IMG/VR virus record: IMGVR_UViG_2740892351_000003
Coordinates: 1-64,000 of that record
DNA length: 64,000 nt
Origin: an uncultured virus (IMG/VR IMGVR_UViG_2740892351_000003)
Lineage: Duplodnaviria; Heunggongvirae; Uroviricota; Caudoviricetes
Reading direction: 5' to 3' (one strand)
Shown here: positions 1-64,000 of the stretch, piece by piece
Position numbering within the stretch: the first letter of the stretch is position 1
Layout: every line of letters begins with the position of its first letter
Position numbers and translations under genes: made by a program
The notes under the pieces: model-generated
Told to the model about the DNA's origin: nothing
Databases searched by the model: none
What the model saw: only the letters and a program-made list of their open reading frames with translations

Positions 1-689
1 AACCTTCTATAGAACAAGGTGCAGTGGTAGACATGAAGGTTAAAACTGTGCTTATTGTATCTAATGTAAATAATATAGAACTTAAAATTGACCCAACAAT
101 AATCTTTGCAACACTCAAAGATATACAAGACTTAGAAACTAAAATAGGTACTGTTAATACTAAAATAGATACAACTAAAACAGAATTAACAAATAATTTA
201 GAAACTGCTAAAACAGAGTTAAACACTAGAATTGACACAGAAAATGAGAAACAAAATATTAAAATTGACCAATTAATCGCAGGTGGTTCTAATGTGGCAT
301 CTACTCAAACAATAACAATTGACGATTGGGTTGAGGATGCAGAAAATGGATTCAAAGCAACTGTAACACATAGTTTGTTAACACAGAGAATAGTTGTAAA
401 TATTATAGATGCTACTACAAAAGAAAATGTAGTTACAAACTTTAAAATTATAGATGATAATACTATAGAAATTAGAAGTGAAACAAGGTCAGAATTAAAC
501 GTTTATGTGATAAATGGAAATGCAGAAACTCATTTTATAAATGCAACTGTAGATGATAACAGAGTGTCTGAAATGACTACTTATTCGTCTAAGAAAATAG
601 AGGATAGATTGGTTAATATAGAAGAAAAATTAAGTGGTGGGTTATCTAACATTGCAACAAGTGTAAATGAATTGATAACTTATTGTTAA
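1..689 (+). CDS. Tail fibre / tail-collar protein, C-terminal part (frame open at window start)
   Basis: Frame is open from base 3; coiled-coil heptads (TTKTELTNNLETAKTELN); lies before the RBP and lysis genes. Confidence 0.7.
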   Translation, partial: PSIEQGAVVDMKVKTVLIVSNVNNIELKIDPTIIFATLKDIQDLETKIGTVNTKIDTTKTELTNNLETAKTELNTRIDTENEKQNIKIDQLIAGGSNVASTQTITIDDWVEDAENGFKATVTHSLLTQRIVVNIIDATTKENVVTNFKIIDDNTIEIRSETRSELNVYVINGNAETHFINATVDDNRVSEMTTYSSKKIEDRLVNIEEKLSGGLSNIATSVNELITYC

Positions 690-703
690 AGGAGAGTGAG
701 AAA

Positions 704-2419
704 ATGCAGACAGAATGGAACTTTGGGTACAATGGTTCGCCACAAAGTGTTATATTGAAACCTGGCAAATATAAATTTGAATGCTGGGGTTCTTCTGGAG
801 GTATCAACAATTCTTCTTGGCATACTGATGCTAAAGGCGGATATTCTAAAGGTGAAATTACATTAAAAAAACAAACTACATTATATGTTTACGTCGGCGA
901 AAGTGGTTTTGCTTCTTCATCTACGAGTAATAACACTAAAAGTGGTTTTAATGGCGGTGGTAAAGGTTATTTAAATCAACAGGTTATGGGTACTTATTAT
1001 TCTATGTACGGTGGTGGTGCTACTGATATAAGGCTCGTTGGTGGTGCTTGGGATAATGAGCAAGGTTTGCTATCTCGTATAATTGTCGCAGGTGGTGGCG
1101 GTGGTTCATATTCTCCTTATACTGGTGGTGCAGGAGGAGGATTAGAAGGAGGTACTGGGTATAGTGCTAACGACAGACATCGTCCCGGCGGTACTCAATA
1201 TCAAGGTGGTATTGGTCGTGTAAGCACAGAAAACGGAAGTTTTGGAAAAGGGTGTTCTGCTAAAGATTCAACTGGCGAAGGCGGTGGAGGTGGCTGGTTT
1301 GGTGGTGCAGGAATGAATGGTGCGGGAGCAGGTGGAGGTGGAAGTGGCTACGTATTAACTAAAGATAGTTATAAGCCTACTGGCTACACACCAACATCTG
1401 AATATTATTTTGATAATGTTGTTATGGAATCTGGTGGAAATACTGCTGGTGCTTATGGTTATGCCCTAATAACATTACTACAAGCATTACCTTTTTTAAC
1501 CGTATCCTCTTATAACTCCACACAAGCAACATTTAAAGCTGACCACACAGACCCTACACTATTAACTAAGATAGAAGTATTTATAGATGATGTACTAAAA
1601 GAAACTATAACAACAGATTTAACAACAGAGAAAACAATTAACTATACATTAGAAGATAATGCACTGCACACGCTTAAAATAGTTGTTACAGACAGCAATA
1701 ATGCAACTGCTGAAAAAGTTTTAAGTATAAGTAAGAATATAATGCCACTGCCCGAAAATGTAAATTTAAATGATATATCAACAAAATTAGTTGAGGTTAA
1801 TGCAGGATTTAAAGTTGGGAAAACAAGCATTATAAATACTTTAGCATTAAAGAATATAGAGGCAAGTTTAAATAATACATTAGTGGAGTTATCAGAGAAA
1901 ATTAAAACTTCTTTTGACAGTGGAGATGCAAGTTTGCAGGATTTGATGAATCAGTTAACACAAGCTAATAATACTATATCGCAATTAAACTCTAAATATA
2001 AAGTCGCAAGTGGCACTACCACTGTTATTCAAAGTTCTAAGCGTGTTAATCTATATGGTGGGTTATATGGACAAACATATATTAGAGAACCATATCATTG
2101 GATTAATATTAATAATTTAGGATTTATTCCTAATATTTTTATCGCTGAAAATGAAACTGTTAGTGCTGGTAGTTCAATTCAAAAAAATATTATTATTGCT
2201 ACTTGCAATATACCTTGGTCTACAAATAAAAGAGATTTTATAGCAAACTTACAACTTACTAGAGGTAAAATGGATGACCAAGATTTTAATTGTCATGCAG
2301 GATTTTATATAAACAATGAGCAAGATGCTTATATTAATAGTAATGGAATTAATGTACCTGCAAGTAGAGCTTCTCTTCCTATTTATGGGTTTTCTTGGTA
2401 TGCTATAAAATTTATATAA
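704..2419 (+). CDS. Glycine-rich tail fibre / receptor-binding protein
   Basis: Gly-rich domain (GGGATDIR, AGGGGG, GGGGGWFGG), Ig-like segment, coiled coil and variable C-terminus; AAGGAG RBS favours ATG 704 (MQTEW). Confidence 0.75.
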   Translation: MQTEWNFGYNGSPQSVILKPGKYKFECWGSSGGINNSSWHTDAKGGYSKGEITLKKQTTLYVYVGESGFASSSTSNNTKSGFNGGGKGYLNQQVMGTYYSMYGGGATDIRLVGGAWDNEQGLLSRIIVAGGGGGSYSPYTGGAGGGLEGGTGYSANDRHRPGGTQYQGGIGRVSTENGSFGKGCSAKDSTGEGGGGGWFGGAGMNGAGAGGGGSGYVLTKDSYKPTGYTPTSEYYFDNVVMESGGNTAGAYGYALITLLQALPFLTVSSYNSTQATFKADHTDPTLLTKIEVFIDDVLKETITTDLTTEKTINYTLEDNALHTLKIVVTDSNNATAEKVLSISKNIMPLPENVNLNDISTKLVEVNAGFKVGKTSIINTLALKNIEASLNNTLVELSEKIKTSFDSGDASLQDLMNQLTQANNTISQLNSKYKVASGTTTVIQSSKRVNLYGGLYGQTYIREPYHWININNLGFIPNIFIAENETVSAGSSIQKNIIIATCNIPWSTNKRDFIANLQLTRGKMDDQDFNCHAGFYINNEQDAYINSNGINVPASRASLPIYGFSWYAIKFI

Positions 2420-2432
2420 ATGAGGTGATAAA

Positions 2433-2726
2433 ATGAATAGAGCAAATAGAATAATTTATGACCAAACTGGTAAAATATTACTCCAAACAGGAGAGGCGAC
2501 AGGGGATGTCTTGGAACATGATGAAATAACAGAATTACATTGCATTGATGTTCCATATGGAAGTATAGACTATACCAAAAATAGAATTACAGGCATAAAT
2601 ATAGAAACAAAAGAACCAATTTTGGAAGAAATACCAATATTCGTTACAGAAGAAGAAAAGAGAATACAAGAGTTAGAAAATCAAATTTTATTAAATGAAA
2701 ATGAGAAAGTAGGAGGATTATTATAA
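2433..2726 (+). CDS. Putative tail-fibre assembly chaperone
   Basis: Small acidic ORF directly after the RBP, with RBS. Confidence 0.5.
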   Translation: MNRANRIIYDQTGKILLQTGEATGDVLEHDEITELHCIDVPYGSIDYTKNRITGINIETKEPILEEIPIFVTEEEKRIQELENQILLNENEKVGGLL

Positions 2727-2908
2727 TGAGTATAAATAATGTTGTAGTAAGAATATTAGCAGAGAGAATATTAAATAAAGGGTTAAATCCTTTGAAAAAT
2801 CGAGAATTTGAATTAGATGACGTGACTAACATAGAGTATAGAAAGGCAGTAGAGGATTATATAATTAAAGAAAGCGGAGTAGTAGAAGGAGCAGAAACAA
2901 CTATATAG
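2726..2908 (+). CDS. Small tail-module protein
   Basis: TAATG overlap with previous ORF; GGAGG RBS. Confidence 0.55.
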   Translation: MSINNVVVRILAERILNKGLNPLKNREFELDDVTNIEYRKAVEDYIIKESGVVEGAETTI

Positions 2909-2942
2909 AGGGTTCTTTTTTTTATTGAAAGAAGGTGATTAA

Positions 2943-4175
2943 ATGACTTTTAAAGAGTTAGTTAATAAAGTTAGAAATCTTGTACTAGAAGCAAAAAATG
3001 TAACTATAGAAGATACAGAGAATAACTTTACAAGTGATAATGTTGAGGGAGCATTAAAAGAGGTTTTTCAAAGTGGAGTTAATGCTAAAAATAATGTAGT
3101 AACAGCATTGAACTCCAAGGGTGCAGAGGTTACTACAAATAACACTTGGGAGGAAATAAAGAATAAAGTAAACAACAAGGAAGGAAGATTAGATTTAAGA
3201 GAAACAATACTTTCAAATAGTTCATCATATTTAGTTATGAATGGTGCTATAAAATATATTGAAAAATATAGTGGAGATTTAAAAGCATTAGAATATGAAG
3301 AACCTTTCTTTTATGTAATTAAAGGTACACATTTAATTAAAATTAATGCAATTGATGAATCTGTAACTTTTGATATTACTTTGTCTAATGATAATTTCTC
3401 ATGTATTTGCATTACTCAAGATTATTTGTTTATATCTGATAATACTAAATTATATAAAATAAATAAGACAACAGGAATTGAAGTGCAGTCAATAGAAGGT
3501 TCTTATTATAAGCTATGTACTTATGGGGAATTTATTTATGGAATATATGGAGATGAGACTTCTTCAATACTTCACAAAATAAGAATATCGGATATGTATA
3601 AAATGTTAACTAAAGATATGTCAATCAATAGTATTTACGATTTTGAAAGAGGTAAGTTTGTTTGCAATAAGAATGCTATTTATGCTACAACAGAACACGC
3701 TAATTCAAGTGGTTATACAGATTGTTACCTAACTAAAATAAATTTTGATTTTACTATTGCTAAGGATTTTAGAATTGGAGGATATTTATATGAAAAAAAC
3801 ATTAAGTTTTTAAATGATTTTGTTTTTGTATCTGATAGTGGCAGAAGCATAGAAGTTGAGAGTGGTAAAAAAAGTGGATTAGCAAAATATGATGCAAATC
3901 TAAATTTGATTACTTATGGTGGGTCAGATAGATATGAAAATTTTGAAATATATAATGGATATATATATACATTTAATTCACTTTCTAGTAGCCCATTTAT
4001 AAAAATAAATTTAAATACTCTTAAAGAAGTTAATAGCTACCGAACGCTCATTAACACAAATCCTCAAAAAGGTATGTTTATAATAAACAATATAATTTTT
4101 TTTATTGGTGGTGGCATTCACAGAAATATATTATCAAAAAAGGTTTATTCAGATGAAAAAGGAGAGGAATTATGA
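2943..4175 (+). CDS. Second tail-associated/receptor-binding protein, probable beta-propeller
   Basis: N-terminal VNAKNNVVTALNSKG resembles the adaptor segment of the first fibre; repeated beta-blade-like units. Confidence 0.55.
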   Translation: MTFKELVNKVRNLVLEAKNVTIEDTENNFTSDNVEGALKEVFQSGVNAKNNVVTALNSKGAEVTTNNTWEEIKNKVNNKEGRLDLRETILSNSSSYLVMNGAIKYIEKYSGDLKALEYEEPFFYVIKGTHLIKINAIDESVTFDITLSNDNFSCICITQDYLFISDNTKLYKINKTTGIEVQSIEGSYYKLCTYGEFIYGIYGDETSSILHKIRISDMYKMLTKDMSINSIYDFERGKFVCNKNAIYATTEHANSSGYTDCYLTKINFDFTIAKDFRIGGYLYEKNIKFLNDFVFVSDSGRSIEVESGKKSGLAKYDANLNLITYGGSDRYENFEIYNGYIYTFNSLSSSPFIKINLNTLKEVNSYRTLINTNPQKGMFIINNIIFFIGGGIHRNILSKKVYSDEKGEEL

Positions 4176-4471
4176 TTTATTTAGGAAATTTTATGGAGAC
4201 AGATGAACAAAATATAAAATATATTGGGATGATACACTATAAACCAACTTTACTATCAGAAGAAGAGTTAAAAAATGGAATTTTAATTGAGAAATTGCCA
4301 GTACAACAATATGTAGAAAATAAAGAAGCAAAGTTATTTATAAATATAGATACTAAAGAGGTTTTCTATAGATATACAGATATTAAAAGTAGCATAGAAG
4401 ATAAAGTAAATTCTACAGAACAAACAATAGCAGATTTAACATTTCAATTAATGAGTAATGGGGTGATATAG
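4172..4471 (+). CDS. XkdW-like tail chaperone
   Basis: Small ORF between fibre and XkdX; C-terminal EQTIADLTFQLM helix. Confidence 0.5.
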   Translation: MIYLGNFMETDEQNIKYIGMIHYKPTLLSEEELKNGILIEKLPVQQYVENKEAKLFINIDTKEVFYRYTDIKSSIEDKVNSTEQTIADLTFQLMSNGVI

Positions 4472-4472
4472 T

Positions 4473-4610
4473 ATGAATTGGTATAAGATAATAACAGATT
4501 TCTATAATAATGGTAATTGGACTAAAGAGCAAGTTAAAACAGCAGTAGAAAAGAATAAGATAACAGCAAGTGAATATAAAGAAATAACAGGAGAGGACTA
4601 CATAGTATAG
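4473..4610 (+). CDS. xkdX: XkdX family protein (45 aa, not in ORF track)
   Basis: Translated by hand: MNWYKIITDFYNNGNWTKEQVKTAVEKNKITASEYKEITGEDYIV; typical ITxxEYKEITGEDY motif. Confidence 0.85.
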   Translation: MNWYKIITDFYNNGNWTKEQVKTAVEKNKITASEYKEITGEDYIV

Positions 4611-4715
4611 TCTTTTTTAATGTACAAAACAGATTAAAATCATAATTTTAATTAGAAATTGAGTAAATAAGAGCCTTATTTTATAGACTCTTTTTATATT
4701 AATTGTTTTAAAGGA

Positions 4716-5540
4716 GTGGTAATTTTGAATATAAAAACACTGACAGTTCATGCAGGACACAACCCAGATGGTAAAGTAGGTTCTGGAGCAGTAGGAAATA
4801 TAAAAGAATCTACAGAAGCAAGAAATGTACTAAAAGAGTTAATACCTTTATCTCAAAAGGAATGTAAAGTTTATGATTGTACATGTAACAATGGAACTTC
4901 TCAGAGTGATATATTGAATAAGATTATAGATAAATGTAATTCATATAACACAGATTTAAATGTAAGTATCCATTTTAACAGTGGTGGTGGTCGAGGAGTA
5001 GAAGTTTTAGTTTATAATTTAAATGACAAAGAAACTGTTGAAATAGCATCAAGAATATGTAAAAAAATAACTGAAACTTATCATGCAAAAGGTGATAAAG
5101 ATTTTAAAAATCGTGGAGTTAAAGAAAAGAAAACTCTAGCATTTTTAAGAAGAACGAAGGCAAAGTCAATTTTAGTTGAGTGCTGTTTTGTAGACACATC
5201 TGATACTAAAAAATATAATGCTAAAGATATGGCCATAGATATTTATGAAGGAATATTTAATAAGTCTGTAGCTGGTAAACCACAAGATAACAAAGTGAAA
5301 TATGCAATAGTTTATGAGGGTGAGGTAGATAAAGTTATAGCCCAATTAATGGCCATGAATTATAAGACTAATGAAGTCTCTGTGTGTGATTTGGAAAATT
5401 ATGTTCCTGGACATTGTGAAAACCTATATGTGATTGGTGGAGCATCCAGTAAAATTAAAACTAGCGAGAGATTCACTAAGTTACAAGGTGATGATAGATG
5501 GGCTACACTTCATAAAGTGTTAGATTTTATAGGCAAGTAG
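4716..5540 (+). CDS. Endolysin, N-acetylmuramoyl-L-alanine amidase (Amidase_3) with CD27L-like C-terminal domain
   Basis: Motifs HAGH, E, SIHFNS, LVECCF; C-terminal YAIVYEGEVDK. Confidence 0.9.
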   Translation: MVILNIKTLTVHAGHNPDGKVGSGAVGNIKESTEARNVLKELIPLSQKECKVYDCTCNNGTSQSDILNKIIDKCNSYNTDLNVSIHFNSGGGRGVEVLVYNLNDKETVEIASRICKKITETYHAKGDKDFKNRGVKEKKTLAFLRRTKAKSILVECCFVDTSDTKKYNAKDMAIDIYEGIFNKSVAGKPQDNKVKYAIVYEGEVDKVIAQLMAMNYKTNEVSVCDLENYVPGHCENLYVIGGASSKIKTSERFTKLQGDDRWATLHKVLDFIGK

Positions 5541-5551
5541 GAGGTAATGAA

Positions 5552-6169
5552 TTGAATATATTAGATAAATCAACAGCTACACTAGAACAAGTCTTTTCGT
5601 ATTTAGACACATTAAAAAATAACTCTAATCCACCACATTTTTTATGCAGAGCTATAGTACCAATTATATATAAAGAAGCAGAGAAAAAAGGTGTAAATCC
5701 AGTTATTGCAATTGCTCAAGCATTTGTAGAAACTGGATATTTTAATTTTGGTAGAGTTTTAAATCCTTCTTATTGCAATGTGTGTGGTCTTAAAGGAAAT
5801 AAAGGTGGAGGAGATTTAGACCCAACAGCTCATACAAGATTTAATTGTTGGGAGGATGGAGTATCAGCATTTATTGACCATCTAGCATTATATGCTGGAG
5901 CTAAGGGATATCCAAAATATAGTGAATTAGTTGGTAAAGTTGAATATAAAGTCAATGGAACTACATTAGACCCTAGACATTTTTCATATCTACATGGAGA
6001 GGCTAAAACAGTTGAAAGCTTATCAGGTAAATGGTGTCCAGATATGAATTATGGCCAAAACATAATAAATATATGTAATAAGATAAATTCAATGAAGGTA
6101 GAAAACAATGATGTAAAATTAGAGCAAATAAAAACTAAAGTAAAAGAATTAAATGAGATTCTTGGATAG
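5552..6169 (+). CDS. Glucosaminidase (GH73-like) peptidoglycan hydrolase
   Basis: AIAQAFVETGY, NVCGLK and LSGKWCPD..YG motifs. Confidence 0.8.
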   Translation: MNILDKSTATLEQVFSYLDTLKNNSNPPHFLCRAIVPIIYKEAEKKGVNPVIAIAQAFVETGYFNFGRVLNPSYCNVCGLKGNKGGGDLDPTAHTRFNCWEDGVSAFIDHLALYAGAKGYPKYSELVGKVEYKVNGTTLDPRHFSYLHGEAKTVESLSGKWCPDMNYGQNIINICNKINSMKVENNDVKLEQIKTKVKELNEILG

Positions 6170-6180
6170 GAGGAAATCAC

Positions 6181-6432
6181 ATGGATATAATGCAATTTAT
6201 ACCTGAAAATTTAATAATGTTAATAGGTGGGCTTTACATATTAGGAACATTTATAAAAGAATCTAATATTAAAAATAAATACATACCTTTTATATTGTTA
6301 GTTATAGCAATGATAAGTAGTTGTTTGTTTATGAAAGAGCTGTCAATAGAAGCTGTCTTTGAAGGTATTTTATGTTGGGGTGCATCTATAGGAATAAATC
6401 AAATACAAGTGCAAAACAGAAAGGATAAGTAG
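6181..6432 (+). CDS. Phage holin
   Basis: 83 aa with 3 hydrophobic segments, IKNKYIPFILL motif, basic C-terminus. Confidence 0.8.
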   Translation: MDIMQFIPENLIMLIGGLYILGTFIKESNIKNKYIPFILLVIAMISSCLFMKELSIEAVFEGILCWGASIGINQIQVQNRKDK

Positions 6433-6744
6433 ATGTTATCAAAAGAAATGGTTGAATTACTAAGTCAATATGGATATACAGCTATACTTTTAATGGTACT
6501 GATGTTATGGCTTGGAAAATATTTAGAGAAAAATAGACAACTAGAACAAGATGATAGAAAAAAGGAAAGAGCTTATTTTTCAAGAGAAATTAAAGAGCAG
6601 AGAACTTTATTCGGTAATACAATAGATAAGTTTGATGATAAATTAGATAAATTTGCTGAAGCATTAAATACTAATAACAGTAGACTTGAAAGAGTTGAAA
6701 CAGACATAACAAAAATTAAAGATAAATTAGAGACTAGAGATTAA
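6433..6744 (+). CDS. Second holin-like protein (1 TM plus coiled coil, BhlA/UviB-like)
   Basis: N-terminal TM followed by charged coiled coil, inside the lysis cassette. Confidence 0.55.
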   Translation: MLSKEMVELLSQYGYTAILLMVLMLWLGKYLEKNRQLEQDDRKKERAYFSREIKEQRTLFGNTIDKFDDKLDKFAEALNTNNSRLERVETDITKIKDKLETRD

Positions 6745-6761
6745 TTTCTCTAGTCTTTTTT
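6731..6761 (+). terminator. Intrinsic terminator after lysis genes
   Basis: AGACTAGAGA-ttaatt-TCTCTAGTCT followed by a T run. Confidence 0.7.
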
Positions 6762-6769
6762 ATAAGGAA

Positions 6770-7714
6770 GTGAAGTATTTGGCAAAACAACGCAGTAAAA
6801 GAATAAGCATAAATGGAGAACCAAATCCAGAGAATATTAAATTATGGAAGCAATACAAAAGAGCAAAACAAATAGCTGGGAAAAGTGAAAAAACAATATA
6901 TAATTATGAATGTGATATAATGCAATTTTTTAAGTTTTTAAATATAGAATGTTTTGATGCATTACTAACTGATATAAATGAAGAAGAAATAGAAGCTTAT
7001 ATAGGTTATTGTATGGAACAGGGAAATAATGAAAAAAGAATTAGACGTAGAATAAGTTCAATTTCATCATTGCTATCATTTTTAAAGAAGAAGAGGAAAA
7101 TTACTGACAACTGGTGTGAAATGATAGAAAGACCAGGAACAGGCGAAGAAGTTCAGAAAAGAACTTTTTTAACTGAAGAACAGTTAAGCAAATTAAAAGA
7201 AAAGCTTTCAGAGCAAGACAATTTACAGTTAGAAGTTTATATAAATTTAGGATTGGCTACAATGGCTAGAAGTAATGAGATAAGTCAATTTAGATGGGAC
7301 AATATAGATTTAGATAATAGATGGATTCATGGTATTACAGCCAAAGGTGGAGTTTCAAGAGATTTTAGATTTTCAGAAGAAGTCCAGCATCTATTAATAG
7401 AATGGAAGGATTATCTATCTCAAAATAATATAGATTATCCGTATATATTCTTTACAAGATATGGAGGCAAATACAATCAAGTCAATTCAAATGTCTTAAG
7501 TTCATGGGTTAAAAAAGCTTTCAGGTTAATTGGTATAGAAGGTGGATATAATCATGACCTTAGACATAGTATGTCTAATCTTTTAAAAGACAGAGGAGTT
7601 CCAATAACTACAGTTTCAAAATTGCTTGGCCACAGTGGGGTTGATGTAACTATAAATCACTACACAATAGAAAATAAAAATAAATTAGCTGAGGAATATG
7701 ATAAGTTTATGTAA
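6770..7714 (+). CDS. Tyrosine recombinase (XerC/D-like)
   Basis: Catalytic set R (ARSNE), K (TAKGG), HDLR, LGHS, Y (TINHY) intact; SAM-like N-terminus, no arm-binding domain. Confidence 0.9.
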   Translation: MKYLAKQRSKRISINGEPNPENIKLWKQYKRAKQIAGKSEKTIYNYECDIMQFFKFLNIECFDALLTDINEEEIEAYIGYCMEQGNNEKRIRRRISSISSLLSFLKKKRKITDNWCEMIERPGTGEEVQKRTFLTEEQLSKLKEKLSEQDNLQLEVYINLGLATMARSNEISQFRWDNIDLDNRWIHGITAKGGVSRDFRFSEEVQHLLIEWKDYLSQNNIDYPYIFFTRYGGKYNQVNSNVLSSWVKKAFRLIGIEGGYNHDLRHSMSNLLKDRGVPITTVSKLLGHSGVDVTINHYTIENKNKLAEEYDKFM

Positions 7715-7733
7715 ATTGAAAGGAAGTGATATA

Positions 7734-7775
7734 ATGGCATGTAAAGGTCGTAAAAAAGGTAAGAAAAAGAGATAG
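7734..7775 (+). CDS. Possible 13-aa basic micropeptide MACKGRKKGKKKR
   Basis: AAGGAAGTGA RBS before ATG; lies between recombinase stop and terminator. Confidence 0.35.
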   Translation: MACKGRKKGKKKR

Positions 7776-7784
7776 ATAAATAAT

Positions 7785-7839
7785 AAGCCCTTTAAGGATT
7801 ACTCTTAAATGAGTTTTCTTTAAAGGGCTTTATTTTTTT
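7785..7839 (+). terminator. Intrinsic terminator
   Basis: AAGCCCTTTAA ... TTAAAGGGCTT stem with T tract. Confidence 0.75.
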
Positions 7840-7872
7840 GTCTACAATAGCTTCTTATTAAATATATACATG

Positions 7873-7938
7873 CTTATATAACATATATTTAATAATATTA
7901 TATGTTATATAAGTATATTTTTGACATGTATAACATAT
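7873..7938 (+). promoter_or_regulatory. Operator palindrome and promoter of XRE regulator
   Basis: 15-bp inverted repeat CTTATATAACATATA/TATATGTTATATAAG; TTGACA at 7921; TATAACATAT repeated at 7929 and near 8402. Confidence 0.6.
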
Positions 7939-7974
7939 CATTAAGATAAATAAACTAATATAATCTAATAAGGA

Positions 7975-8337
7975 ATGATAAAAATGTTAGAAGAAGATGA
8001 AATATATAATGTAATTGGTAAAAGAATAAGAAATTATAGAAGAAAAGCAGGGTATAATCAAAATACATTAGCAAAAAAGGCTGGTTTATTTCCTGCTTAT
8101 ATTGGTCAAATTGAAAGAGGTGAAAGTAAAGCATCACTTCGTTCAATTTTTAAAATTGCAAATGCATTAGAGATACCTTTAGAAGTTTTATTTGAAAATA
8201 TTATACAGAATGAAAATGATGTTGAAACTCTTTCGTCTGAAGCTTATGAGTTAATTGATAGTTTAACAGTAAAAGAACAAAAAGCGATAATTAGATTGAT
8301 AAAAGAAATAATTGAATATCGAAAATTTGAAGAATAA
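7975..8337 (+). CDS. XRE-family HTH transcriptional regulator
   Basis: IGKRIRNYR..QNTLA..YIGQIERGE..SL..IANALEI. Confidence 0.9.
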   Translation: MIKMLEEDEIYNVIGKRIRNYRRKAGYNQNTLAKKAGLFPAYIGQIERGESKASLRSIFKIANALEIPLEVLFENIIQNENDVETLSSEAYELIDSLTVKEQKAIIRLIKEIIEYRKFEE

Positions 8338-8346
8338 AAATTTAAT

Positions 8347-8381
8347 AAAGAAGATGTCTCAATCTTAAGACATCTTCTTTT
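8347..8381 (+). terminator. Intrinsic terminator
   Basis: AAAGAAGATGTCT / AGACATCTTCTTT stem. Confidence 0.75.
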
Positions 8382-8474
8382 ACTTTATGTTAATATATAC
8401 TTATAACATATATTTTATTATTTTAATGTCTATATATGTTGATATTTTAATTGCAGAAAGGAATGTACATATCC

Positions 8475-8795
8475 ATGCAAAAAATACCACAAGCTGAATT
8501 AAAAGTTATGAAATTCATATGGAATAAGAATGATATAGTAACATCAAAAGAAGTTATGGAAGCTATGGAATTAGAATATAACTGGAAGGCGACAACTACA
8601 CTAACTCTTCTTTCAAGACTCACTATTAAACGTTTTTTAGATTCTGAGAGGATAAAAAGAATTACACATTATACAATACTTATTACAAAAGAAGAATATA
8701 AAATATTTGAAACAAAGAGATTTTTAGAAGAAGTACATTCTAATTCTATAGAAAGCTTAATTAGTTCTTTAGAGGATTGTTATAAGAATAAATAA
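8475..8795 (+). CDS. BlaI/MecI/CopY-family regulator (orphan)
   Basis: AELKVMKFIW..WKATTTLTLLSRL..K.FL; ATG 8475 fits the family N-terminus. Confidence 0.85.
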   Translation: MQKIPQAELKVMKFIWNKNDIVTSKEVMEAMELEYNWKATTTLTLLSRLTIKRFLDSERIKRITHYTILITKEEYKIFETKRFLEEVHSNSIESLISSLEDCYKNK

Positions 8796-8875
8796 AGAAG
8801 TGAACTTTTATTATATACAAGAAGTTTTTGTAATGATATAATTAGTACAATGTATTCTTATAGGAGGAATAAAAA

Positions 8876-9307
8876 ATGAACGAATTACAAACTAAAAAAG
8901 ATTTGATAATTGAAACTTTAAAGGACTTTAATCTTATAGATTCATTTAAAATTGATGAACTTAAAAGTAGTAGGACTATAGCATTTAAAGCAGTACATAA
9001 TTTAGAAAAAAGTAAAGGAATTGTATTTTTAATCATTAATGAAACGGTGTATTCAACTGCATCAATATATTTTGCTACTTTAGAAAATGTATCTAAGAAA
9101 GAAAATGTTTTAGATTTAATAAATAATTTAAATTTAGAATACAAAGGTTTTAAATATTTTATTAATAGAGAAAATGAAATAGGAGTACAGATTTCTTATA
9201 TAGCAGACTCTAAAAGTTTTAATGCTGAATTATTTATTAATATATTTCAAGCTATGTACCAAACATTAGTAGACGAGACCTATTCTAAATTTATAGAAAT
9301 AATTTAA
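8876..9307 (+). CDS. YbjN-like protein
   Basis: GGAGG RBS, upstream TG-TATAAT; LINNLNLEYKGFKYFI motif. Confidence 0.55.
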   Translation: MNELQTKKDLIIETLKDFNLIDSFKIDELKSSRTIAFKAVHNLEKSKGIVFLIINETVYSTASIYFATLENVSKKENVLDLINNLNLEYKGFKYFINRENEIGVQISYIADSKSFNAELFINIFQAMYQTLVDETYSKFIEII

Positions 9308-9557
9308 TAAAATAAACATTCCTTTTATTAACATTTATTATAGTTTAATGTAATATAAATCAAAGGAGTGTTTATTTTATTTTGAAAATTATTCCTTAAA
9401 TTCCCATTTAAGGAATAGTATATATAAAACATAGAACTTATTAAAAGTACTCTCTTTCATAGTATGTAATTAAAAATAAGTTATTTTGTACATTATGATT
9501 TCTTATATTTAATGGTATAATAAGATTAAATATAAGAATGTTGAAAGGAATGATATT

Positions 9558-9779
9558 ATGAAATTGCCTGAATTAGAGATTAATATAAGTATATCAATAC
9601 CAATTTTTTTAGTTATCTCTTATTTGGCTATAGTTTCTATAGTAATGCTAGGGATATCAGCTTTAAATAACTTTACTAATATAACATCAGTACCTATAAA
9701 TGCTTTAGGTTCAACAGTTGGATTTGTTATATTTCAACTTTTAGTTAGTTTTTTTGAAAATAGAAAAATTACAGATTAA
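9558..9779 (+). CDS. Small 2-TM membrane protein
   Basis: Own TGGTATAAT -10 and AAAGGA RBS; two hydrophobic segments. Confidence 0.55.
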   Translation: MKLPELEINISISIPIFLVISYLAIVSIVMLGISALNNFTNITSVPINALGSTVGFVIFQLLVSFFENRKITD

Positions 9780-9835
9780 ATGTTATTTACATGAAATTTT
9801 GTTTTAATATTCTTAATTTGTGGTATAATAAAAGC

Positions 9836-9958
9836 AAGGAAACATATTTTACTTAACTTTGAGTGATGTTTCCAAACTAAATTAGTTTATTTGGATTTTC
9901 TTTGGAACTTAATATTAAGTTCCCAGCCACTCTTAGTCGCGTTTGAGTGGCTTTTTAA
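9836..9958 (+). ncRNA. Type I antitoxin antisense RNA (approximate ends)
   Basis: Extended -10 TGGTATAAT near 9821; ends at AGCCACTC...GAGTGGCT-TTTT terminator; antisense to toxin 3' half. Confidence 0.75.
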
Positions 9959-10018
9959 TTTATCGTAGATATAACTAGCTATAACACCAGCTATAATACT
10001 CATCATTAGATTTTCCAT
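9887..10018 (-). CDS. Type I toxin, C. difficile small membrane peptide family (43 aa, not in ORF track)
   Basis: MENLMMSIIAGVIASYIYDKLKSHSNATKSGWELNIKFQRKSK; hydrophobic N-terminus, basic tail; AGGAGGTG RBS in a hairpin. Confidence 0.85.
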   Translation of the reverse strand: MENLMMSIIAGVIASYIYDKLKSHSNATKSGWELNIKFQRKSK

Positions 10019-10200
10019 AGTTTTTCACCTCCTTTCATAAGAAAGTGAGGAAATTTCTATGGAAACACCACTCACAGCTTTTTCAAATATTTATTCCTTG
10101 CTATGTTTATTATATCATAAATATTGGAAATATAAAATTTTAATATTTTCTAAAATCTGACGCTTTAAACGCCATTCTAAGGCTTTATAAAAATTTACCT

Positions 10201-12045
10201 TTATATTTGTACCTTTGTTTTTTTATCATACAAATTATATATTGGATATAATTTAAATTTATTCAATAATTCTTTACTCATATTATTCATATTATTTTTA
10301 GCTTCTTCATACTTTTCAATTAATATATTTATCGCACATTGAATCATTATGTCTTTTGAGTTTTTTCTTTTAATATTATCTAAATCAAGTATTTCATCAA
10401 TGCTAAAATTTCTAATCCTTTTTATTATTTGATATTTATTAATTTTGTTTATATCTACATCAACTTCATTTTCTATCCATTCTAATAACTCTAGTGCCTC
10501 AATTAAATATTCTTTAATAAGTATTTTATCATAGTATTTAATTAATTCTAAAATATATGACATGACTCTATCTGTATACTCTGGTGTTTTTTTATATTTT
10601 TTAATATTTATAGTTGCTTTACTTACATAGAAATTAATACTATCCATATCATTATAATTTAAAAGTATATATGGACTGCATTGCATGTCTCCTTCTCTTT
10701 GAGTAATAGTAAGGTTATTTTTTTTATCAAAAATATTAATAAGATTCCAACTATTATCTGTTTCTATCTTATATAAGATTATTTTCTTTTCATTAATTTT
10801 CATATATGCAAATCCTGAATGTTTACTCATATTCTTTTTTTTAATTGTTTTATTATTAATAAATATACTTATAAGTGTATTTATCTTCCCATAATCTTCC
10901 TGAGACATATTATCTAATAAGAAATTTTCTTGTTTTATTTCAAGCATCTCTAATAGATTCTTAAAATCTTCAAAAAATAATATATTTTCTATTAAATCAT
11001 TTTCTTCGCATGGCATAGTTTTTAAATCTAAATCAATAAGTTTATCTTTTGTTGAAAATTCTTTTATAAGTACTTTTTTATGTTTAAATATATCTAATAA
11101 CATCTTTAAATTATTTAAATGACTATCAACAGTTCCACTTGGTTCTTTTATCGTAAAATTTATATCAATAGACTTATTGATTAATTTCTCATCTAATATA
11201 CGGTAAATATAAATAACAATAAAATTATTGATAGTTATTTTGTGATTGGTTTTATTTACTGTTGATATATATTCATTATTTTTATAAATATTATTTTTTA
11301 TAAAAATATCTACAATAGTTTTTGTATTTAATTCTTTAAGATACAATTTATTCACACAAGGTAAATCAATTGTATCTAAATCTTCATGTTTAAGTGGTTT
11401 GTAAGCATACACACTTCTATTAAATAAATCATATCTATTATCTATTTCTGCAATATCTATTGAAATCTCTTTGTCTCTTTCACTTAGTTCTATTTGTTTA
11501 TCTACTAAATTTTTTGTTTGTTTATTTATATTACGATAAAACGAATTAACTATTCTTTCAAAATGATTATTTTCAGGTCTTAGTTCATATAGCTCTACAG
11601 ACTTGGTCAATTGATTTTTCTTCGTTCTATCTATTTCATTTAATATATTTATCAAATCAACTGGAAGTAAATTTCTATAATAAACTTTTATTTTGTTAAC
11701 ACTTTTAATTTCAACAACAAATAAAATAACACCTTCATTATTGTAGTAGTTTCTTAAATCACTAACATCCATTGAAAAAGTTCTTTTTTTGCCACTTAAC
11801 TTTTTTACCTCCTTTGCTTTAAGTTGTATATTTATTTTTCTTAATAAATTTTCTTTTTTATTATCTAAACAATTTTCCTTCTCAATTTTATTTTTTTCAT
11901 ATAAAAATAGTTCTCCGTCCCAAGATGGTGTTTTGTCATTTGATTGAATATTTGCTTCAATATTTCCCGCAATCGCACATAATTTTTGAATCTCAGCAAT
12001 AGATAAATTTTCCTTGTGTATATTTGAAATCTTACTTGTTCCCAT
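10201..12045 (-). CDS. DUF4365-like PD-(D/E)XK nuclease with long helical C-terminus; candidate defence protein
   Basis: NDKTPSWDG...IQLK motif at the N-terminus; own RBS; extremely AT-rich. Confidence 0.65.
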   Translation of the reverse strand: MGTSKISNIHKENLSIAEIQKLCAIAGNIEANIQSNDKTPSWDGELFLYEKNKIEKENCLDNKKENLLRKINIQLKAKEVKKLSGKKRTFSMDVSDLRNYYNNEGVILFVVEIKSVNKIKVYYRNLLPVDLINILNEIDRTKKNQLTKSVELYELRPENNHFERIVNSFYRNINKQTKNLVDKQIELSERDKEISIDIAEIDNRYDLFNRSVYAYKPLKHEDLDTIDLPCVNKLYLKELNTKTIVDIFIKNNIYKNNEYISTVNKTNHKITINNFIVIYIYRILDEKLINKSIDINFTIKEPSGTVDSHLNNLKMLLDIFKHKKVLIKEFSTKDKLIDLDLKTMPCEENDLIENILFFEDFKNLLEMLEIKQENFLLDNMSQEDYGKINTLISIFINNKTIKKKNMSKHSGFAYMKINEKKIILYKIETDNSWNLINIFDKKNNLTITQREGDMQCSPYILLNYNDMDSINFYVSKATINIKKYKKTPEYTDRVMSYILELIKYYDKILIKEYLIEALELLEWIENEVDVDINKINKYQIIKRIRNFSIDEILDLDNIKRKNSKDIMIQCAINILIEKYEEAKNNMNNMSKELLNKFKLYPIYNLYDKKTKVQI

Positions 12046-12089
12046 AGAATATAGCCACCTCCTTTGATAACCTATTATATATTATACCA

Positions 12090-13202
12090 TTAATTAGCTT
12101 TGAATAAATTTTCAGATATTCTATCTGAAGCTTCTTTATCCATTTCTTTAAGTACATGAGAATATACATTAAGAGTAGTATTAATATTTGAATGTCCCAC
12201 CCTTTCAGATATAACCTTTATAGGTACTTTAGAATTTATAAGTAAAGTAACATGTGAATGTCTTAAGTCATGAAATCTAATATGAGGTAAATCATTGTTC
12301 TCTAAGAATTTTCTAAATTTCTTACTCATTACATCTTCAGCAATTGGATTCCCTTTTCTATCAAAAAATAGTAAGTTATATTCATTTCTAACAATACTTC
12401 TCAATAACTTCTTATTCTGCTCCAGCCTATAATTTTTTAGTAAATTCATAAGCTCTATTGGTGCAAATATTTTTCTAACAGAGCTTTCTGTCTTTGGCTC
12501 TTTAAGTATAACAGAACCATCTAATCTACTAGTTATCTTATTTACTGTTATTGTATTTTCATCAAAATCAATATTATCCCAAGTTAATCCCAAAACTTCT
12601 GAAAGTCTTAATCCTAGACCTATAGCTAAACTAATAGGAAGCTCCATATTAGTTCCTTTAGCTAACTTTAATAATTTTAACATTTGTTCTTTATCATAAA
12701 TTTCATTTTTAAATTTTTTAATTCTTGGACTTTCTATACCATCTATAATATTTTCTTTTATTAACTTAATTCTATACGCTCTCTTTATTGCAAGTCTCAA
12801 TACATTTATATGTACTTTAATAGTTTGAGGGTTTAAGTTACCAGCTAAATCATCTACATAATTCTGTATATGAATATTTCTCAACTCTTGAAGACGATAT
12901 TTTCCAATAGAAGGATTAATATGATTTTTACAAATAGCAATGTAACTTTTATATGTAGATGCCGAAATATTATCTTTATATTTTTCAAGAAAGTCTAATA
13001 TAAATCCAGCTAGAGTGATTTCATTTGGAACAAGAAAACTATCTTTATATATACTGTCCTTAACTTCAGCCAATCTTTTATTAGCATCTCTCTTTTTATC
13101 AAAAGCTCCCATATTCTTTTGTTTTCTTTTTCCTGATTCATCATCTCTAAATTCTAAGTACACTACATAATTTTTATTTCTTTTTCTTATAAAAGCGTTC
13201 AT
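12090..13202 (-). CDS. int: Phage integrase (tyrosine recombinase with arm-binding N-terminus)
   Basis: GLRLSE, PKT, FHDLRH, VGHS, TLNVY; Arm-DNA-bind and SAM-like domains. Confidence 0.93.
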   Translation of the reverse strand: MNAFIRKRNKNYVVYLEFRDDESGKRKQKNMGAFDKKRDANKRLAEVKDSIYKDSFLVPNEITLAGFILDFLEKYKDNISASTYKSYIAICKNHINPSIGKYRLQELRNIHIQNYVDDLAGNLNPQTIKVHINVLRLAIKRAYRIKLIKENIIDGIESPRIKKFKNEIYDKEQMLKLLKLAKGTNMELPISLAIGLGLRLSEVLGLTWDNIDFDENTITVNKITSRLDGSVILKEPKTESSVRKIFAPIELMNLLKNYRLEQNKKLLRSIVRNEYNLLFFDRKGNPIAEDVMSKKFRKFLENNDLPHIRFHDLRHSHVTLLINSKVPIKVISERVGHSNINTTLNVYSHVLKEMDKEASDRISENLFKAN

Positions 13203-13490
13203 GGTTATCCCTCCTATGAAAATTCATATACTTATTATACCATACAGAGGAGGCAAAGAATAGTCATTTTAGCTGACTTTCAACTGACTTTTTTAATTCT
13301 TTTATTTATATAATTATTGAAATTACTTAGTTGTAAAGAAATAAGACATAGAATACACAATTCTATGTCTTATACTAGTAATTTATTATTTTTTTATATT
13401 TTGCGTTTTAAGCAATCAAATTTCTGAATAGGATTAATTATAAGTATTAATTTTTACAAAGCCTTAAAATCGAATTTAAGAGGTTGTTTT
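13203..13490. other. Candidate attP / integrase control region
   Basis: Tandem CTGACTTT repeats (13273, 13284), hairpin TAAGACATAGAAT/ATTCTATGTCTTA, and a copy of a dispersed 21-bp repeat. Confidence 0.35.
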
Positions 13491-14249
13491 TTATTTTCTA
13501 GTATATTTACATTTTGGATATTGACTACATCCCCAAAATTCACCATACTGACCTTTTCTTTTAATCAAATGTCCAATTTGACATCTAGGACATTTATCCT
13601 CTTCAGTAATATTTTTTAAATTTCTAACATGCTCTCTAGTATTTTGATTAGTGGTTTTCATACAATCAAAAATTTTATCTCTGATAATTTTTATTTCTTC
13701 TTTATCAATAGTCATATCTTTGTATCTACTTATTGTACTTAATATTTCGCTTTCATTTATAGCTCTAATATTATTTCCACTTATCATTACATTTTTTAGT
13801 GTAGCTTTGTCTGAAAAAACAATTATTGAATATATATTATATTTATTTCCTATTATATTTTCTATTGCTTTAATATGAGCATAATTTTGTCTTACCGGAT
13901 TATAGAATGTACTTTTAGTTTTCCCTACAATTTGAGTCCATACTTTATCTTTATCATTTCCGTAAATATATCCACTAAAATTTTTACATTCTATAACAAA
14001 TATTCCATACATAGAAATCACAATACTATCAATTTGTGTAGTCTTATTTGAGCCTGGTACAATAATGTCTTTAATTATTATGTAATCTTTGCCTAATCTG
14101 CTAAGTATAAAATCTAATCTAAGTTCTCCAAGTCCACCTTTTACTTGTATCTTAGTATCCTTAATAATATTATTAACTTCTTTTACAGTTTTACTAACCT
14201 CTTCTGACATAAATACCTTTTTAAATATCTCCTTAAACATCCTCATCAT
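13491..14249 (-). CDS. NERD nuclease domain plus topoisomerase C4 zinc ribbon
   Basis: GE..., TQID, GIFVIECKN, NPVRQN..H; CPRC...GEFWGCSQYPKC. Confidence 0.9.
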   Translation of the reverse strand: MMRMFKEIFKKVFMSEEVSKTVKEVNNIIKDTKIQVKGGLGELRLDFILSRLGKDYIIIKDIIVPGSNKTTQIDSIVISMYGIFVIECKNFSGYIYGNDKDKVWTQIVGKTKSTFYNPVRQNYAHIKAIENIIGNKYNIYSIIVFSDKATLKNVMISGNNIRAINESEILSTISRYKDMTIDKEEIKIIRDKIFDCMKTTNQNTREHVRNLKNITEEDKCPRCQIGHLIKRKGQYGEFWGCSQYPKCKYTRK

Positions 14250-14361
14250 CTACCTTTCGACATATATTTTAATTATAACAGCTATATATGCCTTAAGTGA
14301 TATAATAAATTTATTATTTAAAATAAAATCAACTACTTTAAAAAGTAGTTGATTAATTGCT

Positions 14362-15777
14362 TTATTCAGTATATGTATATTTTGATATTTCACCTGTATA
14401 AATATTGACTAAATATGGTGTATATCCACCTGCATTATGCTCTATACCATTCATATCTACATATGTATTAAATGGACGTACATATATATACATACCATCT
14501 TCCATATTTTGAGCTTCTACATGGTTTGGTAAAAATCCATGTTCTTTCATAAATAAGTCTTTTACTAAATCTTCAGCATTTTTAAATGAAACCACTTTTT
14601 CCATATGTAAATCTTCATATAAAAGTTTATAATCTGACATGTCATTTTTATTTATACATAGACGGTCGGAACACTCTTGCCCAGCAGACACATAACTAAA
14701 AACATAATAATAATTACTTCCATTTTTATAATTATCATCAACTAAGTATACTCCATCATATGGTACATTATTTATATCTCCTACTTCATAACAATTATAC
14801 CAATCTTTAGCTAATTCTTTAGCTTCTTCAAGTCCAGTTTTTTTAATTACTCCAGTATTAGAATCTCCTATTCCATTAGTGACATTCAAACATTCTTCTA
14901 GTAACTCCTCTGTTATGCCTCCAACTGTTGTAATTTTAGTGGCATTTTTTAATATTGATTTATTACTATTATTATCAACTAAAACAACTGGACTCTTTAA
15001 AGAAGAAGCTAAAAGTGCATTAGTTAAGTTCCTAGAACCAGCTATGTAAAACTCTTTTATACCATTATAAAATTGATTTATTATTTTTTTATTTGTATCA
15101 AATCTGTCAGAACCTCCCAATCTTGTTGAGTTTGTATTTTTAACTAATGTATCATCCATTGTAGCTGTACCTCCAATTGCATATGATTTTACTTCATTAG
15201 TTGAAAATGGTATACTTTTTCCATCTGTTAATATTATCGCTGCCTTATCTCTTGCCGCTACAGAAGCTATACTTATTGCGTCTGGCTCTCCTTTATATGC
15301 ATTTGTTAGCATTACAGTATTAACTTTTTGTTTAGAGTTTATTTCTTTTGCAACATTATAACTAGTTTTTATTCTATCATCTCCATCAATTCTCTTTACA
15401 TTGAATCCTTTTGACATTAACGTATTCTCTACATATTTACTTATTGATTTTATCCCACCTATCAAATAGACTGTTTTTACTTTACTTAATCTCTTCATTG
15501 TCTCATTTGGTATGTTACTATTTTCAGATAAAAGCATTGGTGCATTTAATGTTCCTGATAATCCACTAGCACTCAAGCCATCTGCTATGGAATCACTTAA
15601 ATTAACTAGTATCGCAGTATCATAACTTTGCTTATCTGCTATAAGTCCTGCTGTTTCGTATATTGTAGATACTTCAATCTCATCTACTGAATTAAGTGCA
15701 TAAGATTGTTTTGGAAAACTAACTATTAACATTGTTATAACTAACCCTAGTGATAATATTTTTTTTGGTAATTTCAT
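14362..15777 (-). CDS. Cell-wall protein with three CWB2 repeats and signal peptide
   Basis: Signal peptide; IADGLSA..APMLL, RIDGDDRIKTS, RLGGSDRFDT repeats typical of C. difficile Cwp proteins. Confidence 0.9.
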   Translation of the reverse strand: MKLPKKILSLGLVITMLIVSFPKQSYALNSVDEIEVSTIYETAGLIADKQSYDTAILVNLSDSIADGLSASGLSGTLNAPMLLSENSNIPNETMKRLSKVKTVYLIGGIKSISKYVENTLMSKGFNVKRIDGDDRIKTSYNVAKEINSKQKVNTVMLTNAYKGEPDAISIASVAARDKAAIILTDGKSIPFSTNEVKSYAIGGTATMDDTLVKNTNSTRLGGSDRFDTNKKIINQFYNGIKEFYIAGSRNLTNALLASSLKSPVVLVDNNSNKSILKNATKITTVGGITEELLEECLNVTNGIGDSNTGVIKKTGLEEAKELAKDWYNCYEVGDINNVPYDGVYLVDDNYKNGSNYYYVFSYVSAGQECSDRLCINKNDMSDYKLLYEDLHMEKVVSFKNAEDLVKDLFMKEHGFLPNHVEAQNMEDGMYIYVRPFNTYVDMNGIEHNAGGYTPYLVNIYTGEISKYTYTE

Positions 15778-15871
15778 TGTGTATCCCCCTCATTTGTTTA
15801 AATTAACCTTTACCTAAATAGTAATACATAAATACAAAAAAGTCATCTAAATTAATAGATGACTTAATCAT

Positions 15872-16213
15872 TTATGCTACTTTTTCAATATATTTTTCAT
15901 TAACAACATAAGTTTTAAACTTATGAACCACCATAATATCTTGCATATTCCCTAATGTCATTATAACTCTAACGCATTTATTTCTAATTTCTTCTGGTAA
16001 CTCTAAACTATTTGTCAAATTAACATAATCATCATATTTGTACATATTAGCACCTCCAAAATTAGTATTGATGATATTATATCTCTTTATTTGATTTTCA
16101 TCAACAGCAAATTTCTCTCCAGTTTCAATATTTTCTAAGTAATATAATTTTTCATAAGTATCATTAGAATAATAATTGACCTTTTCTATTACTTTACATG
16201 TCTTTTTGTTCAA
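15872..16213 (-). CDS. Hypothetical phage protein
   Basis: ORF track; co-oriented with the operon. Confidence 0.5.
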   Translation of the reverse strand: MNKKTCKVIEKVNYYSNDTYEKLYYLENIETGEKFAVDENQIKRYNIINTNFGGANMYKYDDYVNLTNSLELPEEIRNKCVRVIMTLGNMQDIMVVHKFKTYVVNEKYIEKVA

Positions 16214-16319
16214 TTCATCACATATCTTTTCTAATATTTCACAAGAATTATATAGATTACTTACTTCTTCTCCAAATATACATTTATGGCAAGTTTTATC
16301 ATCACATCCAAATATAATA

Positions 16320-16532
16320 TTATCTACTTTTTTTTAGTATTTCAATTTGTTTATCAAAGTCAATATTTGAATGAGATAGCTTAAGAGCTTTTCTTGTTTC
16401 TTCTAACCACGAACATAACGTTTTTTCTATTTGACTTGTAACTATACTTATGTTTAATATACAATCATTACAGTTTAAATTACAATTTCTAGTAGATTTT
16501 AATACATCTATTACATCTTTTATAGTATACAT
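16320..16532 (-). CDS. Hypothetical Cys-rich protein
   Basis: GGAGG RBS; CNLNCNDC. Confidence 0.55.
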   Translation of the reverse strand: MYTIKDVIDVLKSTRNCNLNCNDCILNISIVTSQIEKTLCSWLEETRKALKLSHSNIDFDKQIEILKKSR

Positions 16533-16540
16533 ATAGCCTC

Positions 16541-17071
16541 CTATCTTATACCAGTGCTTCCAAATCCGTCATTTCCCCTCTCAGAACTAGTCAATTCATC
16601 TACGACTTTCAATATAGCTCTTGGAACTTGCTGAAATACTCCTTGAGCTAATTTAGTATGTTTGGGAATTAGAATTTCAAAGTCTTCTTCATTATATGTA
16701 ATTATTTTAATTTCACCTCTATATCCTGAATCCACTGTACCTAATCTTACAGTTGGATATACTCTAGTTAAAAAATCTTCCTTCCATGCAAATTCCTCTT
16801 TTTCTATTTCTCTACTAACAAGACTTGTAACTTTAAATAGTTTCTTCCAAGCACCCAAACCATTTAAGCTTATACCACTTCTAGGTCTGACTTGCATTTC
16901 ATATCCATATGGAATTTCTAATGCTATACCTGTAGGTATTGCTACTGTTGACTTAGCTGGAATTAATGTATCTTTCAGTGTATATAAATCTATTCCACTA
17001 TCACCTTCTTTTGCATAAGATGGTACTATTGCATCTTGGTTTAATTTTTTTACTTTAACATTTATACTCAT
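16541..17071 (-). CDS. dut: Trimeric dUTPase with an insertion of about 30 aa
   Basis: Motifs SGIDL, RSG, GTVDSGYRGE, LAQ, RGNDGFGSTG. Confidence 0.92.
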   Translation of the reverse strand: MSINVKVKKLNQDAIVPSYAKEGDSGIDLYTLKDTLIPAKSTVAIPTGIALEIPYGYEMQVRPRSGISLNGLGAWKKLFKVTSLVSREIEKEEFAWKEDFLTRVYPTVRLGTVDSGYRGEIKIITYNEEDFEILIPKHTKLAQGVFQQVPRAILKVVDELTSSERGNDGFGSTGIR

Positions 17072-17094
17072 TAATTTAATCTCCCTTTTTAAAA

Positions 17095-17589
17095 TTATTT
17101 ATTAGTATTAAGTTTGTTTAAATAAGCTATCCCAAGTGCTATAGCATCATATATATCACTTGTTTTAGCTTTACAAGTCCTATCAATGTACTCTCCAATA
17201 TCAATAATATTTTCTCTTACATAAACAGCTACTTCTTCTTTTTTTGCTTTACCACTATTCATAAGATATTTTCTAATAGAGACTGGATACATATATTCAA
17301 TCTCTATATTATTTAATTTAACAGTTCTCATTATTGCTCCTAAGAGTTTTCTTAAACTAAGAATTGTTTTAGAATTTCTTGAAGTGAATTGGTCTTCGAC
17401 TAAGACTATTTGAATATTATGAGCTGTAATTATCTCTTGAATTGTATTACAGATACAACACATTCGCTCATCTTCAGACTTGAATTTATCTTTTTTAGTT
17501 ACTATTTTTCCATATTTTAATACCTTTTTATTTCTATTTATAACTGCCCATCCAGTTGAGGACATGGATATATCTAGGGCTAATACCAT
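17095..17589 (-). CDS. ruvC: RuvC-like Holliday junction resolvase
   Basis: LALDIS..TGWA, LVEDQF, KAKKEEV, DIYDAIAL. Confidence 0.85.
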   Translation of the reverse strand: MVLALDISMSSTGWAVINRNKKVLKYGKIVTKKDKFKSEDERMCCICNTIQEIITAHNIQIVLVEDQFTSRNSKTILSLRKLLGAIMRTVKLNNIEIEYMYPVSIRKYLMNSGKAKKEEVAVYVRENIIDIGEYIDRTCKAKTSDIYDAIALGIAYLNKLNTNK

Positions 17590-18161
17590 TCAATCCCTTC
17601 TTTCATATGTGTTTTGACTTGCTCTACTGCATTAATTAGATTAGTATTATTTGGTATTGCAATATAACTTTCATTATTTAGAAAATCATTAAATTTAAGT
17701 TTATCATCTGCTAATCTTCTCTCTATTTCTTTAGCATTATCACCCCTATTAATAAGTCTTTTTCTCAATATATTTTCATCTGTATTTATAAAAAATGCTA
17801 TTAACTTAGTTTTTGTTCCCATAAAATATTTTTCTAATGCCTTATATCCACTTGCATCTACTATAGTCAAAGCATATTTTTTATTTTCTAATTCAGATTT
17901 ATGTATACCATATAGCCAAGTGCTTCCATCATGAACTATATATTTTCTCATTTCAATAAAATTATTTTTTTCTTTCTTAAAGAATTTATTATTTACAAAA
18001 TGATATATTCTATTAATGATTTCTGATTGGTCACGAGGAGGTCTTGTTGTGTGTGATATTAGAATTGGAATATTGAATTGCTTTGAAATTTCAGTTACTA
18101 TACTATCTTTGCCTGAACCTGAATAGCCTAAAAAAACATATATTTTAATTAATTCACTCAT
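17580..18161 (-). CDS. gmk: Guanylate kinase-like protein
   Basis: GYSGSGKD, SHTTRPPR, YHFV, WLYG. Confidence 0.85.
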   Translation of the reverse strand: MSELIKIYVFLGYSGSGKDSIVTEISKQFNIPILISHTTRPPRDQSEIINRIYHFVNNKFFKKEKNNFIEMRKYIVHDGSTWLYGIHKSELENKKYALTIVDASGYKALEKYFMGTKTKLIAFFINTDENILRKRLINRGDNAKEIERRLADDKLKFNDFLNNESYIAIPNNTNLINAVEQVKTHMKEGIEWY

Positions 18162-18227
18162 TATTCGCTAAATTCCTTTCTATGGTTCTATTATTATAGT
18201 ATAATAAATCTAAAACAGGAGGTTCAT

Positions 18228-18827
18228 ATGGAAAATTTTAAAGATTTATCTATACTTTTTAGTGCTTCTATTACTTTAATTGTATTTTTAGCAATATTTA
18301 TTGACAGGATGTTGTTATCTAATACAGGTTTTTCAAGTATAACTTCATTCATTGTAGGTATGACTATAATCGCCTTGACAACACTAATAGTTGCTGTGTA
18401 TTTAACTAAACTTTCTCCCGATATGCTTGGAGCCTCTAGTTTAATGCTGATGATAATTTTCCATGTATTCTATTTCTGGATTATAAATATAATTGTAATT
18501 TTTTCTACGTATGTATGTCTTGAAATAGATACTTTATTAAAAAAAATTATACCCAATCAACAATTTAAAATATTTACACATGATTATTTATCTTTAAACA
18601 CCCTTTTTAAAAACAAGAACTTTTTAAAATATCTTTTAATGACAAGTTATTTTATAAGTGTAATAATGATTCTTTTTCCTATTCCTATGCAGATATTACC
18701 ACATTTTATAAAAAATGAGCTAGCTTATGATTACATATCTAAGGAAATAGGATTATATCAACAATTATTTGTATTTTCTACTTTACCCATGATTTTCTCT
18801 GGGTTTAAAAAACTCATAAATTTATAA
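18228..18827 (+). CDS. Multi-pass membrane protein inserted against operon direction (moron)
   Basis: CAGGAGG RBS, upstream TATAAT, about 5 hydrophobic segments. Confidence 0.65.
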   Translation: MENFKDLSILFSASITLIVFLAIFIDRMLLSNTGFSSITSFIVGMTIIALTTLIVAVYLTKLSPDMLGASSLMLMIIFHVFYFWIINIIVIFSTYVCLEIDTLLKKIIPNQQFKIFTHDYLSLNTLFKNKNFLKYLLMTSYFISVIMILFPIPMQILPHFIKNELAYDYISKEIGLYQQLFVFSTLPMIFSGFKKLINL

Positions 18828-18944
18828 ATTCCTATGATAAGGATGTAAAACCTTCTATGTGCTTTATATCCTTATTATTTACTATTGATACTATTCATAT
18901 ATAAAATATAATAAGTAATAGTTAATCCTATTAAAATTCACATT

Positions 18945-19787
18945 TTATTGTGATTTTGATTTTCTAAAACCCTTATTTTCCTTATGTTCACAACCTCTTC
19001 CATAATGAGAACATAGAGTTTTACAAAAAAACTGATTACTTTTGTCATCATTTTTGCACCAAACACTCTCATCGTTGAAATCTAGCTGTTTTATTTGAGC
19101 AACTGTATCAACAATAAAATCAATTAATTGTCTCTCTAGTTCTTTAGTATATTTAATTTTTACTATAGCTCTTTCATAATCATTTATACTATCAATCTTA
19201 TTTCTTTCAATTAATACTCCTTTTTCATTATTCATATATTTACACATATCAAAAGCTACATATTCAATTATTTTATCTGGATATTTTTCTTTAAGATACA
19301 TTGCATATAAGATAAGCTGCATTGATTTTTTAGGTAGGTCTTTTTTAGAAAATTTACTGCTCGATTTGTAATCTATAACATAAATTTTATTACCTATTAT
19401 ATAATATAAGTCTATATATCCCCTCATTGTAATTCCATTAATGTCAAACTCAAAGTATTCTTCTATGTAGTATTTATCACACTCAATTGGTACAAAATTT
19501 TCTATATAATGTAAGATACATTCTAAATAATTAATTCTTGAATTTGGTGTAGGAAAGTTGTAATCCATTAGATTTGCATATTCTATAACTTCATTGTATT
19601 TTTGAATAGCTTCTTGATTTGTTATTTTTCTTTGTTGTAATTGTTCTAGTAAACTATGTAATTCATTGCCATAATAACCATAACAATTTTGTTCTCGATT
19701 TAAATTTTTTACATATGTAAGATAGTACTGAAATGGACATGTGTTAAATGCATTTAATTTACTAAAGCTATATAGTTCTTTTTCCAT
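18945..19787 (-). CDS. Cas4/AddB-like PD-(D/E)XK exonuclease
   Basis: SFSKL..CP, GYIDL, IDYKS, QL.LY and C-terminal Cys cluster. Confidence 0.85.
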   Translation of the reverse strand: MEKELYSFSKLNAFNTCPFQYYLTYVKNLNREQNCYGYYGNELHSLLEQLQQRKITNQEAIQKYNEVIEYANLMDYNFPTPNSRINYLECILHYIENFVPIECDKYYIEEYFEFDINGITMRGYIDLYYIIGNKIYVIDYKSSSKFSKKDLPKKSMQLILYAMYLKEKYPDKIIEYVAFDMCKYMNNEKGVLIERNKIDSINDYERAIVKIKYTKELERQLIDFIVDTVAQIKQLDFNDESVWCKNDDKSNQFFCKTLCSHYGRGCEHKENKGFRKSKSQ

Positions 19788-19861
19788 TAACTCTCCCCTT
19801 TCAAAAAAATAGAGAGCTATTAATTAATAGCTCTCAACCCTCAGTTCCTTAAAAATATATA

Positions 19862-20577
19862 TTAAATAATATTCTCCAGGATGCTATTAACTCCTCTAAA
19901 ACGCTTATTAAATTCTATTTCTGTGTAATAAGATGTTTTTCCTGATGTGTCTTTTACAGCAAATATTTTACCATATTCAGATATGCTTATTTCGTTTAAC
20001 ATGTACTGATTATCTAAAGTTAGTGGCATGTCATTTAATTCTACCTTACTTATATAATCTCTTAATTCCAATTAATTCACCTCACTTTGTTTCTTCTTCA
20101 CAATAATTCCTTAAACTATTTATAAAGTTTTCTGTAACATCAAACCCAGCTAACATCATTGAGAAAAATAGTCCTATAGAGGTTATAATATCCAGTATAT
20201 ATTCTTCTATGCAAGATGTACTAGAATAAAATCCAATCTCCGTATTCCTTCCAAAATATAAACTATATATTAAATTGAAAATTAGAAAAAATATAAATAA
20301 ATATAATGCTCTATATTTACTATTAATTGTTTTTTTCATTTTCATCACTCACCTTTTTTATATCTATTAATTCCCAAGAATAAATCATTCTTTCAGAAGT
20401 TTTATATTTCTTACTTGTATCTAATTTAATAAATAATTCTTTTGCTTCTTTAATTTTACCTTTACAATTATGTTCTATTACATCTTCATCTGATTTGTAT
20501 TTTATTTCTACCAAATCACCTGTATATAAAATCAAACCATTTTTTAATAGTATTTCTTGTCTGACTTCCTGTATCAT
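19862..20577 (-). other. Three small hypothetical ORFs (19862-20071, 20082-20348 membrane, 20323-20577)
   Basis: Tightly packed, co-oriented, with RBSs. Confidence 0.55.
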
Positions 20578-21101
20578 ACAATCATCCTTTCTTCTTTTTC
20601 TAATAATATAGATATTAAAGATTTCGATATAACATCAGCTAAATCAAGTATAAGTTCAGGGTCTGAAGTATCATATATATCATATTTATTTCTACCTATA
20701 ATCCCAACTATTGAATAATCACCAACTTCTAGTAACTTCTTATCTACCCCCAAACCTGGTTTAACAGGTTTATTGCTAATTATAATTGTTCCTTTATCTG
20801 AAATTTTACTTATACAAGCATCAATGGCTATTATATTTGAATTTGGATAATTATTTTTTATTGCTTGTATTTTTTGTTCTAAATTTAAAGCATGTATTGA
20901 ATCTCCTAATACTCCAAATATTTTATTTCTAATAGTAGATTTTTCTAGTATACTGCCAATCATAGGGGCTAATGAGTCAGCTAAAACTCTATCACTACCT
21001 ATACATACTATTAAAGTGTCCTCATTTACAATATCCCTTAATACTTCTGATATTTTTGATATAGCATTTAGATTGTTGTAACTGATTTTTAATATGTCCA
21101 T
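20574..21101 (-). CDS. yyaC: YyaC-like spore protease family protein
   Basis: VCIGSDRVLADSLAP, IHALNL, IIAIDAC, PVKPGLGVDKKL..VGD. Confidence 0.85.
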   Translation of the reverse strand: MDILKISYNNLNAISKISEVLRDIVNEDTLIVCIGSDRVLADSLAPMIGSILEKSTIRNKIFGVLGDSIHALNLEQKIQAIKNNYPNSNIIAIDACISKISDKGTIIISNKPVKPGLGVDKKLLEVGDYSIVGIIGRNKYDIYDTSDPELILDLADVISKSLISILLEKEERMIV

Positions 21102-21111
21102 ATAACACCTC

Positions 21112-21777
21112 TTAAATATAAAATTCTTTCATATCATCCAATCTTAAACAAGCCAATTTACCATTATCAAAACATGCTCCACAATCTATATTTATAATTC
21201 CTTCCTGTTTATATATTTCAGCCTTTTCATAATCTTTAATGTTTTGAGTTGGTGTATGACCAATAATAATTGTGTATCCTTTTATATGTTTATTAGTATT
21301 TAATATTGTTCTATCCCACACACAAATATCTTCTTCTTGTAACTCAATTATTTGCTCTATACTGAGATTCTCATAGTTATTTGGAAGGTATAGTCCAGCA
21401 TGGACTAGTATAAAATTATCTATTATCTCTAAATATGGAAGGTTCTTAATATATTTATAAAAATTTTCTTTATATTCATAAGACTTCATTCCTAAATCAT
21501 AAAATGTATCTTTACCTCCATTATAAAACCAAAGAAAACTACTATTTACATCTGTATAACTTTCTTGAAACATTAACTCATGATTACCTTTTAGAAGAGT
21601 TATATTCTTATACTTTCTTATATAATCTATAATCTCTAAAGACTTATCCCCTCTATCTAATACATCTCCTAAAATATACAAATGGTCATTTGAATTGAAA
21701 TTGATTTGCTCTAACATTGAAATAAATTTATCATACATACCATGTAAATCACTCATTACATATTTAATAATTACCAC
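21112..21777 (-). CDS. Calcineurin-like metallophosphoesterase (phage Ser/Thr phosphatase type)
   Basis: SDLHG, GDVLDRG, GNHE, HAG, GHTP, IDCG. Confidence 0.9.
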   Translation of the reverse strand: MVIIKYVMSDLHGMYDKFISMLEQINFNSNDHLYILGDVLDRGDKSLEIIDYIRKYKNITLLKGNHELMFQESYTDVNSSFLWFYNGGKDTFYDLGMKSYEYKENFYKYIKNLPYLEIIDNFILVHAGLYLPNNYENLSIEQIIELQEEDICVWDRTILNTNKHIKGYTIIIGHTPTQNIKDYEKAEIYKQEGIINIDCGACFDNGKLACLRLDDMKEFYI

Positions 21778-21797
21778 CTCCTATTAAAACTAACTTT

Positions 21798-22241
21798 TTA
21801 ATCTAAATAGCTAACATCTAAAATACAGTCACCAACTATTTCAAAAGCACATAATATTTGTTTACCATAATCAGATAGCCATGACCCCCAAATACTACTA
21901 CCATGTTCTAACAACCCATATGAATTTAAAGCATTTAATATAAATTCTTGTATCAAATTATTTTTACTACCAATTATTCCACAAACATTATTAAATTCTA
22001 TTTCAAATATGTAACATCTTTCTGTGTATTCTAAGTTACAATTTTTTTCTTTATTTTGTATGGAAGTCAATACTCCTTTTATCATAAAAGATATATCATC
22101 AGGAGAACCACAACCACAAAAATCCATTATTTCATATCTTAGATGTAATATCATTTTACTTGCTATTTTTTTTAATTGATAATTATCATATATATTCATT
22201 TCTTTTAACTTAATCAAATCTATCTTATTTATTTTGTCCAC
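21798..22241 (-). CDS. Hypothetical phage protein
   Basis: CGCG and EHGSS motifs; RBS. Confidence 0.6.
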   Translation of the reverse strand: MDKINKIDLIKLKEMNIYDNYQLKKIASKMILHLRYEIMDFCGCGSPDDISFMIKGVLTSIQNKEKNCNLEYTERCYIFEIEFNNVCGIIGSKNNLIQEFILNALNSYGLLEHGSSIWGSWLSDYGKQILCAFEIVGDCILDVSYLD

Positions 22242-22264
22242 ATTATCTCCCTTCTTTTTATATG

Positions 22265-23116
22265 TTACTTTCTTATATCTTTCATAAGCAAATATATTAT
22301 CATATCTTTAGATAAATTTTCTTTTGAATATGCTATTGCTTTATTTAAGATTTCTAATATTTCACAATAATTACGACATTCATCAAATAATAATTGAGAA
22401 AATGTATCTGAAAATCTAATCTTTTTCATTTGATTCATAAACATTCTATGATAATATTCTTGTTCTCCTAATTTACATATGGCATACCATTTAGACTTAG
22501 TGTTTACTTCAGGAAAACTATTTTGTATATGTAGTTTTAATTTATCAAAAGTTAATTCTTCTAAAAATATTATCTCTTTAGCAGCTATTTTATTTATTTT
22601 ATGACCACGTAAAACACTACCTGAAAGGAGAGTCACTTCACCATATTCTTTACCATATTTATATTTATCGGCTTTTTTCACTAGAGCTTTTACTTTAAAA
22701 AATCTATTGCTTAAATTTGGAGCATAATATTGAAATACGTCACCCAAGTCTAAACATAAATGGAATCCCCAATTCCATATATTAATATCATCACCATCCA
22801 TACTATAGGCTTTGTTTAATTCATATTGAAATTCCTTACATTTCATATTTTTATCTGTACATTTATATCCTTCAACCCAAGCCCATTCCTTTCCCTCATT
22901 TTCCTTTACTCTTTCTACTTTTTTTCTTTCTTCTTCTATCTTTTTTTCTTTTTCCAATTCTATTTTTAACCTATCAATATCTAATAGTTTTCTTTCCATT
23001 TCTTTATCATATTGTATATTATCTCTATTATATATTGGTTGTTTGGGAGGAGGAGAAGGAGGTTCTTCTTCTGTTATTTTTACATTTCTACCATATTTTT
23101 TATTGAAGATACTCAA
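22265..23116 (-). CDS. Hypothetical phage protein
   Basis: EGYKCTD..MKC..FQY and GFHLC motif seen in phage proteins. Confidence 0.6.
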   Translation of the reverse strand: MSIFNKKYGRNVKITEEEPPSPPPKQPIYNRDNIQYDKEMERKLLDIDRLKIELEKEKKIEEERKKVERVKENEGKEWAWVEGYKCTDKNMKCKEFQYELNKAYSMDGDDINIWNWGFHLCLDLGDVFQYYAPNLSNRFFKVKALVKKADKYKYGKEYGEVTLLSGSVLRGHKINKIAAKEIIFLEELTFDKLKLHIQNSFPEVNTKSKWYAICKLGEQEYYHRMFMNQMKKIRFSDTFSQLLFDECRNYCEILEILNKAIAYSKENLSKDMIIYLLMKDIRK

Positions 23117-23133
23117 TATAATATCACCTCACT

Positions 23134-24479
23134 TTATTGTTTAGAAGCTATTTTAATTTTATATCCTAATTCATCTTCTATTTCTTCTTTAGTCATTGAT
23201 TTAAGCTTATCTTCTGACCTAATATATAAATTAGTGAAATTAATCAATTGATTTACTCTTCTTCCCCAATCTATTATTTCTCCAAATTCTATTATTACAT
23301 CTTTCATGAAATTATCATCCAAATCACTAAAATTGAAATCTTTATTATGTAAAAAACATATTGAATCACAAGATGCTATCTTATCTTTAAATTCTTGAAA
23401 ATTTTTACAATTTATTTCTGCAATATTATCTTTAGATAAATCATCTTTTAAAAACTTCAATTGAATAAATTCATTTTCTAGCTCATCTTCAGTTGGCACA
23501 CGAATGAAACAATACCCTATTGTAGTCCCACCTCTCATTTTATAAAATTGACTTATATATTCTCCAGTACCTACTGTATAAAATTCTCCTTTTTTATAAC
23601 ATTCAATATCTTTTATACAATATATCGTATCTCCACCATGTATATCTTTTATTAATAAATTCAACATAAATTTTACCTCCAATTCATATTAAAACACATA
23701 TTTTATTTTATAAATTCTTCCCATAAATAAGAATTATTAGAATCAATATTATATTCTGGGTCTATTTTATCTGCTTTAATATTTTCAACTAACCATTTAA
23801 TACCTTCTTCTTCCGAAAAAAATACTATTTTCTCCCCATCTTCATCATATTTAAATCTTTCTGAAGAATACTCATAATAATCATCTGGATATATTGTAAG
23901 TAATTTTACTTTATTTTTATAGCTTATAAAAGGGTAATATGTAGGCATAGTCTCTCTCCTTTATCTTTTTTTATATTTTTTCCACGCTTTAAATCTAATT
24001 TCAGATTTAAAATTTATAATATCATATTCTAATATTTTTCTTCTTCTCTGCTGCTCTTTAAGAAATTTAGTAATAAATTCTTCTTTGGTCATAACAATCA
24101 TCCTCTAAATATATTTTTTTATTTCTAATAAATAATTAAGTATAATTTTTTCTGGAAATGTCTTTGCTGTTATTATATCTATTGATTGTATAATTATAAA
24201 AACAGCAGAAAAGATTATAATCAGTAAACCAATAGTTGCATATACAGAGATATCATCTTCATCATCTTTCCAATCTATATAAATTAATAAAGCACCAACA
24301 ATTATTCCAATTACACATATAATTATCCAAAATATACTTATATCTACCTCATAATTAATATATTTAGTAGTTAATGTTTGCAGATATGGAATTACATTCT
24401 TGTTAGACCAATCAATAGTCATTCCAAATTTATCACTTAGATTATCTAAAATTTTTATAATTTGTTCACTAAACTCCAT
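23134..24479 (-). other. Hypothetical ORFs 23134-23682, 23703-23948, 24105-24479 (2-TM)
   Basis: ORF track, RBSs. Confidence 0.55.
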
Positions 24480-24516
24480 TTAACTCACCTCCAAAGAGGG
24501 ATTACTCCCTCTTAAT

Positions 24517-26697
24517 TTAATTACATTTACTCCATCCACAATTAGGACAAGTCATACATCCTTCCATCATTTGAATCTCTAGCCCACACTCAGGGCATTT
24601 TGGCTTAAATTCTTTAAATTCCTCTATTTTTTCTCCTTGTTTTTCTTTAAGAAAATCTTTTACAGCATTTAAAATAGTAATACCACAATGATTTCCTCTG
24701 TCTAATATATTTCCTTTTGCTCTACTTGTAGCAAAACTAGGACAAGTATTAACACCCCTTAAAGCTTTTTCTATATTATCTAAAGTTCCTCCAAGTCTAA
24801 GCATCCCAGACATTGCTATTGTTGCAGCTTCAAGAAGTTTTTCACACCCACCTGAACCAGCCTTTTTTACATACAACTCTTGTATATCCTTTTCTTTTTC
24901 TGAATAGGATATAAATAAAATTAATTTGCCACATCCAACATATAGCTCTTTTTTGTATGAAACAGTATCACTTGATATAGGTTTCCAGTCTCCTCTCTTA
25001 AGCCCTTGTGTATTGTTTACAGTATTAGTTGTAAGAACTCCTTCGCGCTTACATCCAGCTCTATATATTGTCAGTCCTTTTAATCCATTAACCCATGCCA
25101 ATGAATATAATTCTTCGACCTGTTCAACCGTTGCTTCATTAGGTAAATTTACAGTAGATGAGATACTTGCATCTATATGTTTTTGGAAAGATGACTGCAT
25201 TAAGATACGTTCTCTTGGAGTTAGCATTTCTGCTGTTACAAAATAATCAGGAAGGGCTTTTTCATCTTCAATGTTATTTTCTTTCATATATTTTTTAACT
25301 ATAGGTGTGTAAACTTTATAATATTTCTCTTTATCATGTAAACTTTCAGTTTTTCTAGTGTAAGAAAAGGCGAAAATTGGTTCTATTCCTCCAGATATTC
25401 CTAGCATAGTTGATATACTTCCAGTTGGAGCTATTGTTAAAAGTTGTGAATTTCTAAGACCATATCTTTTTATTAATTCTAGTGTTTCATGAGATGCATT
25501 TTCTTGAATAAATTCTGATTTTAAAATACATTCTTTATATTTTGGATATGTACCATATTTTTTTGATAATAAGGCTGATTGTTTTAGTGTTTCATCTGCT
25601 AAACATTTACCTATCACGTTACATAATTCAATGGCCATTTCTGAACCATATCTTACATTCATTTTTATGAGCATATCAGCTATTCCCATAACTCCAATAC
25701 CTATTTGTCTGTAATTTCTAACTGTATCTTTTTGGATTTTCAATGGATGCAAAGGTAGACCTTCATCTAAAACATCATTCATTGCTTTTACTACTATTTT
25801 TATATCTTTTCTAAAATCATTATAATTAAAAGTTTTATCTTCTTTAACATATTCGCTTAAGTTAAATGAGCCTAAAAGACAACTACCACCTGCTGGAAGC
25901 GGCTCTTCGGCGCAGGGATTTACGCCTGCATATTCAAATTCATCATCCTCACTCAATAAATTATAATTATTTATTTTGTCCCAAAATAAAATTCCTGGTT
26001 CTGCATAATTCCAATTATTTTCACATAATTTATTAAATAGTTCTTTAGCGTTTATTTCTTTAACTATAATTTCACCAGTTTCTTCTCTCGTAAAAGAACA
26101 TTTATACATTGGGTTTGAATCTATTCCTGTAGCCTTTTGCATAAATTCATCTGTTATTCTTACAGATATATTAGCTTTAGTAATTTTGTTTAAATCTGTT
26201 TTAATATCTATAAATTCTTCAATGTCTGGGTGATTAATATCGAGAGATATCATTAAAGCAGCTCTACGACCACTTTGACCTATTGTTTCAGCAACTAAGG
26301 AATATGTATCCATAAATGAGACTGCACCTGTTGTAGATTTAGCTGAATTATTGACTTTTGCCCCTCTAGGTCTTAACTTAGATATATCAATTCCTACCCC
26401 TCCTCCATAACTAAATGTTCTTGCAGTATCACTACATGTTTGGTATATATCTTCAATAGAATCACCAGTTGCTAAAACATAACAGTTTGAATAGGTTATT
26501 TTTCTTCCATCATTCTGTAATCCTCTATTAGCTAATATCCTTCCTCCAAATAAGAATTTTTTTTCTTGTATCAACCGTTTTACTTCTTTATCTCCATTAG
26601 ACACTCTATTGAGCCATTCATCAAAAGTTTCATTATTATTTCTATATTTATTATTCCATATTGCATTTTGCATTTCATTCATTTCCCAACCTATCAT
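24517..26697 (-). CDS. nrdJ: Class II (B12-dependent) ribonucleotide reductase
   Basis: SNCYV, GGGVG, NPCAEEP, TIAPTGSIS; C-terminal TSCPD-like region and CPECG..CPNCGWSKC; no nrdB nearby. Confidence 0.9.
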   Translation of the reverse strand: MIGWEMNEMQNAIWNNKYRNNNETFDEWLNRVSNGDKEVKRLIQEKKFLFGGRILANRGLQNDGRKITYSNCYVLATGDSIEDIYQTCSDTARTFSYGGGVGIDISKLRPRGAKVNNSAKSTTGAVSFMDTYSLVAETIGQSGRRAALMISLDINHPDIEEFIDIKTDLNKITKANISVRITDEFMQKATGIDSNPMYKCSFTREETGEIIVKEINAKELFNKLCENNWNYAEPGILFWDKINNYNLLSEDDEFEYAGVNPCAEEPLPAGGSCLLGSFNLSEYVKEDKTFNYNDFRKDIKIVVKAMNDVLDEGLPLHPLKIQKDTVRNYRQIGIGVMGIADMLIKMNVRYGSEMAIELCNVIGKCLADETLKQSALLSKKYGTYPKYKECILKSEFIQENASHETLELIKRYGLRNSQLLTIAPTGSISTMLGISGGIEPIFAFSYTRKTESLHDKEKYYKVYTPIVKKYMKENNIEDEKALPDYFVTAEMLTPRERILMQSSFQKHIDASISSTVNLPNEATVEQVEELYSLAWVNGLKGLTIYRAGCKREGVLTTNTVNNTQGLKRGDWKPISSDTVSYKKELYVGCGKLILFISYSEKEKDIQELYVKKAGSGGCEKLLEAATIAMSGMLRLGGTLDNIEKALRGVNTCPSFATSRAKGNILDRGNHCGITILNAVKDFLKEKQGEKIEEFKEFKPKCPECGLEIQMMEGCMTCPNCGWSKCN

Positions 26698-26838
26698 TAA
26701 ATCACTCCTTTGTATTTTGTTTAGTTTATAAAAATTTTATAAATTTAATTAAGTTTAATATAAGTATAACACTCAACTGGATAAAATGCAATACTAGATT
26801 TTAAAAATATTTTTTATTTTTAAAATCTAGTATTATCT

Positions 26839-27978
26839 CTATTGTTTTTGCTGCTGAATTGCAAATTGCTCTAAATATATATCTTTTAAGGTTCTTCTTG
26901 TACTTGTATTATTAATAATACTTAATCCAGAACTTGTTTCTCTCATAACTCTGCTCCAAATAGAACTGCCTTTATCCATATTTATATACTTAATACATTG
27001 CATCTTCTTTTTCCAATTTGAGTGTCTCCATAAATATAAATTATGCGCAAGACCTAGATATGCATAAAACATGAAATTCTCACAAGTTAATGAGATTTCT
27101 TTAGACATTTTTCTTCCTTCATAAGACATCATCTCAGGATAAATTTTAACTAATTCTTCAAAAAACTCTTTTAAAAATTTAAAACATTCTTCTTCCATAT
27201 TTTTGTCTTCGATATCACTAAAAGTATTTTTAAATGCTGTTACAAGTGTATTTAAAGTAACAATATTCATCATATCATTTTTTGCAATAGATGTTTTAAC
27301 CATATCTATTTTATTCTTTAATGCCCCTTTTTCATTTAATTTTATCATAATACGATTTACTGCATCTTGTTTATTAAAAGATTCAATTCTCGACTTAGAA
27401 AGAGTTTCGTGCAAGTTTAATTGCCAGAAATGTTCCATTGCAACTTCCATGTTATGACAAGTTATTAGAACAGGAAATTTAAGAGTTTTTAATATTTTTA
27501 TTATTCTCTTTTCATCTTCTCCTCCTATTATTTTGGCATCCTGATATATATTATGTATTGCTTTTGTTCTATGTTGACCATCTTGCATACACATTAAACC
27601 TAGTATTATTGTTAGTTGCGAAGTATATTCATCATATATTACTTTTCCTTCTTTCCCATTTTCATCAAGTATATTTATTGTTAGTTGGTCTGGAAAATAT
27701 TTTTCTTGTAATATCTTTTTTTGAATACTTTTGACTCTTGTTTTATTAAAAACTGCTTTATATTTAAATGTTCCATCTGCTTGTTTTTTTGCTAATAGAC
27801 CACGCTGTGTTGCAGGATAGTATATTATTTTTTGTTCATCCCATAATTTTGCTATTTCATATGCAGAAATATTTATAGTCCACATTTTTTTATATAAGTG
27901 GTCTACTCCTTGAAATGTGTAGTTCTCAGTAAGTTTATGTTCATTAGGATTATATATATTATCAAATGTTATCGCCAA
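26839..27978 (-). CDS. DGQHR/DndB (ParB-like) DNA-binding protein
   Basis: TQRG and QDGQHR signature; no other dnd genes in window. Confidence 0.8.
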   Translation of the reverse strand: MAITFDNIYNPNEHKLTENYTFQGVDHLYKKMWTINISAYEIAKLWDEQKIIYYPATQRGLLAKKQADGTFKYKAVFNKTRVKSIQKKILQEKYFPDQLTINILDENGKEGKVIYDEYTSQLTIILGLMCMQDGQHRTKAIHNIYQDAKIIGGEDEKRIIKILKTLKFPVLITCHNMEVAMEHFWQLNLHETLSKSRIESFNKQDAVNRIMIKLNEKGALKNKIDMVKTSIAKNDMMNIVTLNTLVTAFKNTFSDIEDKNMEEECFKFLKEFFEELVKIYPEMMSYEGRKMSKEISLTCENFMFYAYLGLAHNLYLWRHSNWKKKMQCIKYINMDKGSSIWSRVMRETSSGLSIINNTSTRRTLKDIYLEQFAIQQQKQ

Positions 27979-28148
27979 TTAAATCTCTCCTTATTTTGTA
28001 TTTTATTATATTATTATTATATACCATTTTCAACTGAATAAAAATAGACTTTAAACAATTTATCTGTTTTTTATTTAGTTTATAATTTACTCTAACATCC
28101 TTATTTTATACATAATCCTAAGTTTTAAATCTTATTAAAATAGTGATT

Positions 28149-28451
28149 TTAATTACTTTTTTTCTTCTTAGATTCTTCCTCTGTCTTTTTCTTATTTTTT
28201 AAATTTTTTGCTTCCTCTTCTATTAATTCAATCATAGTATCAATAAAGGTTTTTACAAATATTTTTTTATAATTTTTAAATTCTTTATCAGTCAAATCTA
28301 ACTCTTGTTCATCTACGATATTTTGGAATCTATCATTCGCAAATTTTTCTAAATATTTTTTTGAATATGTTATAGTAAAACATGCTTTGAATGATTTAGC
28401 ATATTCTTTAGTCCAATCTTTTAAATTATTTAATTCTATTCTTAATCCCAT
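28149..28451 (-). CDS. Hypothetical protein
   Basis: ORF track, RBS. Confidence 0.55.
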   Translation of the reverse strand: MGLRIELNNLKDWTKEYAKSFKACFTITYSKKYLEKFANDRFQNIVDEQELDLTDKEFKNYKKIFVKTFIDTMIELIEEEAKNLKNKKKTEEESKKKKSN

Positions 28452-28563
28452 TTGAATCCCCTTTTATTTATAAAAATTTAATTCCTCTATATTTATATGT
28501 TTTATCTTTTTTAGATTTTATTTATTCTTTAAAATCACCACTAAAATTTTATTTATAGCATAT

Positions 28564-31500
28564 TTATTCAATTATCCAGTAAGAACTTACCCATATATCA
28601 ATTCCCTCTACATCTACATAATCATCATTTATAAATCTCTTTTTTGATTCAGTTCTAGTTTTATTTAAATATACTTTGTCAAACAATTTAATTGGATTGT
28701 TTTTAAATGTTTTTTTCTTTATCTTACATTCTTTTATTCTTCCAGAGCGTATATTATAAAATGTAATTTTAGGGGAGTACTTAGTATTAATATCTACAGC
28801 TATACAATGCCTTGGATTTTCATCAGATTTAATAATATTACAACTTCCTACATTTTCATAATGAGCTTTAATTAATTCTTCAATTGGAATATCTTTATTC
28901 TCAAAAACATCTTCCATGTATTCACACAATGCTAAAATATTTACATCCATGAACATTTTTTCAGTTTTTCTATTTGAGAATTTTTCTATATATTTCGCAT
29001 AGATATTAGTTTTCTTTAATTGTTTTTTTTCATAAAAAGCACTAAATACTTGAACAATATTTAATAATTTAGATGTCTTACCAAACTCTTCAAAAAAGTT
29101 TAACTTAATTAATATTTCTAATTGTCTACTATTGATATTTTTATTTAAATCAATTAACAATTTAGTAAAAGTATTATATTCATTATTTCTTAATGAATAT
29201 AAATACTCAGCAACTTCAGTATTTAAATATTTAATACTTGATATACCTTTATATATAGTATTTGTTTTTTTGTCCATGAAATACTCTGCTCTTGAATATC
29301 TAAATTTACAATTTTTAACTTCTATCCCATATTCTTTTGCCAACTTTATTCCATTATTCAAATCTTCTTCATTATCTGCCCAATTTAAATATGATGTTGT
29401 AAATTCTAAAGGATAGTAGTATCTTAACATTCCACATATATAACCATTCATAGAGTATCCAGTCGAATGGTTATATCCAAATTGATATTCTGAAGAATCT
29501 GATATTATTTGTATAAATTCTTTCGCTTCTTTTTCAGCTATTTCTTTGGGTTTATTTGAGTGTTTACAATAGCCATTTAAAATCTTTGGCAATTGTTTTT
29601 CTAATTCAACATCATCTTTTTTTCCTATTGCTCTTCTAGTTGTATCAGCTAAAGAGCCATCAAAATCACATATGTCTGTTAAGAACTTTATTGTATCTTC
29701 TTGAAATACTAAAAACCCATTATTATCTTTTAATAATTCATCTATTTCTTCTGATGGATTTTTATTAAATTCTCTATTTATTAATCTTTCTCTATATGAT
29801 TTTCCACTAGGTCTTAAACTTGCATTTACTAAAGACATATCATTTACACATTTTGCTTTATATGTACTTAATAAATCAAAAGCGTAATCACCTTCAAATT
29901 GAAAGATTCCAACATTGATTCTATTTATATCTTCCCAAACATTTTTATCATTCCAATTTATTTCGTGAGCATACTTCCACTCTTTATTTATAAGTCTATA
30001 CGTATCTTGAATTATACCTATAGTTTTTAATCCTAATATATCAAATTTCACATAATTCAATGAATCTACTGCTTTCATCGTGCAAAATGATACTGGACTG
30101 TTTTCATTTCCATCTTTATAAAATACACCCAAATTATCATACAAAGTTATTGGGCTACCAATCATCCCTGCTGGATGTGTACCTTTAGAAGTTATTACTC
30201 CTCTAATCCCATCAAAATAATAAAACAAATCCTTATTATGTTCTCTTAACTCATCCCACATTTCTTTTAATTTAATTAATCTTTGTTTTTTCTTATTGTT
30301 TCTTATTGTATGCAAATATAATTCATGGTCTATAAAGTCTGGCGATTTACTTTCTTTGCCTTCCAGCTCTTCTATGTTTATTTCTTCTATAATTATTTTG
30401 GAATATTCTTTAAAGATATTATCAAATGTGTCTTTTATATTTTTAACCAAATTCAAATTATCATAATTTAATCCTTTAGCAAGTACATCTATACTGCCTC
30501 TATCCTTTATAGTTTGAAATGTTAGTATATATGATACTTTATCTTTTCCAAATCTATTAATTATATATTCATAAACCTTTTGTCTATCTGATGGACTAAA
30601 ATCTAAATCTATATCTCCAAGTGATATTCTATCAGCATTGCAGAACCTTGAAAATGCAGTTTTCCATCTAATAGCATCCACATCTGTTATTCCTGTTATG
30701 TATGCTATTAAAGAACCACCAACAGAACCTCTACATGGGCTAACATGAATATCATTATCTTTGCACCAATTTACTAATTCAGCTACAAACAGCATGAAAC
30801 TAGCCATGCCTTGATTACACATTATTTCATATTCTTCTTGTACTCTTAGTTTATATATATCTATTTTTTCTTTTTCAATAGCATTTACATTTATTAATTT
30901 TAAAAGTTTTTCATCTATGTAATCTTTCCATGTTTGATTGGCATTTTCCCCATATAAATCAGGATATTTAAAAGTTTTATCTAGTGTAAAATCTTCAACC
31001 ATAGCAGCTAATTTATTTGTATTATTAATTGCTTCCAATATAATATCAATAGGTAGAATATTTTGTTTTTTAAACTCATCAACTAAATCATCATAATTTT
31101 TCCATGTTAAGTCAAATTCATCTTCTTCTCCATAGAAGCTATTTTTAGATTTTTGAAGCACTTTTCTACATTCTGCTTTATATTCAGATGATGAATGAGT
31201 ATCTGTCCCTGCTATCAATGGTATTCCATATAAGATACTCCACTCATAGAGCATCTTATTATACTCTTTTTGACTATCGCAGTTGTGATATTGTATTTCT
31301 AAAAAACATCTATGATTATTTTTAGACATCCATTCTAGTAACTCTTGTCTTTTTTTAATATTATAATTATATTTCTCAATACCCTCAATATCTATTATAT
31401 TTGTATCACCTAGCTTCCATAATGGCGACGCTAGACAAGCAGAAGTTATTATTATATTATCGCTTGTATTCATTAATTCATCAAAGGATATTCTTGGATT

Positions 31501-31896
31501 GAAATAAAAATGACGGTCACTATTATCTTTTAAAATTCCTTTAGATGTAGCTTTTGACGTTAGAGAATTTAACTCTCTAACACCTTTTAAATTTTTTGCA
31601 TATAAGCCAATATGCCAACCTCTATTATTATCTTCTAAATTTATGCATGTATATAGTTCTACACCATGAATATACTTTATTTCTGCGTTATCACACGCCT
31701 GTTTCTTTTTTACCCAGTCATAAATACCACCATGATTACTAAATGCTATTGCTTTCATGTTATTTTCTTTTGCTAATGATATATATTCATCATATTTGCT
31801 ACATGAGTCAGCAAAACCATTACAATTAGAAGTATCATCATGTAAGTGGTATACAACATAATTATTTGTTAATATTTCTTTTTGTATTTTATTCAT
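28564..31896 (-). CDS. dnaE: DNA polymerase III alpha subunit (DnaE-type)
   Basis: PHP (HLHD, HGVE, TDTH), RGSVGGS, DIDLDF, KFDILGL, FQFE, FGYNHS. Confidence 0.95.
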   Translation of the reverse strand: MNKIQKEILTNNYVVYHLHDDTSNCNGFADSCSKYDEYISLAKENNMKAIAFSNHGGIYDWVKKKQACDNAEIKYIHGVELYTCINLEDNNRGWHIGLYAKNLKGVRELNSLTSKATSKGILKDNSDRHFYFNPRISFDELMNTSDNIIITSACLASPLWKLGDTNIIDIEGIEKYNYNIKKRQELLEWMSKNNHRCFLEIQYHNCDSQKEYNKMLYEWSILYGIPLIAGTDTHSSSEYKAECRKVLQKSKNSFYGEEDEFDLTWKNYDDLVDEFKKQNILPIDIILEAINNTNKLAAMVEDFTLDKTFKYPDLYGENANQTWKDYIDEKLLKLINVNAIEKEKIDIYKLRVQEEYEIMCNQGMASFMLFVAELVNWCKDNDIHVSPCRGSVGGSLIAYITGITDVDAIRWKTAFSRFCNADRISLGDIDLDFSPSDRQKVYEYIINRFGKDKVSYILTFQTIKDRGSIDVLAKGLNYDNLNLVKNIKDTFDNIFKEYSKIIIEEINIEELEGKESKSPDFIDHELYLHTIRNNKKKQRLIKLKEMWDELREHNKDLFYYFDGIRGVITSKGTHPAGMIGSPITLYDNLGVFYKDGNENSPVSFCTMKAVDSLNYVKFDILGLKTIGIIQDTYRLINKEWKYAHEINWNDKNVWEDINRINVGIFQFEGDYAFDLLSTYKAKCVNDMSLVNASLRPSGKSYRERLINREFNKNPSEEIDELLKDNNGFLVFQEDTIKFLTDICDFDGSLADTTRRAIGKKDDVELEKQLPKILNGYCKHSNKPKEIAEKEAKEFIQIISDSSEYQFGYNHSTGYSMNGYICGMLRYYYPLEFTTSYLNWADNEEDLNNGIKLAKEYGIEVKNCKFRYSRAEYFMDKKTNTIYKGISSIKYLNTEVAEYLYSLRNNEYNTFTKLLIDLNKNINSRQLEILIKLNFFEEFGKTSKLLNIVQVFSAFYEKKQLKKTNIYAKYIEKFSNRKTEKMFMDVNILALCEYMEDVFENKDIPIEELIKAHYENVGSCNIIKSDENPRHCIAVDINTKYSPKITFYNIRSGRIKECKIKKKTFKNNPIKLFDKVYLNKTRTESKKRFINDDYVDVEGIDIWVSSYWIIE

Positions 31897-33589
31897 TTAC
31901 AACACTACTTTCAACATCTATTATATCTATATAAGAATATCCATTTTCATTGTTTTTAATAGAAAATAATATATTCATTATTAAATCCTTAGATTTAAGA
32001 TTATTATTATCTTCGTTAATCATTTTGTTAAAAAATTTTTTACTACAAAAATCTTTTTTAAATAAAATTTTATCTTTCATAAAACTATAACTAGCATTCC
32101 CATATTTTTTTATATCCATTGTATTTATTCTTAAATCTTTAATTATAAATTTAGGTCTTTCAATTGTCCCACACCAAATATCTTCTAATTCTCCTATACA
32201 TATTAAATCATTTATGTTTATATTGCTGTCAAATACAAAATCTACTTCTACATTACTTGTTATTGTTATATTTTTAAATTTATCATTTGTATATTTTATA
32301 AACTTATTTATATTTTTTTTGGGAAACTCATATCTAAAACTAGATTCATGTCCTTTACACCAATTAAATAATTTGCTGTCTACACAAATAGATTTAAAAT
32401 TATCTATATAATTAGGGCATCTTACTGAACCTGTATAATTATTTTTATTGTCAGATTCTCTTATCATAAGTATTGGCTTGTTGAATACATTCATAAATTT
32501 ATTTGCTACCAATCCTGTTACTTTTGCATCTATACTATTTGAATCAATTAATATAACCTTATCATTCTCCACTGAAAATAGTTTTACATTTCCCTTTATT
32601 GCTTTATCAGTTATATCTTTTTGCTTTCTTTTATAGTTTTTACCTATCCTTATAATAGCATCTTGTAATTTCTGTTTTTTAATTTCTCCTTTTGATTTAT
32701 ATGTAATTGTTTTTTCTTCACCTATAAAAGCTCTAAACAACAATTCTTTATCTTCTATTGTTCCATTTCTAATTATTGCATTTATTATGGGCGAAATACC
32801 CCAAACAACATTGTCTATCTTTAAATAATTTTTTATTTTTAAATCATGAACAAATGATAATATTAAGGGATTAGTTATATGGTTTACTTGCTTACCTATA
32901 TTGAATATATATCTGTTTTCTAGTGACCTCATATCCATAGAATCACTTATATTTGCAACATTAGCCAAATCAATATATTTATATCCTATATCTAAATTTA
33001 CTTTATCTACTATGTATCTTATGAATTTATATGTAACCATCGCTCCACTACCATCTATATTTTCTACTTCTCCATCTTTATTATTAATTATTATGCTTGT
33101 ATCTGGCACTTTAGTTAAATCATACATATGATGGTCTAATGCAATGAAATCTATTCCATTCCTATTCAATTCTATTTGTTCTTTAAAATTTTCTGATGAG
33201 CTATCTGGAGTAATCAATAGTTTTGTGTTGTCTTCAATTACTTTATCCATAATCTCTTTTGTTAGTCCATGAACTTTTGCCTTTTCAGTATGTTGTATAT
33301 AATACACATTGTCATATTGTAAGTCAAATTTAATAAACATATATATTATTGAAGAACTACAATAACCATCAACATCTGTATCCACTAATATACCTATTTT
33401 ATTATTATTTCTAATATTTTTTAATAAACAATTGTAGGCTCTATCAATATTGGTGTAATTATTATAATCTTCCCAATTTAAAATATCTGCATTTAAAAGC
33501 CAATTTATTTTTTGATTATCAAGACCTCTATTTTTTAAAACAGTATTTAATACTGTATCTTCTATATGATTTTTTAGTTCCCATTCCAA
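31889..33589 (-). CDS. recJ: RecJ-like DHH exonuclease
   Basis: DTDVDG, TPD, LDHH, SD.MD, GSVR, GH. Confidence 0.88.
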   Translation of the reverse strand: MEWELKNHIEDTVLNTVLKNRGLDNQKINWLLNADILNWEDYNNYTNIDRAYNCLLKNIRNNNKIGILVDTDVDGYCSSSIIYMFIKFDLQYDNVYYIQHTEKAKVHGLTKEIMDKVIEDNTKLLITPDSSSENFKEQIELNRNGIDFIALDHHMYDLTKVPDTSIIINNKDGEVENIDGSGAMVTYKFIRYIVDKVNLDIGYKYIDLANVANISDSMDMRSLENRYIFNIGKQVNHITNPLILSFVHDLKIKNYLKIDNVVWGISPIINAIIRNGTIEDKELLFRAFIGEEKTITYKSKGEIKKQKLQDAIIRIGKNYKRKQKDITDKAIKGNVKLFSVENDKVILIDSNSIDAKVTGLVANKFMNVFNKPILMIRESDNKNNYTGSVRCPNYIDNFKSICVDSKLFNWCKGHESSFRYEFPKKNINKFIKYTNDKFKNITITSNVEVDFVFDSNININDLICIGELEDIWCGTIERPKFIIKDLRINTMDIKKYGNASYSFMKDKILFKKDFCSKKFFNKMINEDNNNLKSKDLIMNILFSIKNNENGYSYIDIIDVESSVVNE

Positions 33590-34651
33590 TCAATCACCTA
33601 CTTTAATTTTATTTTTTAACAATTTTTCAAAAACATCTTTCCCTTTATCTATTGGAGAGTCTTTGTAAGACAATAAATTCTCTACATCCCATAACACATA
33701 TACATCTACTAACCCAGATAGATTTTTAGTCATTTTTTTTATTTTATTCCACCATTTAGTACAATCATCATCTTCTAGTTCTTGAAATTGTCTATCATAT
33801 GCTATTATGATTTCTGTTACTCCTAAATCCAAAATCATTTTTTTCTGATAATTAGAAAATGAACTTCCACAGGTCGCAACTGCTATATTATTTTTAGGAT
33901 ATATGGTCTCAAACTTTAATACTGATTTTTCACCTTCAAATATAAAAACTTTTTTCTTATGTCTTATATTTTCTTTGTTTTTATTTAATCCATACAAATT
34001 CTTTCCTAATGGATGGTTATATCCTTTATCATCTAACCATAATGGATAATATTTTCCATATCTTTTCGTTAGATATTTATTAAATGCTCTTACTCTTATG
34101 CCTACAACTTCATTATTAATATTCATATGTGGAATTACAACCCTATTGTTCTCTATATCATACCTTACATCAAAATTTTTTATAGCTTCAAATGATATTC
34201 CTTCCTCTTCCCATTGCTTAATGCGTTTTTGTGGGTACGTCCTGTGTAAAAAAGGCTTATCTATACGATTTAATATTTCAACTTCTATATCTAATATGGA
34301 TTTGCTTTTAGTTAGATTAAGTGTACCAAAACCTATTTTTGGTTCATAACAATATGTGCATTTCACTATATCTGTGATGAATTTAATGGAACTTTTAAAA
34401 TCTATATTTTTAGATGCCATAACCAAATCAAATAAAGACATATTTCCACAGTTAGTAAAACAAGTAAACAACTTTGAATCTTTATGATAATATAATTTAT
34501 AGCTACACTCATCATTTGGATTATTGTGACATATTGTTTTAAATATTAATTCTTTGTCATTACTTCTTTCAGATAAATCACTTCCAAGTTCACTAAGTAT
34601 TTTTATTATATCTTCTTCAGTTATGCTTTTTAAAAGCTCTTTCGCATCTAT
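33590..34651 (-). CDS. dnaG: DNA primase (CHC2 Zn finger plus TOPRIM); extended to an ATA start
   Basis: Frame open to 34651; GGAGG 9 nt upstream; ICHN..CFTNC, FEGEKS, AYD. Confidence 0.82.
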   Translation of the reverse strand: MDAKELLKSITEEDIIKILSELGSDLSERSNDKELIFKTICHNNPNDECSYKLYYHKDSKLFTCFTNCGNMSLFDLVMASKNIDFKSSIKFITDIVKCTYCYEPKIGFGTLNLTKSKSILDIEVEILNRIDKPFLHRTYPQKRIKQWEEEGISFEAIKNFDVRYDIENNRVVIPHMNINNEVVGIRVRAFNKYLTKRYGKYYPLWLDDKGYNHPLGKNLYGLNKNKENIRHKKKVFIFEGEKSVLKFETIYPKNNIAVATCGSSFSNYQKKMILDLGVTEIIIAYDRQFQELEDDDCTKWWNKIKKMTKNLSGLVDVYVLWDVENLLSYKDSPIDKGKDVFEKLLKNKIKVGD

Positions 34652-34664
34652 ATATAATCACCTC

Positions 34665-36266
34665 CTAATAGGTTAATTGCCCAACAAATACGTTATCACA
34701 ATATGCTTTTTCTATAAATCTTCCTGACCTTCCATCCATTTCATACAATAATATTTTATTATCGTCATCACCAGACCTAGTTTTATTTACAAATAATAAA
34801 ATGTGTTTTTTTCTAATATCTATACAATTTTTGTCAAACTCTCTTTCTTTTCCTTCTTTTGTGGAACTATCTATAATCTCTAAATATGACTTTTGAAGCT
34901 TCCCTTCTAACCTACCTTTTTTCCATCTGTACGGTTTTAAAAAATATCTATCTTTTTCGGGATTTAGTTCATCTGGTATTATTTTTCTCATCAATGTTAT
35001 TGTATGCCCCACCTCTTTAATTTGTTTTGCATTTGATATACAAGCAGCAGTCAAATAACTGACTTTCCCTTCAGTATAAGTTGCTAATTGTATAGGAAAA
35101 ATTATCCTCATCCTCATTTGTTTTCCAAACTTATCAAAATCTCTAGCTGCTTCATTCATTTCACCTGTAGAATTTCCTGATGAGGCATCTTCAGCTTTGA
35201 AAGTATCAAGTATCAAAGTATCATAGCCTTCACTTAAACTTAATTTTTTGGCTATTTTTTTTATTTTTTCAGTGTTAAAATCATACATTGATATAAATTT
35301 AAGTTTTCCTGGTATTGAATATTTCTCTTCAATAAACTTATTTGCTAAGTAGAAAGTTTTTTCTTCTTCAATTGTAAAATCAAAATTTTTAACTTTTCTC
35401 CTAGTCATTGTATGACAATTAAATATAGCATTTGATATATATGTTATTAATATCTGTTTGTAGTATTCACTTTGTTGTTCGTTACTTATTATCAAGACTT
35501 TACAATCAGATTCTACTAGCCCCATAGCCATATTTAAAGTAAAAGTTGTTTTTCCAGTGCCACTATGACCTGCTATAAAATATATACCATTTGAGTGCCC
35601 TACTCCATCTATTATGTTACTCAACATAGGCATACCCTGAACATATCTTTCTTCTCCAGTATCAGTTTGCCATCTTAAAGCTATTGAAAAACTAGCTGAG
35701 TTATCATCTTCATTATTTTTCTTTTTTAATATTTCTTCTGAAGTATAATGCAAGTCTTCTATAACAACATCATTTCCAACTAAATTAATACTACTATCTG
35801 CTAATAACATTTCATAAAAATCATGAACTTGAGATGCAGTCATAGAAGGAAATAAGTCTATTGGTTTTACTTTTACACCTTCCACTTCAATTTCCTTATC
35901 TATATTAAAGCCTTTACTTTCTAGCCTTATTATAAGATTAGATTTTTCTAAATCATCTATATATTTTTTTTGATTGTGTATATTTCCTAAATCTCTAACT
36001 TTTTGTATGCTTTCCCAACCACCATATTTTTCATATAATTCATTTAATGAAGGAGACATTCCTACAAATGCTGATACCGTCACTTCATCTATCTCTTTAT
36101 ATTTTGTACTTAATTCTCTTATGAGATTGTAAAAAAATTTAGTTTTCGGAAAAGTAAAGTCATTTTCAGATAGAGGATAGTCAGCAATTATACTTATATC
36201 TTGCAACAGAACCGATATCACAAGGCTTTCAATATTCCCTCTATTTTCTAATACCATTTTCTCCAA
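34665..36266 (-). CDS. DnaB-like replicative helicase
   Basis: Walker A GHSGTGKT, SNEQ, LILD, QL, NKTRSG. Confidence 0.85.
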   Translation of the reverse strand: MEKMVLENRGNIESLVISVLLQDISIIADYPLSENDFTFPKTKFFYNLIRELSTKYKEIDEVTVSAFVGMSPSLNELYEKYGGWESIQKVRDLGNIHNQKKYIDDLEKSNLIIRLESKGFNIDKEIEVEGVKVKPIDLFPSMTASQVHDFYEMLLADSSINLVGNDVVIEDLHYTSEEILKKKNNEDDNSASFSIALRWQTDTGEERYVQGMPMLSNIIDGVGHSNGIYFIAGHSGTGKTTFTLNMAMGLVESDCKVLIISNEQQSEYYKQILITYISNAIFNCHTMTRRKVKNFDFTIEEEKTFYLANKFIEEKYSIPGKLKFISMYDFNTEKIKKIAKKLSLSEGYDTLILDTFKAEDASSGNSTGEMNEAARDFDKFGKQMRMRIIFPIQLATYTEGKVSYLTAACISNAKQIKEVGHTITLMRKIIPDELNPEKDRYFLKPYRWKKGRLEGKLQKSYLEIIDSSTKEGKEREFDKNCIDIRKKHILLFVNKTRSGDDDNKILLYEMDGRSGRFIEKAYCDNVFVGQLTY

Positions 36267-36798
36267 CCTCCTTTATTAAATCCTTTAAGGTTGTTGTTCT
36301 TTTTTTTCTCGCTACTGGAATTTTCATTGTTTCTTCAGGTATGTCTACTAAATCCATCTCAGTTTCTTTTTTCTCTTTTCTTTGTATATTTTTCTTTACA
36401 ATTGTAACATCTCTTATGTTATTTTTTAATATTGTAAATATATAGCATAGTTTTTGATATTCATTTTCTATATCTTTTCTAAACTCTAAAGCGTCAATTA
36501 TTTGATTTTTCATTTCTAAAATACAATTATAAACATCTTCTCTTGTATAACCGTTATCTAACATCTCTTTTATCATTTTAGTCTTATTTTTTGCGATACA
36601 TTTGTAACCAATAATACTATCTATTCCTAATAAAATTTGATTCCATAGCCATTTCTCTCTTTCTTCTAATCTATAGTGTAATTCACAACAATAATTTCGT
36701 TTTTCTTCTCTACCCGTTTTAGTAATATGAATCACTGAGTATATATCTTCAGCTAGAAATTTTTCTTTACAGTATCTACAAGTTATTTTTCTTCCCAA
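36241..36798 (-). CDS. Zn-binding replication-associated hypothetical protein
   Basis: CRYC..YCC; overlaps the helicase start. Confidence 0.5.
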   Translation of the reverse strand: MGRKITCRYCKEKFLAEDIYSVIHITKTGREEKRNYCCELHYRLEEREKWLWNQILLGIDSIIGYKCIAKNKTKMIKEMLDNGYTREDVYNCILEMKNQIIDALEFRKDIENEYQKLCYIFTILKNNIRDVTIVKKNIQRKEKKETEMDLVDIPEETMKIPVARKKRTTTLKDLIKEVGENGIRK

Positions 36799-36864
36799 TA
36801 ATTCTCCTCCTTCTTATTGTTGATGTTTAAAAGTCGCCCTAATTGAGCGACCTTTTAAATTATT

Positions 36865-37440
36865 CTATATTCTTCCAGAACGCTTAGGTTGGGTACTTTG
36901 AATATTTTGAGATGTATTTTTTTTATTAGGAGGTTCAACTTGAGAATTGCCATCATCATCCTCGCAAAATGATAATTGAAGTAAGCCACCTAGTGCATAA
37001 CGCTTACTATATGTTTCTGTTGCTCCATATCCTTGAATATCTAATTTACTCGGTTTTATAGGTACACTATCGGACTCCATAAACTGACCACTAGAATGCC
37101 ATAATACAGTTTTAATTGATACTGAATTGTTTCCACCAGAAATGGGAAATTGAGTTATACATAAATCAAATTTTGCTAATATTGGTCTTATTGTTATTAG
37201 AATATCATCTAAATTTGCATATTTGCTATTATAAAATGGATTATTAGAACTCTTTTCAATACTTTCTACCTCTTTTTGAAAATCAACTAAACTTACTAAT
37301 AAATCTTTTATATTTTCACTTCTGCGAAATGGTATTAATGAATCTTTATTCTCATTTTCTTTTAAATCTCCAACCATTTTTCTTATTACATCTTTTAATT
37401 GTTTTACTTCACTCTCTATGTTAGCTATTTGTTCTTCCAT
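36865..37440 (-). CDS. erf: ERF-family single-strand annealing protein
   Basis: NPFYNSKYANLDDI, GATETYSKRYAL, EDDDGN. Confidence 0.9.
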   Translation of the reverse strand: MEEQIANIESEVKQLKDVIRKMVGDLKENENKDSLIPFRRSENIKDLLVSLVDFQKEVESIEKSSNNPFYNSKYANLDDILITIRPILAKFDLCITQFPISGGNNSVSIKTVLWHSSGQFMESDSVPIKPSKLDIQGYGATETYSKRYALGGLLQLSFCEDDDGNSQVEPPNKKNTSQNIQSTQPKRSGRI

Positions 37441-37480
37441 AAAACTCTCCTTTAAATTTTATTTAGTTTATAAATATTAA

Positions 37481-38326
37481 TTAAAATGGTAAATCTGATT
37501 CTTCAATATTTATGTTATTCTTTTGTGCATCTTTTTCTTTCATGGCATTTTCTTTTTCTTCCATTTTATCTATCATGGCTACTATATTATCCTTATAGAA
37601 TGGATTAGGCTTCCCATCTTCACCAAAATCATTGTCTTTTGATATCTTATTTCCTGAACCTCCAGTTATTCTAAGATATTTTATTATTTTATCTTTTTTC
37701 CCTGTACCAAATCCACCAGTTCCTTCTATTATCTCAGTTACTATATCTCCTTCTAATTGTGGTACATCTCCCACTTTATATAGCTTTTCAAATTCTTTTA
37801 TTACTTCTGTATTATCAATTACAAGTCTAACTCTAAATCCATTATCATTGTATTTATTCATTATTCCTATTACTTCTAATCCTTCTTCTATTTTTATTAT
37901 TTCCTCCAAGTATACATATGCCCTCCATAATATACCTGCCTTTATAGGTAGTTTTGCATCTTTTTGTCTGTTACAAAATTTACCTTGTATTCTAAATCCT
38001 TCATGTTTTTCTCCATCACTATAATATGTATTATCATCTAACTGACAAGTACATCTAACTATTTCTCCTCTACCCTCTTCTGCTCTAGTTACAATATCAT
38101 TCACAACTGTTTCTAATCCCTGTGATATCTTATTAACTCCTCCAGCAGATGTGTATATGCTTCCATAATAATCAACTATTTCATTCTTATCTTGTGATAT
38201 AGCAACATTAAGTTTAAACTTTATTGCTTCTTGTGGAGTTCCTTCTTTTACTCTTTCTGCTGCTAATATATCTAACACTTCCCCACTAACAAAAACCTCA
38301 TTGTAATTTACATTTTTTTTCGCCAT
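37481..38326 (-). CDS. ssb: Single-stranded DNA-binding protein
   Basis: NEVFVSG OB-fold start; acidic tail EESDLPF. Confidence 0.7.
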   Translation of the reverse strand: MAKKNVNYNEVFVSGEVLDILAAERVKEGTPQEAIKFKLNVAISQDKNEIVDYYGSIYTSAGGVNKISQGLETVVNDIVTRAEEGRGEIVRCTCQLDDNTYYSDGEKHEGFRIQGKFCNRQKDAKLPIKAGILWRAYVYLEEIIKIEEGLEVIGIMNKYNDNGFRVRLVIDNTEVIKEFEKLYKVGDVPQLEGDIVTEIIEGTGGFGTGKKDKIIKYLRITGGSGNKISKDNDFGEDGKPNPFYKDNIVAMIDKMEEKENAMKEKDAQKNNINIEESDLPF

Positions 38327-38638
38327 AAATATCCTCCTCTTTTATTTTGTATTTTATTCAGTTGTAATCATTCTTAATTTTTCTATATACTTATAATAAC
38401 ATGTTCTATTTATTATTTCAATACTTATTTTTAATTTTATTTATTTTAACTAAAAAATCCTCCCCAATACAATAAACCAAAAATTACTAGCTTTGAAATT
38501 GTAGATACTCCAAAACTTATTTTCATTTCTTTTACCTTTCCATTATTAGCTAAAGACACTCCTAATTGCATAACGTATATTATTATTACTAAAATTTGTG
38601 GTATTCCTAATTTCATTTAACCTCTCCTTTTAATATGA

Positions 38639-39304
38639 TTACATCATTAATTCTTTATATTTTGGTAATGTTTTAAAGAAATCACATAAAATCCTCCATT
38701 CTTCCATTTTATGATTTTTTCTCTGATTTATCATAGATTTTATTTGTAGATAATTTAATGTAACTCTTGCAGTTAGCATCAATCCTGATGGACAATTTGA
38801 TATTATAATTTTCCAAAGAGTTTCTTTTGTGGCTTCAACTTTTTCTCCATTTCTAAGAATGATTTCATCAGATGCGGTTAACTTTAATTCCTGAAAATTA
38901 TTGTAATCGTAAATCAATTCACTCAGGAAATTTATTGTATTTTTATCAACATACTTATTACACATATCATCAATATTAAATTTGGTCAATCTGTGCATTT
39001 TACTTTGACTAGATACATAGTCATTATGATGATATCTATCCCACTGTCTCCACATATATTCTGACCATTGCAAATCCATTTGGACAATAATTCCTTTAGA
39101 GAAGCAATCATGGCCTGAACCTTGTTTTGATTTGCCTAATTGACATGCTCGTTGTAAATCTTTTTCTGAAATATTTACTTCTCTCATATCTTTAATCTGT
39201 TGCTGCATAGGATAACCACTCGAAATTATACTTTCTTTAATTCCATAAACACACACATTTGATACATCAATAATTCCTGGTATTTTTATTCCATTTACTT
39301 TCAA
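38639..39304 (-). CDS. ThyX-like phage protein (divergent)
   Basis: GHD, QWDRYH..SSQSKMH, NY..M..QRKNH..EW resemble the ThyX layout, but canonical RHRxxS is absent. Confidence 0.4.
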   Translation of the reverse strand: MKVNGIKIPGIIDVSNVCVYGIKESIISSGYPMQQQIKDMREVNISEKDLQRACQLGKSKQGSGHDCFSKGIIVQMDLQWSEYMWRQWDRYHHNDYVSSQSKMHRLTKFNIDDMCNKYVDKNTINFLSELIYDYNNFQELKLTASDEIILRNGEKVEATKETLWKIIISNCPSGLMLTARVTLNYLQIKSMINQRKNHKMEEWRILCDFFKTLPKYKELMM

Positions 39305-39315
39305 TTTATCAACTC

Positions 39316-39888
39316 CTAACCTTCCACAATAATATAACCTTCTTTATAATGTCTTCCCATATTGTTCACCCTTTTATAATACTTATAATCACTCTCCCCT
39401 TTTATTCTTGGCACAAATACATCTATAGCATTAGAATTACCAAAATATTTATTAGAACCTCTATCTTTAACCACCTTTAAATTTCCATCAACTAATATTT
39501 TAGTTCCAAATTTAAGATGATTATTGGCCACAAACCCATATTGTAATTTTTCTCCTGTAGCTGTAATAGCTCCATATTTACTATTTTCACAGTTTAAAGA
39601 AGTATAGTAACTTACTTCCCATGTTACAGGAATCAATTTTTCTATTTTTATTCCTAACCCCTTTTCTAAATTAATTCTCTTGATTTCTAATTTATATTCA
39701 GAACTGTTTTTGTGTTGCTCCCACTCATATTTATACATTAAGTTAATATTTTTAGCTGTATCTGCTACAATATTTTTATCCATCCTGCTAGTACTCATTT
39801 CTTTAGTATTAGCAAATATATGTATGCTACTACCCATTACTAAAACACTTGTTACTAATATATTTCTCCACCTCATAAAGACCTCCAA
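39316..39888 (-). CDS. Secreted 3D-domain protein (putative peptidoglycan hydrolase)
   Basis: Signal peptide; ITATG, FGTKI, VKDRG, IDVFV. Confidence 0.75.
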   Translation of the reverse strand: MEVFMRWRNILVTSVLVMGSSIHIFANTKEMSTSRMDKNIVADTAKNINLMYKYEWEQHKNSSEYKLEIKRINLEKGLGIKIEKLIPVTWEVSYYTSLNCENSKYGAITATGEKLQYGFVANNHLKFGTKILVDGNLKVVKDRGSNKYFGNSNAIDVFVPRIKGESDYKYYKRVNNMGRHYKEGYIIVEG

Positions 39889-39919
39889 TCATATTAAAAT
39901 GATAATTTTAAATACTTAT

Positions 39920-40075
39920 TTATTCTTCAAGAGCATCATCTAACTCTTCGTCTGTTGGCTTTCTCCCTTCTCCATTCCATTCAAAAGCATCTTCTAAATA
40001 TGCATTTGGATTATAACAACAATAATCGCAATCTCTATTTTTATTCTCACATCTTTCTTTAAATTTACAACTCAT
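39920..40075 (-). CDS. Small Cys-rich protein (51 aa, not in ORF track)
   Basis: GGAGG RBS; MSCKFKERCENKNRDCDYCC... Confidence 0.6.
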   Translation of the reverse strand: MSCKFKERCENKNRDCDYCCYNPNAYLEDAFEWNGEGRKPTDEELDDALEE

Positions 40076-40084
40076 TCTAACCTC

Positions 40085-40528
40085 CTAAATTTCTTTATTA
40101 TTTATTTTATCTAATACTAAATTCACCTGTTTATTTGCTTTTTTAACTTCAATTCTTGCCAGACATAACTCAACACCTTTATTTAATTCAAACTCATCTG
40201 AATCATGGCAAGTAGCTGATGCTTTAAAATCTCCCATTCTAACTTCTACTTTCTTTCCATTTGTTCTATATGTGCAAGTTTTATTTGTTCCAAATACAGT
40301 CGCAGTTCTCCATTCGCTCCAAATATGTTCTTTTTTCTTAGTCTCTATTGCAACTTCAAAATATTTTTTTAATTCACTATAATTCATGAATCCCATCCCA
40401 TAATTTGTTTTGAAATGTATAGCTCCATTGTTTCCCACAGATGTAATAACAAATATATCTCCTATTTTTAACATCTCAAAACCTTGTATTTCTTTCATTA
40501 ATCTTATTTTAGTTCCTTCTATTAACAT
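40085..40528 (-). CDS. Hypothetical phage protein
   Basis: ORF track; overlaps the PcfJ gene. Confidence 0.6.
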   Translation of the reverse strand: MLIEGTKIRLMKEIQGFEMLKIGDIFVITSVGNNGAIHFKTNYGMGFMNYSELKKYFEVAIETKKKEHIWSEWRTATVFGTNKTCTYRTNGKKVEVRMGDFKASATCHDSDEFELNKGVELCLARIEVKKANKQVNLVLDKINNKEI

Positions 40529-41643
40529 ATTTTCTTCATCCTTTCTATTCTATTATTATATTTATCAATTGCTTCTTGCTCTCTTTCATTGACATCTCTA
40601 TTATATTTACCTTTAGCTTGGACTATTTTGCCATTTCTAACTTCAATTGTTACTAAACTTTTACTTTGATTATCCTTTTTTCTCATAAATAATATATGAC
40701 ATTTTCCATCTATAACATTTTGAATATAACTACTTACACAATTATTTTGTTGTACTGCTTCATCTTTAATTTCATTTGTATTTTTAGGGTATATAAATTT
40801 ATAATCTTGATATGAATATTCTAGTGACTTGTCTATTCTTTTATTAAATACTTCTTCTTCAAATTGAGTTTTAAGACGATTATAATTTCGAGATGCTATT
40901 TTATGAGTTGTTAAGAAATGTCTTGGATATTTTTCATATTTATCACTTATTACACTCATCATAACAACATAGTCATATAATTCGTTTAGAGTGCTTTCAA
41001 GCCCATTTAATGCTTCATATGTCATCAGATTATCTATATAATTTATAAGTGATTGAGGTTTATATTTATATATGTTTATTAATCTATCAAATATTATTCT
41101 ATCATAACCAGAATCAAGAATTGAAATTAAATTAGTTTTTCTTATTGAATTCAATTCTAAACTTAATAAATTATTATATAAATTTGGGTTTTTACTATAC
41201 CCTTGTATCAATCGGTCACTCAAAGTAATACTATGATTCCTACAGATAGAAATAAGACCTTTAGGTATACTCTTAATATCACAATGTATCGGATAAATTA
41301 TTTTTTTTAATCCTGCTGAGAATAATTGTTCATACTCAGAATAATTATTTATTTCATTTAAAAAACTTCCTATATTTCTTATTCTTTCAACTCTCCTTCC
41401 CCAAGTTCTGCTACTCTTACTTCTATTTACTCTTCCGTCTACAAAATTTAAAAAACACTTATAATTTTCATCTTCAAAAGAATTTATTACCTCATGTAAA
41501 TCATATCCTCTAAGCTGAGTGCATACATCTTTTACAATCCTTCCAGATTTACCAATACATTCTCCTGTTGCTAAATTATATTTTACATTCTTCCCATCTT
41601 CAAATTCAAATACTAAAAACTGTTTTTCTTTATAAGATTTCAA
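40522..41643 (-). CDS. PcfJ-like domain protein
   Basis: YP..F..TH, EA.QQNNCVSSY, ILFMRK, TIEV. Confidence 0.8.
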   Translation of the reverse strand: MKSYKEKQFLVFEFEDGKNVKYNLATGECIGKSGRIVKDVCTQLRGYDLHEVINSFEDENYKCFLNFVDGRVNRSKSSRTWGRRVERIRNIGSFLNEINNYSEYEQLFSAGLKKIIYPIHCDIKSIPKGLISICRNHSITLSDRLIQGYSKNPNLYNNLLSLELNSIRKTNLISILDSGYDRIIFDRLINIYKYKPQSLINYIDNLMTYEALNGLESTLNELYDYVVMMSVISDKYEKYPRHFLTTHKIASRNYNRLKTQFEEEVFNKRIDKSLEYSYQDYKFIYPKNTNEIKDEAVQQNNCVSSYIQNVIDGKCHILFMRKKDNQSKSLVTIEVRNGKIVQAKGKYNRDVNEREQEAIDKYNNRIERMKKIC

Positions 41644-41716
41644 ATATTAATCACTACCTCCTTTACATCTTGATGACAATTGTATGACATAAGTTATTTT
41701 TCCACCTATTTAATAA

Positions 41717-42614
41717 TCATTTTAGATTTTTTTTAGAATTTATATATTTTTCTTTTAAACCTTTATTACCTCTTATTTCTATGATTTTATTTATAGATTT
41801 TATATAGTTTATATCATTAGAAATTCTTTTAAGACTTGTTATAAAGTATACAGAATAGCTTCTTGGTATCTTCTTTTTGATAGCTAAATCAATTACTGTT
41901 CTAGCAGCATTGTAACTTTTTAAATGAGTATGCCCTTCTTCAAATTTTTTATTTGTATTATAAACAATATATCCAGTTTTAGATTTGATAATAATATATT
42001 CTTTTTTCTCATATATTTTATTTGTATCCATTACAAATCCTCAATTTTATGCCATATCATTTCTAACTTTCCATGTTTTCTATTTAGCCTTCTTCTAATT
42101 TCATATGCAGATTTAATTTCTTCTTTTACATTTTGCCACTTATCTAAAACTTCTTCATATTCTTTATTCTCTTCTTTTAAAAATAGTATTTCTTCATTCA
42201 ATTCACTAATTTTGATATTTAACTCTCTGTTCTTTTCTAATAAATTATAATATTTTTGTTCATCTATAAGTATTGAAATCACTACCTTTCACAAACTTCG
42301 TATACGCCATTTTAAGCAATAAAGGTATAAACACAAGCAGTCATTTTTACAAAACCTTAGAATGTCATATACGAGACCATGTTTTTTAATTTAAAACTGA
42401 CATTTTATAGTTTATATTTTCCATCATCCCTTGGATATAGAAATTTTATATCTTTAAGGTCTAAACCATTTCTCTCGTAATAATTCTTTGCTCTTATACA
42501 TTCTCCTGGCGACACTCCATATAATTTAATTAAATCTCTAAAATTTATAAAATGTTTTTGGCCATCATTTTTTGATGTAATCTCCCATTCAAATACAACG
42601 TATTTAACTTTCAC
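41717..42614 (-). other. Hypothetical ORFs 41717-42031, 42031-42282, 42405-42614
   Basis: ORF track, co-oriented. Confidence 0.5.
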
Positions 42615-42628
42615 TTTACACCTCTATT

Positions 42629-43228
42629 TCATTGACTTATTAATACTTTTAACTGAGAAAATTTTGGATTATACCCCTTCTGCCATACAAAATGAGCATA
42701 TTCTATGCTATCTGTCTTTCCATCATCTGTAAAACTCATTCTTCTATTGTGAACAAATATGTATTTAGGCATATTATTTCCCCACAGCCTTTGTCTTACT
42801 TTTCCTCCAAGATAATTTAATCTTAGCAACATAATAACGAAACCACCTTCTCTTACATCATTTAAAGCTTTATTAATTATATCCAAGCTTAAATTAAAGG
42901 GAGGATTAGTAATAATTACATCGTATTTTTCTTTGGGCTGAAACTTTAAATAATCTTGCTTTATATTTGCCCTTGAATCATCTCTTATATCTACTGTATC
43001 TATTGAAATATCTTGATTTGAAAATTCTTGAATTGCAGTTGGGTAGCTCATTGGATTCGTACTGTCTCCACCTGCACATGGGTCTAATATGTTTATCTTT
43101 GAATTGAATATATCTTCATATTTACTAAATTCATTTAAAAACTCTTTAATTTTTATAACTGGAGTTCTATAGTAATCACTTATATGAAAATCTCTTACAT
43201 TACCTCTATTTGTACTACTTATAAACAT
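42629..43228 (-). CDS. Orphan amino (m6A/m4C) DNA methyltransferase
   Basis: DYYRTP, LDPCAG (SAM binding), ITNPPF (catalytic). Confidence 0.85.
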   Translation of the reverse strand: MFISSTNRGNVRDFHISDYYRTPVIKIKEFLNEFSKYEDIFNSKINILDPCAGGDSTNPMSYPTAIQEFSNQDISIDTVDIRDDSRANIKQDYLKFQPKEKYDVIITNPPFNLSLDIINKALNDVREGGFVIMLLRLNYLGGKVRQRLWGNNMPKYIFVHNRRMSFTDDGKTDSIEYAHFVWQKGYNPKFSQLKVLISQ

Positions 43229-43746
43229 CTCTCCTTTTTTTATTTGTCTTTACTTTTTAGTTTATTCCATCTAGTTATCATTTCTTCATCTACAAACATG
43301 ACTGCATCTGGGTGTTTTACCAACAAATCATTAAGCTCATCATCAGATATATCTTTTGATATTTCAATAAAATTTAATTTACCTATCACACATTAACCTC
43401 CTTAAAATAATACTTTTAATCTAAGTCATTATTCAATAATAATAATGCTATAAGACAAAATCCATTAAGTAGTATCCTATTAGTATTATCTTGCAAGTAA
43501 TTAGCTACCATACAACCTAAATTAAAAATTGCAGCAATATTTAAAATCAAATTAATACTCCTTTCTTTTATTCTTTTTTGTCAATATATATACTACTTGA
43601 TGGTATAAGAATCCAGATTAGCAACCATGCTAAGGTATTGATTGGATATGTTGTATCTAAGAATTGAAATTGTGGGAAGTTTAAAATATCTACTACCCAA
43701 ATTATTATAAGAATTGTTTTTAAGACTTTAAACATTTAACTCTCCT

Positions 43747-44031
43747 TTATTTATTAGATGAATTTTCTTCTATTACTACATGAGCATTACATATAATCAC
43801 CCTTTTACCATCAAAATCTAGTGTTATAGTACCACCATCTCCATCTTTAACTCTCATGTTTTTACTTGTATATGTTTTTAATACCTCGCCATTATCTGAA
43901 TATACATTTACAGTTCTATTAAGCCCTGATACATCACTTTCAGCATCTTTCATTGAGCTTTGTATCCCTGTACATCCAGACATTCCTATTAACATTGTTC
44001 CTAATACCCCTATTAATAAAAATCTTTTCAA
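43747..44031 (-). CDS. Lipoprotein
   Basis: Signal peptide with lipobox MSG-C. Confidence 0.7.
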   Translation of the reverse strand: MKRFLLIGVLGTMLIGMSGCTGIQSSMKDAESDVSGLNRTVNVYSDNGEVLKTYTSKNMRVKDGDGGTITLDFDGKRVIICNAHVVIEENSSNK

Positions 44032-44130
44032 TATAATTTCACTCCTTTATTTTTAATTGAATTGTAAATAAGAATATATATTTAGAATTTTTGAATTGGT
44101 TAAATGAATTTTTTAGAATTGAAATTTTGA

Positions 44131-46854
44131 TTAATCATTTACAACATTATATTTATCATCTTCTCTCCATCCAAAATTATATGGTTTTATAATGTTACAT
44201 ATTATATCTTTGCATAAACACATATAGTCTTCAATACTATCTTCAGAGTCACTATCTTGTACATTTATTAATGTATCACAGCCACTACAGCTTCCATAAC
44301 CAACATATGTCATAAGATATTCATATTCATTAGGTTGGTATGTTTTTTTAGGTATTAAATATAATAAAGTACCTTGATAATCTCCATTATCTATTTCACT
44401 TATATTGTCGACATCCCACTCATCATCTTCATTTATATTGTCATTCAAAATATGTTTTACAGATAATTTAACCAAATCTTCATAGCTACAGTAACTATCA
44501 CGATTAATGAAATCAGACTCTAACAATGCTTCATGTAATCTTGTTTTATTTTTTATCCACTTTTCTTTACAATATTTTATCATTTAGCTCTCCTTTAAAT
44601 ATTATTTAGATTTTCTATTTGAATTGTTCCAGTAGCACAATCTATATGTTGCCCAAGAATGGATGTTAAGCAACAATCTATATCATCTACCACTATTTTT
44701 ATATGAGGGTCTATTTTTAAAGATATTCCATTTATGGCTTTTGTATCATATATTTTACTTCCATTAAACATGTATTCTTTAAATGTTTTTGGGTTTATTA
44801 TATCTAAATTCATTGTTTTTGCTAAACTAATTATGTAATTTTTATTAGCAATAGAATGACATAATATAAGTGCATTATTTTCATAAGCATACTTTATTAA
44901 TGCAGTAGTTTTCCCACTACTTCTGTTTCCATTTATTAATTTCATAATTATTTTTCTCCTATTAAAATATTTATTTTATTTTATTTTAATTTTTTCTTTT
45001 AAATTTTCAAGTATTCCATCAAAACAATTATCATGTTCACTACAAATATTATATACACAATATGGACAACGATTGTCTAAATTTTCATCAATATATCGTG
45101 CATATCTTTCTAATATTTCTGTAGTATAATCTTTATCTTCCAATCTTAAGTAGTTTATGAATTCTTCCATTATGTATTCTTCATTAATGTACTTACTATA
45201 TACTCTATCTTTTTCTTTTTGAATGTTTTTAAAAAGCCTATAATCTTCAGTATCTATTTCTCCATTTTTTATTTTTCCCATCTTATAATTCTCTTTCAAA
45301 TTTTCTAATTACATCAATTCTTTTCTGTAACTTTTCATTATTAAATTCGTCATCCTCCATCATATACTCTAAATTATCAAGTAAGTAATTCACTGCTGTT
45401 ATATAGTTTTTAATTCCTTTATTCATTTTAAATATCTCCTTTTAATAATTTTCTAGTAAAAATCTTTCTATCATAGAAACAATATCATGTATTTCTTTAT
45501 AATCTGCATTTATTAACTTGTAATCAAATAACTTCTCAACAACTATTTTTTTTACCTTCATATCTATAAGGTCTATCATATATTTCTAACTCTATTTGTT
45601 TATTTTCTTCTATGTAATATATGGAAAAACAAACATTTCCCCATATATTAAATACTATTCCACTTACTGCTCTCATCACTGGTTCTTCAATTTTAGACCA
45701 AAGATTCATATTTATCCCCTATTAAAAGTATCATTTTATTTAATTATTATTTGCATTATCCATGACTTCTTGTACAGACTTTTCCATATCATAATCATAT
45801 ACATCACCATTTTTATATCTAACATCTACTATATGCTCAGGAATACAATTAAAATCTTTTATATCTTTAGAAACTTGTTTACCACAATATGGACAATAGT
45901 TTATATGTACTGATTCTGAACATGGAGCAATTATTATTTTTCTAATTTTTTTGTAGTAGTCGACATTAACATATGTATTTCCCCTGATTTTATATCCGTT
46001 TAGTTTGAAATATTCATAACATCCATCATAACAATTATTACAATTATCTTCTGCTATAATTTCACATGTATTGTCTTCTAATAATCTACTTCTTGAGGTT
46101 AAAAGTATATCTTTTGTATTATCAATTATACTTTCACAAAACTTACACATATTCAATTTACCTTTCTTATAAAAATAAAATTTTATGTTATATTAATCTA
46201 GTATTAATTTAAATCTATCATTTTGAATAAATCGTGTTTGTTTATCGAATTGTTTCATTAATTCTTCAATTGATCTAAAGCCAGAACTACAATCACCAGT
46301 ATCTAAGTTCACATATCCAAAATAATTTAATATTGATATTATTAAATACTTGTTATTACCTGCAAGTATAATGTCTCCAACTCTAACCTCTCTAAAAGAT
46401 TTAATCATGTTATCTTCAAATTTCATATGTACCTCCATTTAAAATTAAGATTTTATTGTATTTCATTATAATAAATTAATTCTGGATTACGACATTCTTC
46501 ATATCGACTATATCCTAAAAATTCATCGTCTTCACAATGTATTTGTATATATGGTTTTATCCAATTTAAAAATTTATTTATTTCATCATCATAATTTTTT
46601 AAGTTACTTCTAATAGTTAAATAATATGTTTTTGCTATATCGTCATACTCAAACATCGTATTGCTCCTACCTGAGAAAGAATAACTATCCATTATAAATA
46701 ACCATCTCCATCTACGACATTCAAAGAATGGGTGAGGTGGTGTAATATCATATCTATCTTCTCCTTCTATCATGTTATTTAATATATTAATAACTTCTTT
46801 TGGCGTATCCTTTTTTAATTCAATCGCACATACAAATTCTGTATACATTCCCAT
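44131..46854 (-). other. Run of small accessory ORFs (44131-44583, 44595-44945 with Walker A GNRSSGKT, 44976-45299, 45740-46156, 46193-46438, 46453-46854)
   Basis: Each has its own RBS; most junctions carry TAAAA-N6-TTTTA. Confidence 0.6.
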
Positions 46855-46893
46855 TAGTATTTCCTCCTAAATTCATCTATTAAATTTTTCATT

Positions 46894-48147
46894 TTAATTA
46901 CTTTTAAAATTATAAACTGGTTTTAACACCTCCATTATCTCAATAGTATCTCCTATATTGTTTAATATGTCCTCTATAGGTTTGTATGCTTGTGGTGCTT
47001 CATCTAGTGTTGATTGACCTACACAAGTTGTAAATATTTCTTTCATAGATTCTTCAAATTCATCTAAAGATATTTTTTCTTTAGCTTTTCCTCTTGATAA
47101 AATTCTTCCTGCTCCATGTGGTGCTGAATAATTCCACTCAGAATTACCTTTACCTTTTCCTAATATAATCCCATCTCTCATGTTTACTGGAATTATTACT
47201 GTTTCATCTTTATTTGCAGAAATTGCTCCTTTTCTAAGTATTTTACTATCCATATCTATATAGTTATGAATACATTCTATAACATCACATTTAATATCTC
47301 TTATAAAATGGTCATAATTTACATCTAGGCTGTTATATTTAAACAATATATCCGCAATTATAACCATTCTATTTGCAGCAGCGTATTTTTGAGCTATACT
47401 CATATCATGTAAATAATCTTCCATTAAATCATTTTCTAAATAACATAAATCATCATGTGGCTTATTCAATTTTCTATCACTAAGGTCTTTCAAATATTTA
47501 TTTATCAAATGTTCTTTATTGTCTTTTTTTAGAGTAGATATTAAAAACTCTTTTGCATCATCATATGACTTTTTATATTTTTCAATACAATATTTTATAG
47601 CTTTGTCTTGGTAATAATCAGCTATTTGTTTTCCTAAATTTCTTGAACCTGTATGAACAGTAAGATACATTTGACCTTTTTCACTTTTATCAACTTCTAT
47701 AAAGTGATTGCCTCCACCTAAAGTTCCTAACGACATATATGCTCTATTTTTATTCACCTCGCATCTAAGATTATTTATGTCTATATTAAATAAATTCTTT
47801 AATAGTTTTTCTCTTGACTTATTATGTATTTTAAATCCATGAGGAATATAATCTCTTATAATCTTATCTAATTTTGTATAATTTATATTATTAATATATT
47901 TTTCTAATGGAATAGTAGCCATTCCACAACCTATATCCACCCCTACCAGATTTGGCACTACTTTATTACTTATAGTCATTGTCGTTCCTATTGTACATCC
48001 TTTACCAGCATGACAATCAGGCATAATTCTTATACTAGATTCTTTAAATTCCTTTTGATTACATAAATTTATTATTTGACTTATTGTTGTACTATCTACA
48101 TTATCTGTAAATATTTTTGCTTTGTTATATTTCCCTTGAACTTCCAT
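46894..48147 (-). CDS. rtcB: RtcB RNA ligase
   Basis: MPDCH, GVDIGCG, GGGNHF, HTGSR, HNY, RKGA, HGAGR, DEAP.AYK. Confidence 0.95.
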   Translation of the reverse strand: MEVQGKYNKAKIFTDNVDSTTISQIINLCNQKEFKESSIRIMPDCHAGKGCTIGTTMTISNKVVPNLVGVDIGCGMATIPLEKYINNINYTKLDKIIRDYIPHGFKIHNKSREKLLKNLFNIDINNLRCEVNKNRAYMSLGTLGGGNHFIEVDKSEKGQMYLTVHTGSRNLGKQIADYYQDKAIKYCIEKYKKSYDDAKEFLISTLKKDNKEHLINKYLKDLSDRKLNKPHDDLCYLENDLMEDYLHDMSIAQKYAAANRMVIIADILFKYNSLDVNYDHFIRDIKCDVIECIHNYIDMDSKILRKGAISANKDETVIIPVNMRDGIILGKGKGNSEWNYSAPHGAGRILSRGKAKEKISLDEFEESMKEIFTTCVGQSTLDEAPQAYKPIEDILNNIGDTIEIMEVLKPVYNFKSN

Positions 48148-48190
48148 TTATTATTCTCCTTTTAAAACCTGTATTTTAACTTGTTATTTA

Positions 48191-49079
48191 TTATCCCTCT
48201 ATTAAATCCTGTACGTCTACAGTCACCGAACCTTTTCTTTCGAGTTTTATAAATTTTTCCATTAGTATTTCAGGAAGTCTATTCTCCCCATACTCTTCTT
48301 TTATTTTATCTTTTATTAAATTTATAATATATTCCTCCATTTCTTTATCTGTCATATTAAGATATTTATCCAGGTCATAAATGACGAGTTGTTCTATATC
48401 TCTTCGATAATGGCATAGTATATCTTTTAAAAATATTTTTTTAATTATCTTAATTCTTTTTTCATAAATCAATAATTCTAAATTAAAATATGTTCTTTTT
48501 TCTTTGATTCTTATTTCATATTCAAAAATTCTTTCTAATGGTTTTATTGATTCGTTATTTTTTATATATTTTGACTTTATTAATTTCTTAAAAGAGTTAA
48601 TTATATTTGCTCATCTCCTTCCATTTTAAGTTTTATATTCCATACATATTAAAACTAAATTCTACCCCTTCATCATCCTCAAATTCTTCATTGAAGACTT
48701 CTTCTACTGTTTTATCCTTAGAGATAACTATATGTAAATAACCTCGTTTACTAATAAAAGAAGTTTGATAAAGATTATCTAAACCCAAGAAATCCCCTTC
48801 TTGTTTATAAGGTACATATATATCCTCCACACTTCCGTTTTCGTATTCTATCTTTACATTTGTAATATCCTTATAATCATGCAATCTTTGAATTTCATCA
48901 ACACGTTTATGTATTTGTATATGTAAATAATCTGCCTTCTTGCATTTACCTATATAACTCAAAGCAAATCCTCCAATAATTTCATGTATATTATCTAAAT
49001 AAAAACCTCCTACATCTCCAATACCCAACTCTACATTCTCTAAGTTATCTAATCCTAAAATTATTTTCTTTATTTTCAT
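48191..49079 (-). other. Hypothetical ORFs 48191-48472, 48633-49079
   Basis: ORF track. Confidence 0.5.
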
Positions 49080-49276
49080 AACTCATTCCTCCATTAATTA
49101 AACTCTTAAAAATTATTGATGACGTCACACTTAGAGCATTTCCATCGTTTCTTTAATTTATAATTATCAAAATAAGAATTAAAATATCCTACAAATTCTT
49201 GAAATTCTATCCTTTCACATTGATAACACCATACTTTTACTACATCACCTTTAGAATACATTTATTGTCTTTCTCC

Positions 49277-49657
49277 TTAATATAATCTCAATCTTTTAAT
49301 TGTAGATGGTATTTCATCCTCATTAAATATTCCTAAGTTAACACATGTTATGCTATTTTTAGGAATTTCTGTTAATCCTCTATCCACTATAGTTAAATAA
49401 CCTTTTTCTTTAAATTTTAATAATTGTGCCTCTTTAGCTTTTAATATACATATTGTATCCCCATTATTCTTAAATGACGTTAAATCACATTTTAAATCTA
49501 TTAATTCATGTGCTATTATTTCTGTTTCATAAGAGCAAGAAACAGTGTCTAAAATTTTGTTATACAAATAATCATAAACTGCATGTGCAACTTGTGCTCC
49601 AACTTTGCCTGGACTCATATTTAAGTCTGAATTAATTGCTATGTACATTTTTTTCAT
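49277..49657 (-). CDS. pth2: Peptidyl-tRNA hydrolase, Pth2 family
   Basis: DLNMSPGKVGAQVAHA, DRGLTEI..S.TC..LG. Confidence 0.88.
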   Translation of the reverse strand: MKKMYIAINSDLNMSPGKVGAQVAHAVYDYLYNKILDTVSCSYETEIIAHELIDLKCDLTSFKNNGDTICILKAKEAQLLKFKEKGYLTIVDRGLTEIPKNSITCVNLGIFNEDEIPSTIKRLRLY

Positions 49658-49692
49658 TATTATAAACCTCCAAATAAATTAAAATTATTATC

Positions 49693-50510
49693 TTAATACC
49701 AATACATAATAATTAAACTATGTTTTTCAAAATCAATTATGTTTAACATTTTTTGAAATTCTTTTAATACTAAATCCCAAAACTCCTGTGTATACCTATC
49801 ATCAACTGTTACTTTTTTATCATTTTTATAATAATACTCTTTATCCTTATTGTATATCTTAGAATTTATATCTTTTTGTTTAAGAAAAGGAATTATATAA
49901 TCTTCCAAATCTTCCTTTGTAATAAGTATGGCTTCATCTTCATAACTTTCATAACCTTTTTCCCATTTGGCTTTATATATCATACGAATAACTGACCAAT
50001 CTTCTAAAGATATATCAATATCTAATAATTCTTCAAACTTATAAAACTCTTCTTCATCATTATTCAATTCCTTATATTTCTCACCTCTTGTTTTATTTAA
50101 ATAAATATCTAAATCTGTAACTTTTGTTTTTACTGAATAAAAACCTAAATCTAATCCCATATGTATCACCTCGCTAATTAAAACTGTTTTAATTAGATTC
50201 TAAATTCACTTTTTCTTTTATGATGTTTAATAAAGGTTTATAATTATCAATACCTATTGCTCTCATTACTCCATTATCTACATGTTTAATATATTTCATT
50301 AAATACCTCACTTATTATTTTTAATTCATCACAATCATGCTCATTTTCTAATTTATTTTTTATAAATTCTGCTACCTCCTCTTCTTTTAACTTTTCTATA
50401 TCTTCTTGATGATTTAAGATAACCTTCATAATAGATGACAAAGACATCCCATAATCATACATCGACTCATCTCTTATAATATCCTTCTTTTTATTCTTAT
50501 ATATTACCAT
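49693..50510 (-). other. Hypothetical ORFs 49693-50169, 50286-50510
   Basis: ORF track. Confidence 0.5.
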
Positions 50511-50521
50511 TCATTGTTATT

Positions 50522-50710
50522 CTGAAACTCCTACGCCTAAAGGCGTGGGGTTCTTAGGTACTACATGAATTTCTACAATACTCTCAGTTATAATAAATCA
50601 TAACCTACAACATATTATCACTAATCATATTCCCTAAGACTTTTATTAACAAAGTATCTGTTGACACCATTAACATTAATATTAGGCTCGTTTCTCAACC
50701 TATATAGTTT
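50522..50710 (-). ncRNA. Predicted TnpB omegaRNA (reRNA) scaffold; 5' end uncertain
   Basis: Non-coding right end between tnpB stop and terminal hairpin. Confidence 0.6.
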
Positions 50711-52159
50711 TTATATCCCCATACTAGATATTAATTTATAACCATTTAATTTTAATTTTTTTAATCTATTTATCTCTTTATCATGTAATATTTTAAAGTT
50801 ATCATATGTTTTAACACACAATTCTCTGTTGATTGATTTTAAATCTTCATTAACATTCATTATTAAAAATGCAGAATAGCAATCTCTTTGAATGTCCATA
50901 CCATTATTCCATCTATCTTTTAATTCCTTCTTATTGTACTCATCTGAAAAGTGATTATATTGACTGGCTCTACATTTAGCAGTATCTATCTTATATAATC
51001 TTTCATTATTATATTTTAACTTATTGTCTAACATAGTCAAAAACATTGATGGTGCTTTATTTGCTAATGATTTTCCAAAACGTTTCTTTTTATTAATTCT
51101 ACCAGTTTTTTCATTAATAGTAGTATCCTTGACTCTAGTTTGAAGTCTTTTATAACTCATCGTTTCAACATAAAACTTATTGCCTAAATTTAGTAATTTG
51201 TTAATTAATATATAGTGGTCTTGTTTTCTTATTTCAGCTTGTTTTCTATATAACTCTTTTCTTAGTCTTTTTAATTTAAGATAGTGATTACTAAATATCC
51301 ACTTATCTCTATTTCCTTGTTTTATAGTACCATTATCATTGAATTTATTAAGATTAGTTGCACGTTTACTTCTATCCATTTTACGTTGAATTAACTTTAT
51401 TTGCCTATCTATATTATTAACATTAGGAGCTAACTCCAATAACTTAACATCACATTTACTAGATATAGCTATAGTTTGAGTTCCAATATCTATACCTACA
51501 TTACCTAAACCAATTTGTCCTTTTATTTTTCCTTGATTGGTTGTTTTTTTAGGTGGAATTCCTTCTAAGACTAATTGTACATACCATTTAATTTTACCCT
51601 TAATTTCTTTTTTAAGTATTCTACAATATTTTATTTTATCTTGTATCGCTCTTTGAGCATAATTGTCATTATTCTTTATTATTACTGGAATAGTCATCTT
51701 ATTAAATTTAATAATACCATCTTTATAACTAATACCAGTTGAATTTTGTTTCCCTTCTATTGATGTTAATTCATTATATCTAATATAATTAACTCGTTTA
51801 GCTTGATGATAGATATACTTATTAAAAGCATTAAAACATCTTGTAGCTATCTTCTGAGTTATAGCAGAATGTAGTTTATAATATTTACCAATAAATTTAA
51901 CAAACTTATGAAGTGAATACTCTGTTAAATTATACTTCTTATTAATTTCACTAAATATTTTATTTCTATCTTTACCCTTATATTTACAATTTGCTTGGTG
52001 TTCTTTAGATTCTATCATGTGGTTATATCTTTTAAATAGCTCTGATAAACATGAATTATATACTTTTCTATACTTATCAAAAGCATTACATATAATGTCT
52101 TCTTGAAACTTTTCTGTTTTTAATTGCAATGTTAATATATAATTTGACATAGTGTTCAC
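50711..52159 (-). CDS. tnpB: TnpB RNA-guided nuclease
   Basis: RuvC D (GIDIG), E (YVETM), D (QRDCYSA); CxxC zinc finger absent. Confidence 0.88.
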   Translation of the reverse strand: MNTMSNYILTLQLKTEKFQEDIICNAFDKYRKVYNSCLSELFKRYNHMIESKEHQANCKYKGKDRNKIFSEINKKYNLTEYSLHKFVKFIGKYYKLHSAITQKIATRCFNAFNKYIYHQAKRVNYIRYNELTSIEGKQNSTGISYKDGIIKFNKMTIPVIIKNNDNYAQRAIQDKIKYCRILKKEIKGKIKWYVQLVLEGIPPKKTTNQGKIKGQIGLGNVGIDIGTQTIAISSKCDVKLLELAPNVNNIDRQIKLIQRKMDRSKRATNLNKFNDNGTIKQGNRDKWIFSNHYLKLKRLRKELYRKQAEIRKQDHYILINKLLNLGNKFYVETMSYKRLQTRVKDTTINEKTGRINKKKRFGKSLANKAPSMFLTMLDNKLKYNNERLYKIDTAKCRASQYNHFSDEYNKKELKDRWNNGMDIQRDCYSAFLIMNVNEDLKSINRELCVKTYDNFKILHDKEINRLKKLKLNGYKLISSMGI

Positions 52160-52167
52160 CTCACTTT

Positions 52168-52518
52168 CTAGTATCTTGTTTTCTGGTTTTTCACATATTT
52201 TTTAATAGTTTCACTACATACGTTTCCTGCTGTAGATACAAAATAGCTTCTAGTCCATAAACTAGGCATTTTTGATAATTCAATAAATTCTTCTCTTAAT
52301 ATTTTACTTGTATAGCCTTTTATATTTTGCATTATATCAGAAGGATTTAGAGTCGGAAGACTATTTAAAAACATATGTGTATGGTCTTTATCGCATTCTA
52401 TTGCAACAATTTCGATATCCATTTCCTTACACTTATTTTTAACTAATGTTTTAAATCTATCTTCTAAACCTTCTATATTAAATATTTTTCTTTTATATCT
52501 AGGGCAGAATACAAAGTA
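52168..52518 (-). pseudogene. tnpA: IS200 TnpA Y1 transposase, 5'-truncated
   Basis: HUH (DHTH) and Y (KKYVKNQ) present; homology continues upstream (YFVFCPRYKRKIF) to an in-frame TAA with no start codon or RBS. Confidence 0.75.
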
Positions 52519-52602
52519 TTAACATTATACGTGTATGTGTCAATACTTTTTATACACTGTTTGTGCTATCCATCCCACACCTAAAGGAGTGGGCTTTCCG
52601 CA

Positions 52603-52920
52603 CTATTCTGTAATCCCATTTAAATCTAAACTATTTTTATTTAAACTTTTTATGTAATGTATTATGGGTTTTACTACATCTTCAATATCTGCATTTACCT
52701 TTCTAAGTAAACTATAATCACCACAATCATATTCAACATAAGCTAATTGGTTTGTATCACTATCAGAACCTAATGATAATTCTGTTTTACTAGCTATAGG
52801 TATTAAATCTCTTTTGCAACTAGGACATACTATTACATCTTCATTTAAGAAATAATAGTATTCTTGTAATGTTTCTTCTACATTGAAGTATTTATTACAA
52901 TTCTCACACCAAAACCTCAC
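52603..52920 (-). CDS. Zn-ribbon protein whose 3' end is clipped by the IS
   Basis: CENC..CPSC; stop codon supplied by the IS left end. Confidence 0.6.
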   Translation of the reverse strand: MRFWCENCNKYFNVEETLQEYYYFLNEDVIVCPSCKRDLIPIASKTELSLGSDSDTNQLAYVEYDCGDYSLLRKVNADIEDVVKPIIHYIKSLNKNSLDLNGITE

Positions 52921-52939
52921 AGTATCACTCCTTTTATAT

Positions 52940-55355
52940 TTATAACATAGACTCTATTTTATTTATCTCTAATTCAACCTTCTTTTCATTAGATAATAAT
53001 TCCATTAATTTTATTTCCATCTCTTCAAGTTTACTTCTTTCCTCATTTATAGTTAATATATCTAATTTACTTTTTATATCATCTATCCAATCTTGTACAT
53101 CATAACCACTCATTACAAGATTGAAGCCTAAATTTTTAGATGACATATTATAAGAATGTAACATAGATGCTAATAATATTAATTCATCTTTTTTTAGTAC
53201 TTGTATATTAATTTTCTTATTATTCCAATTCAATATACAATTAGTTTTTGGTGTAAATTTTTTTATTGAATCTAACTTTTCTTTTTTTAATTTTATTTGT
53301 TCTTTTAAAGTTATTATTTTATTATCACTATTCATTAATTATTTCCCCTCTCTATATAATCTTCCATTTAATAAATATGTGTTTAAATATTGTGGTCTTA
53401 TTTTGTTATATAATTCTTCTAAATTGTTATATTTTTCTTCTCTATAACCATAAGTATAGAGTGTGCTACGTCCTTTTAAATATTTAATTCTACCATCAGA
53501 ATATATTCTTACTTTTTCTCTATTTGCATAAAATTCAATTCCCCAACATGTTTTATCATCTTTCATTTTTTCTTTAAATTCTTCTAATGAATACTCTATA
53601 TATTCATTTTTGGATTCATCTATTGGTGAATAAAAATAACTTCCTTCCATTTTATGAAATATATCAGCGTAATTTTCATGACAATCACTATCTATAATAC
53701 TTATTAACTTATTTAGTACACTTCTAAATTGTTCAAAATCATCCCTCTCAACATTATAAAACCAATGATATTTACCTGTACATTTTTTACCATACAAACT
53801 ATAATAATCAAATTTCCCAATGTAAATAAAAGTTTGATTTTGTTTAGTTCTATATGTTGCCCCAATAATTAAATCTTTTGCTTTTATAATTTGTTTATTA
53901 TGTAATATCTTATTAAATTCGGTGATTTCTTTATAATCTGGAGATGATATTGGTATTAGTATTAAATCCTTACCATCCCATCCATATACAAATTCTCCCT
54001 CTAATCCTTTTCCTTTTATAGAGCTTGTATTTTCTAATATATATAATAAATTTTCTACTGTTATTTCAAATTCAAATCCTCTTGAATCATAAATCCTAAC
54101 ATAAGTTTGTCTATGATTCCATCCTGTATTATAACCACCTATTTTTTTATTTAATACAAATCCTGACATTGGAGTATTTTTATATATTAAAGGTTCTATA
54201 TTTTTATCTCTCCAAGAATTCCAAGATTGTTCTTTTCTCAATTTTCCATTTTCATCCTTATATATTACATAAGCAAGTTTACCTGTATAAGTCCCATTTC
54301 TATTTTGGAATCCTATAATTATTTCTTTAGGTATAAATATATTATTCATAGCATCCCTTTCTATATAGAATTACTTAATAATCCTAGTTTTTCTAATATA
54401 CTTATTCTCGCACTTTCAAGTTCGCATTCTTCACAATCTTTTCTTGAATTTCGCATTTCATCATAAGCACATCCGCTCTTGCAAGGGTTTGATGACAGAT
54501 AAGCATCTATAGCTCTTATTTCGTTTTGATTTAGCTCTATTATTTTCATAAATCTCTCCTAAATACTTTTTTAATTCATACATTCTAACATTTCTTTTCT
54601 ATATATACTGCTATAAACTATTTTCTTTGCTATTATCTCCATTTCTGATTTAGCTTGTTTTTCTTTATAGGAAAATGTATTAATATACTTACTAAGTACT
54701 TTTAAACTTTCATTCATAGCATCTAAAGTCTCTTTTAGCGTTTCTATTTCAGATGTCAATCCTTCTCTTTCAGCTAATAATTTGTCCTTTTCAGATGATA
54801 TTTCATCCATTATATTAATATATTCTTTTTCGGTTTTGTCTAACTTTTTCAATAAATTTTCAATTATCATTAAGTCAGTTTCTCTATCAATTCCATATTC
54901 AACTCTATACAATGTTATTATTTTTGTATCTCTCAAATCTGTTATTAGTATGATATTGTCAACTAGCCTAAAATTTGTTTCAGTATATTTATCATTAAAT
55001 CTTCCTGTGTAAATCAATCTACTTTGTTCAAACATCTTATTTAAATCTTTTTGATATTGTTCTTTGTTTAAATTTAGATTCTGCTCTACACAATTTTTCT
55101 CACACTCTTTAATTCTCTCTATATATCTTCTTAGTGCATGGTTAGTTACATTTATCATTTTATCTTCTCCCAATCTACAAATTTATGAATATTAAAATTT
55201 AAATCTATATAATATAAATCATATTGTTCAATATTTTTATTTTTAAGTGTTAACGAAGCTCTCAAGCCTCCTAATGTCTTAAAACCAATTCTATTACCAT
55301 TACCTATATAAAAATCTTCCATATCTTTATTTTTCGCAAAATAAATCCTATTCAT
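52940..55355 (-). other. Hypothetical ORFs 52940-53335, 53339-54349, 54361-54549, 54571-55173, 55155-55355
   Basis: ORF track; tightly coupled. Confidence 0.55.
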
Positions 55356-55541
55356 ACATTTATACCTCTATTGTTTTATATTTTATTTAGTTTATATCTT
55401 TAACATATTGTATTTAGTTCCTCTTCCTTATTTATAATAATAACATAACTTCTTATTTATTTCAATAGTTATTTTGTATTTTATTTAGTTTATAATTTTA
55501 TTATTTATATTCGCACAATTAAATACTTTGTGTATATCTTT

Positions 55542-56825
55542 TTAATAATAAGAAACTTCTTTACCTTCCTCTCTAACTCTTAGAAAAACAGGAAATCTTA
55601 AGGATAGTTCACCTTTTTCATTGTTGGTTTCCTCGAAAAATTTTACTTCTATAACTCTTCCTAATATCTTATTTTGATTAATAAAATAATACTTACGTTG
55701 TTCATCTGTAAATCCAGAGCCAACTCCTAATCTATATCCTTTATAATCACATATTATGCTGCCTAACAAATCCTTGTATTTACCATCACCTTCCTCTATA
55801 TCAATACATCTTATATCACATGTATTAAACACCTTTACTTTAAGTAAGCTTTTTACACGTTTACATTGATATGATTCATCAGATATATTAATCATTACTC
55901 CCTCTTCATTATTGGATATCATTTCACTTAAATATTTAGTAATCATTGTAATATCTCTACCTTGATATAATGGTTCTAAATATTCAATATATTTTAGTTC
56001 ATTGATAAGTCTTTTAAATATCCTTTCAAGTTTGTTTTTTCTAATATAACATGGTGTTTTATCTTCTCCTGCATAAAAGTCATTTATATTTTGAACATAG
56101 TCATAACAAACCATTTTTAATCCTGTTTTAGTACCTTTAATTCTACATCTTTTTAAAGTGTCTTTAAATCGCTCTTTAGAATTTTTATAGATACCTTCTG
56201 CAAGTAATTCACCATCATAAACTCCTACAGGCATTTTAATAAAATCTTTCTCTATATCAATTAAATTTTCTATTATCTGTCCTTGTCTACTAAATATTTT
56301 AATGGAGTTTTTATCTTTAACTACTATTATTCTTGTTCCATCCAATTTAGGTGTTAAAATAAATTCTTTATTACCAAGTTTATCTTTATTTTTATCATAA
56401 TTTTCTGCTAACATTACCCCAAATTCTCTTACAAGTCCTGGCATTATTTTATTTGCAGTTTTTGATGTCAAGCCTAATTTAATTGATTTTGTAGCTAATC
56501 CAATTATAAATTTTCTCAATTCTTCATTTTGATTCGCAAATACTTGTATAGTTTTAATGTCAGTGTCTCTTCCTGTGTTATTTTTAGATAGGTAATCAAT
56601 CATATCATATATATTATTTAAATTACTATAATTAACACTATTTAATGACTTAGATATTTTCTTTTTAGATATTCCAGTTACAATATATGTATCTAAAAGA
56701 AATTGTAAACATTCAACAAACATTCTATTATTTTTATATTTTTCTAATATTCTCTCTTTTTCTTTTCTACTAGATGTAGATGCTAAACTATCAAATATTT
56801 TTTTTACTTCTAAAAGCTCTTTCAT
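55542..56825 (-). CDS. lig: ATP-dependent DNA ligase
   Basis: KLDG, FSRQG, DGEL, EGVM, LLKVK, VGSGF, LRFPVF. Confidence 0.93.
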   Translation of the reverse strand: MKELLEVKKIFDSLASTSSRKEKERILEKYKNNRMFVECLQFLLDTYIVTGISKKKISKSLNSVNYSNLNNIYDMIDYLSKNNTGRDTDIKTIQVFANQNEELRKFIIGLATKSIKLGLTSKTANKIMPGLVREFGVMLAENYDKNKDKLGNKEFILTPKLDGTRIIVVKDKNSIKIFSRQGQIIENLIDIEKDFIKMPVGVYDGELLAEGIYKNSKERFKDTLKRCRIKGTKTGLKMVCYDYVQNINDFYAGEDKTPCYIRKNKLERIFKRLINELKYIEYLEPLYQGRDITMITKYLSEMISNNEEGVMINISDESYQCKRVKSLLKVKVFNTCDIRCIDIEEGDGKYKDLLGSIICDYKGYRLGVGSGFTDEQRKYYFINQNKILGRVIEVKFFEETNNEKGELSLRFPVFLRVREEGKEVSYY

Positions 56826-56879
56826 TAAAAACCTCCTTGTACCTACTAGGTAAAATCACATTAAAACAAATGTTTTAAC

Positions 56880-59461
56880 TTAATCTTCAACCTCATACCA
56901 ATTCCAATCTATAAAATTTTCAAAAACATAATCCCATGCAATTTTATCTATATAACCCTCTCTCTCTTCATCAGACATATCTTTTAAATCATCATCATCT
57001 ATTTCAAACTCCAGCTTACAGTCTGAACCAATTTTATTAGTTTTAACATGTACATTTATTTTCATATTCTAAAATTCTCCTACTTAAGCTAAATTTTATT
57101 CCAAATCAAAATTTTTACACTGCAAAATCTCTTTATTACCTTCTAAGCAAATAGACTTAAATTCAATTTCTTTATCTTTAGAGTTACAATATCCTTCATA
57201 ATTATTTGAACATGCTAAAAGCTCACACTTTACACAATACTCATTGACTTTCATATTAGGATGATAAACAGGAGTTGAACCAGCTACAATTTGTCCACAA
57301 TATTTACACACCCAAATCTTACAAGTATGCTGCTGACTTTTTGTTGTAATCAAATAACAATCTTTTATCCTTGAAAACTTATGTCTGCATATACATCTAA
57401 AACCTTTAATAAACATCACTCCTTTATATACTCATTATTCTTGTCATACTGTTGTCATCATTGAAAATACTAGTTTTAATTAACAACATTTTTTAGTTCT
57501 ATTTCTTCTATATCTCTAACAGCAAACCAATATGGTTTATATTTAAAGTCATCTATCCATTTTTTAAATACTTCGCTTATTCTACTCTCTAGTATCAATA
57601 TGTCTTCAGCACGTATATTTTCAAACCAATCTTCTCCATATTCTCCGTATTCGTCATCAATTCTATTTTGAATACATTCTAAAGCATCTTTTGCATCTAT
57701 GTCGGGAATATCAGCTTCTTCTTTTTTTCCAATATAAACCCATCGTTTAATTTCTCCGAGCCTCTTAAGTTCTTCCTTAGCTGCCTCGACAGCTTCTTCT
57801 TTACTTTCGTATTCATCACTTCTAAAACATTCATCATCCCAACTATATAACCAAACATCTTTCATATAAATTCCTCCTCTACTTATTTTTCTTATATACC
57901 TCTTAAAGTAACTCTATATTTACATCTCTATCTCTAAAAAATAATTCTCTAATTATCTTTTTATTTTTATACTCAACATCTAACATTTCATAACATTTAT
58001 TACATAGTTCTATGCTTACTTTATCCCATCTCTCTTTTAATTCATCTCCACATCTGACACACACCTTATTTTCTTCACAAAGTATAAGAAACTTTTTTTC
58101 CTCTCTATCATTCGCATTTCCAGTTAAAAATACTTCATTTTTATTAAATTCAAATTCTAAATTTTTACCATAAAGACGTCCAATTCCAAAATCACTAAAA
58201 CCATTCAACATTCTATTTGGTGCATCTTCGATACCTAAAATATTGATGCCTCTTCCTCTTACAGCTCTAAAATCCCTATTCTCTGTTAAATCAACATTAC
58301 TTTTCATTTTTAAATACTCTATTTTTTATTTTTTTAAATATATTTAATTTAGGTGGTTCTACACTAGAGTTTTTTGTAGTAGGTAATGACTTTATATTGG
58401 CAAGTTGCTTATATGTATCATTATTTTTTTCTAAAGAATCTAATTCTTTTTTTAACTCATCTAATGATTTAGGTGTAATTATATGTTTTAATATGTCTTG
58501 TCTTCCTTTTTTCTTATAATCATTTATCATTTTCTCTAATGTTAAATCACAATACTCATCTTCCCAATCTCCAAGATAATAGAATCTATCTACAATAGCT
58601 CTGCTTTTCTCATCTGAAAAAACACCAAATAGTATTGGGTCTTTATCTCTTCTCTCTTTGCTTATTTCCTTTGTAATTTTACCTGTATAATCAGTAAACA
58701 AAACATACATTTTATCAAATATATCTTTTGTTTTCTCTATTATTTCTACTATTTCATCTGGTATTTCTCTTTCATAATTTTCAAGTTCTATTATTTTTAC
58801 TGTATTTTTAGATATATCATCAATATATTTTTCTATATCTTCTTTATACACAAATGTATCTATTCCCAGCTCTATTACATTTCTTTCTTTTTCAATACAT
58901 TCAAGTAAAAACATTAATTTCTTAGCACCCTTTTTTTGACCAGTTACAATATATTTGTTTAAAAGAATCAAAGAGTTTTCATATATTATATCAAGCTTTT
59001 CATTTGTATTTTTTTGCTTTCTATTTTTAATATCTTCAAAATAATCTCTAGGTGTTAATTCTATATTCTCCATATTTAATTCCCTCCTAATTTTACAACT
59101 TAACGTTCTCTACAGTACCTAAATCAATAACTTCATATTTTACATAACCGTAGTTATTTTCAACATATTCTTCTATAACTTCATCATCAGTAGGATTATT
59201 AGGTCTATTAATATCTTGGACAATATCAATCTGAATACTGTCATGTTCAGAAAAATATATTATATACCTATTTACTTTTTCATTTGTCCATCTTTCCATT
59301 TCAATCCAAAATTCATCTATATTCATTGATTTCCATTTTTTACTTTCATAAAATTCACATTTTCTATTCTCTTTATACACTTCTTTTTCTTTCTTATTGC
59401 ATATACCACTCTCCTCTATCTTGTTTTTTTCAAAGTAAAAACAATCTTTACACCTGCTCAT
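56880..59461 (-). other. Hypothetical ORFs 56880-57065, 57096-57419, 57476-57865, 57903-58307, 58297-59073, 59093-59461
   Basis: ORF track; RBSs; several Cys-rich. Confidence 0.55.
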
Positions 59462-59510
59462 TTCATTACACCTTCATTCATTTTTTATTTCACTGAATAA
59501 TTTTATTTAA

Positions 59511-60053
59511 CTACTCAAAAATCTCTACATATTTAAATGGTATATACTCACATAACCAAACATTGTTTTCAGATAAGTAAAACTTATAACCATTTTCATA
59601 CATTTTGCCTGTATTAATTTTTAAAATTACAGGCGTACCATGTCTTTTACCAACTTTAACAGCAATATCTATATCCCTTGATAAATGTACATACAGTCTA
59701 CTTTGTTTAATAATACCTTCATTTTTAATATTGTCTAAAAATCTAGTAGCTGTTCCATGATAAAGATATTTTGGTGGTTCTAATTCCCTCAATTCCACAT
59801 TAACATTAATTGAATGTCCTTGATTTGCTCTAATCTTGCTTCTATCATCATTAAAACTGTATCTTTGCTTATTATCTTCTTTAACTATTTGCTCAAGGAT
59901 TTCTATATTAATATTTCTACCAGCATTATTTATTTTTTCAATCAATTCATTAACATCTGCATATCCACACTCATCTAGTTTAATTCCAATAATTTCTGGT
60001 TTATGTCTTAATATTAAACTTATAAAAATAGATAGCTTATCTTTTTTACTCAT
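59511..60053 (-). CDS. kptA: RNA 2'-phosphotransferase Tpt1/KptA
   Basis: LRH, KQRY, IRANQGHS, LYHGT, YVHLS; GAGGTG RBS favours ATG 60053. Confidence 0.93.
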   Translation of the reverse strand: MSKKDKLSIFISLILRHKPEIIGIKLDECGYADVNELIEKINNAGRNINIEILEQIVKEDNKQRYSFNDDRSKIRANQGHSINVNVELRELEPPKYLYHGTATRFLDNIKNEGIIKQSRLYVHLSRDIDIAVKVGKRHGTPVILKINTGKMYENGYKFYLSENNVWLCEYIPFKYVEIFE

Positions 60054-60090
60054 TGACTTCACCTCATCTTCTTTAGCTAATATTTCAGCA

Positions 60091-60207
60091 CTATCTATAC
60101 ATCTCGCCACAACTTTTACATTGATACATAGTACCTAATTGTGTATTAAGTTCATATATATCTCCACCACAGTCACATTTTTTAATTCTTATTGGATTTT
60201 TCTTCAT
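60091..60207 (-). CDS. 38-aa zinc-ribbon protein (not in ORF track)
   Basis: AAGGAG RBS; MKKNPIRIKKCDCGG...YQCKSCGEMYR. Confidence 0.6.
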   Translation of the reverse strand: MKKNPIRIKKCDCGGDIYELNTQLGTMYQCKSCGEMYR

Positions 60208-60245
60208 TTTTAATCACTCCTTTTCTATTAAAATCTTGATTTTAA

Positions 60246-60668
60246 TTACAATGGTTTAAATTCTACTCTACTTATTTTCTCTATATATTCTAATGGTATA
60301 GTAAATTGTTCTAAAGACTCCTTGCAACAAGCAAAGTTCCCAAGAATATACCCTATGAATACTTTCCCTTGTCTACATATTAAATAATTTTCTTTTTTAT
60401 AATCTCTTACAACTTTAAACATATAATGATTTGTGTTATTTATTAACCCTAAAATTATGTACCCATTTTTAATATAATTTGAATCATTAAGTATATAAGA
60501 TACTTCTCTTTGTAAACTCCTTCCTGTATAAACACCATCTATATATTCCTGTAATTTTAAAGTGTCTCCTATTTTAAAATCTCTATCATTAAATCTTATT
60601 TCAAATGATTTAGAACCATTTGAAACAGCTTCATAATATTTAGGTAATATCTTAAGTTCATGTATCAT
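60246..60668 (-). CDS. ASCH/DUF3850 domain protein
   Basis: HELKILP.YY..V..G.KSFEIR.NDRDFKIGD.L.LQE. Confidence 0.85.
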   Translation of the reverse strand: MIHELKILPKYYEAVSNGSKSFEIRFNDRDFKIGDTLKLQEYIDGVYTGRSLQREVSYILNDSNYIKNGYIILGLINNTNHYMFKVVRDYKKENYLICRQGKVFIGYILGNFACCKESLEQFTIPLEYIEKISRVEFKPL

Positions 60669-60685
60669 ATATCTTCTCCTCTTTG

Positions 60686-61560
60686 TTAATTTTGTTCAAC
60701 TATTGCATCTAACAATCTTGTAACTTTCTTTGCATTCCAATCACATGGTAGTAACCCTCTGTCTATTAATTCATATAGCATACAATTATGTTCATCAAGA
60801 TTTTTCATATATCCAAGAGGACAATTTTTGCAATATTTAGATTCTATACAAATATATTTAATAATATTTAAAGCATTTAAAGTTTTCTCTATATCTTTTT
60901 CTGTTAATTCAGTTTGATTTTCCATATGTACCTCCCTATAATTTTTCTAACATCTTACAATTTTTCTTATTACATTTACCTCCACAACCACATTTTTCAA
61001 TATTTCTAAACCAACCTTTGTGTATTTTTCTTTCAGCACAAAGCTTTTTTATTAAGTTAAACTGATATTCTTCCACTTTTCACGCTCCACACATTATATT
61101 TTGCATTTTATTTATTTGTTAGTTTTATTAAAAATATAAATTTACAATATATTCTATCAGCTATTCTAAGATTTAATAGTGACTTAGAATAGCTTAGTTT
61201 CTCTATAATAAATAATTTTAATCATTGCATTCTTCTAACTAAATAATCCATAGTTCTTCTAAATCCATTCTCTGCCTTTAATATATAGACTTCTTTGAAA
61301 TCGTTTTCTATATTTTCATATCCATTTAATTTATTTATGTACTTAATTATTATATCAAATGAAACTATTTCAAAAAACAATATATTTTCTATGACATATT
61401 GAATTTTTTCTAAATCCTTTTCTTCTATGTACTTTATAAGTTTTTTAATTTTAATTGGCAAATCAGCATCATCTTTTGTTATTTTAATCATTTCAACACG
61501 CTGCTCATTCTTCTCCAATGAATTTCCCTGAAATTTATTTGTCGCTTTTATTATACTCAT
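60686..61560 (-). other. Hypothetical ORFs 60686-60925, 61222-61560
   Basis: ORF track, RBSs. Confidence 0.5.
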
Positions 61561-61732
61561 CTGCTTCTCCTCTCTAACCCATTATATTTATATTATATCA
61601 TATCGAACAACCGTTCTGTATATTTTTTCTAAAATTATTTTTATTTTTTTGGTTTTTGATTTTATAGATTTGTTGAATCTTTTTATAAATTATGGCATAA
61701 ACCACTATACCTTTAGATTAGTGGATGTAAGC

Positions 61733-61894
61733 CTATCCCTGACTTTGTATGTATTTTTCAATCATTTCTTTAGAAACATTTCCTATATTATAAGCAAAGC
61801 ATCCATATGACCAAAAAGTTTTTCTGTATTTACATACAAATATCAGATGTACTAATAACAAATACTTAAAATGATTTCTACCAAGATAATCCAT
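61733..61894 (-). pseudogene. tnpA: Internally deleted TnpA remnant (53 aa, in frame; not in ORF track)
   Basis: N-terminal NHFKYLLLVHLIFVCKYRK fused to C-terminal FWSYGCF..NIGNVSKEMIEKYIQSQG; HUH core missing. Confidence 0.8.
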
Positions 61895-63233
61895 GACTCC
61901 AATTTAACCCCTTCTTAAAGATATATGGCTTAATTAGTTCTACATTTGGTACTTTTTTGATTTCTTTTAAAGCTATGTATTTACCCTCATTCTGACTACC
62001 TTTAACTGTATAAACATTTCCATTATATTTAATCAAGTCATTTGGCTGATACAATGATTTTTGCTTCCTTATTCTTCTTTGACCTTTAGATATTTTCTGA
62101 CCTCTGAACATTCTAAGATTTTCAGAATTTAAATTCTTGTTTCTAGTCCTTCTTCCACAATTAAGTTCACTTGCGGAAACCTTCTCACCAGTTCTATTAT
62201 CTATATATTTAGCATCATAGAATTTTTCAAGACTTCTATTATTTAATCTTGACTGTTCAACTTTAAATATTTCTAAATTTCTAACTTGATTAACACCTTT
62301 AGCTATAGCAAAAGCATCATTAAAATGACTTTTTTCTATACCATGTTCAATTCTATGATTTTTAGTCAAATAACCATAAGTTGCTTTAATGTTAGTATAT
62401 TTTTCTTTCAACTGTTCCAATAAGTACCATCTTATCATTGACATAAATGTAGCATCTCTAAAACCTCTGACCTTTTTACCATTTTCACACCAATCATACA
62501 AAAATTTCCCCTTTTTATGATTAGGAGATGTATGACATTTATTACACAAAGTTATTAAATTACTAGGAGCATCAGAACCACCCTCACTCTTGTACTTAAT
62601 ATGATGAATTTCTAATATTTGTTCTTTACTCTTATTCTTACAATTAGGATTTTGACATTTATGTCCATCTCTATGAAGTACATATTCTCTAACATTCCAG
62701 AAACCCATTTGTTCTCCCTGTTGATATTCTACACCAGATATATCAGGATTCTTGATTTTTTGTATATCAAAATTAGCAACCTCTAATACTATATTTCTGA
62801 TAGGCAATATAGAATTAAGATAATCTATAAATTTAAGATGGGTATTCAATTTATGTTGTAAACTTGGTGCTAACCATCCTTGTCTTATTTTTCTATTGTT
62901 CCATCTAGGTTTTCTATATCTTAATCTTTGTCTCCTAATTCTTCTATACTGACTTTTTTCTAATAATCTATCTTTCATACCTTGAAGCAATTTTACTTCT
63001 CCAACTATTAATTCTTTACTATCTGTTATAGCTGAAAATCCTATATTTAAATATCCACTATCTATCCCCAATGTTATAGTTTGAATATATTCAGTATCTG
63101 TCTTATACAGTAATTGTATAATAAATGGATTAACTTTTTTAACAGTAGCTTTCTTTTGATTCAATAATTTTCTAGCCTTTGCATTAGTAGTAGGCATTAA
63201 TGGCTTTCCTTCAAAATTAATTACATATACCAT
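61878..63233 (-). CDS. iscB: IscB RNA-guided endonuclease
   Basis: PLMP N-terminus, RuvC I GIDSG, Arg-rich bridge helix, RuvC II LEV, HNH (IHHI..GGSD..NLITLC..CH), RuvC III SHFNDA. Confidence 0.95.
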   Translation of the reverse strand: MVYVINFEGKPLMPTTNAKARKLLNQKKATVKKVNPFIIQLLYKTDTEYIQTITLGIDSGYLNIGFSAITDSKELIVGEVKLLQGMKDRLLEKSQYRRIRRQRLRYRKPRWNNRKIRQGWLAPSLQHKLNTHLKFIDYLNSILPIRNIVLEVANFDIQKIKNPDISGVEYQQGEQMGFWNVREYVLHRDGHKCQNPNCKNKSKEQILEIHHIKYKSEGGSDAPSNLITLCNKCHTSPNHKKGKFLYDWCENGKKVRGFRDATFMSMIRWYLLEQLKEKYTNIKATYGYLTKNHRIEHGIEKSHFNDAFAIAKGVNQVRNLEIFKVEQSRLNNRSLEKFYDAKYIDNRTGEKVSASELNCGRRTRNKNLNSENLRMFRGQKISKGQRRIRKQKSLYQPNDLIKYNGNVYTVKGSQNEGKYIALKEIKKVPNVELIKPYIFKKGLNWSHGLSW

Positions 63234-63239
63234 AGTATA

Positions 63240-63477
63240 ATCCTTTCAGATAATTTAACCTCACCTTACGGTGGTAAGCTCTCTTCGCCAATGTTATGAA
63301 AGGTTTTAAATATACCACACTTCACCTACCATCAGTGATGTTTAATGATATACCGTAGAGTTTAGGACTAGAGAAGTATCCTAAAGTACCTATATATTCT
63401 TACATAACGTAGTTAAAACTTAGGCTATTCAACTAGCTTTTGCAAGCTACTACCCTTTAGGGTAATTGGCGGTTGAC
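63240..63477 (-). ncRNA. IscB omegaRNA (HEARO-type) scaffold
   Basis: Begins GTCAAC, hairpin-rich, contains CTACGTT, TAGTC..CTCTAC and AACATTGGCGAAG segments typical of HEARO; directly upstream of iscB. Confidence 0.85.
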
Positions 63478-63487
63478 AAAAAGATTT

Positions 63488-64000
63488 TTATTCTCGATTA
63501 GTCTTTAAATTATGATACCTCTGATGATATGCTTTATAGATATTATTTGCATCACCTTTCAAGCATTTTAACTCTAAATATTTTTTTATTTCAGGAATAG
63601 ACCAAGATACACACTCATAAGCTTCTTGTTCATACATATCGTATATTATCCCTGATTTTTGTAAAGTCTTACCAGTCAGATGTATGTCTAAATCTGAAAA
63701 TGCTACTGATAAAGTTTTTAACCTATTTTGTATTCCATTCTTACTAATAGCCTTCATACCATTATCAGTTAATTTGGTAGGTCTAGTTTTTATTATATAT
63801 TCACAATCCATGTTAAATTTATATTCTGTTTCTTTACTACTTCCCTTTATTTCGCTTTTAGTATAATAATCTTCTACAATAACATCTTCTAATATTTCCT
63901 TCATATAATCATCACAAATAAATCTTCTGTCTGGAAGGTCTATATATGAATAATCTTTTGCTATATCTGACACTTTCAAATATCTTAATTCTATATAATC
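63488..64000 (-). CDS. Integrase-fold protein, C-terminal part (possibly an MrpR/YopR-like repressor); frame continues beyond window
   Basis: LKVSDI..IDLPDR and LT.KTLQKSG.IY resemble a tyrosine-recombinase catalytic domain without HxxR. Confidence 0.45.
   Translation of the reverse strand, partial: DYIELRYLKVSDIAKDYSYIDLPDRRFICDDYMKEILEDVIVEDYYTKSEIKGSSKETEYKFNMDCEYIIKTRPTKLTDNGMKAISKNGIQNRLKTLSVAFSDLDIHLTGKTLQKSGIIYDMYEQEAYECVSWSIPEIKKYLELKCLKGDANNIYKAYHQRYHNLKTNRE

Follow-up and report, generated by a model that had tools for sequence, protein, structure and literature searches.

Gene junctions in the early region of a phiCD211-like Clostridioides difficile phage, of which a stretch of 64,000 nt (the window) was analysed here, carry a 16-bp site, TAAAA-N6-TTTTA, and the original observation of this site at gene junctions is confirmed as real. 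Judged from comparisons with related genomes, the sites are gene-swap joints. The reading that we prefer, with a confidence that stops a little short of even, is that, in SPbeta-like phages, TAAAA-N6-TTTTA serves as a joint at the DNA level, set at intervals in the early operons of accessory genes, and that recombination is targeted to it. How phage genomes come to be mosaic at the borders between genes has long been debated, with illegitimate recombination and later selection on one side and conserved linkers on the other. Throughout this group of phages, such borders carry a 16-bp mark whose arms are invariant and whose centre is specific to its position, and since one member with 34 copies, SPbeta, is a genetically tractable model, the question is directly testable in Bacillus subtilis.

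All 15 coordinates first listed for the site are perfect matches, and a 16th lies at 48428. The claimed excess over chance holds: the 16 copies compare with 2.46 ± 1.40 in 100 dinucleotide shuffles of the window (largest value 7). The minus-strand block within the window has 70 same-strand junctions, together 6,106 nt at 77% AT, and 14 of these 70 carry a site (14 sites), whereas 2,000 composition-preserving shuffles average 0.40 and never exceed 3. Copies that supply the stop codon of the upstream gene are likewise far above chance at these junctions, as had been predicted (8 vs. 0.053 in shuffles), although 11 had been claimed and only those at 18932, 21785, 23690, 28136, 42392, 43403, 44963 and 46440 could be counted; seven further sites in the window lie 1–13 nt past a stop codon. 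The whole phage has 22 sites, 19 of them in the non-coding 11% of the genome, with 17 junction copies over the 91 junctions of the early block and none at any of the 40 junctions in the late block on the plus strand. A compositional accident of AT-rich stop and ribosome-binding-site contexts could draw on a genome of 25–28% GC with intergenic DNA of 77% AT, on the roughly 7.5 copies that half-site abundance alone predicts for the whole phage, and on the approximately 3 of 22 whole-phage copies that fall inside ORFs, and these few intragenic copies may be due to chance. For the junction copies this explanation is rejected (14 vs. 0.40), and its overall probability is close to nil in view of the peak at N6, the selection on the arms and the persistence of the excess in phages of 35% GC (28 vs. 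1 and 34 vs. 2 control), the first two of which are documented below.

The site at 18932–18947, read on the minus strand, opens with the stop codon of a PD-(D/E)XK nuclease gene (18945–19787). The other stop-fused copies are 21785–21800 (ORF 21798–22241) and 23690–23705 (ORF 23703–23948), each with 7 nt to the next start downstream, 28136–28151 (ORF 28149–28451), 42392–42407 (ORF 42405–42614), 43403–43418 (ORF 43416–43550), 44963–44978 (ORF 44976–45299) and 46440–46455 (ORF 46453–46854), the last with a single nucleotide to the next start. Sites placed beyond the stop are 39895–39910 (9 nt past ORF 39920–40075, then a ribosome-binding site and start), 45723–45738 (1 nt past ORF 45740–46156), 46170–46185 (7 nt past ORF 46193–46438), 48163–48178 (12 nt past ORF 48191–48472, upstream of rtcB at 46894–48147), 56862–56877 (2 nt past ORF 56880–57065, upstream of a DNA ligase gene) and 60229–60244 (1 nt past ORF 60246–60668, then a ribosome-binding site and a small ORF). 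The only in-window junction copy outside the early block, at 4635–4650 in the plus-strand tail/lysis gap, is 24 nt past the stop of ORF 4473–4610 and 65 nt ahead of the start at 4716. The copy absent from the first list, 48428–48443, is inside or at the 5′ edge of the called ORF 48191–48472 and may be a chance copy. Two other points of the original prediction are borne out, namely that every spacer is different and that the dnaE-recJ-primase-helicase core is free of sites (none between 28151 and 39895). The one-mismatch copies that it listed, at 46881–46896 (the rtcB/ORF 46453 junction), 49680–49695 and 57463–57478 (both at junctions), are present, but one-mismatch copies as a class show no excess (54 vs. 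approximately 47.6 expected); because this class is not enriched, rtcB and ORF 46453, which had been described as having a site on both sides, are left with a perfect site on one side only.

Recognition of the site appears to be strict. Only the N6 spacing is enriched: the whole phage has 22 copies at N6, 3 at N5 and 6 at N7; the N5/N6/N7 counts are 1/28/0 in one unrelated provirus, 0/32/2 in a second and 1/24/1 in another SPbeta-like contig; and SPbeta has 34 at N6 and 0–3 at each other spacing from 2 to 11. Arm variants with compensatory changes have no N6 excess (16/15/11 and 14/12/17). Among aligned sites, changed positions number 26/1140 in the arms, 100/684 in the spacer, and 268/2204 and 273/2195 in the two flanks, so that the arms have about five-fold fewer changes than either spacer or flanks; the SPbeta lineage gives 5/70, 10/42, and 30/130 and 28/132, respectively. 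Strong selection keeps both 5-bp arms and the 6-bp distance between them, and the spacer is free to vary. Because the spacer in alignable contexts drifts like the flanks, no particular spacer is selected, a point against the preferred reading.

The position of the site relative to the stop codon is tight, with 35 of the 93 sites that have a nearby ORF end fused to it and 18 separated by one base. In the phiCD211-like group (76 sites), the downstream side is also directional, with A at +1 in 69/76 and T at +2 in 52/76, then G/A at positions 21–22 in 51 and 64 of the 76, followed by the ribosome-binding site, and on the sense strand the sixth pair is often T-G (16) and rarely C-A (1). Such features would fit an RNA-level signal, that is, a stop-codon hairpin for termination-reinitiation coupling, processing or mRNA stability, yet we consider this very improbable. 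The RNA hairpins at 14 sites have minimum free energies of 0 to −4.4 kcal/mol, with 2/14 unfolded, and folding this marginal argues that sequence and not fold is recognised. In addition, compensatory arm variants are not enriched, positions 6/11 are paired in 48/76 when approximately 50 would be expected (a hand calculation from marginal base counts), the distance from stop to site shows no phasing, some SPbeta sites stand behind terminators and ahead of promoters, and Rfam returned no family match for the site. The original prediction had named an RNA signal and an operator as alternatives; the former has thus become unlikely, and the latter is a live rival. The outer positions in SPbeta, counted by hand, have A at −1 in 25/34 and T at +1 in 19/34.

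The distribution of the site follows the phage lineage, the SPbeta-like group, and not the host. SPbeta has 34 copies (2 control), c-st has 31 (7 control), and the two unrelated proviruses have 28 and 32 (1 and 2 control), whereas the ordinary C. difficile phages phiC2 (0 vs. 0) and phiCD38-2 (3 vs. 2) have no excess. In the only high-GC assembly searched, 24 of 25 copies are on a single SPbeta-like contig. The arms are identical between Bacillus and Clostridia phages, even though shared proteins are only 22–41% identical. The early bias recurs in SPbeta, with 27/34 sites in the early half; two of its sites have an annotated terminator stem-loop before them and the next promoter after them, and this terminator-site-promoter arrangement is found at unit boundaries in both SPbeta and c-st.

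It is the comparison of relatives that points to gene exchange. Sites with the same spacer occur in conserved order, with different genes between them. For 145 inter-genome pairs of identical 16-mers, both flanks are homologous in 59, one flank in 57 and neither in 29; at least one flank is therefore non-homologous in 86/145, compared with 4/192 for ordinary junction 16-mers (188/4/0 for both, one and neither), an imperfect control, since it abuts the start codon and its right flank is thus intragenic. On the left, identity stops 0–3 nt before the site in all 32 distinct flank pairs, and on the right it stops 1–3 nt past the site in 22/40. In two deletion products the crossover falls within an arm, and one site pair lies 8 bp apart with nothing between. 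In the SPbeta lineage, none of 16 identical 16-mer pairs has an alignable flank, and neighbouring proteins have no similarity in 4/4 comparisons.

Individual sites repeat this pattern. Homology of relatives breaks at 39886–39891 beside site 39895, and eight HSP ends from five relatives fall at 42375–42402 around site 42392, which relative to phiCD211 is a hybrid of one site's upstream flank and the next site's spacer. The gene downstream of 43403 varies among relatives; the 44963 16-mer recurs in two relatives in unrelated contexts, the 45723 16-mer has three unrelated flank sets, and the 46440 16-mer with its ribosome-binding site is found in five different flank combinations. The alignments show each site, spacer included, staying in place while genes on one side or on both are replaced. 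The suggestion that genes are gained, lost or replaced exactly at the sites is thus supported by the 86/145 vs. 4/192 contrast, the 32/32 edge breaks and the two deletion products. Alignment of relatives also qualifies it, in that homology ends at sites but breakpoints are common at site-less junctions as well: mosaic breakpoints are found at 11/12 junctions with a site vs. 39/62 without, which is no significant difference (p = 0.089), and the SPbeta pair contributes nothing further (3/3 vs. 17/23 and 1/2 vs. 20/29). Also against targeted exchange, a preprint on laboratory SPbeta x phi3T hybrids assigns 15/16 recombination sites to regions of ordinary homology.

In the preferred reading, that of a DNA-level joint, the site lies directly 3′ of the stop, often supplying it, and is followed by a ribosome-binding site, promoter or terminator. 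A putative sequence-specific dimeric protein would read the arms as duplex DNA, and recombination would be targeted to the site. Exchange between same-spacer copies in two co-resident phages or prophages would swap modules with gene order unchanged, and rare exchange between different spacers would give deletions. Because the shared patch is only 16–25 bp and the same arms occur in Bacillus and Clostridia phages, we favour a putative dedicated protein, either of a recombinase family or a site-specific nuclease, over passive homology. Were such an enzyme to exist, nature would have its own version of engineered cassette exchange, and the accessory-gene trade in large temperate phages of spore-formers, including those of C. 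difficile, would be easier to explain.

A more specific version, position-addressed cassette exchange, is doubtful but worth stating: a putative phage protein, again of a recombinase family or a site-specific nuclease, would recognise the arms and be productive only between copies with the same 6-bp centre. If true, Bacillus and Clostridia phages and prophages would swap accessory genes slot by slot without scrambling their order, and the arms would never drift because universal arms would serve as a common currency for the whole group. The core sites of Xer/dif and Cre/lox are two inverted half-sites around a 6–8-bp crossover region, and the 5 + 6 + 5 layout with its strict N6 has this geometry. 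Partners with unlike spacers do not recombine productively, and engineered cassette exchange employs lox variants that differ in the spacer; if the same rule held here, it would explain why exchange between like-numbered sites keeps the genes in order. The known half-sites of tyrosine recombinases are approximately 9–13 bp per monomer, whereas only 5 bp per arm are fixed here, about half that length and, to our knowledge, shorter than any tyrosine recombinase binding site; natural systems have one or two sites per replicon, unlike the 20–35 per phage seen here.

The label “integron-like” did not survive. An attC site is an imperfect palindrome of 57–141 nt that acts as a folded single strand with paired core sites, and integrons possess, besides attC, an IntI gene, an attI site and one common promoter. 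The array does resemble an integron in that its unit is an ORF plus a 3′ palindromic site and in that relatives differ in the cassette at a given position, but each gene has its own ribosome-binding site, order is kept and spacers are position-specific. The site itself, at 16 bp with 5-bp arms, flanks that are not conserved between contexts and marginal folding, is not an attC-type folded site, and no attI/Pc platform was found. Pfam and the best PDB matches class the tyrosine recombinases found here as Xer-like or phage-integrase-like; IntI4 appeared only as a weak hit of a YopP-like protein (E = 5.4e-05), in which Lys replaces the second catalytic Arg and which is found in only 2/6 phiCD211-like genomes.

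A possible but rather unlikely rival is an operator-type site, at which a conserved dimeric regulator would block or insulate transcription between early units, binding some 20–35 sites either during lysogeny or at a fixed point after infection, in the manner of stoperators or global plasmid repressors. Recombination would then be a by-product, with ordinary short-homology recombination ending at the sites because the conserved 16 bp are the sole homology between diverged modules. A palindrome with one-turn half-site geometry, selected arms with a free spacer, confinement to early operons (0 at 40 late junctions; 27/34 in the early half of SPbeta) and location at unit boundaries, including the terminator-site-promoter arrangement of SPbeta and c-st, are all consistent with it. 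So is the presence in these phages of Erf or Sak4-type annealing proteins; the Erf-family single-strand annealing protein of this phage (36865–37440, minus strand; Pfam PF04404) could drive the short-homology exchange. Degenerate copies of an operator are normally many, and yet one-mismatch copies here show no excess; identical arms across Bacillus and Clostridia phages would be unusual for a regulator and its sites when shared proteins are so diverged; a patch of 16–25 bp is short for homology-driven exchange; and identical 16-mers from other junctions hardly ever coincide with a boundary (4/192). If the operator reading is nonetheless right, SPbeta-like phages would have in this site a global control element that had not been described before.

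Known repeated elements bear on the same choice. The promoter-early stem-loops (PeSLs) of T4-type phages, as described by Arbiol et al. (2010; PMC2839356), resemble the site in being short repeated intergenic elements between the upstream stop and the next ribosome-binding site, clustered among small non-essential genes, at which insertions, deletions and replacements between relatives end; recombination between nearby PeSLs gives small circular DNAs, which offers the operator reading a precedent for exchange between elements that work in expression. The site of this phage also lies among accessory genes where relatives' insertions, deletions and replacements end. A PeSL comprises a functional sigma-70 promoter and a stable G/C-rich terminator hairpin, and the site has neither. 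Promoter-like matches are about as frequent as in shuffles (159 observed vs. 157.9), and only 1 of the 10 perfect sites in 39–58 kb (9 of them at junctions) overlaps one, namely 44963, where the −10 of the sigma-70-like match coincides with the left arm. Terminator-like hits are not in excess (2 vs. 1.8 expected), with stem-loops of 0 to −4.4 kcal/mol. Further differences from PeSLs are the 10 fixed bases in 16, the individual spacer of each copy and the sharing of arms across phages of different host classes.

The stoperators of cluster A mycobacteriophages (PMC9283540) are 13-bp asymmetric sites oriented with transcription, bound by a monomeric immunity repressor and read by that one phage protein; like the present site, they number more than 20 copies in short intergenic spaces near gene ends, and the 17 junction copies over 91 early-block junctions match them in this respect. 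The present site differs in being palindromic and nearly confined to early operons, and the MrpR-type repressor of its own group binds another element (PMC10516654). That element, SPBRE, is the 15-bp operator of MrpR (YopR) at about ten promoters of SPbeta; MrpR has the fold of a tyrosine recombinase but is catalytically inactive. SPBRE too recurs in the early region of phages of this group, but its sequence differs from TAAAA-N6-TTTTA and MrpR, the master repressor, gave ten ChAP-seq peaks, not 34 (PMC10516654), which counts against the operator reading. Words common to 9/10 MrpR-bound upstream regions are unrelated to the site, and only 3/10 of these regions also have TAAAA-N6-TTTTA nearby.

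Replication offers another source of mosaic joints. Apart from recombinase-family and HTH proteins, the only non-structural families common to all five lineages are DnaE polymerase, primase and DnaB-type helicase, and at site 56862 two relatives have the four central bases in inverted orientation, as would be expected after template switching at a hairpin. An SPbeta-type replisome or topoisomerase might pause, prime or switch template at the sites, with copy-choice producing the joints. We judge this improbable: a replication signal should be genome-wide, and the sites are nearly absent from late operons and the replication core; the association amounts to a single observation because only one clade is involved; and in one assembly with a RecJ-like locus, none of the copies listed is on contig 9, possibly the contig of that locus.

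Candidate proteins for the preferred reading, targeted recombination at the joint, can be named with caution. No recombinase gene adjoins the site array. The Xer-like tyrosine recombinase originally put forward (6770–7714, plus strand; Pfam PF00589, PF02899) retains the first Arg, the H-x-x-R-H motif and the C-terminal His and Tyr, and the palindrome nearest to it (7870–7916, 18-nt arms) is unlike TAAAA-N6-TTTTA. An arm-binding tyrosine integrase (12090–13202, minus strand; Pfam PF00589, PF14659, PF14657) is a candidate only; a perfect palindrome with 14-nt arms beside it, at 13341–13373, is more likely its partner. Like SPbeta, this phage has an MrpR/YopR-like gene of the recombinase-fold repressor family (63488–64381, minus strand; PHROG 10004), assigned by family clustering and HMM hits to SPbeta yopR and its counterparts, of which the window contains the C-terminal part (63488–64000). 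The SPBRE counterpart in the window is likely a second motif, AACTAAATAAAAT, and the 170-nt gap after site 28136 contains the second repeated motif together with a promoter-like stretch.

The window spans the opening 64 kb of a C. difficile phage resembling phiCD211/phiCDIF1296T, in which every gene from about 9.9 to 78 kb lies on the minus strand, the products of this block being involved in replication, nucleotide metabolism and RNA repair, together with many small unknown proteins. Within the window the 16-bp site TAAAA-N6-TTTTA, whose 5-bp inverted arms enclose a 6-bp spacer, is found 16 times, and the scan against dinucleotide shuffles that the original prediction had called for (2.46 ± 1.40) shows the motif to be in excess. 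All 15 perfect copies claimed there match exactly, and a 16th, at 48428 within a called ORF or at its edge, had been missing from its list. Over the whole 139,236-bp record there are 22 copies, compared with 9 for a reversed control pattern and about 7.5 predicted from half-site abundance, and the enrichment exists only at the 6-bp spacing (N6 22, N5 3, N7 6).

When each intergenic stretch was shuffled 2,000 times with stop and start codons retained, the 70 same-strand junctions of the minus block in the window, delimited like all genes here except those of SPbeta and phiCD211 by crude ORF calls, were found to hold 14 sites as opposed to a shuffled mean of 0.40 and maximum of 3, and 8 copies supply the upstream stop codon where 0.053 would be expected; the late plus-strand block has no site in 40 junctions. 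Chance or an accident of composition is a negligible explanation for such figures. The earlier count of eleven stop-fused copies comes down to those 8, with another 7 sitting 1–13 nt past a stop, and the three one-mismatch copies that had been named are indeed present, but one-mismatch copies as a class are not enriched (54 vs about 47.6). In the direction of transcription the site begins 0–13 nt after the stop codon, and in the phiCD211-like group, which comprises this phage and five relatives, it is followed by A, T, A and then a ribosome-binding site. Among 76 distinct junction contexts drawn from these six genomes, T occupies position 6 in 59 and position 18 in 52, A occupies position 17 in 69 and position 22 in 64, and G occupies position 21 in 51; 35 of their 93 sites near an ORF end are stop-fused, and 18 have one intervening base.

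What is recognized is the sequence and not a fold. Double variants with compensatory arm changes are not specifically enriched at N6, either in the window phage (N5/N6/N7 totals of 23/26/34) or in two large proviruses without nucleotide similarity to it (16/15/11 and 14/12/17), arms with single mismatches are not in excess, and folding 14 sites as RNA gave energies between 0 and −4.4 kcal/mol, usually near −1, with 2 of the 14 remaining unfolded. Four sequencing runs searched for RNA evidence yielded 2–4 reads or contig pieces on this DNA, too few to bear on transcripts or their ends. A known RNA family is out, as no Rfam family matches any site (the window's sole Rfam match is the HEARO RNA at 63274–63477), and so is a promoter, since sigma-70-like matches are not enriched (159 vs 157.9) and one site only contributes an arm to such a match. 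Two copies in the record of the Bacillus phage SPbeta are labelled plain stem-loops; the SPbeta copies upstream of aimR and yorE have an annotated terminator stem-loop on one side and the following promoter on the other, which argues for a role at the level of DNA, and a role in RNA appears very improbable. Orthologous copies in the six genomes were further compared as non-identical pairs with an alignment covering the site and 10 nt on each side; they differ at 26/1,140 arm positions (a figure biased downward by up to twofold, because one partner of each pair was selected as a perfect site), at 100/684 spacer positions and at 268/2,204 and 273/2,195 positions of the 20-nt flanks. From the variant counts and these differences it follows that purifying selection acts on the arms and on their distance, not on the sequence of the spacer. 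The site is a specific DNA mark of protein-grade quality kept by selection. At 56862–56877 the four central bases are inverted in the window phage and phiCD211 relative to two other relatives, with the flanks the same, a difference that looks like loop inversion at a small palindrome.

The site goes with a phage lineage and not with the host. Copy numbers in the five relatives are 26, 26, 23, 21 and 12 vs 7, 4, 7, 4 and 4 of the control, and two ordinary C. difficile phages, phiC2 and phiCD38-2, show 0 vs 0 and 3 vs 2, which speaks against a host factor. When viral contigs were scanned with an extended version of the pattern, at least 119 stretches matched, and among the matches listed the two unrelated proviruses have 28 vs 1 and 32 vs 2, with no excess in two other contigs (5 vs 5 and 15 vs 18). 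SPbeta has 34 copies vs 2 for the control, and its N6 count of 34 compares with 0–3 at each of the remaining spacings between 2 and 11; another SPbeta-like contig gave N6 24, N5 1 and N7 1, and the C. botulinum phage c-st has 31 copies vs 7, with 5–10 at neighbouring spacings. SPbeta shows the same layout: in its record, where one site lies at 116415–116430, the early half holds 27 of the 34 copies, and the site starts within the stop codons of yoqG, yoqS, yorT, mtbP, yorZ, yosC, yosF and yosR. In c-st many sites are followed about 10–15 nt on by a repeated AAATTAAATTAAA-type motif (for example at 3485, 29637, 30745, 34304 and 41246); in at least two cases, 3485 and 29637, a promoter-like −35 comes after the motif, the order at 29637 being hairpin, site, motif, promoter. 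Site-bearing genomes have in common an SPbeta-type DnaE polymerase, primase, DnaB-type helicase and terminase, as well as tyrosine-recombinase-family proteins, an MrpR/YopR-like protein and Xre-type regulators. The link between the site and a replication module of SPbeta type comes from one clade and counts as a single observation, and a role in replication or topology seems improbable. Close relatives of the RecJ-like protein, absent from a first scan of genomes, were found at 10 loci by an alignment-based scan, and in four AT-rich assemblies with a RecJ-like locus the site is in no genome-wide excess (101 vs 101, 92 vs 205, 47 vs 56 and 14 vs 59), a weak point against a host factor, as these assemblies are not known hosts of site-bearing phages.

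Genes are exchanged at these sites. Between 39 and 50 kb same-spacer sites follow one another in an unchanged order in the relatives, while the genes they enclose vary in number and kind. At the level of junctions (gaps of at most 150 nt, with one or both sides homologous in some relative) a break in homology was seen at 11/12 with a site and 39/62 without, which is not significant (p = 0.089) and led us to set aside junction-level enrichment of breakpoints; counted per junction and relative the values are 18/36 and 74/190, and the same test on an SPbeta pair added no support. The expectation that breakpoints would map to the site, unsupported by these counts, was borne out by identical 16-mers. 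Once sites closer than about 140 nt to the end of a record are set aside, identical sites form 145 pairs between the six phiCD211-like genomes; with 60-nt flanks compared, both flanks are homologous in 59 pairs, one in 57 and neither in 29, so that 86/145 have a non-homologous flank. Control 16-mers, taken immediately before the start codons at 489 site-less junctions, gave 4/192 (188/4/0), an imperfect control in that their right flank is inside a gene. Where a flank is non-homologous, identity ends 0–3 nt before the site in all 32 distinct cases, and after the site it ends within 1–3 nt in 22/40, 4–11 nt in 17/40 (the ribosome-binding site) and 23 nt in 1/40.

The SPbeta lineage behaves alike: comparison of SPbeta with a provirus relative and the SPbeta-like contig gave 16 identical pairs representing 13 distinct 16-mers, where chance, estimated for 2,440 pairs with 4,096 spacers, would give fewer than about 2, and a control of 235 cores gave 4. 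None of the 16 has an alignable flank, and at two shared sites the neighbouring proteins on both sides were unrelated in 4/4 comparisons. Individual rearrangements can also be read. The copy at 42392 combines the upstream flank of one phiCD211 site with the spacer of the next, one relative has the body of one site joined to the downstream flank of another with the loss of four genes, and in phiCD211 8 bp separate two sites at a position that a small gene occupies in a third relative. The site is a place of module exchange. A preprint on hybrid phages places its one non-homologous junction “following yosA”, which may be the SPbeta site at 116415.

How this exchange relates to known systems is a matter of partial likeness. 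The promoter-early stem-loops (PeSLs) of T4-type phages also mark shuffling joints, and the stoperators of cluster A mycobacteriophages are similar in number and placement, but the site lacks the defining features of both, as it does those of SPBRE, the SPbeta operator of MrpR. The original prediction of an integron-like cassette system holds in so far as genes are exchanged at sites, but the folded attC-type site that defines integrons is missing. No phage paper turned up for the motif in any of the spellings searched, the Lazarevic et al. 1999 SPbeta genome paper lying outside that search, and term searches of SPbeta reviews and surveys, of the phiCD5763 paper and of the one on MrpR returned no mention of the site; we found no published description in the literature searched.

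We tentatively favour exchange that is targeted to the site by an enzyme, at somewhat less than an even chance, because the shared patch is merely 16–25 bp, because boundaries are hardly ever marked by other identical 16-mers at junctions, and because phages of Bacillus and Clostridia keep the same arms, as expected if selection preserves compatibility between phages. Alternatively the site may be an operator, exchange being a by-product that uses the only homology left; this explains the restriction to early operons and the positions of boundaries equally well and has a precedent in PeSLs, and we rate it as somewhat less likely than targeting.

Candidate enzymes in the window are an Xer-like recombinase (6770–7714) and an arm-binding integrase (12090–13202), in both of which the catalytic residues are intact; the window also encodes Erf, RuvC and a PD-(D/E)XK nuclease. 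Both recombinase genes adjoin palindromes longer than the site and of different sequence, candidates for cognate sites or operators: a perfect one with 14-nt arms and a 5-nt centre at 13341–13373 beside the integrase, and one with 18-nt arms, 94% complementary and 11 nt apart, at 7870–7916 beside the Xer-like and an HTH gene. Among possible binders, the YopP-like protein (64493–65461, beyond the window) carries Lys instead of the second catalytic Arg, a change shared with SPbeta YopP, and Asn instead of the late His, so that it may bind DNA without cutting; as its gene is present in only 2/6 phiCD211-like genomes, it was rejected. So was the DndB/YopQ-like protein (26839–27978, minus strand), found only in the window phage and 1/5 relatives, hence 2/6 genomes, and absent from one provirus; its SPbeta homologue lies between yopP and yopR. 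YonO, the SPbeta late RNA polymerase, was rejected as a common factor: it has homologues in the two unrelated proviruses and c-st, but none was found in phiCD211-like genomes by tblastn or a 3-sequence HMM, and it transcribes the late operon from one promoter (PMC5467207), whereas sites are mostly in early DNA. The MrpR/YopR-like gene (63488–64381, minus strand, with 63488–64000 in the window and the remainder beyond) adjoins the YopP-like gene in the SPbeta order. The element that MrpR itself binds at about ten promoters is not this site but SPBRE (PMC10516654), and the likely counterpart of SPBRE here, an operator for the MrpR-like repressor, is a second repeated motif, AACTAAATAAAAT, which with up to one mismatch has 13 matches in the window vs 3.0 expected, all on the minus strand and including 26714, 28068, 37456, 38351, 55380, 55407, 55478 and 61105; copies in the intergenic listing occupy longer gaps, beside promoter-like sequence.

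The dnaE-recJ-primase-helicase-erf core (28450–38200) has a nucleotide match in 0/5 related phages, whose replication genes are arranged differently, and the whole replication module therefore appears to have been replaced. An IscB-like protein of 451 aa with RRXRR and HNH domains (61878–63233, minus strand) has directly upstream a full-length HEARO RNA match (128.5 bits, 63274–63477, minus strand), the two forming a module of the RNA-guided-nuclease type within the early block. An IS200-type Y1 transposase (52168–52422, minus strand) adjoins a 482-aa ORF without a Pfam match (50711–52159, minus strand); structured, GC-richer gaps at 50510–50711 and 52422–52603 flank the pair, which is probably an IS200/IS605-family insertion, transposases being annotated at the matching place in phiCD211. 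Beyond the window, the early block encodes a Cas3-like HD nuclease/helicase of 788 aa (phage record 66377–68743) and an ArdA antirestriction protein (76206–76919 of the same record).
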